In this document: positions 1 through 64,000 of the stretch, one piece after another
Numbering within the stretch: position 1 is the first letter of the stretch
Layout of the letters: every line of letters starts with the position of its first letter
Assembly (NCBI GenBank): GCA_964019335.1
Contig: OZ025693.1
Span: forward strand, 1 to 64,000
Direction of reading: 5' to 3'
DNA: 64,000 nucleotides
DNA from: Diplonema japonicum
Lineage: Eukaryota > Protista > Euglenozoa: Diplonemea
Notes under the pieces: model-generated
Database searches by the model: none
Told to the model about the DNA's origin: nothing
What the model saw: only the letters and a program-made list of their open reading frames with translations
Position numbers and translations under genes: made by a program

Positions 1-444
1 ATGCAGGGCGTAAAATGCATTTTTAAAATCTTTTTCTTTCTTTCTCCCACGAATGCACTATCAGTATCACTTCACGTCAGCGGCTAGCAACCCTCCCCCT
101 CTTTTTTTTTTTTTTCGAGCAACTTCTTTCCCCGTTTTTTTTTTTCTTTTTTTTTTTTTTTGCTTAGAAAATTTTTCTTTAAAAGGATGAGGACAAAGTT
201 TTTTTTTTTCTTCTTTTCCTATTCTGAAAAAAAAAATCTAAGGGAGGGGGGGGAAAAAAATCGTCATGGTGGAGGGGGGGGAGAAATGTTCGCAACAAAG
301 AACTCCACCAGAAATATTAAAGAGAAAAAAAAAAACTCGCAAGGTAAGGATGACTTCTCTATTTTCTTTCAAGAAAAAAAAAAAGTTAAAACTGTTTTCT
401 TTTTTTTTTTTTATCCCCTAAAAGACCTAGCAGACGTTTTTGTC

Positions 445-481
<37 letters not shown>

Positions 482-1046
482 CTCTTTGCCGGAATTGAAA
501 ACAGTTGTATGCTATTCTTCGAGCATTCAACATCAACAAGTAAAAATGGGGTTATTATCTGTTGAATCGCTGGTCAATAGGGGTTATGAGAATAAAGTCT
601 ACCTTCTCATAAAATAAATTAACAAAACCGTGTATTTTCTTTTCTTTTATTTTATTTTATTTTCTTTTCCCCCTTCTTCAAGATCTATAGGAGCTATCAA
701 CATTCCGGAGGAACCAACAAGGCCCCTCTCCCGCCACTCGATTTTTTTTTTTGCCCTCTTTACTTCTGTGCAATTTAGCGGAAAATATAACCCCCCCCCC
801 CTTTTATTTTTTTGCAGCCCCTCTTTAATGTATATGGTTGAAACGTAGATCAACAAAGATTTTAAAAAAAAAGTAAAGGGCAAATTCCAAATGAACGCTT
901 CCCGTTCAGCCTTGATTTTTCTCATATTAGATAAAAAAAAGAGGGGGGGGAGAGAGAGAAACTAAATGGAAAAGAAAGCAAGAATAAGAATGAGAAAGTA
1001 TCAGTTGTTAATTGGAAAAAAAAAAAAAAAAAAAAAAAAAAAGAAA

Positions 1047-1090
1047 AATTCGATAAATTTTCAGTGAGCAGGGGGGGCTCGACTGTTCAA
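1047..1090 (-). mobile_element. ~45-bp 3'-terminal relic of LINE family 1
   Basis: cgataaattttcagtgagcagggggggctcgactgttca matches 43948-43990 (cgataaaatttcagtgtgcatgggggtgctcactgttca); retains the 3' hairpin; flanked by T-tracts on the minus strand. Confidence 0.7.
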
Positions 1091-2200
1091 GAAAAAAAAA
1101 GAAGAAGAAGAAAAAAAAAAAAAAAAAAAAAAAAAAGGAATAAATGAATAAACAAATAAAATGAAAGAAAGTAAAAAGAATACCAGATCAGAAAAAGAGG
1201 GGGAAAAAAAATTAATAGTCAATAAAATGTTTTTTTTTATTATTGCTTGGATGGAGGCGGGAGTGGGGAGAGTGAAAAGGGGCAGGGGAGGGGGAATCCA
1301 TGGATGAAGCATTTTTTTTTAAAGTTTTTTTTTTACCCCCCCTTTTTTTTTGACCTAAACAAAAAAATGCTTCAAAATTTAACTGAATTGACCTTCCCCC
1401 CGTGCCTTTTTTTTCTTCTTTTTTTTTTTTCCCTGCCCTCTTTCTCTCTCTTTTTCTTTTTTATCCTTTCCTTTTGCTGCGTTCTCCCTATCAAATTAAC
1501 AACCCCCGCCCTATTAAAAGCCCAAAGAAAAAAAAAAAAAAAAAAAAAAAAAAGCGATGTTAAGCGCAAATCTGTAATGGTGCGAGGGGGGAAAGATGTC
1601 TGAGAAGGTCTCGTAAAGGGAAAAAAAAAAAAAAAAAACAAAAAAAAAAAAAAAAACAAAAAAAATAAGAAACCACAAAGAAATCTCACACACCCCGAAT
1701 GAAGGGAAGAAAGAAAGAATAGGTCTTCCAGGTTGAGAAAAATGAGGGGAAGGGAGACAGGAACGAAAGACAGGTAATGAAGTCGGAGAAAAGAAAGAAG
1801 GGAGGGGGGGGGGGGGGGGGAGGGGAGTAGTGAAAAAGAGGAGAAATAGGAGAGAGAGGAGTACGCTCTTACGCAAAAAGAGGGGTAATGAATAAAAAAA
1901 AAAAAAACCCTGGAGTGCACCTGAAACAGTCGCCGTTGTTTTTTTTTTTGTTTCCCCCCCATTTTCTTTTATAAATTTTTTTATTGTTTAAGGTTCCTGA
2001 ACTTATTACGAAAATAAATCCCAATACCACGGTATTTCAAAGATTCGGCCAAACATAATTCTTTATGACTATATATGTCTTTGTTGTTCGCACGAGCAAA
2101 AAAGGGTTTTTAAAAAGCTGCAAAAAACTTCTTGCGCGGAACAAGTTGCACAAAGTTATAAAATCATTTTTTGAAAGATAAATATTTGTAACAAAAAAAC

Positions 2201-2231
<31 letters not shown>

Positions 2232-2277
2232 TTTCAGGTAAGCAAAGACGGGTTATCTTTTTTAAAATTTTGCAATC

Positions 2278-2322
<45 letters not shown>

Positions 2323-2483
2323 CTGTAATCGAAGTGAATGAAATCCTTTTCCCTCTTTCCCTTTATTTTTAAAGTTTTTTTTTATATACCCGCCCCCTTT
2401 TCCCCTCCTCTTTTCTCCTTTTTTTTGATGATTACATAAACAAGAGGTTTCTGTCCATCATAAAAAAAAAAAAAAAAAAGGGT

Positions 2484-2546
2484 TTCATGTCACTGCACAA
2501 AGTCAGACTAGAGTCAAACTCAACAGGGTTTTCATTCCCTGCCGAC
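2484..2546 (-). pseudogene. Isolated fragment of cytosolic LSU (28S-type) rRNA core
   Basis: Minus strand TCGGCAGGGAATGAAAACCCTGTTGAGTTTGACTCTAGTCTGACTTTGTGCAGTGACATGA aligns without gaps to the conserved eukaryotic LSU segment TCAGCGGGGAAAGAAGACCCTGTTGAGCTTGACTCTAGTCTGG..GTGAAGAGACATGA (recalled from memory); no full rDNA context. Confidence 0.75.
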
Positions 2547-2625
2547 AGTTTCATATCGTCCTATGAGGAGGCAAAAAAAAAAAATTACACACTTAATTTA
2601 AGGGAGAGGAAGGGAAAGGAGGAGG

Positions 2626-2669
<44 letters not shown>

Positions 2670-3236
2670 AGCAGGTATTTCTGCATAGCAATGGTGCCAA
2701 GCCAAAGCTAAGACTCAGAAATCGGAGAAAAAAATTGTCCTCTTTTTCCTGTCACCTCCCGGGAGGGGAAAAGTTTATGGGAAAAAAAAAAAAAAAAAAA
2801 AATGATGAGTAACAAACAACAAGGTAACATAACATAAGAGTCGTAGTTTCGTTTGTTTTGCACACACAAATCCTGAGACAAGTGCAGTGCGCTGCCACTA
2901 CTCTTTTTTTTTTTTTTTTTTTTTTTTCTTTTTTTTTTTTTTCATCTTCGGCAGTGTGTTGTTAAAATGCTCTTATTGCAACTTTTTTTAAATCAATGGA
3001 GCCACACCTTTATTCTTTTCATTCTTTTTTTTCTCTCTCTTTTGGCCGGTTACGACCCACACAAAAAGGGGAAATGGGGAAAGCTTATTATTTTTTTTTT
3101 TTGTTGTTGTTGTTATTTCTAGAAAAGAAAGAAGAGAAGAGAAAAAAAAAAAAAAAAAAAAAAAAAAAGCCCTAAAATCGGGTTTTTTCTTTTTTTTTTT
3201 GCATGTTTGTCCTTTCGACCCCCGTACAGGTTTCGT

Positions 3237-3275
<39 letters not shown>

Positions 3276-4832
3276 TGGACAAACTATACAAAGAAAAAAA
3301 TAGCAATAGTAATAATAAAGAGCCACATATCAACACCACGGGAGGGAATGGAAGGAAAAAAAAAAAGACACTTGTGATGCCTGTTGGGCATGTCAGGTTT
3401 GCATTCTTTTAACTCTCAGACTCTCCTCCCAGGCCTAAAAGAACAAAAAGGAAAAAAAAAAAAAGAAAAAAAAAAAAAAACTGAATCAACAAGCGCTACA
3501 AAATCCTCTTGTCCTCCCTTCCCCTTCCTATCTCATTCTCTGCTCTCCCTTAGGAGGGGAAAGGCCCAGGCCCGATGTGCCAATTTGGTGAGAAATATGT
3601 ACCCTTCCCCCCCCCCCCTTTTTTTCCCCCAATTTTAGATTGAGGGAAAAATGAGAAAATGGGGTTTAAAAAAACAAAGAAAGAAAGGTGATCTGATCCC
3701 AACCCCCCCCCCCCCCCCCCCCCACTCCTTTTTTTTCATCTGCGAAACCAAGGTCCTTTGCGCTATCTCAGGGTTTTTAGCAACTCCTTTCTTTTCCCCT
3801 CCCAAAAAAAAAAAAAAAAAATACACCGTACCTACCCTACGTTACAAGGCTGGAGGGAGGAAGGTGAACAAATGGTGCTTAGGGAGAGCAAAAAAAAAAA
3901 AAAAAAAAAAAAAAAAGAAAAAGATCACTGGCTTTTTCACAAGGACGCTTGCAGTGACATAGGTTTTACATTTACAACATTTTTTTTAACTAAAAAAATG
4001 ATATTCTCTTTTGTTTTTTAAAAAAAAAAGGCAGCCTCCTTTTTTTCTCCCCCCCCCAGTAACTATGTTTTTCTTGGGCCCTATTAAGCAAAATGGCATC
4101 AAATGCAGTGTTGAGGTACAGCTGAGGCCAAAATGAAGGGCAAACAAGATAGTTACATGAGGTCAGCTCTCTTCTTTGAAGGACAGAAATAACTGCCAAT
4201 TCCCAAAAAAAAAAAAAAAAATGGGGCCATTTCTCTCTTTGATTCTCCTCTCCCCCCCCTTTTTTTTTGAAAAGGGAAAAAAAGGGGGGGGGAGAGGAGA
4301 AGGAAAAAGTGGACACCGTCTCGAGAAATCGTTTAAATATATTTTTTAGAAAAAGGGGAGGGTTCTGGCTCACACACTGGAAAGGAGGGGAGGGTGCTCC
4401 TTTCCTTACTGCCTTTTTTTCCCCCTCTTCTTTTTTTTTTTTTTTGCTTTTCCTTTTCGATGCAAGGCATTTCCCCTTCCAAATGCAAAGTGCAAATAGA
4501 ACAGGAAGGAAAAAGTGGGAGCGAGAAGTTAACATACAGAGATACATAAGCTCGTCAGAAAGAAAACGGGGAGTAGGGGGGAGAGGGAGGGAGGGGGAAT
4601 GGGAATAGAAAATAATAGTGTAAAAAAAAAATAAAAAATTAACAACTGACCTTTCAAGAAGAAAAAAAAAACGCTTATTCATTTCCTTCCCCCTTCTTCT
4701 TCTTCTTCTTCTTTTTTTTAAAAAATAAAATCGTTTATATATATATTTTTTTGTTTTGTTTTTCGTTTTGATTATTTTTTTTTGTTTTGTTTTGTTGTTC
4801 CCCCCCCTAAAAAAAAGTTCATGTTTCGTCGT

Positions 4833-5520
4833 TTAAGACCAAGCCATCAATGCAGTAATGACATGCTGAATAGTTTTTTTTTTTTTTTTTTTTTTTTTTT
4901 TGATTTCTCATTTCACACACCTCGTTGTCCTCTTTTGGCCTGAAATGAAATTCTTCCTCCTCTTCAGGGATGGGCACCAATGGAGGAAGATCGTGAAATG
5001 AACCCTCAGTGGATAGGATCGAGGCATCGCTCTCCCCGAGGCTGGTGTTCTGGTCAGTGCTGGCATCGGGGGAGTCCCAGGAGTGCAGGTCCCTTCTCCA
5101 CTGCCTGATGTGGTTGTCAAAGCGCCGCTTGCTAATGTTCCAGGAAGCACGAGGTGTCACCACATGCTCAGGAATGGAAAGGTCTCGCCGAAGAACGGGA
5201 ATCGCCTCTGAGTAGTTTAAGTAGCCAGAGGTTTGCTTGCCAAGGGAAATCTGCTTCTCTCTCTGACTCATCTTGTGCATCACCTGTTCGTAGGCAGTGG
5301 TGCCCTTCTCGGGTATTTCAAACTCCGGCAAAGGAGCCGAATCTGTCACTGCCCTCTCCCTCCTCACCACTTTGAGGTTCAGCCCAGGTACCTTCTGCCC
5401 GCTGTGCTTCTCCTTGTGCTTGAAGTTGAACTGGTGTGCGGTGGTGTTACCCACATTGTCGTTAATCGCCCCAAGAGGCATCTTCCTCCCCTTACCCTTC
5501 TGTGCTGTGGTGCCGACCAT
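4833..5520 (-). CDS. SLBP: Histone RNA stem-loop-binding protein (SLBP)-like; one intron 4866-4920
   Basis: SLBP RNA-binding domain QREKQISLGKQTSGYLNY..TPRASWNISKRRFDNHIRQWRRDLHSWD; a 55-nt GTGTGT..poly-A..TTCAG intron gives the end EDNE/HVITALMAWS*. Confidence 0.85.
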
Positions 5521-5768
5521 TTTTTTTTTTTGTTGTGTTTTTTTTCTTTTTTTATTTTTTTTTTTTTCGCCAGACGGTCACAAAAAGTAATTTTCTTTTT
5601 TTGAAAATTATTCTTTCGCAATTTTTCTTCTTCTTCTTTTTTTTTTTTTTTTTTTTTTTGTTCACACGGAAGCATGGATCCATGCTTTGCGGATTTCCCT
5701 TTTCTTTTTTTTTTGTCCCTTCATTTTTTTCAGTCACGCATTTCTTCCTCGAGCGTTTTACAGCAAGG

Positions 5769-5796
5769 GTTGTTGTTGTTGTTGTTGTTGTTGTTG
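5769..5796. repeat. (GTT)n microsatellite
   Basis: Directly visible. Confidence 0.9.
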
Positions 5797-5950
5797 ATTA
5801 GATCAAAAAAACAAGAATTCATTATTGCTTATGTCTTTGATTTGGACAAAAAAAAAACTTTCAAAAAAAAAGAGTTACCCCCTTCCAGCTTTGCCCCGAA
5901 GCCACCCTACAAAAGTAAAAAAAAGCGCTGCTTTTGAATATGGAAAGGGG

Positions 5951-5951
<1 letters not shown>

Positions 5952-5982
<31 letters not shown>
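5952..5982. repeat. (CA)n microsatellite
   Basis: Directly visible. Confidence 0.9.
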
Positions 5983-5984
<2 letters not shown>

Positions 5985-6262
5985 GTTTCTTTTGTGGAAA
6001 AGAAAAAAAACTTTTTAATCGCACGTAAACTGTGTATATAGAAACTTGCACTCCTTCTTTTCTTGATTGTCTATTTGTGTAGGGAGGAGAATACAAAAAA
6101 AAAAAAAAAGAAAAAAAAAAAAAAAGGCGATGTTTAAGGGCAAACCCCACTTGAGGACCACCTTAGGGGGGGGAAGGGTCTATCTTTTGATGCTTCCTTT
6201 TTTGGAGCCCTTGCTTACAGACGATTGATGCAGTCCCTCTTCAGGTCAGCAAAAAAAAATGT

Positions 6263-7570
6263 TCACAAGTCATATCCATAGGTAAAAGAGTGTCTTGTGA
6301 CTGGGACGTTATGCTGTGTGTTCATCACCTCTACAGTACAGGAGCCGTTCTCGCAGCTCCCAAGCAATTTGTTCAACGGTACTGGCTCGCTGTATTCCAA
6401 GCGATGTAAGGATCCGTGATTCTGCTTCACGTAAGGGACAGGGTTAGCCATAAGCTCTGCAATGGGGACCCTCCACGTGGTGGTGTACTCATAAGGCGTG
6501 ATCGTGTGTTTCGGTTTGTAGTGCTCCGTCGTCTGCTGGGGCTTCTTGTCACCTGCAAGAAGCGCCATTAAAGGCTGCTGAGCGAGGTCTGTGGGGACCT
6601 TCTTCTTGAACATGGCGTGCACTACCTTGTACCGTACCACCATCGTTGGCACCATCAGGAACCTGCTGTAGTCCGCGAAGCATGTGTCCTGCCCCTGTGG
6701 TTTCGTCTTTGTCATCACCGGCTTCTCCTTGTTAACAGTGTCCTTTCGATGCTCGAGACACCCTTTAAGGTAGCCTTGCAGCGTTTCCTCCAAAGATGCA
6801 TCGCTAAGCTTGATCTTATGTGTGATGCTGTACCCTTCGATTTTTTGAAGCGCCTCGTCTGTAGTCTGCCTGTGCTTGCCTGTCGCAGCAAGAGGTTTAT
6901 GCCGCACCCTTGGGTGGTACTTGATGCCTTGCTTGGCACCGTCGATGAGCTCACCCAAACATATACACCGCATGCCTGCAGTCTCGCTTTTATAAGTGAC
7001 CGCTATCATGGATCCTTGCAGGGTGCTTCCTTGCGGGATGTGCATTCCTGTGTTGGGAAGAGAAGTGCGGACAGGCGGCATTCTTGGTATTAAGTGGTTT
7101 AGGGTATGTTCGGGGGGGACTACCTCGTGGACTGCAGGGTGCAGCAGGGCGGGGATTACATTGCTGGGTATTCCTATGATCTTGCTGGCGTCAAGCGGGA
7201 AGGGAATCGTGGAGCGTGGGGAGGGGACAGCGTCTTCCTTGTTGCGGAAGACGAACTGTGCCTTAGGGCTGCCCAGGCACGTCCTTTGGCTGTTCTTAGC
7301 AAGCAATCGTTGTATGCTGCCCTCTTCTTTCTCCTTTTTGTCGGGTGTTCTGTGATCGTAGCTTCTGATGGATTGCGCTTCTGCGCTAACTGGCCTTTTG
7401 ACGTCCCCACCCCTCATTAATACCGACCAGAATCGAGGTGCAGGCCTTGCCTGTCCCTGCCCCACTTTTTTTTTCTCGTATGCCTCACCTCGACGGGTGC
7501 TTTCCTTCAGCCCTGCATCGAATGTTTTATGATGCATGTCGAGCTTCAGGTCGATCACGTCCAAATCCAT
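6263..7570 (-). CDS. Hypothetical protein, 435 aa
   Basis: Long ORF of balanced composition, nearly homopolymer-free; ATG preceded by an A-tract like the neighbouring genes; no domain recognised. Confidence 0.75.
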   Translation of the reverse strand: MDLDVIDLKLDMHHKTFDAGLKESTRRGEAYEKKKVGQGQARPAPRFWSVLMRGGDVKRPVSAEAQSIRSYDHRTPDKKEKEEGSIQRLLAKNSQRTCLGSPKAQFVFRNKEDAVPSPRSTIPFPLDASKIIGIPSNVIPALLHPAVHEVVPPEHTLNHLIPRMPPVRTSLPNTGMHIPQGSTLQGSMIAVTYKSETAGMRCICLGELIDGAKQGIKYHPRVRHKPLAATGKHRQTTDEALQKIEGYSITHKIKLSDASLEETLQGYLKGCLEHRKDTVNKEKPVMTKTKPQGQDTCFADYSRFLMVPTMVVRYKVVHAMFKKKVPTDLAQQPLMALLAGDKKPQQTTEHYKPKHTITPYEYTTTWRVPIAELMANPVPYVKQNHGSLHRLEYSEPVPLNKLLGSCENGSCTVEVMNTQHNVPVTRHSFTYGYDL

Positions 7571-8281
7571 TTTTTTTTTTTTTTTTGCTGTTTTCTTTTT
7601 TCTTTTTGAAAAGTTCGGATACTTATAAAAAAAAAAATAATGGAAATAAAAAAGAACGCTACAGCACTAAGGGGTAGTATGTGAGGAGAAGGAAATATAA
7701 AAAAATAAAAAAGACGGGTGGGGGGGGAGAGAGAGAGGGGTGGAGTGATAAGAATGTGGAAGCGGTGGTAAAAAATGAGATGGTAATAAAAAGAAAGAAA
7801 AAAAAAAAGATAGGGGAAAAAGGAGGGAGAGATGGGTATGTACAGAAGTATCTTATGTCTTTTTTTTTTGTTTTTGTTTGTTTTTAACCATCCTTCCCCA
7901 TTTGAAGCTCTGCGGAAGGGAGGCGAGCGGGGCGAAGAGAAAAAAAAAAGGGGGGGAAGGGAGAAGGGAGGGGGTGAAAAAGGAGGAAAAAAAAAAAAAA
8001 AAACAACTGGCATTTTAGCAAAAAGCATATGTTCACATTGACACTGCTAATAAGGCCTGTTGCTGCACTGGAAGACTATCAAAAAAAAGAGGGAAAAAAA
8101 AAAATAACTGAGGTCTAACAGAGGCTGAATGCAAGAGAGGTCCATGCTCAACCCCCACCTGTTAAGAGAGAGAAGAAAAAAAAAAAAAGAAATATAGAGA
8201 AGGGAAAGTTTAAAGAAAAAGTGGCAAGGGTAGGAGGGGAAGGTAGGTATGCATGTGACAATGATACCGAAGAAAAAAAAG

Positions 8282-8324
<43 letters not shown>

Positions 8325-8919
8325 CTCCCCTACTGTTAAAAGGAGACGTGAAAAGGGCAGTGTGAGAGAGTGTGTGCTTCTCTCGAGCAAAACACTGTTA
8401 CTTCAAAGGGGCACCGAACCAGTCCTTAACCGAGACACTCCCGCAGTAGTGGTTTGGCGCCTCAACAGGGGTGGTCTCGTGCACATAGACCGTGTTTACT
8501 TTTTTGTTGTCTTCTTCTTATTCGTTGCAAGTCCCGCAAACCCGCTATCCTTAAGATGCAAAAAATTCTTTTTTTCTTTCTTTCATGTGAACAAGCCCCC
8601 TTTTTATTTATTTTGGAAGAAGGGATTGGGTAGTAAATAAAAAAGTGGAATTGTGGTGCTAGGGCCTGACAGACCTTCCCTTGTCAGTGACTTCTTACAA
8701 AGGAATGGTATCGTCCTAGGTGGGGGAGGGGGGAGGGGGGGAGCAAGCAGGGGAGAGGTAACAAACTAAACCTGAAAGGACCTGACATTTTCTTTTTTTC
8801 CCCCTTCTTTCCCCCCCTCCCTTGGAGACCTCTCGCTTATTAGCTCAGACAGGCAACGAAACAGGCCGAAAAAAAAAAGAAGAGGGGGGTTACAGTATTA
8901 TTTATATTTCATTCCAAGC

Positions 8920-8950
<31 letters not shown>

Positions 8951-10164
8951 ACAGCTTTGGTGGTATTTTTCTTTTTTTTTTTTTCTTTTTTTTTTTTTAA
9001 TGCCCGCAGCATTTTGATCATTATTAAAAAAAGCGTAGCTAGGCAGTTAGACACACGCGCATTGTGTTCGTCCATAAAAAAAAAAAAGATTTGTTTAGAC
9101 ATTAACACTGTAGGTAGAAGCGACCTAGAAGGCAACCTTTAGAAGTAGTTTTCATATGTTTTGAGCCCAGTTTTAGGGCTTCTCGTATGCCACTCCAAAA
9201 AAGAAGGCATGAAACCATCCCCCCCCCCCTTGTTTTTGTTTTTTCTTCTTTTTTTGGCCAAGGTCGCAAAAGACAGAAGAGAGAGCAAAAAAAAAAAAAA
9301 AAAAAAAAAAAAAGAAGAAACCAAATCACAATGAAAAGTGGTAGCAACGGCTTTTTGTTCTTTGTGAGGCTTTCTAAGTGAAAGCCGCCAACAGTCGTTT
9401 ATCTCGCACAGCCAGGTAAAAGGAAAAAGGAGGGAATGGGGGAAAAAAAAAAAAAAGTAAGAGGCAAGGGAGCCAGTGGCAGTTGTTTGCACACATACTT
9501 GCGGGGTCCCCTCTTCATTTTCCAGAATAATAAATAAAAAAAAAAAACGGTAAAGAAACTCTCTTGTTTGCTGGTTTTTTTTTTTTTAAATTCCCCGACT
9601 CGAGTAAAAGGAGAGGAATGATTTCTTTTTGTTTTTTTTTTTCTCCCGCCCCTGAAATTTCACTCCCCCCTTTTTTTTCTTTTTTCTGTTCCCTGATGGA
9701 AGACCTTTTTTTTCTTCCTCCCATTTTAAGTAATTTTCCTCCCGCCCCGAGGGGATGGGAATTAAAAAACAAAAAGAAATGCGGAAAAAAAAAAGAAAGT
9801 ACACGAAAGGTAGGGAACCGCCCCCCCCCCCCCCCCCCCCCCTCCCCCCCAAGAGGCTGAGGTAAATACAGTATTGTTGCTTTTCCTCACAGAAGAAGAA
9901 GAAGTAGAAAAAGTACGATTCTTTTTTTTTTTAAATATTCTTGTGACTTATTGCTCATGTCCAATAACATTCATCACCCGTAACTCCCGGTCTGATAAAT
10001 TCGGGACTTTCATCAGCCAGTCACTTTTCACTCAATTATTTGTAACGGTACATAATGTTCGATACCCCTCCCCCCCTTTTTTTTCCCAAAGGAAAAAAAA
10101 AAAAAAAAAAACTATTTTTGTAGAATATATCGCAGTAAAAAAAAAAAAAAAAAAAAAAAAAAGA

Positions 10165-10476
10165 ATGGGGCTTTGATTGCAACACTAGGTGGCGTTAAGC
10201 GTGCAATGAAGCACGAACTACCTACTTGATTACAGGGGGCGCTCCTCGGCCGAGCAGTAGCTTCTTCTGCGTTCCGCGTCGTGTCCTTAATGCGTGCGGT
10301 GTGCTCAACCCTAGCCAGGGCGTCCCGGGTAACCAAGATTCTGCTGCCTGTTCGTCACCCTGAGCATCTGCGTTACGTTCTTCCACTCGGGCGCTACCGG
10401 TGATGACCGACGAGGAGGTCAACAGCGAACAACACATCTGATGTTTTTCTTATATTTTCATGTTATCCCCACCACC
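10165..10476 (-). mobile_element. SINE-like repeat, copy 1 (tail type A, 15-bp internal deletion)
   Basis: Near-identical to 58488-58815; same 5' boundary as the copies ending at 58815 and 59794; followed by a T-tract on the minus strand. Confidence 0.85.
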
Positions 10477-13103
10477 CAAAGAAAGGTTGATTAGAGTGCT
10501 TTTTTTTTTTTCCTCCTTTTTTTTTTCTTTCTTCTGTCTTTCTTTCTTCTTGAGAGCACGCAAAACTTCCAGGAAGTACACCCCCCTGGAAAAGGCGGGA
10601 GGAAGAAAGGTTTATGACTGGATTACTTGTTTTCCCTCGACTAGGGGGGGGGGGGGTTACTTTTTAGGAGCATTATTACTGGGGGGGGGGGGGGGGGAAT
10701 CCCTTTAATTCCTTATTGGCACACAGGCCATTTATGGGTCAGTAGAGGGGGGGAGGGGAAGGGTACTTTGTGGGAGGAAGAATAATAAATACCACAAAAA
10801 GAGAAATACCGGGTGCAAATGGAAACTATTGATGTTTTCTGCAAAAGGTCACACAGGGAGCCATCGTGACAAGTTAGCGATCGCCCCTACTTTGGAAAAA
10901 CCTCAATAATTCGTACCGAAGGTGGGGGTTGGGGGTGGATAGTTTTATTCTATAATAACTATTATGGTTTCTTTCATTTTTTTTTTTTGAAAAAAAAAGT
11001 GCTTGCTGCCCTATTCTTTCCTAAGTTTTAAAAGACAAGCAACTGCACTTTAAAATAAGGCATGACTCTTTTCCTCCCTGTTCTTTTTTTCTTTTTTCCT
11101 TCTTTCTTTTTCCTTTTTCCCCCCCCTCCATTCTCCATAGTGCATTGTCATTGCTTCTGCATTGGCAAAAAAAAAAAAAAAAAAGAGAAGTGAAATAGAA
11201 AAAAAAAAAAAAAAAACAAAAAAAACAGAGAGTCAGAAAAAAATAAAAATAAAAATACAATACCTTTGAAGAAACTTACAAGTCCACCACCCTCCCAATT
11301 TCCCTTTTTTTTTTTTTTTTTGCGTGTGTGAGAGTGTATCTTGATCATTTGTTGACATACAACCTGCCTATCCAATAAAAAAAAAAAGAAGAAAAAAAAA
11401 AAAAGAAAGGTAAATAGCTCAGGTCTATTGCGCCTTTCCCTTGATAGACACGTCACAGCGCGTACCTTCTAGCTAGTGCCTCCCCCCCCCCTTTTTTCCT
11501 CTACCCTAGTTGGACAACAACTAATGGAAGAGGCATACTTCTTTTTTTATATTTTTTTTTCTGTGATCGTAGCGCGACCGTCAGGAAAGAAGAGAGATAA
11601 AGGGGAAAAAAGAAGGGGGAGGAAAAAAAAAAAACCAAAAATGGACTGGGCACATCTTTGAAGGATGGAGAATAAATAAAAAACAGGGGCTTTCTCCCCC
11701 CCTTTTTTTATTTTCTTCTTCTCTCCCCTCCCTTGTTTCAAAATGAAAGGGAGACAATGGCCCAAAATAACTGACAGAAAAAAGGGAAGAAGAATAAGAA
11801 AGGAAAAAAAAAAAAAAAAAAAACTTAAAAAAAAAAAAAACTGTGCTTTTGACTTTTTTTTTTTTTTTTTTTTTTTTTTTACCTCTTCCACCAATAAGAA
11901 AAGGAAATCCAGAGGGCACAGTAGGTATCAACACCAACAGTAACATTTGTTAAAATATGGCTGTGGCTATGAATACCTCGTTGCGCCCCCCCCCCCCCCC
12001 CCCCCATCCATCCCTTCTTCTTATTCTTTCTTTCTTTTTTTTTTTGTCGTTGCGTGCAAATTACTTCTAAACTAATCAGGGGGGTTTTTTTTTTCTTTTT
12101 CTTTTTCTGTTTAAATTACTCTTTTTACTCATTTAAAAAAAGAATAAAAAGAATACTAGGGCAGCATACAAACAGTGGTTTTTCTTTTTTTTTTTTTTTT
12201 TTTTTTGTCTTTACTACCCCACCACTGCTGTGTCCCTGTTAACCTTTTTTTCCCCCTCTTTTTTTTTTTTATTTTCTTCTGGGAAGGCGCAAGAACGTTC
12301 CGCCTTTTACAGTTTCGTGATGCTTTTGCATCTGGACTGTACGGACCACCACTCTTTTTTTTTTCTCTTTCCTCCTCTTTTTATTTTCCCCGATGTGGAC
12401 AACAAAGGAGGAAAGAAGAAAAAAAAAGAAAACTAAACAGATGAACACGAGAGGGGATAAGAAGGGAGAGAAAAGAAGAAAAGAAAAAGGAAAGAAGAAT
12501 AAAAAAAATCGACAAAACAGAATACTATGCTGTATAAAAAAAAAATAAAAATAAAAAGAAGAAGAAGAAAAAAGGAGGAGAGGGAAAACTATGGGGAAGA
12601 GGGGGGGGGGGGGGGGGATGAATTCTTCTTGGAGAAAAAACAAAAAAACAAAAACAAAAACAAAAACTGGGCTGCAAGGGAGAAGAAAAAAAAAAAAAAA
12701 AAAAAAAAAAAAGGTTCTTACTATGTACACCAGGTTACATCTCCCTCCTCCAGTTGCCGTGTTGTGCTTAAAGGTACTGGAAGGGCGTTAGCTTCCTACT
12801 GGCACAGAGCCTATGTGGTATTAACATCCACAGGTTTCTGAAGCCAGTTTCTTTCGGAGAGATACCCCTCACTTGAAGAAAAAAAACGAGGGAGAGGTTT
12901 ACATGCACTTTTCTGGATGTTATTTCTGAACCCGGTAGAGAACCTGAGAACCCTTGATGGAGCCCCTTTGAAGGGGCACGGGGTGGGGAGGTGGAAAATC
13001 AAATATTTGATTTACAAAAAAAATTACAGTCCTTGCGTCCCACATTTTTTTTATTTTATTTTTATTATTCTTTTTTTTAAGAGAGCTGCTCAGAATTTAA
13101 GGG

Positions 13104-13150
<47 letters not shown>

Positions 13151-13668
13151 GATTAGGGGGTAGTGGAGTGGAAGGAAGAGGAAAGTGCTTGCAACTTTAC
13201 TATTTTCTTTCCCCTCTTTTTTTTTTTTTTTTTTTTTTTTCGAGTGACGAAGGACCCTAACCCTGGTTGGCTGCCACCCCCATCGTGGATTGGTAACAAG
13301 CGAAGCTTTGTGTTGCTTGAGCTTCTTTCTCTTTTTTTATTTCCTTTTCTTACCCTCCCCCCCCATCCGTGTCTTGTGCTTGTTTCGCCCGAGAAAAAAA
13401 AGAAGAAGAAAACGGTAATGGAAAGAAGTGAGCAAAAAGAAAAAAAAATAAGTGTGTGTTGTACCCTCCCCTTCCATTCTTTTCTTCCTCCTTCTTATAA
13501 AAAGAGAGAGGGATATAAAAAAAATATCTGCGTTACTATTATGTTGCCTTCGGGGGGAAATGAAAATGAGTGACAAAAAAAATATGAAGAAGAAGAACTT
13601 CAAAGTAGAAATGAAAAAAATTGAGGATAAAGGCGGGTAAAAAAAAAAAGAGAAAAACTTGCGGAGGT

Positions 13669-13704
<36 letters not shown>

Positions 13705-13825
13705 AAATGGGAAGGAATTGGAAAAAAAAAAAAAAAAAAGAAGAAAAAAAATAAGGTAGAGATTGACCAACAAAATGGAGAGAATGCAACTATGGTGCTT
13801 TAGACTTGGCAAAGCACAATTGAAG

Positions 13826-13882
<57 letters not shown>

Positions 13883-14045
13883 GCAACTTTTTTTTTTCTT
13901 TTTCTTTTTTTAAACGCCTACTGTTACCTGACTGGTTGGGGCTTCACTCCAACAGCAATGATGGCAGTGACAGAGCTTTCAAACATCCTTCATGCTGATA
14001 TCCTTTAAGGGCCTATCTTTTAAGTTGTCCTGTCTAAGCAAATCG

Positions 14046-14088
<43 letters not shown>

Positions 14089-14912
14089 AGGTCAGCGAAA
14101 TAAAGGACCGGCATAGCACCAAGGCAGCAATAGGGGGGTTTATAAAAAAAGAAGAAATAAAAAAAGTGGCAAGGGACTTCTAGACACTAAATTGAAACAA
14201 AGAGAAATGTACACTAGGGAAAAAAAAAAAAAAAAAGAAAAAAAAGAAAAACTGCTTTGGTCATACATCTCTAGAAACCCATGTGCGTGGCGGGGGGGCG
14301 AAAAGAAGGGAAAAAAAGGAGGAAAAAAAAAGAAAGAAAACTATATGATGGTGCGTGATTTTCCTTTGTTTTGCATAAATTGTAGCGAGTTCACCTCGGC
14401 CTGTCTCCTCTTTTTCCCCCCTTTTTTTTTGAAAAAAAAAAAAACTCACAACGTTGCCATCATTCCCTTGTATTTTTTTTTTTTTTTTTTTTTTTTGCTA
14501 ATTACAAAAAGAGAAGAAAACAAAAAATATTTTCATCAAAAGTCGTACGAATGGTGCTTTCGCTTCCTTTCCACCCCCCCCCCCCCCCCCGCGTGTTTCC
14601 CACCCCCTTCCCTGGAAGGGAAAGCCTCCAGAGGGGGGAGGGGAGGAGAATATAACCATTTTCCCCCCCCCCCCTTTTTTCTTCTTCTCGTTCTCCCTTT
14701 TAAAAAAAAGAGAAAAAAATACTTTCGTTATACTTTCAAAGAAAGAAAAGAAAAGAAAAGAAACTACAAAAAAAAAATCTTTTTTTTTTTTCGCCTTTTT
14801 TTTTTTCTTTTCTTTTTTACTATGATTGGTGAAGGTGTGAACAAACGGCCCATTTAGTTGACGGCTCTGCGTGGTTATCTGGAGCGCTGGGTTGCATGCC
14901 AAAAAAGTGGCC

Positions 14913-14954
<42 letters not shown>

Positions 14955-15580
14955 TGCTTCAGCTCGCAACGTGTTAGGACACGGTTGATTCTCAAAAAAA
15001 ATAATAAGAAAAAAAAAATAAAATGAGGGGGGAAAAAAAAATGCAGAAGACTATTCTCCGCGGTGGGTGAGTTCTCGGCTTTGTTTTCTTCCTTTAGAAA
15101 TAAAAAATAACAAGGGGGGGAGAAAAGTGAGGGACCAACCGCCGACTGCAATAAATATCTTTTCACTTTCTTTCGTCTTTAAGAGGGGTGAGGGGAAAGA
15201 CTTGCAGACCAAAGAAAAAAAATCACTAAAAAGAGGGATGTCTAGAGGGCTTACACAGGCTTCGTCATACTTTCTTCCTTTTCCCTTTGTTTTTTTTCTT
15301 CTTTATATATTTCCTTGTTGCTGGCCAATAAGTCCTCTATAAAAAAAAAATATTCTGCCCATTCTTTTTTTTTTTTTTTTTTTTTTTTTCAGTAACTTTT
15401 TCTTTCTTTCTTCTTTACTTTTTCTTTCATCTTTTTCTGTTTTTTTTTTTTTCCCACTTTTTTTTTTCTGACGAAACCATTCACGCTCTGGACTCCCCTT
15501 TTCCTTCCAATTCAAACTTTCTTTTTTTTTCTTCTTCTTTTTTTTCCTTGATCCGAGGGAAAAAGATATATAAAAAATAA

Positions 15581-16215
15581 TACCGGATTTGTATTTATAT
15601 TGTTCAGTTTTAATAATGGTCTGGGGATTTAGTGTACTGTATAAATTATGTACCTTTTTCGGATTTTGGACCCAACTTGGGACTTTTTACAGAACAATAC
15701 AAAAAACCAGAGTGCGCCTTCTTCTGACGAAGAAGCAGAAGAAGAAGAAATGCCTGACCAAGAAGCCTCAGCCCCAAGCCAAGCAGCGGCACCAAGCCAA
15801 GTGACCCCAAGCCAGCGAACGAACAACGTGACGAGGGTGCCCTGCCCCAACTGCAGCGCAACCCTCAAGCAGGTTAGAAAGGAGACCAGTGTGGGAGTGC
15901 ACGGAATGCTCGGGTGAGCATGACATGAGCACCCGCGGGAGGGTCTGCCCGTCCTGCGACTATGTGGTGTGCTTTACGTGCAGGACTGGGCAATAGTGAA
16001 CTAGAATTGAGGTAATACCACCCCCCCTCCCCGGCTGGGGGGTATTTTATTTTTGTCTTGGGATTTTTTATTTTTAGGGATATTTTCTGGGATTTTTTTT
16101 ATTTTTGTAATTTTTATGTTCTGTTTTAATGGTGTTCTGTAAATATTATGTCCTTTTTCGAATTTTTTGCCCAATTTGGGACTTTTCACATAACAATATA
16201 AGTACAAATCCGGTA
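15581..16215 (+). mobile_element. Non-autonomous Tc1/mariner-like DNA transposon (TA target duplication, 22-bp TIRs) carrying a frameshifted SQ-rich/Cys-rich coding remnant
   Basis: TA|CCGGATTTGTATTTATATTGTT (15583-15604) and AACAATATAAGTACAAATCCGG|TA (16192-16213), 21/22 inverted match; subterminal direct repeat ~15634-15708 vs ~16134-16211; internal PCPNC..WECTEC..CPSCDYVVCFTC. Confidence 0.8.
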
Positions 16216-16408
16216 ATAAAAAAAAAAAAACAAACAAAAATAAACAAACATTTCTTTAAAAAACTTTCCAACCTACCTCCCCGTCTCTCACCCTATAAAA
16301 GAAAAAAAAAAAAAAAAAAACACACTGTCAAAAAAAATAAAAAAAAAAAAAAAAAAAAAAATAAGAGAAACTTACCAAAACAAAAACTTTTTTTTTTAAA
16401 AAAAACCT

Positions 16409-17650
16409 TCAAGCGTTCAAAGAAATCCGAGGAGGGGTAGGGTTGTAGTGACTCGAGAGAGTATAAGCACGGGAGCGAACAGCAGGACGGTGTGCAGCCC
16501 GGGCCGGGGGGGAGGGGCGAGAAGTGAGCACCTTCTTCGACAGAGGGGATGGCACAGGTACCGGAGCGGAGGGGATCGTCAAGGGCGGGAGGGGGACCTT
16601 CATACACGGAGCTTCCCAAGCAGCCTCTACCCCAAGACCCTTAGTGGCCTCAGTCCACTCCTCTAGGACCCGTTGAATGTAGTCATAGTCAGGTTCATCC
16701 TCACAAAGCTTCAGCACATAACTGCTGAACTCAAGCATCTGTGGCCCCCCACCTCCAACAAGCAGCTGCACCTCATTGCAGTACATTTCCTTACTCTTTG
16801 CGATCCCCTCACTGTCCCTCATCCCGCCCCAAGGGAGCCCTCCCTTCAACATGTAGGTCAAAGTATAGACCAAGGATTCGAGATCATCCTTCCTCGAGCT
16901 GTGCATTCCCCTGTGCACCCCTCGTGACGCAAACCGAGGGGTTCCTGTGAAGGAGCCCGGCAGCATGTCCTTTGCCTGCTTGATAGGCTTTGCGAAGCCC
17001 AGGTCTAGCAGGTATACTTCGTTGTCTTTGATCGCAAAGTTTGCAGGTTTGATGTCCCTGTGCAGGCACTGCGCTTCATTGTGCAGCTTGCGCAGACAGG
17101 TGAACATCATCAACCCCAAGCGCGACACGGTGTGTGGGGTGAGCTTCGAGCTTTGTTGGCAAAGCACCTCCACATCAGGCCCCAGCAGCTCCAGAATCAT
17201 AAGCTGGACGTCCTTCCACTTCCCCGCCCAGTGCAGCACGGGTATTTTTAACCCCGACGACCTCCCCCTGCAGTGCACGTAGGCGTTCGCCTCCCTCTGC
17301 AGTTGCTTCATTTGCTTTTCCCCTTTCGCCGCTTTGATGGCCACACTCTGGCCGTTTCTATAAGTGGCCTTGAACACGTCACCGAAGGTCCCCTTGCCAA
17401 GCCTCGTGCGTATCTGGTACTGCCCGAAGATCTCGCTCCCGATCGGAAGTGCCTCCTCGTGCTGGATCACATTCTCCTGCACCTGCACATTGGGCAGCGC
17501 GGCGAGCCTCCTCCTGCCTACTTCGCAGTGTGCGTTCTGATTCACCCCAACACTATTGCTTTCTTGATGAGTAGAGTAGTGCATTTGTGCACAGCTATAG
17601 CTGCCGTGGTAACCTGATGGGGGGCATGGCAGCGACGGAGCAGCTTTCAT
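16409..17650 (-). CDS. CK1: Casein kinase 1 family Ser/Thr kinase
   Basis: LGKGTFG, VAIK, LELLGP, HRDIKPANF, DLGFAK, GTPRFAS, SRKDDLESLVY (CK1 signatures). Confidence 0.9.
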   Translation of the reverse strand: MKAAPSLPCPPSGYHGSYSCAQMHYSTHQESNSVGVNQNAHCEVGRRRLAALPNVQVQENVIQHEEALPIGSEIFGQYQIRTRLGKGTFGDVFKATYRNGQSVAIKAAKGEKQMKQLQREANAYVHCRGRSSGLKIPVLHWAGKWKDVQLMILELLGPDVEVLCQQSSKLTPHTVSRLGLMMFTCLRKLHNEAQCLHRDIKPANFAIKDNEVYLLDLGFAKPIKQAKDMLPGSFTGTPRFASRGVHRGMHSSRKDDLESLVYTLTYMLKGGLPWGGMRDSEGIAKSKEMYCNEVQLLVGGGGPQMLEFSSYVLKLCEDEPDYDYIQRVLEEWTEATKGLGVEAAWEAPCMKVPLPPLTIPSAPVPVPSPLSKKVLTSRPSPPARAAHRPAVRSRAYTLSSHYNPTPPRISLNA

Positions 17651-17789
17651 GGAGGGGAGGTGCTCCTATGATATTGAGGTTAAATTTCTTTTCGCCACCC
17701 ACCCACCCACCCACCCACCCACCCAAAAGAGCTCTCACGTTTTTCACACAACTAATAAAACACACTAAAAAGAAAGAAAAAAAACTGCT

Positions 17790-18476
17790 TTACCCATAAG
17801 GTATGGGGTGCTGGAAAGTGCCCAGCTGCTTGTTGGCCCACTTTGTGAATTTATCGGCCACGCGGTTGGGGGGCCGTACAGAAGCCTCGGGGGGGTACTC
17901 CAGAATACCTGGGAAGCTGCTCCCTGCAGGGTGAGGGAGTGTGGCATGGGGGGGGAGGGCTTGCTGCATGTAGGAAGTGACGACACTGGCACAGTCGGCC
18001 ACGTTGAGGGAGTGCTTGTTCCCGTAGAGAGGGAGGTGCACGTGGTGGTCGCACAGGGCAAGGGTCGAGGCATCGACTCCGTCCACCTCAGATCCCAGCA
18101 CCAGCACCACGCCGCGTGCAGCGGCCTTGTCCATGAAGGTTGCATCACTCATAAGGTCGCTGCAAGCGACGGACCTGCTGCTCGTCTCGACACCCACCAC
18201 CAGCACGTCTCGCCAGGTGCACCTCATGCGCTCCACCGCCCCTTCTGTTGTCATGCTCTTGAACACCGTGACGCACTCCTCAGCCCCCAGGGACCCCCTC
18301 ATCACCTTGCGCCCCACCACAGGTGTGATCCCCACAAGGCCCACCATCCCAGCACCATGCACCGCCCCTGACTTTATCACGTGCCCGACGTTCCTTGCTG
18401 ACCTCACATTTTCCAGTATGACACCATACCGATGCACAGCCCTCATCCTTTGGTGTCTGAAGTGTGCCATGTTCAT
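17790..18476 (-). CDS. SpoU/TrmH-family RNA 2'-O-methyltransferase (possibly the 3' exon of a gene starting at 18831)
   Basis: ILENVRSARNVG, LVLGSEVDGV, LPLYGNKHSLNVA SPOUT motifs. Confidence 0.85.
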   Translation of the reverse strand: MNMAHFRHQRMRAVHRYGVILENVRSARNVGHVIKSGAVHGAGMVGLVGITPVVGRKVMRGSLGAEECVTVFKSMTTEGAVERMRCTWRDVLVVGVETSSRSVACSDLMSDATFMDKAAARGVVLVLGSEVDGVDASTLALCDHHVHLPLYGNKHSLNVADCASVVTSYMQQALPPHATLPHPAGSSFPGILEYPPEASVRPPNRVADKFTKWANKQLGTFQHPIPYG

Positions 18477-18482
18477 TAACAA

Positions 18483-18831
18483 CTACTCGGTATCATTCCA
18501 CAGGTCGTCCATGCCCCACAGGCACACGCACCCGAGCAGGTAGAGGCCAGCGAACACCACAAACTGCAGCACTGTGAGGGGCACGCCAAGGGCGGCAGGG
18601 CCCTCCAGCTTGTGGAACACCATCGCGAAACCGACCAACAGAGCAGTGGCACGCCCCTAGGAAAGCATGTTCGTGTCAAGTAGTGCATACCGCGTCGACT
18701 CCTTCTTCTGCAGACTCCAAAACCTGCGTCATCATGAGCTGGCACAGCCCCCGTGCTGCCAGCATGTAGATCGCAGCATAAGCACCGTTCCTCCCCACGG
18801 TGGCAATCGTCCTCTCCTGTCCATCGTCCAT
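18483..18831 (-). CDS. Small membrane protein or N-terminal membrane domain (~104 aa); intron 18657-18690
   Basis: Not in the ORF track as such. ATG 18831 MDDGQERTIATV..; a 34-nt GTATGC..CCTAG intron restores the frame to hydrophobic ALLVGFAMVF and LTVLQFVVFAGLYLLGCVCLWGM; TAG at 18483-18485. Confidence 0.65.
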
Positions 18832-18998
18832 GCCTGTAGATCGTCTGAAGAAAAAAGAGACGTAGTAGCAACGGAAAAAAAAAAAAAAAAAAAGGCGATG
18901 TCACATGCAAACTCCGCGAGCCGCAGTCCCTAGAAGAAGGGGAGGGTATGCTAGTAGGCAGCTCTCAGGTCGGGTATCTCGGGTATCTTTCTTCACTC

Positions 18999-19649
18999 TC
19001 ACCCTTTGAACCCACGCTTGTACGTGACGGCGGCGACTCGAAGCCGACGGTTATGCTGCAAAAGAAGTTTGTTTAAAGACTCAAGCAGAGAGCTTCTGCT
19101 CCTTGGGGGGCAGGTCGGCGGCAGGAGGGGATAGAGGCAGGAGGAGGTGTCCGTCATGTGCGACGTCCCAATCAGCAGAAGCGACTTGTTCAGCGACTGT
19201 GCTTGTCTGATGTAAGCTGCCAGACGGTCCTTTGCCAAGGGTGCAGTCTCGGGGCAGACCACCACTAGGTACTTTGAGTGGTTCTCTGAAGGGTGCCTGT
19301 CGTAGGCCACGAAGTCCCCCCCGTACTTCAGGCCATCGAGTAAGTAGTAGCCGTTCCCAAGGAGGTACATCACGGCCGCCCTGGAGGTCACCGTCCCGTC
19401 ATCTTCGTCAGGGCACGCGATGTTCCTGCTGTACCATGTGACTCCGTTCCCTTCACGGCCTACCACGCCTTTGTCACTCAGCTCTGAGGCCGTTGTCTTG
19501 TTGCTTGGTAGCACAGTGCGCTTCACCCGATGTAGAGGCGCTTTAAGATGCTTCACCTTGTTCTGTACTCGAGACACCTTTCTTGGAAAAAAAAGCCTGT
19601 TGAAAGAACGCTGCGCCGCCTTAAGAATTAGTTTCATTGTTACGGCCAT
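18999..19649 (-). CDS. tRNA-splicing endonuclease catalytic subunit (Sen2/Sen34-like)
   Basis: GYYLLDGLKYGGDFVAYDRHPSENHSKY matches the catalytic Y/H signature of the tRNA intron endonuclease. Confidence 0.8.
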   Translation of the reverse strand: MAVTMKLILKAAQRSFNRLFFPRKVSRVQNKVKHLKAPLHRVKRTVLPSNKTTASELSDKGVVGREGNGVTWYSRNIACPDEDDGTVTSRAAVMYLLGNGYYLLDGLKYGGDFVAYDRHPSENHSKYLVVVCPETAPLAKDRLAAYIRQAQSLNKSLLLIGTSHMTDTSSCLYPLLPPTCPPRSRSSLLESLNKLLLQHNRRLRVAAVTYKRGFKG

Positions 19650-21039
19650 TTTCCCTTCTTTTTTCCTCCCCACGCCCTCTCGCCCTCTTGGACGTGATGT
19701 GGTTATTGTGTGAAATGAAGAAAAATGTAAAAGAAAAAAAAAGGCTGAGAGGTGGGGAGGGGAGGGGAAAAAAAGTGAACGGGGGGAGAAAAAAAAATAT
19801 AACGATACATAAAGGGTTGGGGGGAAATGGGCTCAGACACTTGCCTCCCCTCGGAGACTGGTTTCCCCCCCCCCCCCCCCCCCTTTTCTCTTCGTCTTTC
19901 CTTCTACTCTTTCGCATCATTATAACGTAATAGCCGGTAGGGCTTGCTGGGATGTAAGGGGCCCTCACTCTCTTGAATACACCTAGGATACTTATCCCAG
20001 CACCACCTTTCCCTTTCTTTTCCCTCTGTTTCTTCCCTTTCTTTCTCTTTGACTTCCGCTTCTTTCCTCTTTTTTTTCTTCTTTTTTTTTTTCAATGCAG
20101 CAGCATTTCCTGGATGGAAAGAGAAACAAAAAAAAAAAAAACCCATAGTATAATTTGGAAAAGTAAAAAAAAAGAGAGGAAAAAAAAAAAGAGAGAAATA
20201 AAGCAGAGTTATAAAGAAAAGGGGAGAGGTGGAAAAAAAAAAAAAAGTGAACAGGTACAAAGAAAAAAAAGAAGAACCTTATTTTTAAAAACAATTTTCA
20301 GGAAGAGAAAAAACTGGGGGGGGATCCTTGATACAAAAACAACAACAAAAAATTTAAACAATAAAAAATAATATAACTGAATAAAAAAAATTTCTTTACT
20401 TCCTTCCTCCCCCCCCCCCCCCCCCCACTTATGTATAACTTGTTAAAATCAATTTTTTTCTTCTGCCATTAAAAAAGGATGCCATATTTTCTCCCCCCCT
20501 GATGACACGAAAGCAAGGGGAACAAGAGAAAGGGGGGAGGGGGGACAGAGAAGCAGACTCAAGGGAGGGAGGGAAGATAAAAATACACCAATAAGCATGG
20601 AACTTAATAGTATTAAGGAGGGCGGTAAAAAAAAAAAAAAATGAGAAGAAGGAGCCTGCTCGCACTGGAGGGGTAGGGAGGGGACTGCACTCACTACGAT
20701 TTTCTCGCAAGATGTGCACCATTTTTTTTTTTCTCGCCAGAGGGGAGGGCGGGAGGCAATGATGGCAGGAGAAGTACAAAAAGACAGCCGCTGTGGGGAC
20801 CCCCCTACCGGGGAGGCTAGGTACGGAGATGGGGAAAGAAGAAAAAAAAAAAAAAGTTGTTTTACAAAAGGAAAAAAAAAAAGCCCCTCTTTTTTCAAAA
20901 AAAAAAAAAAATACCAGCTTTTTTTTTCTTGCGAAATTTCTTTGAGAGAAAAGGTGAGGGAAAAAGGAACGAAAGTCTTTTTCTTTTCTATTTCTTTTCT
21001 CTTGTTAAACGCGTAGCCTTGCGTCAGCCTTAAAAAAAG

Positions 21040-21162
21040 AAAGAAAAGAGGAACTAACCGTTGTTTGTACGTGCCGGGTAAAACCTGGAGACGTTTGTCA
21101 ACCCGAAACACGTTGCCAACGTTCCCCTTTTGTTTAGACAAGTCAAAGACTCGTTCTTGCAA
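21040..21162 (-). repeat. ~120-bp dispersed repeat, inverted copy of 55969-56090
   Basis: Reverse complement of gcaagaacgagtctttgacttgtctaaacaaaaggggaacgttggcaa..cacgtacaaacaacgg..agttcctcttttc. Confidence 0.85.
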
Positions 21163-21396
21163 AAAATAAATGCAGTCGTAAAAATACCTTATTTCCCCAT
21201 TAGAAAAACCATCTCTCAAAAAAAGAAAAAGAAAAAAAAAAAGCAGCCGTGACGGAGACAAAAAGAAATAAAAAGGGAAATATAAAAAAAAGGGACAGAT
21301 TGGCAAAACGGAACTTTTCTTTTTCTCTCTTTTTTTTTTTTTTTTCCCCGCTTCCTTTTCGTTCTTATTTTTTTGTTGATGATGATGAATGAAAAG

Positions 21397-21427
<31 letters not shown>

Positions 21428-21472
21428 AAAAAAGACAACCCATTCCTAACCCACAATTACTCCACATCCTTC

Positions 21473-23048
21473 TTAGACCTGCCCAGTCTCCTGTTCGTGG
21501 TGCCCGTGCACAACCTCCTTCCTGGGGGCAACACCAAGCTTGACGATCATCTGCTCAAACTCCTCCACATCGATGGTGCCGTCACCGTTAAGATCGTATT
21601 TCGAAAACATCTCGTTGACGGCCTCAGTGTCCACATCGTAAGTGGGGTCAGACTTACGTGTGGCCTTCACAGTACCCTCCACCTCATCGTAGTTGCCAGC
21701 AAGGTACCTCTCAAGCCTGACGGACACTGCCTCGACGAAGGCTTCAGTGGTGAGACCTGAAGGGCCCACCATGTCCCTAGTTGCCTCGCCTAGGCGGAAG
21801 GATGTGTGGACAGCCCGCCTCAGGTTCTTCGTGAAGCCAACGACTTCCTGCTCGGCCTCGCTACCCTTCAGGACTGCCGCGTGGTCCATAGCCCCCACAA
21901 TCGCCTCCAGCATCCCAAGCGGGTTGAATGAGGTCTCCTCGTTCCTTAGGTGTGCGTGCCAAAGGTCCGCCACTGTCCCGTGGCTTGCCTCGAACTCTTT
22001 GATGAGCGTACCGTCATCGTTCTTCCCAATCAAGTTCGACGTAATGAAGCCAGGGCTCCTGTGCACCTGCGCCACCTCGTCTGTCAGCATGTCACCGTCG
22101 TAGTTGTGTGCCGCCATCCCGAACCCGCCGTCCTGCCACCTGATGATCTGCATCGTGGCAGCATCGGAGATCAGGTGCTGAAGCTCGCCACCACACTTCT
22201 CGAGCAGCCCCTCTGCCTTGTACGCCTCGAGGTAGTGCTCGTCGAACACGCTCTTCATCTTCGCCCAGAAGGACTCCTGCCACTTGAACACCGTCTTCTT
22301 GGTCACCACGTACGGCACCACTTGCGCCTCCAGACACCTCTTGAAGAAGTGATGCGCAAGGTCCTCCACGTTGTCCAGCGGGTTGTGGTACACCACCGCC
22401 ACGTTGTCCTCGTCGTTGAGGTCACGCTGGTCGACAATCGCGAAGTCGTTCCTCACGCAGGTGGCCTCCTTCCCGCCCTCAAGGGGGTAGAAGGTCGTCA
22501 CAAGCTTTCCCTTCCCAACGGGTTTCCAGCCCGCGCCGTACTCACCCCCTACAGCGTGACGCTCGAAGAGCACAGGCCTCTTGTAGCCCAGCTCCACGCC
22601 TTCGATGTGGATGGTGTCCCTGCTGATGGTGATACCCTTCCAGCCCCTTCTCATCGCACCGTTGGGAGACCCCCAAGCTTTCTTGAGACCGAGCTCCTTG
22701 ACCTGGTCGGCCGTGGGAGTGATTGTGGGCTCCTTGAAAATGGCACCGAGCCTTTTCCCCGCCTCAACAGCATCTGCGAGCACCTGGTCCTCGGTCTCGT
22801 CTCTGCTCTTGCATGACAGGTCGTAGAATTCCCACTTGGTGATGTCCACGTGCGGCTTGATCCACTTGTCGAGCACGAGCTGCATGGAGTACCTCGTCAT
22901 CTCCTCGCCAGAGATGTACACCTGTGTTGTTGTTTAACATGTTGTTGCGCTTGCATACCATCTCAGGGGCGTCGACTTTCCCCTCGCTGGTGAGCCTCCT
23001 GAGGCCAGGCCTTGCGGCCCTCAGGTTGGTACAGAATGTCCGCAACAT
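21473..23048 (-). CDS. IDH: Type II (homodimeric) isocitrate dehydrogenase, predicted NAD-specific and mitochondrial, with C-terminal EF-hand; intron 22922-22958
   Basis: GEEMTR, KEPTITP, WGSPNG, ISDAA, NYDGDMLTD, EASHGTVADL; Arg-rich presequence MLRTFCTNLRAARPGLRRL; EF loop DLNGDGTIDVEE; 37-nt GTATGC..ACACAG intron. Confidence 0.93.
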
Positions 23049-23210
23049 CTTTTGGTTCAAATGGGATCTGCGGTGGTGATGGCAAGGCAGCAGCGCATTA
23101 AAAAAAAAAGAAAACCTTTATCTATTCAAAGCTATCGAAAAAGAAAAAATGCTGCTTTTCCTCCCTCCCCCCACACCCTGCTCGGAAGAACGGGTTGGTG
23201 CATAAGTGTG

Positions 23211-24454
23211 CTACATGTCTTCTTCATCCTCTTCGTCTTCCTCTTCTTCTTCTTCCTCGTCCTCTTCATCCTCCTCATCCTCCTCTTCTTCATCGCCTTT
23301 GTCGGACATTTCCACTTCGTCGAAACCGTCTTTGGCGTGTTTCTGTGGTAAGTGCCTGCCATCCCCTTGCATACCAAAGAGAGCGTGATGATGGTGGCGA
23401 TGACAGTGCCAACTATGGACAGGGACAGGATCACGATGGCGGCAATGAGGCCTGTATTTCATTCATTCATTCATTCATTTTTTTTTTTTTTTTTAAATCT
23501 CAAAAAACCTGCGGAATCGTCGTCTTCCTTGTACGCCACGTAAACGTCGCCCTGGGGGACCTCGTTGTCACGTTGGTACTCTGCAGCGACCAAGGACAGC
23601 TCGATGAAGTCGGTGGCACGACCCTTCGACACAGCACTCGCGTAGTGCTTCTTCACAATGGGCCTCCCATTTGTGGGTTTTATAGGTCTGTTGTTGCCCT
23701 TCAGGCTGTCGATGACATTCTCAAGCGCTGTGAGAAGCATCTCGTCGATGAAACGGACATCCTTGGCTACCATCCACCTAACTGTCTCGTGGCAGGGTGG
23801 GGTCGTCAGGCTGCCTTCGTATTCATAAAAGGTCTCCTCGGTCAAGTCCAGCCACAGCCTGTCGTACTCACCTCTCCCGTTGTTTCTTCTGAAATCCGTG
23901 CCGTATGTTGAGTTCCATGTAATGTGTGCAATGTCCCCGTTGCGGGGGACTCGGGACGACTGTTCTATCACATGCCTTACGATTCCAAAACCGCTTGCTG
24001 TGCCCGACGCATCAAAGAGAATGGAGATTACTACCTTAGGATGCCGTGTGTTTGGTAAGTATTGGATGTCTGCCGGTTCAAATACGAATTGTGCTTCAAC
24101 TTGGAACACCTCGCCATCGATGCTGTGTTCGCTGCCGCTGTGCAGGATGAGTTCTGCCAGAAGCATGTTTTCAGGCAGACCGGTTGATGACAGTATTGCC
24201 CTTCGTGATCTTATGTCTAGTTTGATGAGGCTGTCCTGGTGGGAGAGCGGTAGGCTTCCCTGTGTCATGATTGGTACCCACAGTATTGCAATTCCGTCTT
24301 TGGCGGTTTTCACGTGTTGCGTTTTTATGTTGATTGGGGATTGTTTGTCTGCCTCGCACTCTAAGCTCACCTTGTACCATTCTTTAGGCCCGAAGCTTTG
24401 TAGGCCGTCGTATCCCCACTGTGCTAGCGCTGCTGTTGCTATTATAACATACAT
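23211..24454 (-). CDS. Type I membrane alpha-carbonic-anhydrase-related protein, predicted inactive; introns 23452-23508 and 23343-23374
   Basis: Signal peptide, QSPINI, GSEH, YEGSLTTPPCHETVRW; splicing adds TM GLIAAIVILSLSIVGTVIATIITLSL and an acidic tail; Zn ligands altered (ELILH, EAQFV). Confidence 0.85.
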
Positions 24455-24486
<32 letters not shown>

Positions 24487-25172
24487 CTGAAGGAAGAAAA
24501 AGTTTGATGTGTATTTTTATTTTAACGAGTTCAAGCAAAAGGGTGGTTCGGAGCTGGCTGCGACAAGAGTCCCTAAAGCCAGAATGCCTCATACTCCGAG
24601 TGGGAGGCGCTGCCGAGGGAAATGGAAAAGAGGCGACCGTGGACAGCCCGTCGCAGGATATTAAAAACGACGTATTTTATCGGTAACTAGGGGGCCAAGA
24701 GTGACGTGTGAGAAGGGGGGAAAAAAAAAAAGGAAGAGGAAGATAAGGGGGTAGAAGAGTGAAGGGTAGTACGTCGGGGGGAAGGGGGGGGGGGCACGTG
24801 TTTTCGGTATTTACTAAATACAAACTGCATAGGGCAAAACAACACTCTCTCTCTTTTTTTTTTTTTTTTTTTTTTTCATTTCTTCGTTTCACATGTTTGC
24901 CTTGCTTTTTCTTTTCTTCTTGTTCTCTCTTTTTTTTTCTTCTTTTTTTTTTTCCCTTGGGAAAATGGGGAAAAAAAGAAGTCATGAAAAAAAAAAAAAA
25001 AAAGGAGCTGGAGGAGTGAAAGGAGGGAGGGGAGAGGGCTTTTTTTTTTTTTTTTTCTTCCTCTTTTTTCGCAAATAAAAATGAATAAAATATAACAATA
25101 AATGAAGTGAACAAAGAGAGTGGGGAAGGAGGGAGAAAAAAAAAAAGCAGACCATTTTGTAACTATTGGAGG

Positions 25173-25218
<46 letters not shown>

Positions 25219-25300
25219 CCATCCCAGTTGAAGACAGCCAACTACGAGGGAGGGAAGGGGAGGGTTTTCCATCCTCCCCGCTATTTCCTATATTTCTACC

Positions 25301-27403
25301 TCAATTTTTCCTCTTTGCGGTCTCAGCATCTTCGATTTCCTTGAGAAACTGTGCGCGCCGCTTTTCCTCTTCCAGTTTCTGGTTTTTCATCCAAGGAGAT
25401 TCCCCTTCCGTACCCTCCAAGCGGATTTCACCCTTTGTGTCAGACCCCGTTCGATTTTTCTTGATTGCGTCACGAAGGGCAGCGACCTCCTTGGACTCCT
25501 TTCGTGTGGTGCTGGTATGTTTAGAATTGGTTGTGGGACTGCTGGTTGGTGCTTCCTCTTTTTCAATTTCCTGGAGGAACGCCTCACGCCGGCGCTGCTC
25601 TTCATCATGCTGTTGTTGCATCCATGATGATGATGATGACACCCGTGGGCTTTCCTTGGAGTATCTTTTTTTGTCAGCTGACTTCTTCAGCACTTCTTTC
25701 AGTTTGTCTTGCGCTTCGATCTCCTCTATGAACTGCTGCCTTCTCTTCTCTTCCTCTTTCCCTTGTTTCGTCAAAAAGTTTTCAAGTGATTCTGAATTCT
25801 CCGTCGAGGCTGCCCGCTCTGTTTTTCCTTCTTGTTTTGTTTGCTTCCTTACTGTGTTCAGTTTCTCCCTCGCCTCGTTTCGTTCAATTTCTTGAAGAAA
25901 CTCCTGCCGCCGTCTCTGCTCCTCATCCTGCTGCTGCACCGTCCAGTCCCCAGCTGCCTCCTCCCCTTCCAGGATGTCGCCCTCGTTTGTCGTGACCGAC
26001 GTTCTGTTCTTTTTCAATACGCTGCGCAGCTCCTCCACCTCCTTGCTCACTTTTGATGATTTGCGCTTCTCTTTCCCCGGTTTTGGTTTTTGATTATTTC
26101 TTTCTTGTTCTTCGATCTCTTTCAAGAATTCCAACCGCCTCCTCTCCTCCTCATCCGCCTGCCGCTGCAGCCACCCGTTGTCCAACGACGTCTCCTCCTG
26201 CGTCACCCGTGGCGCTGACTGTCTTCTTTGTTTCAAGAGATTCACCTGTTTAGCACGCTCCGCTTCCTGCGAGCTTGCTTCCTGCTGCATCGACATGATC
26301 CTCCTGCTGATGCGGTTAGGGGAGGCCGACCCGTGCGACGAAGTGGGGCTGGTCTCGCCTTTCTTCTCCCATTTGAACTTATTCCAAATCGTAATTACAT
26401 CGTTGACGGTGAACCTCTTCGCTGCCGGTGCGGGCTGCATGTTCAGCACCTGCAGAGGAGTACCTGCCGCTGACTCCACTGCACTTGTGAACAGCGTCAC
26501 CGCGGACCTTACGTTGGTCCCCACACCTGTGGTGAGCTCCTTCACTCTAGCCAAGCACAACCGCAAGGCATAGGTGTTGCACGCCCATCCTTCTTCCTCT
26601 GTTAAGTCAGAGGAAACGCTTCGTATACTGCTTCTGCTGCTCCCGTTTAAAGGTGTTGGAGCCTTTTCCCCAGCGCTGCACGCCCTGGTTTCCCCCATCT
26701 TGAGCAAGGTGATACCCTTTGCTTTTGTGAAGAGAACGTGGTCGGCGGTCAAGTTCCAGTTGCACAAGCTACTCTTTTCGAGTTCGTTAAAGGCGTTAAG
26801 CAAGGACTCGATCAGCAGCAGCAGCTCGTTGGAATCGTCGCAGCTGCTTAGCTTGGCGAGGGAGGTGCCACGCTCATGAGAGACTACAGTTGCTGGGATG
26901 CCGCCGAGGCATGTGACCTCGTACAACCTGCACACGAAAGAATGTCCTGTGAGGGCCAGCAGTGTGTTGATCTCGTTATAGTAATACTGAGGTGTGTAGC
27001 AGTGCAGGCGTACCAGCACCTGCTCAGGATCTTTCCCGTTGGTCTTTCGCGCTGCTCTGATGACAACAACCCTCCCCACATGCATACAGTCTCCCAGTTC
27101 GTAGGTGACGTTGTTGGTTGTGATGCTAGAAGCCACGGGGCTCTCAGTTCCTTTTCCAGCAAACTTCCAGTCATCGCCTTCTTTCTGCACCCCTGCAGCT
27201 CGCAGCAGCCCCATGCCATCGTTGCCCCCTTTGATAGATCCCTTGCACACCTTGCTCGCCACATTCCTCTTCCCATCCTTCACGTGATTGCAGACTACTC
27301 GTAAGGCATAGAACAGTGGCGAGTCAGGGTCCACAAGACTGCTGACCTCCTTTGACCCGGCCACGGTGGGGGGGACTCTTCGCCATTCATCCCCGGCCTT
27401 CAT
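25301..27403 (-). CDS. Pseudokinase with possible N-terminal PUB-like region and C-terminal charged helical repeats
   Basis: Kinase-fold layout with HRD replaced by CNWNL and DFG by KMG; five W/FxxQQxxEExRRxxFLxEIE repeats. Confidence 0.7.
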   Translation of the reverse strand: MKAGDEWRRVPPTVAGSKEVSSLVDPDSPLFYALRVVCNHVKDGKRNVASKVCKGSIKGGNDGMGLLRAAGVQKEGDDWKFAGKGTESPVASSITTNNVTYELGDCMHVGRVVVIRAARKTNGKDPEQVLVRLHCYTPQYYYNEINTLLALTGHSFVCRLYEVTCLGGIPATVVSHERGTSLAKLSSCDDSNELLLLIESLLNAFNELEKSSLCNWNLTADHVLFTKAKGITLLKMGETRACSAGEKAPTPLNGSSRSSIRSVSSDLTEEEGWACNTYALRLCLARVKELTTGVGTNVRSAVTLFTSAVESAAGTPLQVLNMQPAPAAKRFTVNDVITIWNKFKWEKKGETSPTSSHGSASPNRISRRIMSMQQEASSQEAERAKQVNLLKQRRQSAPRVTQEETSLDNGWLQRQADEEERRRLEFLKEIEEQERNNQKPKPGKEKRKSSKVSKEVEELRSVLKKNRTSVTTNEGDILEGEEAAGDWTVQQQDEEQRRRQEFLQEIERNEAREKLNTVRKQTKQEGKTERAASTENSESLENFLTKQGKEEEKRRQQFIEEIEAQDKLKEVLKKSADKKRYSKESPRVSSSSSWMQQQHDEEQRRREAFLQEIEKEEAPTSSPTTNSKHTSTTRKESKEVAALRDAIKKNRTGSDTKGEIRLEGTEGESPWMKNQKLEEEKRRAQFLKEIEDAETAKRKN

Positions 27404-27483
27404 CTTCCTGTGTGCAGCGGTAATGAAGTGCTGGGACGACCAAGAAAAGCAAAGAAGCACAGAAGTGCTCAAAACCCCGGAGG

Positions 27484-30400
27484 TTAGGATATTGAAAGAC
27501 CGAGGTCGTGTTTGTAACTACTAGAATTGAGGGTCTTCACGTGCTTTTGCAATGCAGTGAGGGCTCTGGAGGATTGGGACCGCTTGGATTGCTGAAATAG
27601 CTGAACTGCAGCGGCTTTCTTCTGCATAACAAAAAGGGGCTCGGTGGAGAAGGTCACGACAGGCCAGGCTGGCTTGTGGGGGGGCTTCTGGCACACTGGG
27701 AGCACGGTGCGTGCTTCGTTGCGGAGGGCGAGGAAACCAGCGAAGGCCTTTCGCTCTACTTGGAATCTAGCCCAAACCTGCTTCACAAGCAACTTGTTCA
27801 GCTGTACGACACCACGCCAAGCCTGGTCCTCCCTGCGCTGCACTTGTATGCGGCCACCTGCTTGCTGGACTTCAAAGAACTCAGCTGTTTCCTGTAATAG
27901 TTGATTGAAACGGGGAAACATTGCATACTTGCACAATGACTTTGTTACGGGAGAACTCTTCCAAGTATCTCCAGTCCCTCTTGATCTCATTGCATATCCT
28001 GCGCAGCGTGTCGCTTTGGAGCCATAGGATTTCTTGTCTCTGCACGTACTCCATCGCCATAGCAGCTGTGTGGGCCATGGCTGCTTGGCTGTCACACAGC
28101 GCCATGTGTGCCTTTTCGTAACTGCCAAGGATCACAGCTTTTCCTTTGTAGTATTCTGCCATCAGGCTCGTCATCTGGCCATACGCATTTCGGGCTCGCT
28201 TCCCAATCCATATCTTCTGGATGGCCATGGCTGCACAGTGCCCGGGGCCGTCCTCCACCACTTGCACAACTTCTATCCGGCAAGCATGATGGAACTGGCC
28301 TGTCCTTCGATACTTTTCGAATTTCCCCATCGAGTACTCATTCCCTTTTATGAGCAGCAGCACTTCCGCCTCTGATGGATAGGTGCACCGTATCACTTTG
28401 CTGTGCGCGCGTACCCCGGGATGCGATGACAGTAATTGCTTCCAGTTCTTCAAAAGGCTTGTCTTGCTGTACCCTGTGCCGAGGATGCTGTAGAACATCG
28501 GCTTGCGCTGTGCTTCAAGCTTCGTTTTTTTGAAGTCTTGGGCAGTCATCAAGCACTTCCCGCCAGACAGGTCCACCCCCACCACTGCAATCTCGCCAAC
28601 GGCGTTGGAGCTGGCCATGATGCCGCATGAGTTGCGGAGCCTGCGCATCATCAACAATGCCACAGTGTTTATAAATATGCCCCCGTTGGCGAAGCCCTTC
28701 CCGCGCAGCATGCGGAGCATATAGTGGACCAGTACTCCACCGGCTCCCCTTACATATGAACCGAACAGACTCCCGCCTACTTGCTCGGTGCCGCCAAAGT
28801 ACACGAACCCTGACCCGCTGCCCTTCACAGGCAGGGCATCCACGATCCAGACGGGTCTGTACCCGCTCCCTGCCTGCATTGCTCCTAGCCGTACATTCTT
28901 GCTCTTGGCGGTATCTTCAAAACACACGTAATGATCTTGCTCCCCTTTAGACCACCCCCTTGTCTGCAGTACCACTAGAACTGTCCATTCCGACTCGCAC
29001 CGTGCCCTGCTCACCCGCACGGCCTCCGCAACGTTTGCTTGTGTAGGTGTGCCCCATGTTGTTGTGTTCGATGACACCAACACATCGCATGAGTACCCCA
29101 ATCCCTCGAACACCGTGAGAAGCTTCGTAGCGTCGTCCTCGCAGTGCTCAATGGGAAGGAGGCCCTCGTCATTAAAGTGCTCGACGCATATGATAACAAC
29201 GTGCAGCTTGTTCTGCTGTTTCTCTTGCAGGTACTTAATGTAGGCACTGCTGCCCGCCAGTGGGCACGACAAGGGCACATCCAGCATAGCCTTGACCCTC
29301 TGCTCCACTGGGTCCAGATCTGGTTCCACAGCCTCTGTTTGTTCGCCAAACATACTGTACATGCTTCGTGTTTTTAGATGCCTTTCACCCAGTCTTTCGT
29401 CATCGTGGAAATCTTCATTCCCGCTTATGCCATTCAGTCTTTCGGTAGTATGGCTGATGCTACTTCTGTTGCTTTGCTGACTCTTCTTTCTCTTGCTTTT
29501 GGGACTCTTAGGGGACTTGGGGGATTTGGGGCTTTTGGGGATCTTGAGGTTCTTGGGAGTAATCACCGATGTTGGCGTCTCACAGTACTCCCTCAGCGTG
29601 TCTTGCGTCAAGATGCTTATCACAGACACTGATTTCGCTTTCTTTTTGTGCCTTTTCTTGTCCTTCTTCTTGCCCGACTTCTTCAGTTTGGTCACATCAA
29701 CTGCGTCTTGTGATGAGGGCAACGCCACAGACACTGCTGAGGATAGCCTGGACCGTGCCGCTGATAGTTCCGAAGAGATGGGCTGGTACACCTCAAGGGC
29801 ACCAAGGTCAAAGATATCTGTCCTCTCCAACTCCTCCGTGTAGTGCGATTCACAATCTTCGTACACTGGTTCTTCTTCCACCGCTTGCTTTTGTTCAGTA
29901 GGAACAGACACGTCTGGTGTACGAAGGTCAGGCAAAGGCAAAACGCGGCTTGCAGGCGGGAGGGGTCTAGGTGATGGCATGGGAACTTGCTTGCGTACAT
30001 CGTGTGTTGCGTCAACGTCAAGTGCAGCGAGGGTCTCAACCGGCTTGGGGCATACAGGAGCGACACGGGTTTTCTTCGCCTGTGCTTCCCGTGGACCTTT
30101 ATGCGAGCTTTGAATAACGGGTATTGCGACAGGTCTTTTGCTCTTATGTGGTTTCGGCTTGTTTTTAGCCTTTTCTTCGATCTGCGGGATGCTCGGTTTC
30201 TCTTTGACTTCGGGTGCACATGGCATAAGGCTAGGAAGCTCGATCTGCTCCTCATACCTTGGCGTCCATGCACTGGGTGCATCGACATGATCGGGTAGCC
30301 TGGTGACTGCGCTGGCAACGAGAATCGAGCAGCAGCTGGCGAAGATTCCAACTGTTGCGTAGCTTGTGATCCATAGCATGGACTGGTGTGTGATACCTGC

Positions 30401-31078
30401 GTTGAGCAGCGTGGACGAACCACGCAAAGGAATATTGGAGCCCATAGTGTACAAGAGTTGCTGCTCAACCTTAATGTGTGTGAAGCGTGCTGCCTGCTGC
30501 ATCAAAAGCTGCACTCTGTGCACTTCCGGATGCACATCCCTGAGCGACAGCACGTAGCCCTTCCCGTAGCCGTGCACGATTATCCGCATCACGTTGCTCT
30601 TCACAGCAGGAAGAGCCCCGTCCTCCGCCTCTTTCTCGGCGGGGGGCTCCTGCCTCACCTTCTTGCATGGGGGTATAACCTGTGCTGCAGCCAACGGTTT
30701 CCCCAGCGACCTGAGGCATGCAATCGGGAATGCCAGGCACTGTTGGTGGTCACGCTTTTTCTGTACCTCAAAGTACCCTAAGTACGTCGCGACTGTGCTT
30801 TCCACAGTACCCATCAGGTCCAGCATTGTAGCGTGCCGTACATCACACATCACCTGCTCCACTTCCTTCTCAGGTACTTCCTTCGACTCTTTCCATCTTA
30901 CCATCGCCTCAAGGCCTTCTTCCCTCTGCGCGCACAACGGCTTCGTGCTGTACCCTGCGACACGGGGCACACGCAAGCATATCTTACTATCAGCAGGCAC
31001 ATACTGCTTGCCTGTCTGGAGCATGGCGGAAAAGGCATTTGTTTCGCGCATGAAGCCCCGCCGCGGTTCCAGATGCAT
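27484..31078 (-). CDS. Large protein: ubiquitin-like domain, low-complexity linker, inactive caspase-like (C14) domain, IQ motif; intron 27892-27928
   Basis: Ubl-like IKVEQQLLY..STLLNAGITHQSML; C14-like VVIICVEHF..CEDDATKL..LGY..PTQANV..VVLQTRG..IVDAL; IQ AIQKIWIGKRAR; a 37-nt GTATGC..TACAG intron joins the 27484 ORF. Confidence 0.75.
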
Positions 31079-31143
31079 ATATGCTTGTGTAACCTGTGTG
31101 GCTTCATGAGGAGCAGACGCAGATGTTGTGGACTCTATTACAT

Positions 31144-32275
31144 CTAGTTTATATTTATTATTCGCTGTTGCTCTGTAGGCTTGGGCACCACGTGCGCGGC
31201 GATGGTGTCGAGGGTCGCCTGCAGCGAGGTGACGGAGGCCTGCAGCTGGCTGACGTCGTACTGCAGGGAGGCGTGGGCACGACGTACCTCCGACTGGACG
31301 AGGGCTTGGAGGATGGAGGTTTCTGTCTCAAGAAGCTGTGGGAGATCGGAAGGAGTTGTGCTAACAGTGGAGGAAGTAGCCTCGTAGCCGGGGAGGGACC
31401 TCAATATGGTCATTATGGCTCTCCTGTCGGAGAGGGAAAGTACTTTCAGCTCATTTTGCAGGTCAGCAGATGTGAGCGTAAGCAAAGTAGGCCCGTCGAC
31501 CTCATTCCTCACAAAGGCGGCCGCGTGTTTTGCCATCCCATTCTGGACCAGCCACTTCTGAACCTTGTCAACAGACCATCTCGTCACGTCCAGACCATCG
31601 CCCCCGACACTGCTTGCGGTGCTGGTGTTCAACGACCTTATTCCAGCTGCTGTCGCAGCCTTCCGGGTCACAGGCCGCTCATCCCTTGCAACTGAAGACT
31701 CGAACACAGACTTGTGCTCTTCCCTCGCCGTAGCCGGTTTGTATTCATCCCTTGAAGAGAGCGGCCTGTGGTCCTCGCGGGCTGGCTTGTGCTCCTCTCG
31801 CAGCACGGACTTGTGTTCCTCCCTCAAGCTAGACACTGACCTGTATTCATCCCTTGTGTGGGATGTCAGCCTGTGATCCTGCAGAAGCCTCCCATAGTCC
31901 TCTCGTAGCGCCGGTTTTTGCTCTTCTCTAGCTGAAGGCTGTCTGTGTTCAACTTGTCTGTGGTCCTCTCGCAGCACTGACTTGTGCTCATCTCGTGCAG
32001 AGACGTTGATCTATGGATTGTATTGTAGCGTAGTGGTGCCATACCAGGTTTTCTCTTTCCCGTTCTCTTTCCCTTTCCCTCTCTCTGCCGTATCCGCCTC
32101 GAGGTGTAATCCCGTCTACGGCACTGCTGACGCTGATGCCACTGCTGTAATTCCTCCTCGTGGAACCAAGGCCGCTGATCTGCTCCCGAGAACGTTGCAG
32201 CACGCGCTCCCGTTCCTTCTCACGCTCTCTGTCCCGCTCCCGCTCCCGCTCCCTTTCCCGTTCTATCCTGTGCAT
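31144..32275 (-). CDS. SAM-domain protein with RE dipeptide and REDH/REEH repeats; intron 32011-32044
   Basis: SAM WSVDKVQKWL..FVRNEVDGPTLLTLTSADLQNELKV; a 34-nt GTATGG..CCATAG intron joins the 31988 and 31144 ORFs in frame. Confidence 0.8.
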
Positions 32276-32374
32276 CGTCCTTAAGTTCTAACCTGTAAGT
32301 AAACATACACACCCTCTTTGCAATAAAAGAAGAAACGAAAAAACGGAGGAAAAAAAAGAGACACGAGCACATGT

Positions 32375-33712
32375 CTATTTAAGCAGCCTGGCGATTCTTG
32401 AAGCGAGCTTTGGGCTCGTGAATATTTTGCGCACGCTGAGAAGCTCCCGCCGGGAGAAGGCGTTCAAAGCACTGGTGGTCGAGAGGGCTTTGGCGATCTT
32501 CCCAATCATGGAGGTGTTCTTCTGTTTGTAAGCCTCGACAGCGAGGCCTGAAAGGGTCTTCCCATCGTATTTTGAAAGGGGAACCTTGAGTGCAAATGAA
32601 GTGTTATACGACACCTTCATAGCTGCCATAGCGGTGAAGGCAAGGAGGCGCGGGGGGAGGGGGTCGGTTTTGTTCCTGTGGTAAAGATGAGAATCGATTA
32701 GTTTAACGGAAGGGTACCGCCCGGCAACGCCGTACGACCAGATGATGTTGCAGAGCTGCTTGTCAGTGGCGGCACTTAAAATGCTCTCACACGGCGCCAC
32801 CCCAAAGACAGACTCATGATAAACCCCAACACACGCGAAACCCCATACAATGTTTGCATAGTCCAAAGGCTTATCCATATACATTCTTGCAAAATATGCA
32901 ACATGATTATAAAACCCAGGGGCTCTGATACGCGCGTTGCCAAGCGCCCACATCAGAATCGGAAGATGCACGTCGGGGTTGCACTCAACAGCAAGCTGTT
33001 CCATCAGCATGGTCCACACCTGGTGATCCTGTGCTGTCTTGACCTTACTATAAGCCCATGAAATGAGTGCGATGTCTTTAAAGGTGCATCCTTGTAGACC
33101 AGTTCGCAGTAATGAGTTGTTGAAGTTATTTCCGACGAAGTTGGCGGACAGCTTCACGCTGCAGTGTATCAGCGATGCTAGCTCACGGCCGGAATGGGAT
33201 GCTCGGAGGGGTTCCTGCAGCAATGATGCACCACGTTCCCGCAAACGGTGTTTTGAGTATGTCTCGAGCAACCGTGTTACATCACTCGACGAGAAGGATC
33301 TAACCTTCGGAAGGGTTAATGACGGTGCGATGCAATGCGGAGGCTCGCGAAGCTTCAACAATGAATCAAGGACACTGACACGATCGGGGTGTGAAAGCGT
33401 CATACCAGGTATTCTGGATGTTGCAAAGAGAATCAGTCTTTTCGTGTCCTCGTTTTTAGCTTCGTTTCTGTATTTCACGGCCAAGCTGAGGCTTATGCTT
33501 AGGTCGTAAGGCGACAGGCTGCCCGAGGATTCGTATCTCCTTGCTGCTGTGAAAGCATCGGGGATGCTGTTGACGGACCCCCATTTCGCTTCTCTTTTCT
33601 TCCTCTCCACGATATTTTTTGTCCTCGTCTCCTCTGTGCTGTGTTGATGTGCCTTAAGCACCTCGTCCACTATTCTCCTAGCAACGTCGCTGGGGGTGAA
33701 CGTGCTCGGCAT
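32375..33712 (-). CDS. Helical-repeat (OPR/FASTK-like) protein, probably organellar RNA-binding
   Basis: Recurrent motifs DIALISWAYSKV, LPILMWALGNA, DYANIVWGFACV, QLCNIIWSYGVA spaced ~35-38 aa apart. Confidence 0.65.
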   Translation of the reverse strand: MPSTFTPSDVARRIVDEVLKAHQHSTEETRTKNIVERKKREAKWGSVNSIPDAFTAARRYESSGSLSPYDLSISLSLAVKYRNEAKNEDTKRLILFATSRIPGMTLSHPDRVSVLDSLLKLREPPHCIAPSLTLPKVRSFSSSDVTRLLETYSKHRLRERGASLLQEPLRASHSGRELASLIHCSVKLSANFVGNNFNNSLLRTGLQGCTFKDIALISWAYSKVKTAQDHQVWTMLMEQLAVECNPDVHLPILMWALGNARIRAPGFYNHVAYFARMYMDKPLDYANIVWGFACVGVYHESVFGVAPCESILSAATDKQLCNIIWSYGVAGRYPSVKLIDSHLYHRNKTDPLPPRLLAFTAMAAMKVSYNTSFALKVPLSKYDGKTLSGLAVEAYKQKNTSMIGKIAKALSTTSALNAFSRRELLSVRKIFTSPKLASRIARLLK

Positions 33713-33799
33713 TTGTTCAATGTTCTATCTCCATCGTTCTTTGTTCTCTTTTTTATTTTTTTCTTCTCCCTCCTTGGATCTTTGGGGTGGGGGAGATAC

Positions 33800-33849
33800 G
33801 AGATAAAAGGAGGCCAATGTTGGTGGCGCCCTGCACAAGCACTGTGTAC
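33800..33849 (-). mobile_element. Degenerate 3'-tail relic (type B) of the SINE-like repeat
   Basis: aaaggaggccaatgttggtggcgccctgcacaagcactgtgtac resembles aaaggaggccggtgttggcggcgccctgcacaagaactgtctac (48444-48487). Confidence 0.7.
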
Positions 33850-34791
33850 GGGCTGGCAAAAGCATAATAGAACAGGAAAGTATATAAAAAAAAAATAGGG
33901 AAAAAAAAGCTATAAAAGGGGGAAAAAAAAGACGGGCTGGCAGAGCCCATTATTGGGAGATAACAAAAGAAAATCGAGGGGCGGGGGGCGGGGGGGGGAG
34001 GGGAAGCGAGAGTGAGCACGAGAGACCTATGTTAAAAAAAGATAATAACAAAAAAAAAAAAAATTCCCCCCTTTCCCTTCCCTTCCCTCTCACCAAATCT
34101 CTTTATCCACACAACAAGCACGCGGTACATTTTCGCTCACACATTACCACACCCTTCTTTCTAAAAGGGAAGAATAAAATACACAAACAAATAAAAGGAG
34201 AGGGGCGTCAGGGGCTTAGGGTACTATCACGTGTGGTATTGACAGCTATCCATCCTTGTTCTTCGTTCTTTGCTGCCATAAGCACTTTGAAATCCCACAA
34301 GGCTATAACAAAAATAAAGGCCCTCTCACTTTTTTCCTCGTTTTCATTATCAGGCTAGAAGAATGGATCAGCCCCTTCCCTCCTTTTAAATTTTGATTTC
34401 TTTGCCAGTTATTTATTTAACATTTTCTTTTTTGGTTTAAGGGGGGCTTTTGAGATGGGGATGGGGGGGGGATTTCTTTTTTTTTTTCCTTCCCTCCCCT
34501 AAAAATAGGAGTAGTACAAACTGCTCCCTTAATTTCTTTTTTCCTTTTTTAAAATTTCCCGAATGTTCGTCCTAATTGCCACCTTCTTCTTTTTTTTTTT
34601 CCCGCCCCCTCTTTTTTTGTTTTTCTTTCTTTGAGCAAAGCAAGGATAAAAAAAAAAAAAAACATGATGGGAGCAACGACCCCACCACAGAAAAAAAAAA
34701 ATAACGGATTGAAACGAATCTTTTTTTTTTTATTCCCCATTTTCCTCTTTGCTTTTCTAAAAATCTTCTTTCCCAAAAAAAAAAAAGAAAA

Positions 34792-35127
34792 CTCAAAGTA
34801 CAGGACAAGCCCCCCGCTAGAGGGCCGCCCTATGGGAGGGGGGGGTCTATCTGTTAATACTCCCCTTCTGGAGCATTGCTTTCATCCCGATTGAAGCCGT
34901 GAGCGTCTTGTGGAGTCGTGTGATGCGGTCCCGCTTGTAGTCGGCTTTCAATTCCATTAGCTTGTCGTGCGTGGAGCGGGTGGCGAAAATAGGCCTCCTG
35001 GAGAAACCAATAGCTGCCTTTCCTCCAATGGCGATGAGGGACTTCACTCTTTTTCTCTCGTCCGCTGGGAAGGGGCGTCGCTTCTTCCGTGCCCTGCATG
35101 CTGTATTTATCTTTACGATGAGAGCTT
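34792..35127 (-). mobile_element. 5'-truncated LINE family 2, 3' end, copy 1
   Basis: Near-identical to 63301-63635; encodes ..PFPADERKRVKSLIAIGGKAAIGFSRRPIF.., homologous to the C-terminus of the 44-kb RT ORF (AFPANAKSRVHTLRHLGGPTAHGYDRRPLF). Confidence 0.85.
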
Positions 35128-35263
35128 CCCGGCGAAAAAGGGTAGGTGGCAAAGAATTAAATTAAAAAGAAACACTGCATATCGAATGTCACTGCTTTCT
35201 TTTTTTTTTTTTTTTTTTTTTTTGGGATAGAACGATGATTTTTTTTGTTTCTTTTTTTTTTTT

Positions 35264-36748
35264 CTAAAGGTTTTCCGCAGTACCGTAACCAGCCTGATTC
35301 TGAGCGGCTTGTGAAAGACCACCACTGTTTTTTTTTTTTTTCCTTTCCCCCTCCCCCCCTTTATCTTCATACCTCTGTTCCGCCGGATCAAAAGGTGCCG
35401 GTGCATACTTATCACTGTACACAGCGTACCCTGTTTGCCCACCCATGATCTTTGCCTTGAGGAAGTCCAGCCCCTCAGACATAAGCTTCGGCAGCTCCAT
35501 CCACCATGTGTGGTTGGGCATGAGCTCAGGGCAACCTCTAGCCCCATTGGTGTACTTGAAGGCTACGCCAAAGATGCAGTAGGTGGCACCCAGTGAGAAG
35601 AACAAAACAAGGAACACACCCCCCCCTGTCAGGGAGTCGTCGTTGCTGCCGCTCGGCGGTGGGGTGAAGCTGACCGCCGTGAAGTCCATTTTGACAGAGA
35701 CCCCACAGGTCCTCGGGTACTGGCCTATGTCCGAGCAGTCTTGAGAGCAGCAGTAGTCCCCGTCACATGCACCCTCCCGGTTGCACATCTGGTACCCCTC
35801 CATGCACATTTGAATGCCGTCCTTGTCCTTACAGCATGAAGGGTCAGCCGTCCCGTTGCACTCAATGCCGTTCTTGCAAGCAAGCATGTCCGGCGCTCCA
35901 CTTGTGTCTCTGAAGGGACACACGGTGCCCGCCACAGGGGGCGACGCCTTCCAGTCCACAATGATGTCGCTTGTCTCCATCACGGTGAAGGTGAAGTTGG
36001 TTGGGTTCTTCGTCAAAAACACCCTTTTGACCTTCGAGAGGTCGGGTCCCGATAGGGCGCCTACCTTAGGAATGTCCCCAGACGGGAAGCTACCGGGCGT
36101 GATCGTGACACTGGTTTATTTTTATTTTACTTTTTTTTCCCTCATACAGCACGCCCTCATCGGGGCCTTTTGGAACCTGCACGTTCCAACCAGAAGTCGT
36201 ACGGCTTGCCAGCGAACCTAGCATGATGTAGATCTCGCCCCTGAAGGAGGTGTCGGGGAGGTGGTTGACCGCATCGGTGGCGGTGAAGGAAGGCGGGTCC
36301 ACGTCACTGCCCGCCTCGTACGCGTTGACCATGTAGTTCACGGGGCTCGGGGAAGAGGCTGCGAGCTTCACGCTCAGCTGGAAATGCGTGCCAGGAACGT
36401 ACTGAGTGTTCTGGATGAAGACAGAAAGACTGGTTGCGAACTGCACCTTCGTCGTGTTCATGTTGGTCACCGTGAATTCTGTTCGTGTGTTGTGTCACCT
36501 CTCATGACATACCAAGGCCAGGGACGGCCAATGAGGCCGGAATGGGCATCACATCGAACACGAGAGAGTTCGGTGTCGCGACCTCATCGTATACCAAGGT
36601 GTATAGCTGTTCCCCGTCAGGGGATATGGTCGCTGACTCGGGGACACTTATTTTCACTGTTTAGTGTAGGTAAGAAAATGGGGTGGGGACACATACACGC
36701 ACTGACTTGCGCGGCCACCACCGCTACTACTGCCATTCGAAAGGCCAT
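35264..36748 (-). CDS. Type I membrane protein with Cys-rich module and ATG27/CD-M6PR-like TM and cytoplasmic tail; introns 36657-36698, 36479-36512, 36111-36147, 35325-35372
   Basis: Signal peptide MAFRMAVVAVVAAQ; four GT-AG introns give one frame; GGVFLVLFF..YCIFG..Y..GARG.ELMPNHTWWMELPKLMSEGLDF tail motif. Confidence 0.7.
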
Positions 36749-36927
36749 GTTGCTCCCCTGTCCTGTTTAATGTCTTTCCGAGTTGTTTCTTTTTCATTAA
36801 ATTAGTATTTTCTTTTCTTTTCCATTCGTTCTACTCATAACAAAGGGATGGGAGGGGGTGGGGGAAAATAGTACAATCTAACTTAAAGAAGAACGACGGG
36901 GGATGTTGATGAGGACGCGCAACGACC

Positions 36928-37733
36928 TCATGTCAGCACCTCCTCTCGCACCCACTTCACAGACTCCACGATCTCGCCCTGCTGGTCACGGTCCACGACA
37001 CGCTTCCACTTCACAGTAGGGTCGTAGGCTTGATGGGGGACGTTGGAAGGGAGCATCTGACCCCCAGGGCTGGACACTATGTCTTGGTACCCATTGGGCC
37101 TGTTGTACTGGTAGGGGGATCCCCTTGAAAGGGGTGTCGTTGCGATTTGAAGCCCTGTTTTTGTCTCTTTTTTTGTCTCCCATTCATTTCCCATGTCTGC
37201 ATACCTCGGTGTGGTGTCATTTGATTTGCCATGTACCGTGGGTCCTCACGTGCTGTAGCCATGTACCGTGGGTCCTCACGAGGTGCCATGTACCGTGGGT
37301 CCTCACGAGGGACGGATGCAGGGGGGGGTGGGGGAGGCCATTGGGGTCGTTGTTGCGGAGGTCGTGCAAACCCCCCGAATGCATCCGGTGTCTCGAGGGG
37401 CAGCCTTTCGCCTGTTCGGTACTGGTGCGCGTATTGCCCTGGTGTGAGGGCAGGCTGGTGGGGGTTACCCCCGCTTGGCAGGGTGTGCCTACTGTATTGA
37501 TTACTACCCCTAGTACCCGCGAGCGTGAGCCTCAGCAACGCGCTCTTCTTGATCTCCTGGACTTGTTTGTCTATTTCCGGGTTGGTGCTGCTCGCCCCTG
37601 CAGGCACCGACAGTAGATCCCCAGCAACAGGAGGGGGTGCTGCAGGGCCAGGATCAAGCGACAGACCGTTGCCGCCTTCTTTCACGCTGCCACGCATGCT
37701 TTCTGCATACAGGCTTCCCCCTGCCTCGCTCAT
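36928..37733 (-). CDS. Pro-rich hypothetical protein with 3x REDPRYMA repeat; intron 37155-37204
   Basis: A 50-nt GTATGC..AAACAG intron joins the 37077 and 36928 ORFs; tandem 24-27-nt repeat at ~37226-37310. Confidence 0.7.
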
Positions 37734-37862
37734 GGTGACCGCTCTTCCTGTGGAGGCGGTAGGATGCAAAGAACATAAAACATCAAGAAAGCCACACTAC
37801 ACACTACTCTGAACGAGTTAAAAAAAAAAAAAAAAAAAGTTAAAAAGAGAGAACACTCCTCA

Positions 37863-38448
37863 CTAGTTATCGTCTGCGTCTGCTTCGGGTTGTTTCTTGC
37901 TGTCATCCGCTTCCTCGTCTTCCTGGGAGGATAAGGGGGAGTAAAACAAAACATAACAACAAATTATACCATTTCTTCAGGTCTTTCAGGTTCTTTTTCT
38001 TCCTGTTTGGGAGCCTCGGGTTGTGTCTCTTCCTTTACCTGCTTGTCTTCATCCATGTTGTCAACCTTTGGGGCTTCTTCTTCTTCTTCTTCTTCTTCTT
38101 TTTTTACTTCTTTTTCTTGTTGTTGTTGTTGTTGTTGCTGCTGTTCTTCCTCTTCTTTCTGTTGCTGTTCTCTCTCCAATAGTAGTCGTTTTTCTTCCAA
38201 GAATTGCTGCTGCTGTATCTCTCTGTGCCTCCTTCTCTCCTCCGCTATTTTTTGCCGCATTTCGACCTGCAAACAGAAGTTCTCCCCCACCCCCCACCCA
38301 CAACGCAACACACCTGAAGCTTCCGTCTCTTCTTCGCTAACTGTTTCCCTTGCTCTTCTTCAAACTGCTCCAGAGTAGACATGGGTATGCCATCGTACAA
38401 ACCTTGAAGTTCCACAGGCTCCTGAGGGAAAGGAGAGATGCACGTTTC

Positions 38449-38483
<35 letters not shown>

Positions 38484-39060
38484 ATACTTGAAGAAGTTCA
38501 GGAGGTGGGTTTGCAATAGGGATGTTGTAAGGGTTGAGGACCTCAGGAGGGGGGAAGGCCTGGGGGGGCATCATGTCTCCTCGTGCTCCCTTGCCACCCA
38601 TGCCCATGTTCATCCCCATGCCCATGCCCAGTCCGTGGTTGGGTGGCCCAGTGTTGAGGAAGGAAGCAAAACCACCGAGGCCGCCCATAGGAGACATTTG
38701 ATGGGAAAAATTTCCCTTGAACCCTCCCTTCCCGCCTTTCATCCCTTTCATCCCCTTTCCGAAATCATCCCCTTTGAACCCGCCTTTGAAAAACCCTTTA
38801 CCTTTACCCTTGCCCTTGAAATGGGGCGGATGTTGTTGGTGGTGGTGGTGTGGTGGTTGTTGTTGTTGCTGTGGGTGGTTCTCTTTTTTTTCCTCTTTTC
38901 CTTCAAATTTGTAACATACCATCACATCCCCGCCGGGTGGTGGCGGTGGGGGTGGGGGCGGTATCCCCTCACTTCCTGCAGGTACGGCCGGGGGCTGTAT
39001 TGGCATTCCACCTAGATCCCCCAGTGGCGGTGCCGCCAGACTACCAATATCCATGTCCAT
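37863..39060 (-). CDS. Low-complexity Pro/Gln/KG-rich protein with coiled coil; introns (donor 38919), 38422-38487, 38267-38313, 37923-37969
   Basis: GT-AG introns give a continuous frame ending EDEEADDSKKQPEADADDN*; KGKGKG and KGGKGG boxes. Confidence 0.7.
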
Positions 39061-39651
39061 GTGGCGTGCACTGTTGGGGTAGTTTTCTTCCTATGGAAGT
39101 GTAAAAAATGAGATAAAGAAGAAAGAGAACAACTTTTTTTTCTTCTTTCTTTTTTTTTTTTTTTTTTTTTTTGGCATTTATTCCTAAAAGCAACGGGGGA
39201 AAAAAAGATTTGTTTGGCGCTCACATGTGTGCGCACGAGCGGGGGGGGGGGGGGGGGGGGAAGAAGCAAAAAAAATAATAAGAAAGTCACACTTTTCTTT
39301 TCTTTTCGTTTCTTTTTTTTTTTCACAGCATGCACGTTATACCGAGACCAATCGTCTTATTGGTCAAACTTGGTCAAAAATATTTTGGTATTTTAGTACC
39401 AGTAGATGTTTTGCAATGCCTGTTTTTTTTTTTTTTTTTTTTTTTTTTCTTTTTTTTTTTTTCTTTTTTTTTTTTTTTTCTTCTTCTTTTTGACATCTCA
39501 AAAAAAAAAAAAAAAAGAAAAACGCTACGGTTTTCGATACAACGTGTACGCTATGTATTCTTTCTTTTTTTTTTCTTCTCTTTTTTTTTTTTTTTTTTTT
39601 CTCTTCTTTTTTTAAGGTTATTCTTTTTGAACAAAAAAAAAACTTTTTTTT

Positions 39652-39846
39652 GATAATTCCGGTGTGCGGGTGGGTGCTCACCGTTCATGGAGAAATTCAC
39701 ACTAATCGGGGAGAAGAGTGGTCTCCTGTCGTAGCCTCCTGTCTCCTGTTGTCTGGCCTCAAGATGTCGTAGGTACACATTGTCTTTGCGTTGGCGGGGA
39801 AAGACAACATTCTGAATACGTCCTAAGATGTATCGCATCCTTCTGG

Positions 39847-39848
<2 letters not shown>
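39652..39848 (-). mobile_element. Internally deleted, diverged 3' fragment of LINE family 1
   Basis: Encodes RMRYILGRIQ..GYDRRPLFS and shares the 3' hairpin region with 43948-44280. Confidence 0.8.
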
Positions 39849-39892
<44 letters not shown>

Positions 39893-39964
39893 CGCAAGAT
39901 TTTGAGGGGGCAAAAAAGAAAGAAAAAAAACATTTTTAGTACGCCCCCTCCCCCCCCTTTTTTT

Positions 39965-41768
39965 TCATCCAAGTCCAACCCTTTGCTTGCGATCAAGGCC
40001 AGCTTTAGTGAAAGCCAGGGCGCCAGGTAGTACCATGTCGCCACTGAGGACAGATTTTCTTTCCGATTCGGGAGTCTGTTAAGGTGTGTAAAAAAAAAAA
40101 GAATCCATACAAGATCAAATGCATGTTTGAACTTCCAGCAGCATAGGATGAACTCATCTGCGTTCTGTAGCTTCTGGAACGCCGCCCCAACCTCAGTGGC
40201 GGACTGGGAAAACAGATGCCCGCCGATCCCGAACAAAATACCAGCTGCGGCGCACCCAATTGCATTCCGAGCAGCAGCACACCCTCCAAGAGTTGCAGCA
40301 GCCAGGGCAGCTGGTACCACGCCTTTACACAAACCTTCCTGTCCGTCTTTCATCTTTTCAAGCAGTTCCAACCGTCTCTCCTCGCAATCGCTCACATGAG
40401 GGACCACCTCCTCTGCCCTGTCTCCAACAAACAGCCATTGGTACACATACTGAATGTGCCTGCATATTTTATTGCTTGGGCAGTTGCACACGTCCATCAT
40501 CCTGTGTGCCTTCCCGCCTGTTGCGCTGTTGCTGCCGATCATCCGCCTTCCAAAGACACCTAAGTCCACCGTGTACATCACCTCTTTGTTCGACTGGCTC
40601 TGCAGCATGATGCGTTCGCTGAATGGATCCGTGAGGTCCGCCTTGATGTACTTCCGGAAGGCAAGTGTTGTGTCGTCTGGAAAAAGAATTTCTTTTTTTT
40701 TTTTTTTTTAAATCCATTCATACTTTGTTGGTTGTTAAAAAGCGCTCCTGCAACACGGTAAACAGACAAAGCTGCAGAAACATGTTTCTTCATGGTGAAA
40801 GCTTTGAGCTCTTTGACGGACTCAGTGAGGTCGGTGCCTCGCTGAAGGGGTTGCAGAAGGCCTTCGCCAGTAATCCACCGGTGCTTAAGCGCTTCGGCGG
40901 CAGAAGGCCGGTGAGTCGGGTCCTTGGTGAGGAGCGAGGATATGAAGTGCTTCGCATCACTAGAAACAGCATCCCACACAGAGGGCGAGGGGAAACGGAT
41001 CCCGTTGTTGAGAATCTGTTGGAACAAAGAAGTTCGGGAGGTGCCTGCAAAAGGGAACTTCCCGCTCAGCATCACGTACAACACCACACCCAACGACCAT
41101 ATATCACACTTTGTATCGTAGTGGCCTGACTTTTTATTAAACTGCTGTCCGAAGGTTGCGGTGATAACCTCGGGGGCAAGGTAGCAGGGTGAACCGCAGG
41201 TTGTTTTCATGGGAGGACGGCATGCTAGTCCAAAATCAGCAATTACAACTTCGGTCATGGCTTTCATGTTGTCGGTGGTGTCGCTCATTTTGTTTTTGAG
41301 TAGCAGGTTTTCTGGTTTGATGTCACGATGTGCGATACCTGCGGTGTGCAGGTAGTCCAGGCCTGAGAGCAGGTTGCGAACTGCTTCGGCTGCCATTTCT
41401 TCGGTGTAGTGCCGCATCGCGATTATTCTGTTGAACAGTGTCCCGCCGTTGACCCTGTTCATCACGATGATAATGTTTTCGTCGCCCTCGTAGTTTCCGT
41501 ACAGGTAGATGATCCCTTTGTGGTTGAGATCCCGCATGATGTTCACCTCGTGCCAGATGTCCTTGAGCTCTCCTATGCCTGCCCTGCTTTTGTCTACTAG
41601 CTTCACGGCGAATTCTTCGTTTGTTGTGTTGTTCGTGCAGAGATGCACCGTTGCAAAAGCGCCTTCTCCTATTTTATTGAGAATCGTGTAATCCCGATAG
41701 AACGCATCCTCATTCCCCACCACCAATGGTTTCCTCTCAGAGATGGCCTTTTTTATCAAAGCTGCCAT
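39965..41768 (-). CDS. CAMK-group protein kinase fused to a SWIM zinc finger and a hydrophobic hairpin (possible lipid-droplet-kinase-like); introns 40677-40723 and 40076-40110
   Basis: GEGAFA, FAVK, HRDIKPEN, DFG, CGSPCYLAPE, DIWSLG; splicing joins the kinase to CNCPSNKICRH (SWIM CxC..CxH) and an Ala/Gly hydrophobic segment; ~573 aa. Confidence 0.85.
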
Positions 41769-42115
41769 TTTTTTTTTTTTTTCTGTTCTGTCCCCCACAG
41801 ACTTTTTTTTGAAAGAAGTAATTTGCGGTAACTGTTAACGAGAAGAATATTTAAAAAAAAAAAAACACTTAAAAAAAAGAAATTTTTGGAAGGGGGGGCG
41901 AGGGGGTATTTTCTTTTTAAATTCTTTTTTTTTTCTTCCTTTTTTTTTGTTTCCAAAAAAAAAAAAAAAAAAAAAAAAGAGAGAGAGAAAAAAACTCTTA
42001 CATAAGTCCCCCTTTGTTCCTTCTTTCTTTTTTTTTGTTTTTTTAAAATATTTACACAAAACTCCTTTTTTTTCCTTCTTTTTCTTTTTCAGGGGGGGGG
42101 GTACATTCAAAAAGC

Positions 42116-43852
42116 TTATTCAGCCGTTTCTTCTTCTTCCTCCTCCTGTGATTTCAGTTTTTTTTTTTTTCTTTCTCCTCCCCCTTTTTTTTTTCACACC
42201 TTTTCATCTTCCGAATCCCCTTCTTTGGGTTCCTCCCCACGAAGGATTAGCTTTTCGAACATAGATGCTGGATCTGCGACCTCCTGCAAATCGTCGGTTT
42301 CCTGCAGAACAGGGGGCGGGAGGCGAGGCGCAAAGGCGGGGTCCGTTGACTTTAAACCATCGCCGAAATAAACACGACCGCTGGTGTTGCCAGATGATGC
42401 CCAAGAGCAGGCTCCGGGCCATCTCAAGGATTTGACTACCACCACACCGTGCTTGTGATACAGGTTGTTCGTGACTTCAGCTTTCCAAGCAGGGATGGTG
42501 AGCTTCCCTGGGTTGTCTTCTTCTTCTTCGTCTTCCTTGTCCTCTTCCTCTTCCTTTTCCTCACCCTCACCCTCTCCATCTTCATCCTCTTTCGGTTCTT
42601 GTGGTATTTTTATGGTCGCGTACTTAAGGTCGCCCACGACAGCTTGCAGTAGTTCCTTCTTTTCTTCTTGTTCTTTCTCTTCCTCTGCCTCGTCTTCCTC
42701 TGCGGCTTCTTCTTCTTCACCTTCAACTTCGGGTTTCGGTGGCAGCATGGTGCCTCTTCCAGTTTTGTAAATGTACATATCTGTGTGGACCCATTTCTCC
42801 CTGCTGGCCAGTGATGCTATGCCATCGTCCAACGTTATAGGCTTGGGTTGTGTTGTTAAGGGTTTGTACTTCAAGGGCCGTGTTTTGGGTTTGTTCTCAT
42901 CGTCTTCTTCTTCTTCTTCATCGTCGCCTTCGTCCTCATACAGTTCGACCTCCCCCTCGGGCATGATGTGAGTAGCTGCGGTGATCCTTGCAAGCTGTGC
43001 ACGAAGATAATTCGCCTCCGTACCAGGAAACGGCGGGTAACTATGCACGCTGCGGGTCAGGTCTCCAGTGAAATATTTTTTAATTTGCTTCGCGGTGGTT
43101 ACCTGTTGTGGGGTTACATCGGGAAGGGGCTTCCATGTTGCACCAGCGTATTCGCACACCCAATACGTGACTCTGTTCAAACCGACACCAGGCGGCTCGG
43201 TCTGTATAGGTACCTCGACGCCCTTCCTGGGAGGTCGTGCCATCGCGTACTTTTCCTCCCACATCTCCTCCCCTTCAGAAAGGTATCTTTTCGAGCAGGC
43301 TATGATGTAATTCTTCTCTGTTCCGAATATCTTCCCCCAGAAGGTAACGTCATCCACATTAAAGTCCATCGTGAGCTTTGTGAGGGCCTGTTGGATCATT
43401 AAGTACTCCTTTCGAGGTAAGCCGATACCAGCCATTTTGTGGTATTTAACGTCTTCAGAAAGAGGGCGGCATGGAGGGACGACAAGGGGTTTTACTGTAG
43501 TTGTGGTGACGGTTGTGAAAGGGGTTGGTTGATGGACTTCTGTTACGACCTCTGGTTCTGGGAGGGTGAATAAAGCTTGTTCTTCTTTTGCTCGTTTGAT
43601 GTCACGCTCGTCCACATCTGGTTTGGAGTATTTTATACCGCAGTCGGACTTCATCGGGTCGAAGCGTTGCTTCTTTATCCCTTCGCTAAACGCCGGGAAG
43701 CGGTTGATGTTTCGGCCGACACCGCCGGGGTTTTTTTCCACAGCGCTTTGCACCATGTTTACAATATGATCATACACACTGTAGCCTCCTTCTCCTGCTT
43801 TTAATAGAAACGCTTTCGCTTTGTTGAACTCATCTCTGTTTGATGTGCTCAT
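42116..43852 (-). CDS. RSP4/6: Flagellar radial spoke head protein RSP4/6; intron 42146-42199
   Basis: FWGKIFGTEKNYII, LPDVTPQQ..IKKYFTGDL, YPPFPGTEANYLRAQLARITAAT, VKSLRWPGA, YFGDGLK. Confidence 0.93.
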
Positions 43853-43947
43853 TTTTTTTTTTTTTTTGTTACTTTTTTTTTTTTTTGTGATAATGTGAAT
43901 ATTGTCTTTTTTAAAGAAAAAAAAGAAAGAAAACAAAAAAAAAAAAA

Positions 43948-45951
43948 CTCGATAAAATTTCAGTGTGCATGGGGGTGCTCACTGTTCAGGTAGAAATTCA
44001 CACTAATCGGTCACCGTTCTGCGGTTGCTGTCTGGTGCCTGCGGTGGCTGTTTGTCGCGATGAGATGGACGGCATCTGGGCGAGAAACACTGCTTGGAGT
44101 CGTGCTAGGTAGGGGGGGGTTTGGCTCGAGGAGAAGAGTGGTCTCCTGTCGTAGCCGTGTGCCGTCGGGCCCCCAAGATGTCGAAGGGTATGCACCCTTG
44201 ATTTGGCGTTGGCGGGGAAGGCTGACCTTCCACAGCGTGCTGAGCATTTCTGGATGCGACCCAAGATGTATCGCATCCTTGCGGCCTTCTCCGTGAGCAG
44301 GTCCTGATCGTCGAGGGGACCTATGAGTGACCGGCGGGTGGTCTGCTCATAGTCTATGGCGAGTTCCATTGTAGTGACGGAAGTTTTCTTCTTACCATCG
44401 TACCATCGTAGGCCTCTTAGCCACTTGAGGACGTTCTTCAGATGAAAGGTCAGGACCGCGCCTGACGCCCCGTTCGCCTTCAGCAACGCTTCCGTCGGAA
44501 CATCATGTTGCCTCCCTGTCGTTACCTCATCCCAAGGGTTGGAGGTGAGCACTCTCTTGCTTTTTTCCGCTGCTCTGGCGTCACGGACCGTCACTACTTT
44601 CAGGAGGTATTGTTGCACCATCCTGGCACGTTCTTTCCCTGCTTTGTCGGCTCCTCTTGGGACTATCCCGTGAAGGGCTGTGGCAGCTGGGAGGCCTTCT
44701 CGCTTCACCTCTGCGTATTGCTCGCTTTCCAACACACTCCTTGCCGGCTCGCACTCCCACAGTGCATGCTCCGTCATGCTGGTCGTTGTCTGGGACCGGT
44801 GGTCGCAAACGTCACACGCTAATGCTGGGTTTTCCACACCAGGGCCATCCAATTTTCTCCCCCACACCCTCGGGTGAGTCGTGAACACTGCACCACTAAT
44901 GATGCGCCGCAACCTAAAGGACACCAACGGTCTCCGGGCCTGGAGCTTTTTCCACCAATAGTTCGTGGACGGGCACGCCCCTGCCTCCATCCCCACGAAG
45001 GTTGATCTCTTCTCGATCAGCCTCTTCGCAACTGCCGGTCTGATGGCTTGCCTCACTTTGTGAGCCACCGCTGTATCTCCGTGCAGGTCGGCCACAAAGG
45101 ACCATCCCTTCCCCAGAAAGGGGAGCCATCTGTTCCGCAGGACTCCAATCGGACCCATCACCTCATCGTCATCACGGTCCTGGTATAGACCAATGATCTC
45201 ACCAACACGCTGCCGCAAACGCGGAGAGGCCAGGCTCTCCCGGACCAAGCTGTTTATCGTTCCGTAGATGACCTTCGACAGCGGATGTGCCGTATGCCCT
45301 GGCAGCAGAACGCTCAGTACAGACACGGGGTTTCTCATCCCGAACTGGGGGCCCCACAGGGAGACCACTGCCGCTGTACACATCTTCTTCAGCTGGTCGT
45401 CCGAGGGTGCCGCATACGTTGCTCCGTACAGACACGACGGTAGCACAGTGCTCGTCAACATCGTCGACTTGTTCTCAAACCCTAGTGGCAAAGCTCCGAG
45501 ACGGGTCAGGCGTCCCTCCGCTGCGTCCAGCTTGTCCAGCCTGTGATTCCCATCCATGCTCAGGTTCACGCCAAGTGATTTGATCTCCCCAGCTACCTTG
45601 AACGAGGAACCGGTGCATACTAAACTAGGGCCGATCTCGTTTTTCGTCGAGAATCCCTGCGACTTCTTTCCGTTGAGGCGCATCTCTGTCCGGTCCCCGA
45701 ACTCGATCACCTTGTTGGTCGCCCTTGTCAGGACCTCCGCTAAACGCGCCAGGAGGTACACGTCATCCGCGTACGAAAGTGACCAAGCTCCTGGTACTTC
45801 CGTCATCACGCACTTCACCATCACCGACACCAAGGCGTTCACCATGATTACCGAGATGGGGCACCCTTGCAGGATACCATTCGTCACTCGGAACTCTGAG
45901 CCAACACCTGTCGGGAAACGGAATCGCCGCTTCAGGTTCGCATACATATGG
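43948..45951 (-). mobile_element. 5'-truncated non-LTR retrotransposon (LINE family 1) with an uninterrupted partial RT ORF
   Basis: GILQGCPIS and YADD RT motifs, zf-RVT-like CDVC..EHALWEC, C-terminal WLRGLRW..MELAIDY; ~650 codons open to the stop at 43998; short 3'UTR with hairpin, then T-tract. Confidence 0.92.
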
Positions 45952-46470
45952 AAAAAAAAAAAAGATTGTGTGGGTGAGGGAGAAGAGAGAAAGGAGAGGG
46001 AAAAAAAAAAAAAATGAAAAGAAAAGAAGAAGAAAAAAAAAAAGGAGTAAGGAGGGTGCGAAGGGGGGAGGGGACCGTACAGGAAAAGAAATGGGAGCAA
46101 AAAAAAAATTCTTTTTTTGGGGGGAGTTTTTATTCCTTCTTTTTTTCTTCTTCTCTACATTTTCTTTTTTTTTTTCTCCCTCCCTTTTTCGTCTTACTTT
46201 TTTTTACCCCCCCTTCTCTCCTCCATAAAAAAAGGAACATCATTTGTTCCTCCCCCTTTTTTGTGTTATATTTTTCTTCCTTTTTTTTGTTTTTGCATTT
46301 TTCTTTTTTGTTTTTTTTTTTTTTTTTTTCTCCCGTAAAGAAAAGGGGGTGGGAGGTAGAGAAAACAACGAGATGACACAACTGGAAAAAAAAAAGAAAA
46401 AAAAATTAAAAGTGCCCTTTCGTGTGTGTGGTGGGGAGTATCTGTTAATGGGGCAAAAACGGGGAAGGGA

Positions 46471-46510
<40 letters not shown>

Positions 46511-47212
46511 AAAGGGGAAAGCGGCAACGTTAGGATGGGTAAAAAAAAAAAAAAAAAAAAAAGCCGTCTTCTAACGAGGCTTTTTAAATTTATCCCAAAA
46601 AGAAAAAAAAAAAAAAAAAAAGGAGAAAAAAAAACTACACACCCTCTCACGTCCACCCCCCATTTTTTTTTATACATTTTGAAAACCTTTTTGTTTCTCT
46701 TTTTCTCGCACCATGTTTTCTTTTTTTTTTTTTAAAAACCAAAAGATATTTCGCCATTTTTGTCGGTTTGCACTGGAAGAAAAATTAACGACGATTAAAA
46801 AAAAACCACTATGGCGGGGGAGGAGTGTTGGCAACAGCCTACCAAGAAAAAAAAATTAAAAGTACGTGCTCGTTGCTCCCATCGTTAAGTTGCCAAAATA
46901 AAATAAATCTGTTCAACCCTACCCTTGTCCTCTCTCCCCCCCCTTTTTTTCTCGGTTTCCTTTCCCCCCCTAAAATATGGGATTGTCACTACACTATTTC
47001 TTTGCCTCTACTTTTAGGAGGGGCTGGGGGGGGGGGGGGGAAGAGAAACAAAAGAAGAACCCCCCCCCCCTTTTTTTCCTTCTTTTCTTTCTTCATTTTT
47101 TTTTTATAACTTTTTCTATCTTCTCCTTTTTTTTTTTTCACTTTTTTTTTTTCCAATACCCATAATTCCAAAAAAAAAAAAAGAAAAATCTCGCAGAAAG
47201 ATTTTCTACCTT

Positions 47213-47243
<31 letters not shown>

Positions 47244-47303
47244 CCTTTCGTTCCCCCAGGTATTTCATATATGTTTTTATTATGGAACACACCCTCTCCT
47301 CCC

Positions 47304-48347
47304 TTAGTTGGTACGCCCTCTCCCGCCTCTGCCACCTTTGCATTTTTTTTTCTCTTTTTTTTTTTTTTTTTTTCCAATACCTTTGTAACCCTTTCCAGAC
47401 TTACCGCCTTTCCCACCTCTACCCTTTCCTCCCTTGTTCTTCCTTTCGTACTCCTCTACTGTTTTGGAGCCGAAGGTGGCACAGTCCATGGCGTGCTGGG
47501 TTTCTGCGGCAACCTTTTCGACCTTCTCCCTGTTGTTGACGTCATATGTGAGGGTGTCGAAGAAGGAGCTGTCCTTTCGGTACTTTGCGTCGGCTTCTTT
47601 GGTCTTATCCGCCTGGTCTTCTTTCTCAAACTTCGACGATGCTGCGAAATCGAACTCTTCTTTGAATTCGTCGAAGTCGATGCCCTTTCCTTCTGCTGAG
47701 AATTCCATCCCGGTGTGCGTAGAATAGTTCATGTAGCCACCCTTCCCCTTTTTCCCTCCCTTCTTGCCTCCCTTTTTCCCTTTTTTACCCTTTCCACCCT
47801 TGGAGTAACTGCCTTTGTGTCCTGAGTTCTTACCACCGTAAAAGGGTTGCATGTATTGCTGTTGCTGCGGGACGAAAGGTTGATGTTGGTGTGATTGGTG
47901 GTGGTGGTGGCCCAGCTGCTCAGCCATGACAGCCTTCATGTTGACCCCTCCGGTGCTGTTAGACTGGATTCCCTCGCTGACCCTGCTTTTCCCAGGGAGG
48001 GCTTTACCTGCGCTAAGGATGGCGGGGTCCTTGGGAGGCTGGTCCTTGTCATTGAAGACGGTGAGGTCCTTAATGTCGCCACCCTTGAAGATGATGTAAT
48101 CGTACACTGTGTGTGTTTTTTTTTTTTTTTTTTCCAATACCAGTATCCGATTCAGGGATGTGTGTGCGAGCTTCCCTGTTCTCCGTGCCGAACATTTTCA
48201 CGTTCACCAAGGCCACGGTGTTCTCAGTTGGGTTGATTTTCGACAGGATTCCTTTTTTTTTTTTTTGAGGGGGTGTTTTGCCATACCTTCATATCTAATG
48301 TTGCATTTGCTTATAATAGATAATTTATGCCCCTGTGCCATCGCCAT
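47304..48347 (-). CDS. SCD6: Scd6/LSM14/RAP55 translational repressor; introns 48252-48286, 48107-48140, 47336-47380
   Basis: Spliced Lsm domain LSIISKCNIRYEGIL..FGTE..YDYIIFKGGDIKDL; FDF, FFD and TFG boxes; KGG/RGG tail. Confidence 0.92.
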
Positions 48348-48436
48348 TTTTCCTTTTTTTTTTTTTCTTGCCCCTCCTTTTTTTTTTTTTTCTCCTTTTT
48401 TCCTTAAATTTCTGAAGTGGGGGGGAAAAAAAAAAA

Positions 48437-48640
48437 ATGAGTTAAAGGAGGCCGGTGTTGGCGGCGCCCTGCACAAGAACTGTCTACTTGATTACAGGGG
48501 GCGCGCCGCGGCCGAGTTGTAGCTTCTTCTGCGTTCCGCGTCGTGTCCTTTATGCGTGCGGTGTACAGCTCAACCCCAGCCGGTGCGTCCCGGGTAACCA
48601 AGATTCTGCGCTCGTGCAGTTTGCTGCCTGTTCGTCACCC
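48437..48640 (-). mobile_element. SINE-like repeat, copy 2 (tail type B, 5'-truncated)
   Basis: Near-identical to 59474-59677; ends ~90 nt upstream of the SCD6 ATG. Confidence 0.85.
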
Positions 48641-49000
48641 AAAAAAAAATGTCGGGCTGGCAGATTCCTTGTCGTAGTTAGTTTTCTTTTTTTTTTTTCT
48701 TTCTTCTTTTCCCACGTAAAATGGGGGTCCTTACTCCAGCTCCAGCACAAAAAAAAAAGAGTACAAAATTTAATCATTTCTTTAAAACCATGTTGCATTT
48801 TGAAAATAGGAAAAAAAGTGGAATAAAAAGGGGGGGGGGGAGGGAGCAAGACACAAAAAAAAAAAAAAAAACTGTATTTGTGTGTTCAAAAGAAATAATT
48901 CCATTCCTTTTTTTTTTTTTTCTTTTTTTTGGTTCTATTATTCTATGATCAATACCCCCTCTCTCATTCCTCCTTTTTTTTTTTTTTTTTTTTTTCCTTT

Positions 49001-49891
49001 TCAAGTCCGCGAATGCTTGTTTTTACAGGCAGTGCTGAACTTGCACTGCCCCTGTAGAAACATCAGACAAGTATTGCCTGCAAGCTTCGCATATTGACAA
49101 TTGGCACCGTACTTACAAGAACCAAACTGAGTAACACACGGATGGAGTGATGGCTTTGCCTTCGGCTTGGGTTGCGCGGGCGCTACCCATGCAGGAGCTG
49201 TTCCAGTCTGTGCAGGTGCTCTGGCCATCCCAGTCCATGGGCTAGGCTGCCATGGGAGGGCGTTAGGGTTCATGGTGCCAGGAGGGCATGAAGGAGCTGG
49301 GTCGTTTTGTGGTATCTGTGTGGTCACCACCAACCCCTTCGCAGCATTTGTGTACCCCGTCCTTTTTTTAGACCCGAGTGTTGGGAAGTCCTGTACGGAG
49401 TCCAGTACCAGTTCCTTCTCTTCTTGTTCCTCCCAGGCGCCGTATTCCTGCTCCATTGCCATCTCATAGGCCTGTGCCTGTGCCTCCTCGTGTGACACAG
49501 CACGCATTGTGACAAGGTCGTCGGTGTGCTGTGCATCGTAGTTGATGCTTATCTGTACGTTGTTCCTCGGTGCTGTCTTTTCTTGTATCAGCGGTCGCTC
49601 TGGCACCTTCTCTTGATAGTCTCGTTCCACCACTCCTAGTTTTGCCGACTTCCCCACCATCTTCACCTGGCCTACCCCCTCCACTACCTTCTCCACCGCC
49701 TGCACGCACCCACCGCGTGCCACGTCATGCCGGTACATGCACTGCTGTTTAAATGTACACCGCCCCCTTAGATAGTTCAGACACGTGTCCCCAGGGAAGT
49801 CCGCCATTTTGCACTGCCGCCCGTACTGGCACGACCCGTACTGCACTAGACACGGGTGCTTCTTCACAGGGGCCGTTGCATTCCCTGACAT
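49001..49891 (-). CDS. Tandem CCCH zinc-finger RNA-binding protein with PAM2-like motif
   Basis: Duplicated HPC..GSC.YG..C..GxTCL..L.G.C.F...C...H modules at both termini; MNPNALPWQP (PAM2-like) and DFPTLG. Confidence 0.8.
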   Translation of the reverse strand: MSGNATAPVKKHPCLVQYGSCQYGRQCKMADFPGDTCLNYLRGRCTFKQQCMYRHDVARGGCVQAVEKVVEGVGQVKMVGKSAKLGVVERDYQEKVPERPLIQEKTAPRNNVQISINYDAQHTDDLVTMRAVSHEEAQAQAYEMAMEQEYGAWEEQEEKELVLDSVQDFPTLGSKKRTGYTNAAKGLVVTTQIPQNDPAPSCPPGTMNPNALPWQPSPWTGMARAPAQTGTAPAWVAPAQPKPKAKPSLHPCVTQFGSCKYGANCQYAKLAGNTCLMFLQGQCKFSTACKNKHSRT

Positions 49892-49997
49892 ATTTCTTTT
49901 TTTTTTTTTTTATTTCCTGCCGCGGTTTCTTTTGCTCCTCGTTGGTAACCGCCACCCCAATCCATCACAAAGCCCTTGCTGTCCAACGGAAGTCAGA

Positions 49998-50918
49998 TCA
50001 CACTCCTATGAGCTTGTGCAGCACACTGCTGACGGTTCCTTCGAGCACGACCTCTGGCAGGGGCAGCTTCTGCTGTGCAAAGACACCTATGAAGGGCTTG
50101 AGGGGGAGCAGCACGTGGAGGTCGTCCAGTGAAGACATGCTGTTGTCCGTGATCGGCTGCATGTCACTCTTTGTGACGACGGGAAGGGACGGGTCGCACA
50201 GAGGGCGCAGGGTGTCTACCACGTGCTGCAGCTTCGCGATCTCAGTGGTGTAGTAGTACTGCTCTTGTAACTTGTCCGTCCGCTCTCCCATCATAGCCTC
50301 CTGAGCCGCGCTGAGGTTCTTTTGGAACAGCTCTACAAGCTCCTGGGAACGCTGTTGGCTTTCTTCGCAGCTCAGCTCCTTTGCTGCGACCTCACGCTCC
50401 GCCTCGTCGGCGCGGTGCAGCAATGTGAACACAGTCTGCTTGCACTGCCCCTCCAGCTCCCTCTTTTTTTTCTCCACGTTGTCGATGCATGTCAGCATAT
50501 ACTCCTTTTCGTCGTTACTTCTGTCGAGCTCTGTCTGCAGCATCTCCAGCTGGCTGCCTTTGGACTCCAGCTGCACTGTCTTCATCTTGTTGTCTTGCTT
50601 CAGCTGCCGAAGCGAAACCTTGAGATCAGCCACTTCGCGCTCCAAGGACTGGTTGACCTTGTGCATCCGTTGCAAGTGTTGCTGAAGTATTTCCTTATCG
50701 CGGCCGCTTGTGAAGAAAGGGTCCGAATTTGATGACAACCCCCCACCCCCCGGTCCCTCCGTACCTGGAATGAGAGACTCATTCCTCTTCTTCCCAACAT
50801 GCGGAGTGTATGGCGGCCTGGGGGCGACTGTCGCCATTCTTCCATCCACGATGCCATTCCAGTCAGACTCTTTAAAGAAAGGCTCAGTCCTCCTCCTCCC
50901 CTTCGCGACCCCCTTCAT
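49998..50918 (-). CDS. Coiled-coil hypothetical protein, 306 aa
   Basis: Clean ORF with heptad-rich centre. Confidence 0.7.
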   Translation of the reverse strand: MKGVAKGRRRTEPFFKESDWNGIVDGRMATVAPRPPYTPHVGKKRNESLIPGTEGPGGGGLSSNSDPFFTSGRDKEILQQHLQRMHKVNQSLEREVADLKVSLRQLKQDNKMKTVQLESKGSQLEMLQTELDRSNDEKEYMLTCIDNVEKKKRELEGQCKQTVFTLLHRADEAEREVAAKELSCEESQQRSQELVELFQKNLSAAQEAMMGERTDKLQEQYYYTTEIAKLQHVVDTLRPLCDPSLPVVTKSDMQPITDNSMSSLDDLHVLLPLKPFIGVFAQQKLPLPEVVLEGTVSSVLHKLIGV

Positions 50919-51218
50919 GCCTGTGGTGCATGATTACGAGAATAGGTGGGGAAAAGAAAACTGAAGAGCAAAAATCTTTTTTTTTCTTTCTTGGGTCGGG
51001 GAGGGGGGAGAGGAGTGAGTGGACACAAGTAGCATTGAGCCCTCCCTTTCTAGCAAATGCTATGCACATGCGTGTACGGGGGCCAGGTCTTTTTCTTCTT
51101 CTTCATTCTTTTTTTTTATTATCATTCTGGAACCCCTACGTGTAGGCACCCAACGAAGGGTGGACGTTATTGAGTGAAGTTCACGTAATTATTTCTTCTT
51201 TTTTTTTCTTTTAGATAT

Positions 51219-53177
51219 TTACCAGCCGCGGCCCCTCATGTTCTTGAGATCTGTAGAGAACCTGGGGACAGGCCTGGTGACGTTGCTATTGGACTCGGTG
51301 CAGTCGGGCACGGACTCAAGGTTTGCACATCCACCGAGGTACGAGTTGGTGTTGTAAGGAACGGTGATGTAGCCCTTCTTGAAGGCCTGCGACATGGACC
51401 ACCAGTTGGACGATGGGTCCTGCTGTGCCATAGTGTCGACCCTGTGAGGTGTTGGTGCGCATAAAATCGGACAAAAAAAAAATGTTGCATACTTGTAGCA
51501 CCAGAAGGACCATCCCAGCTGCTTTTCGTAAGTGAAAATCTGCTTGGTCGCAAAATTCTGGTAGTGCACATCCCACCACAAGGAGTCCAACCTGTTCTTT
51601 AAGTCGTTAGGCCTGCACTGCCCTGCATTCCAGTTGTTCCTCGCTTTTGCCGTGCTGGGGGATCCGTTGAGCATCCCCATGCAGTTGTCGATGGCAAGGG
51701 ACCACTCCCCCACAAAGACAGGGAGCGAGGTGCACGACTTAAAAGTAAGCAGCCCATCGTACTGGCACGCTATGTTCTCTGTAATGGTGATCTTCTGCCT
51801 GTCGCAGGCCTCACTGTCACTGGCAACGTCGGCGATGTTGAACGCGTGGTACAAGTGGGTGTCCATGAAGACGTTGGTAAGGTCGTAGTGCCTGAGCAGC
51901 CACGTCCAGGGGAAGTGCCTGAAGGCGTCGTGCCACAAGAGGGGCAGTGTCTTATACGTCCAGTAGGAGGGCGGACAGGTCCCCGTGCACTGCTTGGTCC
52001 TAATATCATTCAACATGTAAAAGTAGAAATCTCTTACAAGCGAGATATCGTCGAAGACCCACGGCTCGTTGACAAGCTCCAGCATGATGACCGTGTCGTT
52101 GATACCCTGCTTGGGGAGCATCTCGACAATGTACTCGGACATCACGTTGAGAACAACATGCGTGTCATCCATGCATGTCTTGGTGTACAGCCATGTGTCG
52201 CCCCATGTGTCTTGGTTCGCGTTCATCGACTTGTTACCACTGTTGTCGAGACCGTTCTGACTGCAGGGCGCACCATGCAGGTCGAGGATGAGCTTAAGCC
52301 CTGCTTTTTGAGCCATTTTGATGATCTTGGTGATGGGATGTGCAGGGTCAGTGATGTTCTGCGCCGGTACGATGTACTCGCCATGTGAGATGCCCCCTTG
52401 GGCGGCGAAGTACCACCACCCAACAGGGAGACGGACTGTGTTCAACTTCATTGTCTGTCTCATGGTGTCAAAATCGCTTTGTGTGTACCATGTGTTCCAC
52501 CAGTTATCAAGCTTTGTCGCAGCGTCGGGATTCGTCTTTGCGGTAAGGGAATACGTGTACTGGTCACGAACATTGTCGTCCCAATTTGTGAAGCCTCTGT
52601 TGATCCACGGTTCAAGGACGAATAGACCGCCGATGTTGACCGATCTTAAAGGCTCGTCCCCGATGTGGTGTACCCATGGGGCAGCTTTCCAGGGTTCTTC
52701 CTTGATGTGGTTTGGGCAGGACATTGATCCGTATGCATCCATAGAACAGTCAGAGGGGTGCTTTTCAATGGAGGAGTTAAACATGCCTTCGAACCATAAG
52801 TTGATGTAATCGACAAGCTTCTGCCCGCTGTTGTCGTTTAGGACGTCGTTGTAGCTGCACTGCTTGGTGCTGTTGCACCATGTGAGGGGGAAGTCCATGC
52901 AGCTGTACGTGTAGTTGGCGTACTCTGGGAGCTCCAAGACAAAGATTCCCCTGTTGTTCCCACAGCTGTACTTTGCTAGCTCAGACACGAACTTGGGGTC
53001 GTTTTTTAAAGTGTCTATATTTGTAGCATTGACACTTGGTATAATATGACACAGTAGTTCCGACAGAGTAGCGGCGTTTGTCGGGACAGATGGGTCCTGT
53101 GCTGGGTAAGGGTTCAATGGGGACCCCGTCACAGCGCCATATATTGCTATGAACACTGCCGCTTTAATCACTTTCAT
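51219..53177 (-). CDS. Secreted glycoside hydrolase family 5, exo-beta-1,3-glucanase-like; in-frame intron 51442-51492
   Basis: Signal peptide; VNIGGLFVLEPWI, NTVRLPVGWW, DLHGAPCSQNGLDNSG, catalytic NEP and GEWS, GWSFWCYK. Confidence 0.9.
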   Translation of the reverse strand: MKVIKAAVFIAIYGAVTGSPLNPYPAQDPSVPTNAATLSELLCHIIPSVNATNIDTLKNDPKFVSELAKYSCGNNRGIFVLELPEYANYTYSCMDFPLTWCNSTKQCSYNDVLNDNSGQKLVDYINLWFEGMFNSSIEKHPSDCSMDAYGSMSCPNHIKEEPWKAAPWVHHIGDEPLRSVNIGGLFVLEPWINRGFTNWDDNVRDQYTYSLTAKTNPDAATKLDNWWNTWYTQSDFDTMRQTMKLNTVRLPVGWWYFAAQGGISHGEYIVPAQNITDPAHPITKIIKMAQKAGLKLILDLHGAPCSQNGLDNSGNKSMNANQDTWGDTWLYTKTCMDDTHVVLNVMSEYIVEMLPKQGINDTVIMLELVNEPWVFDDISLVRDFYFYMLNDIRTKQCTGTCPPSYWTYKTLPLLWHDAFRHFPWTWLLRHYDLTNVFMDTHLYHAFNIADVASDSEACDRQKITITENIACQYDGLLTFKSCTSLPVFVGEWSLAIDNCMGMLNGSPSTAKARNNWNAGQCRPNDLKNRLDSLWWDVHYQNFATKQIFTYEKQLGWSFWCYKYATFFFCPILCAPTPHRVDTMAQQDPSSNWWSMSQAFKKGYITVPYNTNSYLGGCANLESVPDCTESNSNVTRPVPRFSTDLKNMRGRGW

Positions 53178-54239
53178 TTTTTATTTCTTTCTTTCCCCCA
53201 CCCACTCTTCTCCCCCTTTTTTTTTAATTTGCCTCGAATACCGGGGGGGGGGGGGGGAACAAAAGTTTACAGTTTTACCCTTTAAACAAATAAATAAAAC
53301 TGGGGGGGGGGGGAGGGGGGAGGGAATAATTGCTGGATAACAATAGCGATTGCGTAAGTGGAATACAGAAGATTAAAATTTTTTTGCACTTTTTTTTTTC
53401 CCCTCTCCTTTTTTTTCTCTCGTCTTTTTTAGGACGGAAACTTTTTTATATATAAAAAAAAAAAAAAAACAATAAAAAAAAAAAGTCGGTACTTTAGTTC
53501 ATTTGTTTGTGCACAAGGTACAAATCTTGAGAACTACTCTTTTTTTTGTTCTTACAAGAAACCGAAGTACTTGCTAAACAAAAAAGAGGGGAGGGGGGAC
53601 ACACACACAGAAGGTTTTACGGCCGAGACACCTTGTTTTTATTCCCCCCCTTTTTTTTTTCATAATCTCTTTGAACAGAGAAGAAAAAGGGAAAACAGAA
53701 AGCTGGAGCACGCACCGCTGTTATAGCTTGTCTCGCCCGCGGAAGGCAATGCCGAAAGAATCACTTTTCTTTTTTTAAATCAAACACATCCAGCACTTAC
53801 CTGGTTCTCTCGCAAAAACCGCTGGGGACACAGGATCATAAAGACCCTTTTTATTTTTGAACTTTTACGAATCTTACTTTCATTGCAACAGAATAGTCTA
53901 GAACCTACTCCTGAGCAAAAAAAGGAGGGGGGGGAAAAAAAAAGTGAGGAGAAAAAGAGATGGTTTTTTTTTCTTCTTTTTTTATTATCTTCTAAATTCT
54001 TCCGCCATCAATGAATTCTACAAATATCTCCTCCGACTACTTGTCTTTTGTCGCTCGCAAAAAAAAGAAGAAAAAAAAAGAAAAGGAAAAAAAAAGGATT
54101 AAAAAAAAAAACTGCGAAAGTCGTTGCATATAAGTTTTAAAATCCAAGATTCTTGATTCTTCTTTTTTTTTTAAAAGACAAATTTTGTGTAACAAGAAGA
54201 GAAACAAAGGAGAGAGAAAAAAAAAAAAAAGAAACAATC

Positions 54240-54473
54240 TTAATTCTTGTGAGGCATCTCTCGATAAAACGGGGGTTCCATTCCAGCATGCGCGAGATAC
54301 TATTTTTTTTTTTTTCTTCTTCTTTTTTTTTTTTTATGCAAAGAAACACACCTCATAACCCGACCCAGTGAGATTCAGATTTGTGAGAGGCAACCCATTC
54401 AACCGCTTTTCTTGAATCTCAAGAGCGAGGTCAGCCAGGCGTTGGATTGCAGGACGGAGAACACGTGCTTTGA

Positions 54474-54513
<40 letters not shown>

Positions 54514-55572
54514 CTCTTTACATACAGGATCGTTAATAGACAGCCCCGGTCCCTGCTGAACTTCAGTAAGGTACACCTTTAAATTGCTGTCTAGGATGAA
54601 ATCGGCTCCAAATAGTTCGAACCTCCCGAAGCCCTTCTGCTCATCATCACCCGTCATAAGACTCGATGTAGAATTCGCAACACGAAGCAAGCACTGCTTC
54701 ATAGTACTTAAGGCATGTTGCACTGCTTCCGGACTATGCTTCAGCTCCCCCGTCAGGTAGGCCTCAAACTGGTCCAGCGACCACTTCAAGGCTCCCGACT
54801 TGGAAAGCCTGTCGTAATCAGGATGTTTTTTCTGCTGGAAAATATTAGTAAGATGCTTCAAGGGATTCGAGTAGTCCTCATTCACGTACGCCATACTGTT
54901 AATACGTGCTTGCCCTACCTTATACACCACAGCGATAAGCGGTTCAAGGGACACAACAGCCCAATATAGCCGGAGTTCGCATTTCCTGCCTTCTAGGAGT
55001 AACGGGTTTTGAATGTAACGTTGAACTACGTATCTGGTGCCAGATTTGACTTTTCGTTTCACCAGAACCATGGCGGTGCTGTTCCACCATTGGTCTGCTG
55101 AGCTGTCGTGGATGGTGATGCCCATGCCCATCGACTCCTTTGTTTGTTTAAATATCCAAACGCCTTTCTTGATTTCGGGATCGGCGAGGAATGATTCCAC
55201 ATCGTCCTGTGTGACTAATGGGAATGTCTTAGGCATGCACGTGGTGTGTTTGAGGTTGTTGGTTGACTCGTACTGGTTTACATTGATGAAAAGGTTGGCT
55301 TTATCCGTCATAGGTGTGCTTGTCGGGAGTTTGTTGTAAATCTGCCGTATCGGGTTGCTCACGAATTTTTTTCTCCTCATTCTGTGGTTCCGCAGCCACA
55401 CCAAGGTGGATTCCTCGGGGTCGTTTGCTTCTTCCCATGTGCCGTGTTCTTTCCCTATGAGTATCTCCCTGGCGTTAACCCCTTTTACGTAGGCCAGGCG
55501 GGGCAGCTTTATAGGGGCAGCGGTCGTTAAGTGTAGAAGTGCAAGGAGGGGGCAGAATAGTTGGAGTTGCAT
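54240..55572 (-). CDS. Tubulin-tyrosine-ligase-like ATP-grasp protein with N-terminal signal peptide; introns 54475-54525 and 54300-54351
   Basis: WIFK..MGMGI, VVQRYIQNPLLLEGRKCELRLY, HLTN, FELFGADFILD..LTEVQQGP; N-terminus MQLQLFCPLLALLHLTTA. Confidence 0.85.
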
Positions 55573-55968
55573 TTATTATTATTTTTTTTTATTCCTTGGG
55601 GGGTGTATATGAAAATGAAGAAATCTAGAGGAAAGGGGGGGTGGTGGTGGTGAAAAAAAAAAAAGAAAATCACAGAAAAAGAGAGAAAAACTGAACCGTA
55701 GTAGAGGGGGAAAAAAATGGGGGGGGGTGAATAAATTGTGCTGTTTTTCTGGGTGTTGTGTAGAGTTTTTTTTTTTTCATTTTTTTTTTTTTTTTTCGCT
55801 TGAGCAAAAGAAAAATAGTTGAGGCGAAAAGAGAAGCGGGGGAAAAAAACCATAATTGCAACCTCTATTTTCTTTTTTTTTTTTTTTTTTGCTCAGGGGA
55901 AATAGTAGTTTTGTCCACGCACTTAATCTTATGGATGGTCGTTTTCTCTCTTTTTTTTTTTTTTTTTT

Positions 55969-56090
55969 TTGCAAGAACGAGTCTTTGACTTGTCTAAACA
56001 AAAGGGGAACGTTGGCAAACGTGTTTCGGACAAACGTCTCCAGGTTCTACCCGGCACGTACAAACAACGGCCAGTTCCTCTTTTCTTTTT
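55969..56090 (+). repeat. ~120-bp dispersed repeat, inverted copy of 21040-21162
   Basis: Direct sequence match; flanked by T-tracts on the plus strand. Confidence 0.85.
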
Positions 56091-56780
56091 TTTTTCCCCC
56101 CTTTTTTTCCCCCCCCATTTGTGCCCTGAGGTCCTGGGAGGCAGGACACCCGGCATTACCCGTTGGGTAGTTCCACTTAATAATCAAAATTCTTGATGCA
56201 TGAGAGCGCTGCTTGCAGTGAATGAAGAGTATCGTACCAGTGAAAACGTTTCCTTTCCCCCCCTTGCCTTGCATGTTAGGCAACGCACCCAAAAATTAAC
56301 TTAAGACTAAAGAAAAAAGAAACTTCTTTTATTCCCACATCCTGAGCTTGCAGGATTTGCGGAGAAAAAAAGTTGCATAAACAAAAAAAAAAAAAAAAAC
56401 AAAAAAGGAACGTCATTTTCTTTTTAGCACTTAGTAACGATAACAAGAAGAAGAGAGAGAGAAAAAAAAGAAACTTTTTAGTTCCTTCTTTCTTTAGATG
56501 AAACGGGGGGGATTCGCCCCCCCCCCCCCCCCCCCCCCCTCCCATCGATAAATCACACGACCCGAAAAACTATCTGGTGGTGCTCGCGGAAAAAAGAAAG
56601 GAAGGAAAAAAAAAAAAAACGGAGGAGGGAGGAAAAAAAGAAAAAAAAGAAAGCCCGTCCGATCCCCATCCCCACTTTAGCTTCCGGTTTTCTTTTTCTT
56701 TTTTCTTCTTCTTCTTTTTCCTTTACCCCTTAAGAAAGCACCGAAGACTCACGCGCAAAAAAAAAAAAAAAAAAAATAAA

Positions 56781-58327
56781 TAAAGGGGCAATCCCTTTAT
56801 TTGGGCAGTGGAGGGGGGGTGTTAGGGCTCCAAAAAAAAAGAATTATTTGGAATACACTTATTTGGGCTAGGTCGCCTGCCACATGGAAAGCAGGGAGCG
56901 GGGCTTAGAGCACTTCGGAAATCTTAACATGCCAAATCGTGCCAAGATTTTTTTCATGCCCTTTTTTTTCCAAGGGAAATTTTAAAACAGTTTTTCTCCC
57001 AGGCTGTGGAGAACCCACAAACGTTGCAGACAGACCGCCTGGTTTTGGCGTTAGGTGGTTGCTGGGAGGTTGCAGGGGTCTGAGAGGCTTGAGAATCTGT
57101 CGGGGCTTGAGAAGCTGCAAGGGCTTGGGAGGCTGCTGGAGTCTCGTCAGGTGCAGTGTCCATTGTAACACCCGCAACTACGTTCTGTGCTGCACTGTCT
57201 AAAGCCCGACCCCTTCAAAGTGCTTACTTCGCTAAGTGCCCTTAGCTGTATGGTCTCCTCGGAATTACCTGGAAGGTAGCCGCGAGACCGCATACAGCTA
57301 AAGGTGTCGAGCAGTTGCATGACCTTTCTCATGTGCCGCCCTACCCACAGTTCCACGTTGATTCGGCGCTCTGCTGCAGTCATCACCAACGTCCCGTCTC
57401 GGCTGCTTGCCGCAGCCCCCTAACCCCTCAAAATGGCGGGAGGTCTGGATCGCCGGCGCCACACAGAAGCAGCCTCACAATACGTACTTTTCCTTTTCAA
57501 TCGATTGTTATATTTGTACTAATAAAATATAGCGCGCATTCGACGGCACTGCAGCGACTGGCACCTTCCGAAGAAGGGCCTCCCACGTCCGCCGGGTTGA
57601 GCAGAGGATGCCCCGGGGCGGCCGTTCCAGTCTGATCATGTCGCACTACAATATATTTCTCATCTTCTAGAAGAAGAAAATGGGGTTTTTGCCCTCGTAG
57701 CTCGCCGGGCCAGCACTCTTACTTGCGTAAGCAGCCTCACAATACCGCCAGTGGGCTACGGCACAGCTTTGGGATCTTGCTCAGGAATGGAATATTGACA
57801 TTGCGGGCCATGAAAGCAAATACTGGATAAGCTGTCAACACATGAATCCACGTGCCCTTCCGGCAACGCAGAAGCACCCGGGCCACCCACAAAGCGCCTT
57901 CGAACTAAGTACCATTCCATGAAATTTTGAACCATTCAGCACGAACCATCTAGCTTCTTGCGTTAAGAAAAATAGTCCCCCACAATAACCCCCAGGTGCT
58001 AACCCCCGTGGTCCCTGTTCAAAATGCAAAAGAATTGCTCGTAAGTGCCCAAAAAGTGCCCAAAACCAGGCGGAAATCGAGTTTTTGGTCAAAAAAGGGG
58101 TGTATACACGGGTTAGGTCGGCTAGTACCTGCACAGGCGTGACTGAGAAAAGCCCGTTGCACGACTTACCATGTGACCCCCTCACCCTCCGGTCCCCCCC
58201 CCCAAAAAAAAAGAAAGGGGTCGGGAATTATTTGGGAAATTTGGAGCGGAAAAATCCCCGAAAAAAAAAAAAGAATTATTGGGAAAAAAACACATTATTT
58301 GGGAGGGAATTATTCGGGCCCCCTTTA
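56781..58327 (-). mobile_element. Decayed Tc1/mariner-like DNA transposon (~1.55 kb)
   Basis: Short inverted ends TA|AAGGGGC..GCCCCCTT|TA; subterminal direct repeats gaattatt(t)gg..cac(a)ttatttggg; SQ-repeat plus CxxC remnant like the 15.6-kb element; IRLERPP/HPLLNPAD resembles the DDE/D third-acid motif. Confidence 0.45.
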
Positions 58328-58487
58328 CATGGTGCAGTGTGACCCGGAGGGAGGGTCAGTCTGGTGGGTATTTTGGTCCGCTCGCGATTCGACCGCTTTT
58401 ATGGATTCTTTTGCAAATCTCGTATAAAAGAAAAATATGGAATGGAAAAAACGTAAGATAAGAGAAAAAAAAAAGAAGAAAAAAAAA

Positions 58488-58815
58488 ATGGGGCTTTGAT
58501 TGCAACACTAGGTGGCGTTAAGCGTGCAATGAAGCACGAACTACCTACTTGATTACAGGGGGCGCTCCCCGGCCGAGTTGTAGCTTCTTTTGCGTTCCGC
58601 GTCGTGTCCTTAATGCGTGCGGTGTGCTCAACCCTAGCCGGGGCGTCCCGGGTAACCAAGATTCTGCGCTCGTGCAGTTTGCTGCCTGTTCGTCACCCTG
58701 AGCATCTGCGTTACGTTCTTCCACTCGGGCGCTACCGGTGATGACCGACGAGGAGGTCAACAGCGAACAACACATCTGATGTACTTCTTATATTTCCATG
58801 TTATCCCCACCACCT
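58488..58815 (-). mobile_element. SINE-like repeat, copy 3 (full length, tail type A)
   Basis: Matches 10165-10476; 76-aa ORF. Confidence 0.85.
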
Positions 58816-59473
58816 AAAAAAACAACTAACACAAAAGAGGTACCTAATTTGGAAGTGCCCCTTGTCTCTACTAACCTTTATACTCCATGATTATCTTATC
58901 CCCATCATCTGGAAACAAGAAAAAAAAAAAAAAAAACAAACATACAACTATTTTTGAGTTGAGATTGGAGATTTTAGAAAGAAAAAAAAAAGGGGGGCCT
59001 TAACTTTTTGAAAACTGCCTTGTTGCTGTAAGCACCAAAGCTTAGACCCCCCTCGTAAACTCTCTAGCTGTCCGGCAGGGGAAAAAAAAAAAAAAAGAGA
59101 GGGAGAGCAGTTTTTTTTTTAAAAAAAAAAAGAAAGAGACAGAGATAGCGATCTGTGTCTTCTATCTGTCCCAGCTCATACATCTGGTCGGCTTTCTTTT
59201 TATCTTTTTTTTTGATTGTACACCGCAAAAAGGGGGGGGGGGGATCAAAACGGGACGGAGGGAACATCAAGATGCCGCAGGGTAGTTTTTTTTTTCTTCT
59301 TCTTCTTTTTCCTTTTCGTTTTTTTATCTCTTTTCTATATTATTTGACGAATTGTTGGATTCTAACCGAGAGGGGACCAAAAGTTGGTCGATGACCGAAT
59401 TACAACTCCTCTTTTTTTAAAAGGGAACTCACTATGATAGAAACGAAGCAGGCAACGGCCCACAAAAAAATAT

Positions 59474-59794
59474 ATGAGTTAAAGGAGGCCGGTGCTGGCG
59501 GCGCCCTGCACAAGAACTGTCTACTTGATTACAGGGGGCGCGCCGCGGCCGAGTTGTAGCTTCTTCTGCGTTCCGCGTCGTGTCCTTAATGCGTGCGGTG
59601 TACAGCTCAACCCCAGCCGGTGCGTCCCGGGTAACCAAGATTCTGCGCTCGTGCAGTTTGCTGCCTGTTCGTCACCCTGAGCATCTGCATGATGTTCTTC
59701 CACTCGGGCGCTACCGGTGATGACCGGCGAGGAGGTCAACAGCGAACAACACATCTGATGTTTTTCTTATATTTTCATGTTATCCCCACCACCT
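59474..59794 (-). mobile_element. SINE-like repeat, copy 4 (full length, tail type B)
   Basis: Body matches copy 3; 3' ~50 nt match copy 2; 77-aa ORF. Confidence 0.85.
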
Positions 59795-60288
59795 GGAAGA
59801 AAAAAAAAAGAAAGAAAAAAAAAAAGTTTAAAATATCTTTTTGCAACATTTGTTATTTGGTATTTATAGCTATCTAAAACAAAGAATTATGCTGGCGGCG
59901 CTCTATGATACAAAAGCCCACTTTATTGGGAACGAAAGGTTTTGTAACCGTTGCTCAAAACAAAGAATTACCTTGCTCGCCCCCCCCCCCCTTTTTTTTC
60001 TTTCATCTCTTTTTGAACCTCAGAGATTGTGTTCACAGGTAACAACTCGGCCGAACCACTACTTTTTTTTCCCCCCCTTCGTTTTCTTTCTTTTTTTTTT
60101 TTTTTTTTTTTTACACAAAGTGTTTAAATAAAAAATAAAAAAATAAAAAAAAAGCATTTCCTTTCTATTCTTTTTTTTTTTTTTTTTTTGTGCAAATCAC
60201 CCTTCCATTTTCCTTTTATTACCTGGTATAGCACATGAAGAGACACACAATTCATAAAAGCAGTAGTGCTCTAAATAAAAAAAAAATA

Positions 60289-61935
60289 CTATAAACTCTT
60301 CGACCGCAGCCTCGCAATATCAATTTGCTGCACCATAGTAGAATAGTCATACTCGGGGTCATAGGAAGCTGGTTCAAGAACTTCGTAATTTGCCAGGCCG
60401 AACTTTCGCAGGCTGACCGGCCCGCGGGATGTCATCTCAAGCAACCTCCAACAGTGCTGCAGCAAGGGCCGGTAAGAAGATCTTTGAGAAATGCGGATAA
60501 AAGCACCATTCGCGTTACCACAGGTAGTATGGTTGTCCATCACCTTGAACGCTTCACGGTACTCTGCAATGTCAAGAGCAAGGTCTTCAGAAGAAGCAGT
60601 GTAAGGGAGCAAATCGTGAAGAACCTCCTCTGTTCCATCAGGCTGTTGCACCCTGTCCAAAGGGATGCAAACAAATTGAGGTCCCAGGGAATCGACAAGA
60701 GAAGGCGACAACACCACGTTGGCCCCCAACCCTTCCCCTAGCGAGGTTAGGCGTCGTATGTATTCTTGTATCCTTCCGCCCAGCACGAACATCGCGCAGC
60801 GATGCGAGTCAGACCGGACATGCCCAGCGGAGTTTTGTTCCTGTGTTACCGTTACGACAGCACCGTTGCATTCTTCTTTGAGTGCCAGTGCTGCTTTGCA
60901 CGCGACTTCTCCGTTTTGTGCAGCAGTTCTCTCGCTCCCCCGCCATAGGATCAGAGCGCTACCGTTGAAGACATCTACCACCGTTCCCTTGAAAGCTTCG
61001 GACACCAAGCACACGGCGGTCACGAACTGCTTCATGGATGTCACGCGTACCGATTGCCGCGACTTCACCGCCACACCCATCACCGTCAGGCACGAGGATT
61101 GCACGTTAAACTTCAACGCTGTAAACCGCAGGACCTCCTTTTGGTACAACGGGTCCAGTGGTGAGATATTCCCCGGCGGGTCATCGGACAAAGGCGAGCT
61201 GCTCAACGCCACAACATTCTCCGGTTTGTAAGTGAAAGCAGCATCTGATATAAATGGACGCAACACATCGCAAGAGGAAATGAGCTTTGTCAGCGCGAGG
61301 CATTCAGGGAAGTTGGAAGTGATGTGCGAGGGGCTGAGGGGCTTGTTCTGCCTAATATTCGTCGCTGCAGCATCGATCTGTTTCTGAATGTATGTCACGC
61401 GTTGAAACGTGGCCTGCAAACGAATATTTGTCCCGAACAGGACAAGGTTCACAACAAGAAGGAAGACCCTGTTCATGACCACTTGTCCTGTGGAAGCCTC
61501 ATCGCCGCATTTACATTCGCTGGGACCACCACCGCACTCAATACCCAGTTCCTCAAGTAACATAGTACCAAACGAAACAAACGCTTGAAACACCAACGCT
61601 ACCGTCCCCACCACAGTCTGCCCGTCGTAGAACATATATCTTGCCACACCCAGGTAGCCCACTATGAAAGAGTCGAGGCCTTGCCGTGAGGACCGGCAGT
61701 GCAATGTGACCCAGTGGAATATTTGGTAGCAGAACGGGAATATCAGTGAGCTGTAAGAGCATAGGTGGGAGTTCCCTGTTTTGTACTGATGGGCGGTGCC
61801 TGCCACTGTTATGATGGCATAGACCCCGACAAACACTGCGCACGCCATATATATGTCCTCAGATGTATCCAGGGAGACAAAGAACTGCGCTAAGACGAGG
61901 CATGCAAGAACAATGCTCGTTATCGATTCGTTCAT
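60289..61935 (-). CDS. Multi-TM membrane protein with degenerate class III nucleotide-cyclase-like domain
   Basis: About 6 hydrophobic segments, LRPFI linker, then GTVVDVFNGSALILW..ACKAAL..VLGG..IRRLTSL cyclase-fold pattern lacking the metal-binding aspartates. Confidence 0.6.
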   Translation of the reverse strand: MNESITSIVLACLVLAQFFVSLDTSEDIYMACAVFVGVYAIITVAGTAHQYKTGNSHLCSYSSLIFPFCYQIFHWVTLHCRSSRQGLDSFIVGYLGVARYMFYDGQTVVGTVALVFQAFVSFGTMLLEELGIECGGGPSECKCGDEASTGQVVMNRVFLLVVNLVLFGTNIRLQATFQRVTYIQKQIDAAATNIRQNKPLSPSHITSNFPECLALTKLISSCDVLRPFISDAAFTYKPENVVALSSSPLSDDPPGNISPLDPLYQKEVLRFTALKFNVQSSCLTVMGVAVKSRQSVRVTSMKQFVTAVCLVSEAFKGTVVDVFNGSALILWRGSERTAAQNGEVACKAALALKEECNGAVVTVTQEQNSAGHVRSDSHRCAMFVLGGRIQEYIRRLTSLGEGLGANVVLSPSLVDSLGPQFVCIPLDRVQQPDGTEEVLHDLLPYTASSEDLALDIAEYREAFKVMDNHTTCGNANGAFIRISQRSSYRPLLQHCWRLLEMTSRGPVSLRKFGLANYEVLEPASYDPEYDYSTMVQQIDIARLRSKSL

Positions 61936-62482
61936 AGTGGGACGCCACCTCCCCCCCCCCTCCCCCCGCCACACCCTTTGAAGGCAGTGAATGTGAGGAA
62001 TTTGACAGAAAAAGACAATAACCCCATTAAAGGACGAAGCGCTTAGATATCCTGCGATCAAGGGAAAAGTTTTAAAAAAAAAAAGGTTTTTTGCAAAGAA
62101 GAACGTAGTCCCAGCGACTTTTTTTTTTTGGCCCCTAAATTAAAAAAATCTCCGGGGAAAATCACCCGCACATGAGCGTCATCAAAGGGGGTTTTTTTTT
62201 TCTTTTTTTTCCAAGTGTCGTTCCATTGTTGCATGCTTCGAGGATGTTTAAATTTTTAGAAAAAAAGAATAACAAAAAAAAAAGTGGTGATCCAGATATG
62301 TATATTTCTTTGTTTTCCCCAAAACTCCCGTCCTTTAAATGGAAAAAAAAAAAAAAGAAACAAAAAAAATAACAGAACCGAATCTTTCCTGGGGGGGGGG
62401 GGGGGGAGCGGAAAATTTTTCATTTTTCCATAAGAATTAAGGGGGGGGGGGGGGTGTTATAAAAAAAAGTTAACTGCTAAAC

Positions 62483-63154
62483 TTATTTCGGAGGAGACGG
62501 TATGTGTTCAGAAGGAGAAGGTATTGTGTAGGATAGGCGGAAGTAGTACCGTTCACTGCTTTCTCCGTGGGTGCGCTTCTCAAGGGCGTCTTTAGAGGTG
62601 CGGAAGCCCTTTGTCAAGAGCTCCTCTTGAACGACAGTACGAAGAACCTCCACACCGCGTTCCTCAGCCATCCACTCGGGGAAGGTTTCGTGCAAAAAAT
62701 CTTCCTGTCCCGGGGGGATGTCGTAGGTTAAAGTCACTTTACCTTGATTAGCATCTTCAATCATGGACTGCATCACCCAGTCCACTGCACGAGCAGCTTT
62801 GCTTCGCACATTTGCGATCCACATTTTGTAGTGGTTGCAAACAGCGGTCTCCAAGGTCTTGTTGAAATCCCGGGCCTCTTCTTGGGGCGCCGCCGTTGCC
62901 TGTTGTAGTTGGTGTTGGTTCAGAAGGATGTTCTGCTGCTGGACGGCGAGGTCCTTTAGTGCCTGCATCGTGTCGCTTAAGGTTTCATCTTTCTCGATCC
63001 CCACCCCTTTCAACACCTCCATGCTGTATAACACCTCCGCCGCTTCACTTGGTTTCAGCCTGCGTATCAATGGGTTCAGCCGTCCGCTCCCCTCGCTCAC
63101 TTGTTTATCTTCACTTTCAGGCACATCAACACCTACATCTTCAACCTCAGTCAT
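62483..63154 (-). CDS. Hypothetical protein, 223 aa
   Basis: Clean ORF after an A-tract leader. Confidence 0.7.
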   Translation of the reverse strand: MTEVEDVGVDVPESEDKQVSEGSGRLNPLIRRLKPSEAAEVLYSMEVLKGVGIEKDETLSDTMQALKDLAVQQQNILLNQHQLQQATAAPQEEARDFNKTLETAVCNHYKMWIANVRSKAARAVDWVMQSMIEDANQGKVTLTYDIPPGQEDFLHETFPEWMAEERGVEVLRTVVQEELLTKGFRTSKDALEKRTHGESSERYYFRLSYTIPSPSEHIPSPPK

Positions 63155-63155
63155 T

Positions 63156-63188
<33 letters not shown>

Positions 63189-63300
63189 GTAAGCAAGGAC
63201 AAATAAAGCCCCCTTCAAGAAGAATGAAAAGAAAAGGGATTGGAAGAAGAAGAAAAAAAAGTAACCGAATAAGTAAGAGGATACAAAAAAATAAAAAAAA

Positions 63301-63676
63301 CTCAAAGTACAGGACAAGCCCCCCGCTAGAGGGCCGCCCTATGGGAGGGGGGTCTATCTGTTAATACTCCCCTTCTGGAGCATTGCTTTCATTCCGATTG
63401 AGGCCGTGAGCGTCTTGCGGAGTCGTGTGATGCGGTCCCGCTTGTAGTCGGCTTTCAATTCCATTAGCTTGTCGTGCGTGGAGCGGGTGGCGAAAATAGG
63501 CCTCCTGGAGAAACCAATAGCTGCCTTTCCTCCAATGGCGATGAGGGACTTCACTCTTTTTCTCTCGTCCGCTGGGAAGGGGCGTCGCTTCTTCCGTGCC
63601 CTGCATGCTGTGTTTATCTTTACGATGAGAGCTTTGATTCTGCGCGCCCTATCTTCCAGCAGGCCTCCCAAAGACT
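63301..63676 (-). mobile_element. 5'-truncated LINE family 2, 3' end, copy 2
   Basis: Near-identical to 34792-35127 and ~40 nt longer at the 5' side; ends ..CTTTGAG(T)n. Confidence 0.85.
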
Positions 63677-63841
63677 AAAAAAGGCAAGGAGTTACCCCCC
63701 CCCCCCCCCCCCCCTGTCACAAAAAAAACCGATGGGCTACGAAACATGTTTGTTGAGTTTCTTTTTTCTTTTTTTTTTTCCAAGAGAAAATTGAGAGAGC
63801 TGAGCACAGAAAAAGAAGAAAAAAAAACGGGGGGGGGGGAA

Positions 63842-64000
63842 TTATTTTGAGGCCAGTCTTCTGCTAAAGGCGCCGTAGCACGCCTCGATGTCGAACTGTG
63901 CCTGGCGTGCCTGGTCGGGGTTCAGTTCCTCCGCCGCTTTCATCTCGTTCACAATTCGCAGCCAGTTCCGGACAGGCTCCAGCCCCTGAAGGTCCGGGAA
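63842..64000 (-). CDS. VPS28: VPS28 (ESCRT-I) C-terminal end, partial; gene begins beyond the window
   Basis: Not in the ORF track. FPDLQGLEPVRNWLRIVNEMKAAEELNPDQARQAQFDIEACYGAFSRRLASK* matches the VPS28 C-terminal WL..L..M.A.DEL...Q.RQ..FDLE..Y..F pattern. Confidence 0.85.
   Translation of the reverse strand, partial: FPDLQGLEPVRNWLRIVNEMKAAEELNPDQARQAQFDIEACYGAFSRRLASK

Follow-up and report, generated by a model that had tools for sequence, protein, structure and literature searches.

LINE and SINE copies in Diplonema japonicum lie within T-tracts and follow the direction of gene clusters

A/T homopolymers account for 7.7% of the bases in the genome of the marine protist Diplonema japonicum. 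In the stretch analysed here (positions 1 to 64,000 of contig OZ025693.1, assembly GCA_964019335.1; hereafter the window), we counted 367 A/T runs with a length of 8 nt or more over the 64 kb, with 170 T-runs versus 197 A-runs on the plus strand. Homopolymers swamp ordinary repeat finding, and repeats in the window were detected by dust-masked self-BLAST. An earlier note had described ten T-flanked retro-type insertions, assigned to two LINE families and one SINE-like family. Self-BLAST and motif positions showed that all ten are genuine repeats, with boundaries agreeing to within ±2 nt, and that all of them lie on the minus strand. The observation of ten T-flanked insertions is confirmed, and the interpretation attached to it is, as a whole, partly supported. 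Genome-wide, we collected 250 LINE1 tails, 290 LINE2 tails and 829 SINE heads.

Three of the ten insertions belong to LINE1 or to its relatives. A 5'-truncated LINE1 copy of 2001 nt (43948..45948, minus strand) carries the C-terminal half of a reverse transcriptase (RT) and the C-terminal region, followed by a 50-nt 3' UTR with a hairpin; its terminus reads ...ATCGAG and runs directly into T13 (43935..43947, minus strand). Directly 5' of the truncated end lie T12 and CCA (45949..45963, minus strand), which represent the tract's upstream half (target or target-site duplication) and three extra letters. The ATG of a radial-spoke gene (43852) is found 95 nt past the LINE1 end. A divergent LINE1 relative, likewise 5'-truncated (39652..39848, minus strand; 78–85% identity to LINE1), is directly preceded by a T-run of at least 22 nt and has the 3' end ...GGAATTATC-A8-G-T10, i.e. 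...ATC-A8-G-T10. The third is a LINE1-like, tail-only fragment of 42 nt (1049..1090, minus strand), which ends in ...CACTGAAAATTTATCGAA and, read on its sense strand, has T-rich sequence upstream and T5-C-T27 downstream.

LINE1 was read end to end in one full-length copy, while the later samples consist of short stretches. The full-length element is ~6.65 kb long and comprises two ORFs: ORF1 (~809 aa) contains an OTU domain, and ORF2 combines an APE endonuclease with an RT. In the window, the RT half lies within the ORF 43998-46100(-) and matches RVT_1 with an E-value of 3.3e-09 (4.1e-14 in the LINE1 copy L036); with the 58%-identical protein P0002 as the query, human L1 ORF2p ranks first among solved relatives (E 2.5e-21). 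The endonuclease is missing from the window copy because this copy is truncated, and it could be typed as APE in the recovered full-length copy L124, where Exo_endo_phos covers residues 25-234 in the N-terminal part of ORF2 (E 7.7e-12). Twelve of 30 LINE1 copies do not reach the 2.2 kb that was available for comparison, with differing 5' breakpoints and a common 3' end. One of the twelve, L060, is a recombinant variant with no truncation, which leaves 11 true truncations. Only 13 full-length 5' ends were found versus the 250 tails. The RT and APE domains and this series of 5' truncations with a fixed 3' end bear out the earlier view of these sequences as retro-elements that use target-primed reverse transcription. 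In 15 of the best 40 LINE1 matches, the last 701 nt agree with the window copy at 100% identity, and a protein from a transcriptome assembly, P0001, is 100% identical as well.

LINE2 is represented by two 5'-truncated 3' pieces of a longer coding element, with the terminus ...TTTGAG followed by T-rich sequence. The piece at 34792..35127 (minus strand) ends in ...TACTTTGAG plus TTTTC-T12 and has almost no T upstream, as only a T5 is present, 7 nt from the 5' junction. The other piece (63301..63676, minus strand) has T6 upstream and T8-A-T7 downstream, and ends 146 nt before an ATG at 63154. That both long LINE ends read GAG(T)n, as noted before, was found again (...ATCGAG and T13 in LINE1, ...TTTGAG and T-rich sequence in LINE2). 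Together, the data show that LINE1 and LINE2 are two families of recently active APE-type LINEs in the company of short non-autonomous elements, and that all of these spread by target-primed reverse transcription.

The five SINE insertions share one body and carry one of two different 3' tail modules. The SINE is 328 nt long and non-coding, and its 829 heads in the genome compare with 415 copies of tail module 1. Two full-length copies with tail module 1 are present on the minus strand: one at 10164..10476, which ends in ...AAAGCCCCATT and is followed by C and T26, and one of 328 nt at 58487..58814, with T8-CTTC-T10 downstream and T7 and an A upstream, so that this A and the first base of the element, G1, make an AG. 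Tail module 2 is carried by a full-length copy at 59475..59793 (minus strand; T-rich sequence and CCA upstream, TATA-T7 downstream), by a 5'-truncated copy at 48438..48640 (minus strand; T9 upstream), which ends in ...TTTAACTCA, and by an old 51-nt fragment of the module (33799..33849, minus strand), which is followed by no T-run and lies 87 nt upstream of an ATG at 33712. Downstream of the 48438..48640 copy, T12-C7-ACTTCAG leads into an A-rich leader and the ATG of SCD6 at 48347, 90 nt away. The SCD6 example reads as it had been quoted, and its ATG is the start of a genuine first exon, MAMAQGHKLSIISKCNIRYEG, after which comes GT. In the window comparison, neither tail module resembled the 3' ends of LINE1 or LINE2. 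For a Pol III-type head (tRNA, 7SL, 5S), no Rfam family reached its gathering score in the window, and the SINE region returned nothing relevant at E ≤ 1, including no HDV-like ribozyme. Many tail-only SINE copies start at positions 281-286, i.e. at the 3' hairpin.

We next consider orientation. Under a strict threshold, the long ORFs flanking the elements are on the element strand in 20 cases and on the opposite strand in none (20:0). Of ten same-strand downstream ORFs that were checked, five matched Pfam families typical of host genes at scores exceeding the curated cutoff (Cullin_binding, 2OG-FeII oxygenase, HATPase, ankyrin with ubiquitin, and EGF_laminin), and opposite-strand ORFs had a Pfam match in 0/7. 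Across contigs C1-C14, which hold 181 copies of the three families, neighbouring copies are on the same strand in 128 pairs and on different strands in 20; for neighbours of different families the ratio is 77/6 (permutation p ≤ 1e-4). Element orientation thus tracks the polarity of the chromosome arm, even though the two strands offer A- and T-runs in equal measure, and the copies lie sense-oriented within Pol II gene clusters. The earlier statement that insertions are co-oriented with genes therefore stands for the ten insertions and as a genome-wide tendency, but 'all co-oriented' holds for those ten only, given that a T-flanked short element of 135 nt, SB (55961..56095), sits on the plus strand, antisense to the gene cluster.

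Selection, as opposed to the insertion step itself, could also underlie the strict co-orientation. In this scenario, copies would enter T-tracts in random orientation and harmful antisense copies would be lost. The equal frequency of A- and T-runs on both strands means that the machinery sees both target orientations, and a few antisense copies do exist, namely SB at 55961 and the partners in the 20 of 148 neighbouring pairs that differ. Against this, co-orientation extends to copies without a single difference in the last 701 nt and to truncated copies that were dead on arrival, which leaves little time for purging unless an antisense insertion is lethal at once. We regard selection as a possible but doubtful source of the polarity.

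T-runs next to the elements were counted in more than one kind of sample. Best-match samples (30 LINE1 and 30 SINE copies) are biased, as the queries included flanking T, and we therefore recounted 20 LINE1 and 24 LINE2 ends chosen by the tail motif only. In these, at least four T follow directly after 19/20 LINE1 and 22/24 LINE2 ends (41/44), and poly(A) follows the terminus in 0/44, in agreement with the reported lack of poly(A) at element ends. With queries that included flanking T, a 3' T-run was present in 30/30 of the best LINE1 matches and in 30/30 full-length SINE copies; T-rich sequence also follows 19/19 further SINE tails. On the 5' side, T10-24 precedes all true LINE1 truncation junctions (11/11) and T6-18 precedes 12/13 full-length LINE1 5' ends, while the thirteenth, L130, has a spliced-leader exon directly upstream and T-rich sequence before that exon. 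About 15/20 unbiased SINE heads have a 5' T-run. T upstream of most 5' junctions, as proposed before, is thus the rule, with almost none at 34792. The related claim that all ten ends consist of a hairpin and a T-run survives in part: T-runs are present, except that the copy at 33800 lacks one and the copy at 39652 has A8-G before its T10, and the 3' hairpins surpass those of shuffled sequences by a modest margin only (z -1.1 to -2.3).

Given that T-runs occur on both ends even of 5'-truncated LINE1 copies, the elements sit inside oligo(dT) tracts; indeed, every copy is embedded in an oligo(dT):oligo(dA) tract and has the T strand as its sense strand. By the same token, much or all of the 3' T-run may be target. 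The 3' T-runs vary from 4 to 49 nt among otherwise identical copies, yet their lengths cluster, at 8-11 nt for LINE2 and at 13 and 15 for LINE1, which could reflect a templated tail or a measured cut. In the SINE sample, the mean 3' run is about twice as long as the 5' run. Non-T letters were found in the target duplications of three copies only, the other flanks being T-runs: the duplications extend one letter past the tract in L034 (T9C) and L033 (T8G), and in L010 the T-runs of both sides are bracketed by a duplication with non-T letters, GGTAG-T6. The latter arrangement points to T-runs carried on both ends and is a misfit for a simple split tract. A Pol III terminator as the source of the T-run was rejected, since it is inapplicable to a 6.65-kb LINE with TTTT within its own 3' UTR.

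The upstream T-run is of further relevance because of what follows it. Full-length copies open with an AG right behind the T-run (A|GGTGG for the SINE, CCA|GGGAAC for LINE1), and the base before G1 is an A in 17/18 unbiased SINE heads without leader. In ten SINE copies the 3' end of the spliced leader is fused to GTGGTGG, and in at least three more it is fused to GGTGGTGG, giving at least 13 in total; in one full-length LINE1, L130, the leader is joined at CCAG|GGAACAC. Such leader-fused retrocopies are direct relics of acceptor use, and they show indirectly, as judged from genomic copies, that the upstream T-run and the AG of the element form a spliced-leader acceptor used by the cell. They also uphold the proposal that the elements are transcribed in Pol II units and create acceptors, the leader being fused at the AG in one LINE1 and no fewer than 13 SINE copies. 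Most full-length copies have 1-3 letters before the AG and no leader, which implies that most templates were not trans-spliced RNAs. For the four ends said to lie just upstream of start codons, the distances are correct (87, 95, 90 and 146 nt), while an excess over background is not clear: the ATG of a long ORF lies within 250 nt of ~17% of element ends versus 10.7% of sense-strand T-runs, and we did not find this enrichment convincing.

We favour, with some confidence, an account that joins insertion into T-tracts by target-primed reverse transcription, through pairing of a U-run with oligo(dA), to AG-based spliced-leader expression. The endonuclease would nick the A strand of the tract, and the freed oligo(dA) 3' end would pair with a U-run behind the 3' hairpin of the element RNA, a U-run that probably stems from the T-run downstream of the donor copy itself. 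Reverse transcription would begin at this pairing, and on the 5' side the cDNA would be joined to the T strand with 0-3 extra letters. The expected outcome is variable T-runs on both sides and no recognisable non-T duplication. The downstream T-run would also keep the polypyrimidine tract of the next gene intact.

The T-runs might instead result from target specificity alone, with oligo(dA:dT) being recognised, the A strand nicked at a set distance and no U-run in the RNA. Synthesis would then start from the last element base without pairing, as in R2, and every flanking T would be target or duplication. This reading accounts for T-runs on both sides, even of 5'-truncated copies, and for the T9C and T8G duplications without any added tail; moreover, the modal 3' runs (9-10 for LINE2, 13 and 15 for LINE1) fit a measured cut, as has been proposed for RTE elements (PMC6007223). 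It is at odds, however, with L010, where T21 separates the element end from the downstream copy of the non-T duplication, with the SINE-sample 3' runs averaging about twice the 5' runs, and with the copy at 34792, which combines a T-rich 3' run of 17 nt with almost no upstream T. We judge target specificity alone to be rather unlikely.

A post-transcriptional U-tail appears more improbable still. According to this idea, the RNA would be cut after ...GAG or ...CATT and extended by a terminal uridylyltransferase, and the added U would prime at A-rich nicks, in line with the U-tailed RNA suggested in the earlier note. Euglenozoa possess several uridylyltransferases, which speaks for the idea, as does the variation of the T-run from 4 to 49 nt in otherwise identical copies, similar to poly(A) in L1. 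Slippage or assembly error may also vary homopolymer length, though, and a U-tail alone leaves the upstream T-runs of truncated copies unexplained. Finally, despite the 367 A/T runs of this length class (8 nt or more) in the window, there is hardly any chance that repeat ends lie near T-runs merely through A/T content, or that poly(A) elements were misread on the wrong strand, because at least four T start from the first base after the element in 41/44 motif-chosen copies and A in 0, the sense strand is fixed by the RT/APE reading frame, and truncations are always at the opposite end. Reversed elements with a true poly(A) tail are ruled out by ORF direction and truncation side.

In the textbook view, LINEs prime reverse transcription by way of poly(A) or a short repeat at the 3' end. 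Human L1 and Alu share with the Diplonema elements an APE nick in a homopolymer-rich site, pairing of an RNA homopolymer, 5' truncation and non-autonomous partners; human L1 is nevertheless a mirror image, as it nicks TTTT/AA and pairs poly(A) with T, whereas here the sense-strand run is T, and it differs further in having its own promoter. A close likeness is that to Zorro3, a LINE of the L1 clade in Candida albicans, which integrates specifically at poly-A tracts near genes in a retrotransposition assay (PMC3956500). Both systems have a homopolymer tract at both ends, no recognisable target-site duplication, APE and RT, and two ORFs. Zorro3, however, places poly(A) RNA on a T-strand nick, while the sense-strand homopolymer in Diplonema is T, so that ordinary polyadenylation cannot provide the pairing end. 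Moreover, ORF1 has zinc knuckles in Zorro3 and an OTU domain in LINE1, and Zorro3 offers no counterpart to the co-orientation with gene clusters or to the 5' spliced-leader acceptor.

In the RTE-clade LINEs and Au-like SINEs of plants and animals, the SINE termini are TTT/TTTTT and the LINE termini T-rich (GTT)n, a 3' hairpin is present, and a T stretch adjoins the insertion (PMC6007223). T-ended elements, the 3' hairpin and the sense-strand T stretch at the insertion site are thus shared. The RTE/Au-like stretch is ~5 nt long and lies ~10 nt upstream of a normal duplication, whereas here T4-49 abuts both ends; RTE has a single ORF (APE and RT) and LINE1 has ORF1 and ORF2. EhLINE1/EhSINE1 of Entamoeba histolytica prefer a T-rich stretch of 15-20 nt upstream, and their T-rich flanks hide short duplications (PMC2996970). 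The upstream T preference and the T-richness of both flanks are similar, but the Entamoeba transcripts are polyadenylated and the flanks are T-rich instead of pure T-runs. These elements possess a restriction-like endonuclease, and we know of no reported tie to gene orientation or trans-splicing. The trypanosomatid ingi/L1Tc and SLACS/CZAR/CRE are, like the present elements, euglenozoan LINEs in polycistronic genomes, and SLACS/CZAR are tied to the spliced leader. Ingi and L1Tc have poly(A) ends, and SLACS/CZAR, which possess a restriction-like endonuclease, target the spliced-leader RNA genes. The Diplonema elements differ from the SLACS/CZAR/CRE group by their APE-type endonuclease, their dispersed insertions in T-runs, and a leader that occurs only as a minority 5' fusion, acquired solely by trans-splicing of the transcripts. 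With respect to class, the features of an APE-type LINE (RT, APE, truncation series) and the Zorro3-type occurrence of the same homopolymer, T, at both ends are present; L1-like poly(A), the single ORF of RTE and insertion specific to spliced-leader genes are not.

Young APE-type LINEs with oligo(T) sense ends in T-tracts are thus the mirror image of L1 and Zorro3, and they raise the question of where a usable RNA U-run comes from. They also illustrate how a promoter-less element may be expressed, through the direction of the gene cluster and an AG that turns the target T-run into an acceptor. One could go further and suggest, tentatively and with more doubt than confidence, that the elements mimic genes and are built for a polycistronic, trans-splicing genome. 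Insertion into a T-tract would leave T on both sides; the upstream half and the AG would form a spliced-leader acceptor that brings a cap and translation without a promoter, and the downstream half would preserve the acceptor of the next gene. Priming by U-run:oligo(dA) pairing would constitute a second homopolymer mode, independent of polyadenylation. The insertion step might sense the direction of transcription or replication and so give rise to arm-wide polarity, and abortive insertions that left a tail alone could be the source of much of the genome's A/T homopolymers (7.7% of bases).

The arm polarity of three unrelated families is a ready marker of gene-cluster direction and a test case for insertion coupled to transcription or replication. 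The system is young, many copies showing no difference within the 701 nt compared, and could be put to experimental test. The short T-flanked element SB occurs a second time in the window, at 21032..21170 on the minus strand, in a copy 93% identical to the first.

In this genome, LINE and SINE copies lie within oligo(dT) tracts, and it is the T strand that carries their sense sequence. The window is the first 64,000 nt of contig C46 in an assembly (G000) of 62.5 Mb in 132 contigs; its closest named proteins came from D. papillatum, and one transcriptome-assembly protein was 100% identical. Nearly all long ORFs lie on the minus strand, and the host genes include a protein kinase, a radial-spoke protein and an SCD6/LSM14 protein. 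Using dust-masked self-BLAST, alignments and motif positions, we recovered all ten insertions listed in the earlier note as real repeats, on the minus strand and at coordinates agreeing within 2 nt. Those assigned to LINE1 consist of a 2001-nt 5'-truncated copy (43948-45948, minus strand) with an ORF encoding a reverse transcriptase's C-terminal half, a 42-nt LINE1-like tail-only fragment (1049-1090) and a divergent LINE1 relative (39652-39848) ending in ...ATC-A8-G-T10. The LINE2 copies in the window represent the 3' part of a coding element that is longer. The SINE-like family has a full length of 328 nt, and its single body is joined to either of two 3' tail modules, ...AAAGCCCCATT or ...CCTCCTTTAACTCA. 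Genome-wide, we counted 829 SINE heads (the 5' part), 415 copies of SINE tail module 1, 250 LINE1 tails and 290 LINE2 tails. The hairpins described at the element ends were also predicted by folding, but only modestly better than in shuffled sequences (z -1.1 to -2.3).

Among the best BLAST hits, a sample biased because the queries contained flanking T, a T-run of 4-49 nt followed 30/30 SINE and 30/30 LINE1 copies. In a second sample, chosen by tail motif alone, at least 4 T followed 19 of 20 LINE1 ends (median 12.5) and 22 of 24 LINE2 ends (mode 9-10); the three remaining ends start TA-T7, TTT and TTT, and poly(A) followed none of these 44 copies. T-rich sequence also followed 19/19 further copies of SINE tail module 1, so that the proposed T-run in place of a 3' poly(A) was borne out genome-wide, with 41 of the 44 motif-chosen ends carrying at least 4 T. 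A LINE1 relative of approximately 81% identity (window 39652-39664; second hit at locus L057) ends in ...ATC and A8-10 directly followed by T10-13, and thus has an A-run and then a T-run at its 3' end.

The T that the earlier note had seen upstream of most 5' junctions was likewise a general feature. Twelve of 30 LINE1 copies were shorter than the visible 2.2 kb, with differing breakpoints and a common 3' end; one of these (L060) is a recombinant variant without a junction, leaving 11 true truncations. In all 11, T10-24 stood just upstream, separated from the element by 0-3 additional letters (8 in one case), and given that the truncation points differ, this T cannot come from the element RNA and belongs to the target. 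A T-run of 6-18 nt also preceded 12 of 13 full-length LINE1 5' ends, followed mostly by CCA, CA or A, by 9-17 letters ending in ACCA in three copies and by nothing in two, while the thirteenth (L130) carried a spliced-leader exon instead. Among motif-chosen SINE heads, approximately 15 of 20 had a T-run within 11 nt. The 3' run may be target, a copy of RNA or a mixture of the two. Two duplications extend one letter past the tract, T9C (L034) and T8G (L033), and need no added tail. By contrast, at L010 a duplicated GGTAG-T6 lies beyond the T-runs on both sides of the element; the LINE2 copy at 34792 ends in 17 nt of T-rich sequence with almost no T upstream; and 3' T-runs are on average longer than 5' T-runs and show modal lengths.

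One full-length LINE1 copy, read through on contig C69, gave a total of approximately 6.65 kb, with a 5' UTR of about 65 nt, a 3' UTR of 50 nt, an ORF1 of about 809 aa and an ORF2 of about 1370 aa that encodes an APE-type endonuclease and a reverse transcriptase, providing the endonuclease type that the earlier note had sought from such a copy. ORF1 contains an OTU-like cysteine protease domain (Pfam E 2.5e-07, L125:564-1499, G000:C69:330463-331398), an unusual ORF1 content for a LINE, as well as a weak coiled-coil-type match (ATG16) under the Pfam cutoff. Only 13 full-length 5' ends stand against the 250 tails. The family is young, since 15 of the 40 best matches agreed at 100% with the window copy across the final 701 nt of that copy. 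Among 19 copies of SINE tail module 1 that lack a head, 10 have their first base at positions 281-286, which fall in the loop of the 3' hairpin (L106, L108, L110, L113, L116, L117, L119, L120, L121 and L123). Judging from these starts, reverse transcription often seems to stop early at the hairpin, so that about 45 nt and a T-run remain, and even shorter abortive events could lengthen T-runs.

An A precedes G1, the first SINE base, in 17 of 18 motif-chosen heads without a leader and therefore belongs to the SINE, so that the T-run, A and G together form a polypyrimidine tract plus AG. The LINE1 start similarly reads (CC)A|GGGAAC. The 3' end of the 39-nt spliced leader was joined to GTGGTGG in 10 SINE copies, to GGTGGTGG in at least 3 more and, at CCAG|GGAACAC, to one full-length LINE1 (L130). 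Because each fusion point coincides with the leader exon's end and directly follows an AG, we consider these copies products of trans-splicing and reject a template switch onto unspliced SL RNA. Such leader-fused retrocopies show indirectly that transcription of the elements runs in sense inside Pol II units and that the T-run and AG at their front are a working acceptor, in line with the idea that they create new splice acceptors. Leader-carrying copies are a minority (approximately 1.5% of SINE heads), and most full-length copies keep the letters upstream of the AG, indicating that most templates were not trans-spliced. Among the first 100 of 175 matches in the assembly, the leader 3' end was also followed by at least six recurrent sequences distinct from the present elements (for example GTCGTTCGTGTTC, GTACCCAATCTGA, GTATCGACCGTGC and GATCCCCTCCCCC), many of them close to the ends of contigs; they represent either further retroposons headed by the leader or the SL RNA genes themselves.

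We infer every step from nick to pairing in the following scheme. The APE endonuclease would nick the A strand of a dA:dT tract, and the oligo(dA) end would pair with a U-run adjoining the 3' hairpin in a read-through RNA, thereby priming the cDNA; the 5' join would be made on the T strand. Sense copies would then be co-transcribed, and full-length ones trans-spliced for expression. The nearest analogue is Zorro3 of Candida, as a mirror image, which integrates at poly-A tracts and has poly-A at either flank (PMC3956500). RTE and Au-like elements, whose ends are T or (GTT)n, favour sites with a T stretch close by (PMC6007223), T-rich sites are also favoured by EhSINE1 (PMC2996970), and LINE-type genes are listed in the D. 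papillatum genome paper, though not at this level of detail (PMC10161547); we found no description of T-flanked LINEs in the literature open to search.

Co-orientation with genes also extended to the whole genome. Across 60 loci, the longest flanking ORF was on the element strand in 35 and on the opposite strand in 7 callable cases, by a crude test that, when run on 35 segments of the window, chose the wrong strand for 6; under a strict threshold (at least 250 aa, 1.5-fold margin) the ratio was 20:0. A host-type Pfam family exceeded its curated cutoff in 5 of 10 same-strand downstream ORFs checked, and no Pfam match was found in any of seven opposite-strand ORFs. On contigs C1-C14 (181 copies, three families), 128 of 148 neighbouring pairs shared a strand, as did 77 of 83 neighbours of different families (permutation p <= 1e-4). 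The claim that all insertions are co-oriented held for the ten listed but not beyond them: self-BLAST revealed a T-flanked short element of 135 nt on the minus strand at 21032-21170 and on the plus strand at 55961-56095. This element (GCAAGAACGAGTCTTTGACTTG...CCAGTTCCTC), with further copies at L015, L024, L055 and L058, showed a mixed pattern, pointing the same way as its neighbouring elements in about 5 cases and the other way in about 3. Runs of A or T of at least 8 nt number 367 in the window (7.7% of bases) and are almost equally split on the plus strand (170 T-runs, 197 A-runs), so that target supply is not the cause of co-orientation; the alternatives are an insertion step that senses which way transcription or replication runs, and immediate loss of antisense copies. 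On almost every one of contigs C1-C14, element orientation switches once, from minus on the left to plus on the right, suggesting that each chromosome has two large domains of divergent gene direction.

For four window copies and at 9 of 60 loci, a long ORF on the same strand has its ATG 87-240 nt past the element end, typically across an A-rich leader. This proximity to start codons thus stood for the window copies, but an ATG lies within 40-250 nt of 10.7% of ordinary sense-strand T-runs in the window as well, and no clear preference for outrons, the proposed safe harbour, over other T-tracts was seen. Window-wide and at L031, L035, L036, L046, L053 and L056, host genes typically have a T-run and, after a short spacer, a leader rich in A with long A-runs immediately ahead of the ATG, so that many of the A-runs on the sense strand are 5' UTRs. 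The same ...CTTCTTTTTCA after a long A-run precedes three SINE heads (L139, L140 and L146), a shared flank whose sequence suggests a composite or segmentally duplicated unit, and two LINE1 copies 23 kb apart on C1 (L066 and L067) have identical flanks.
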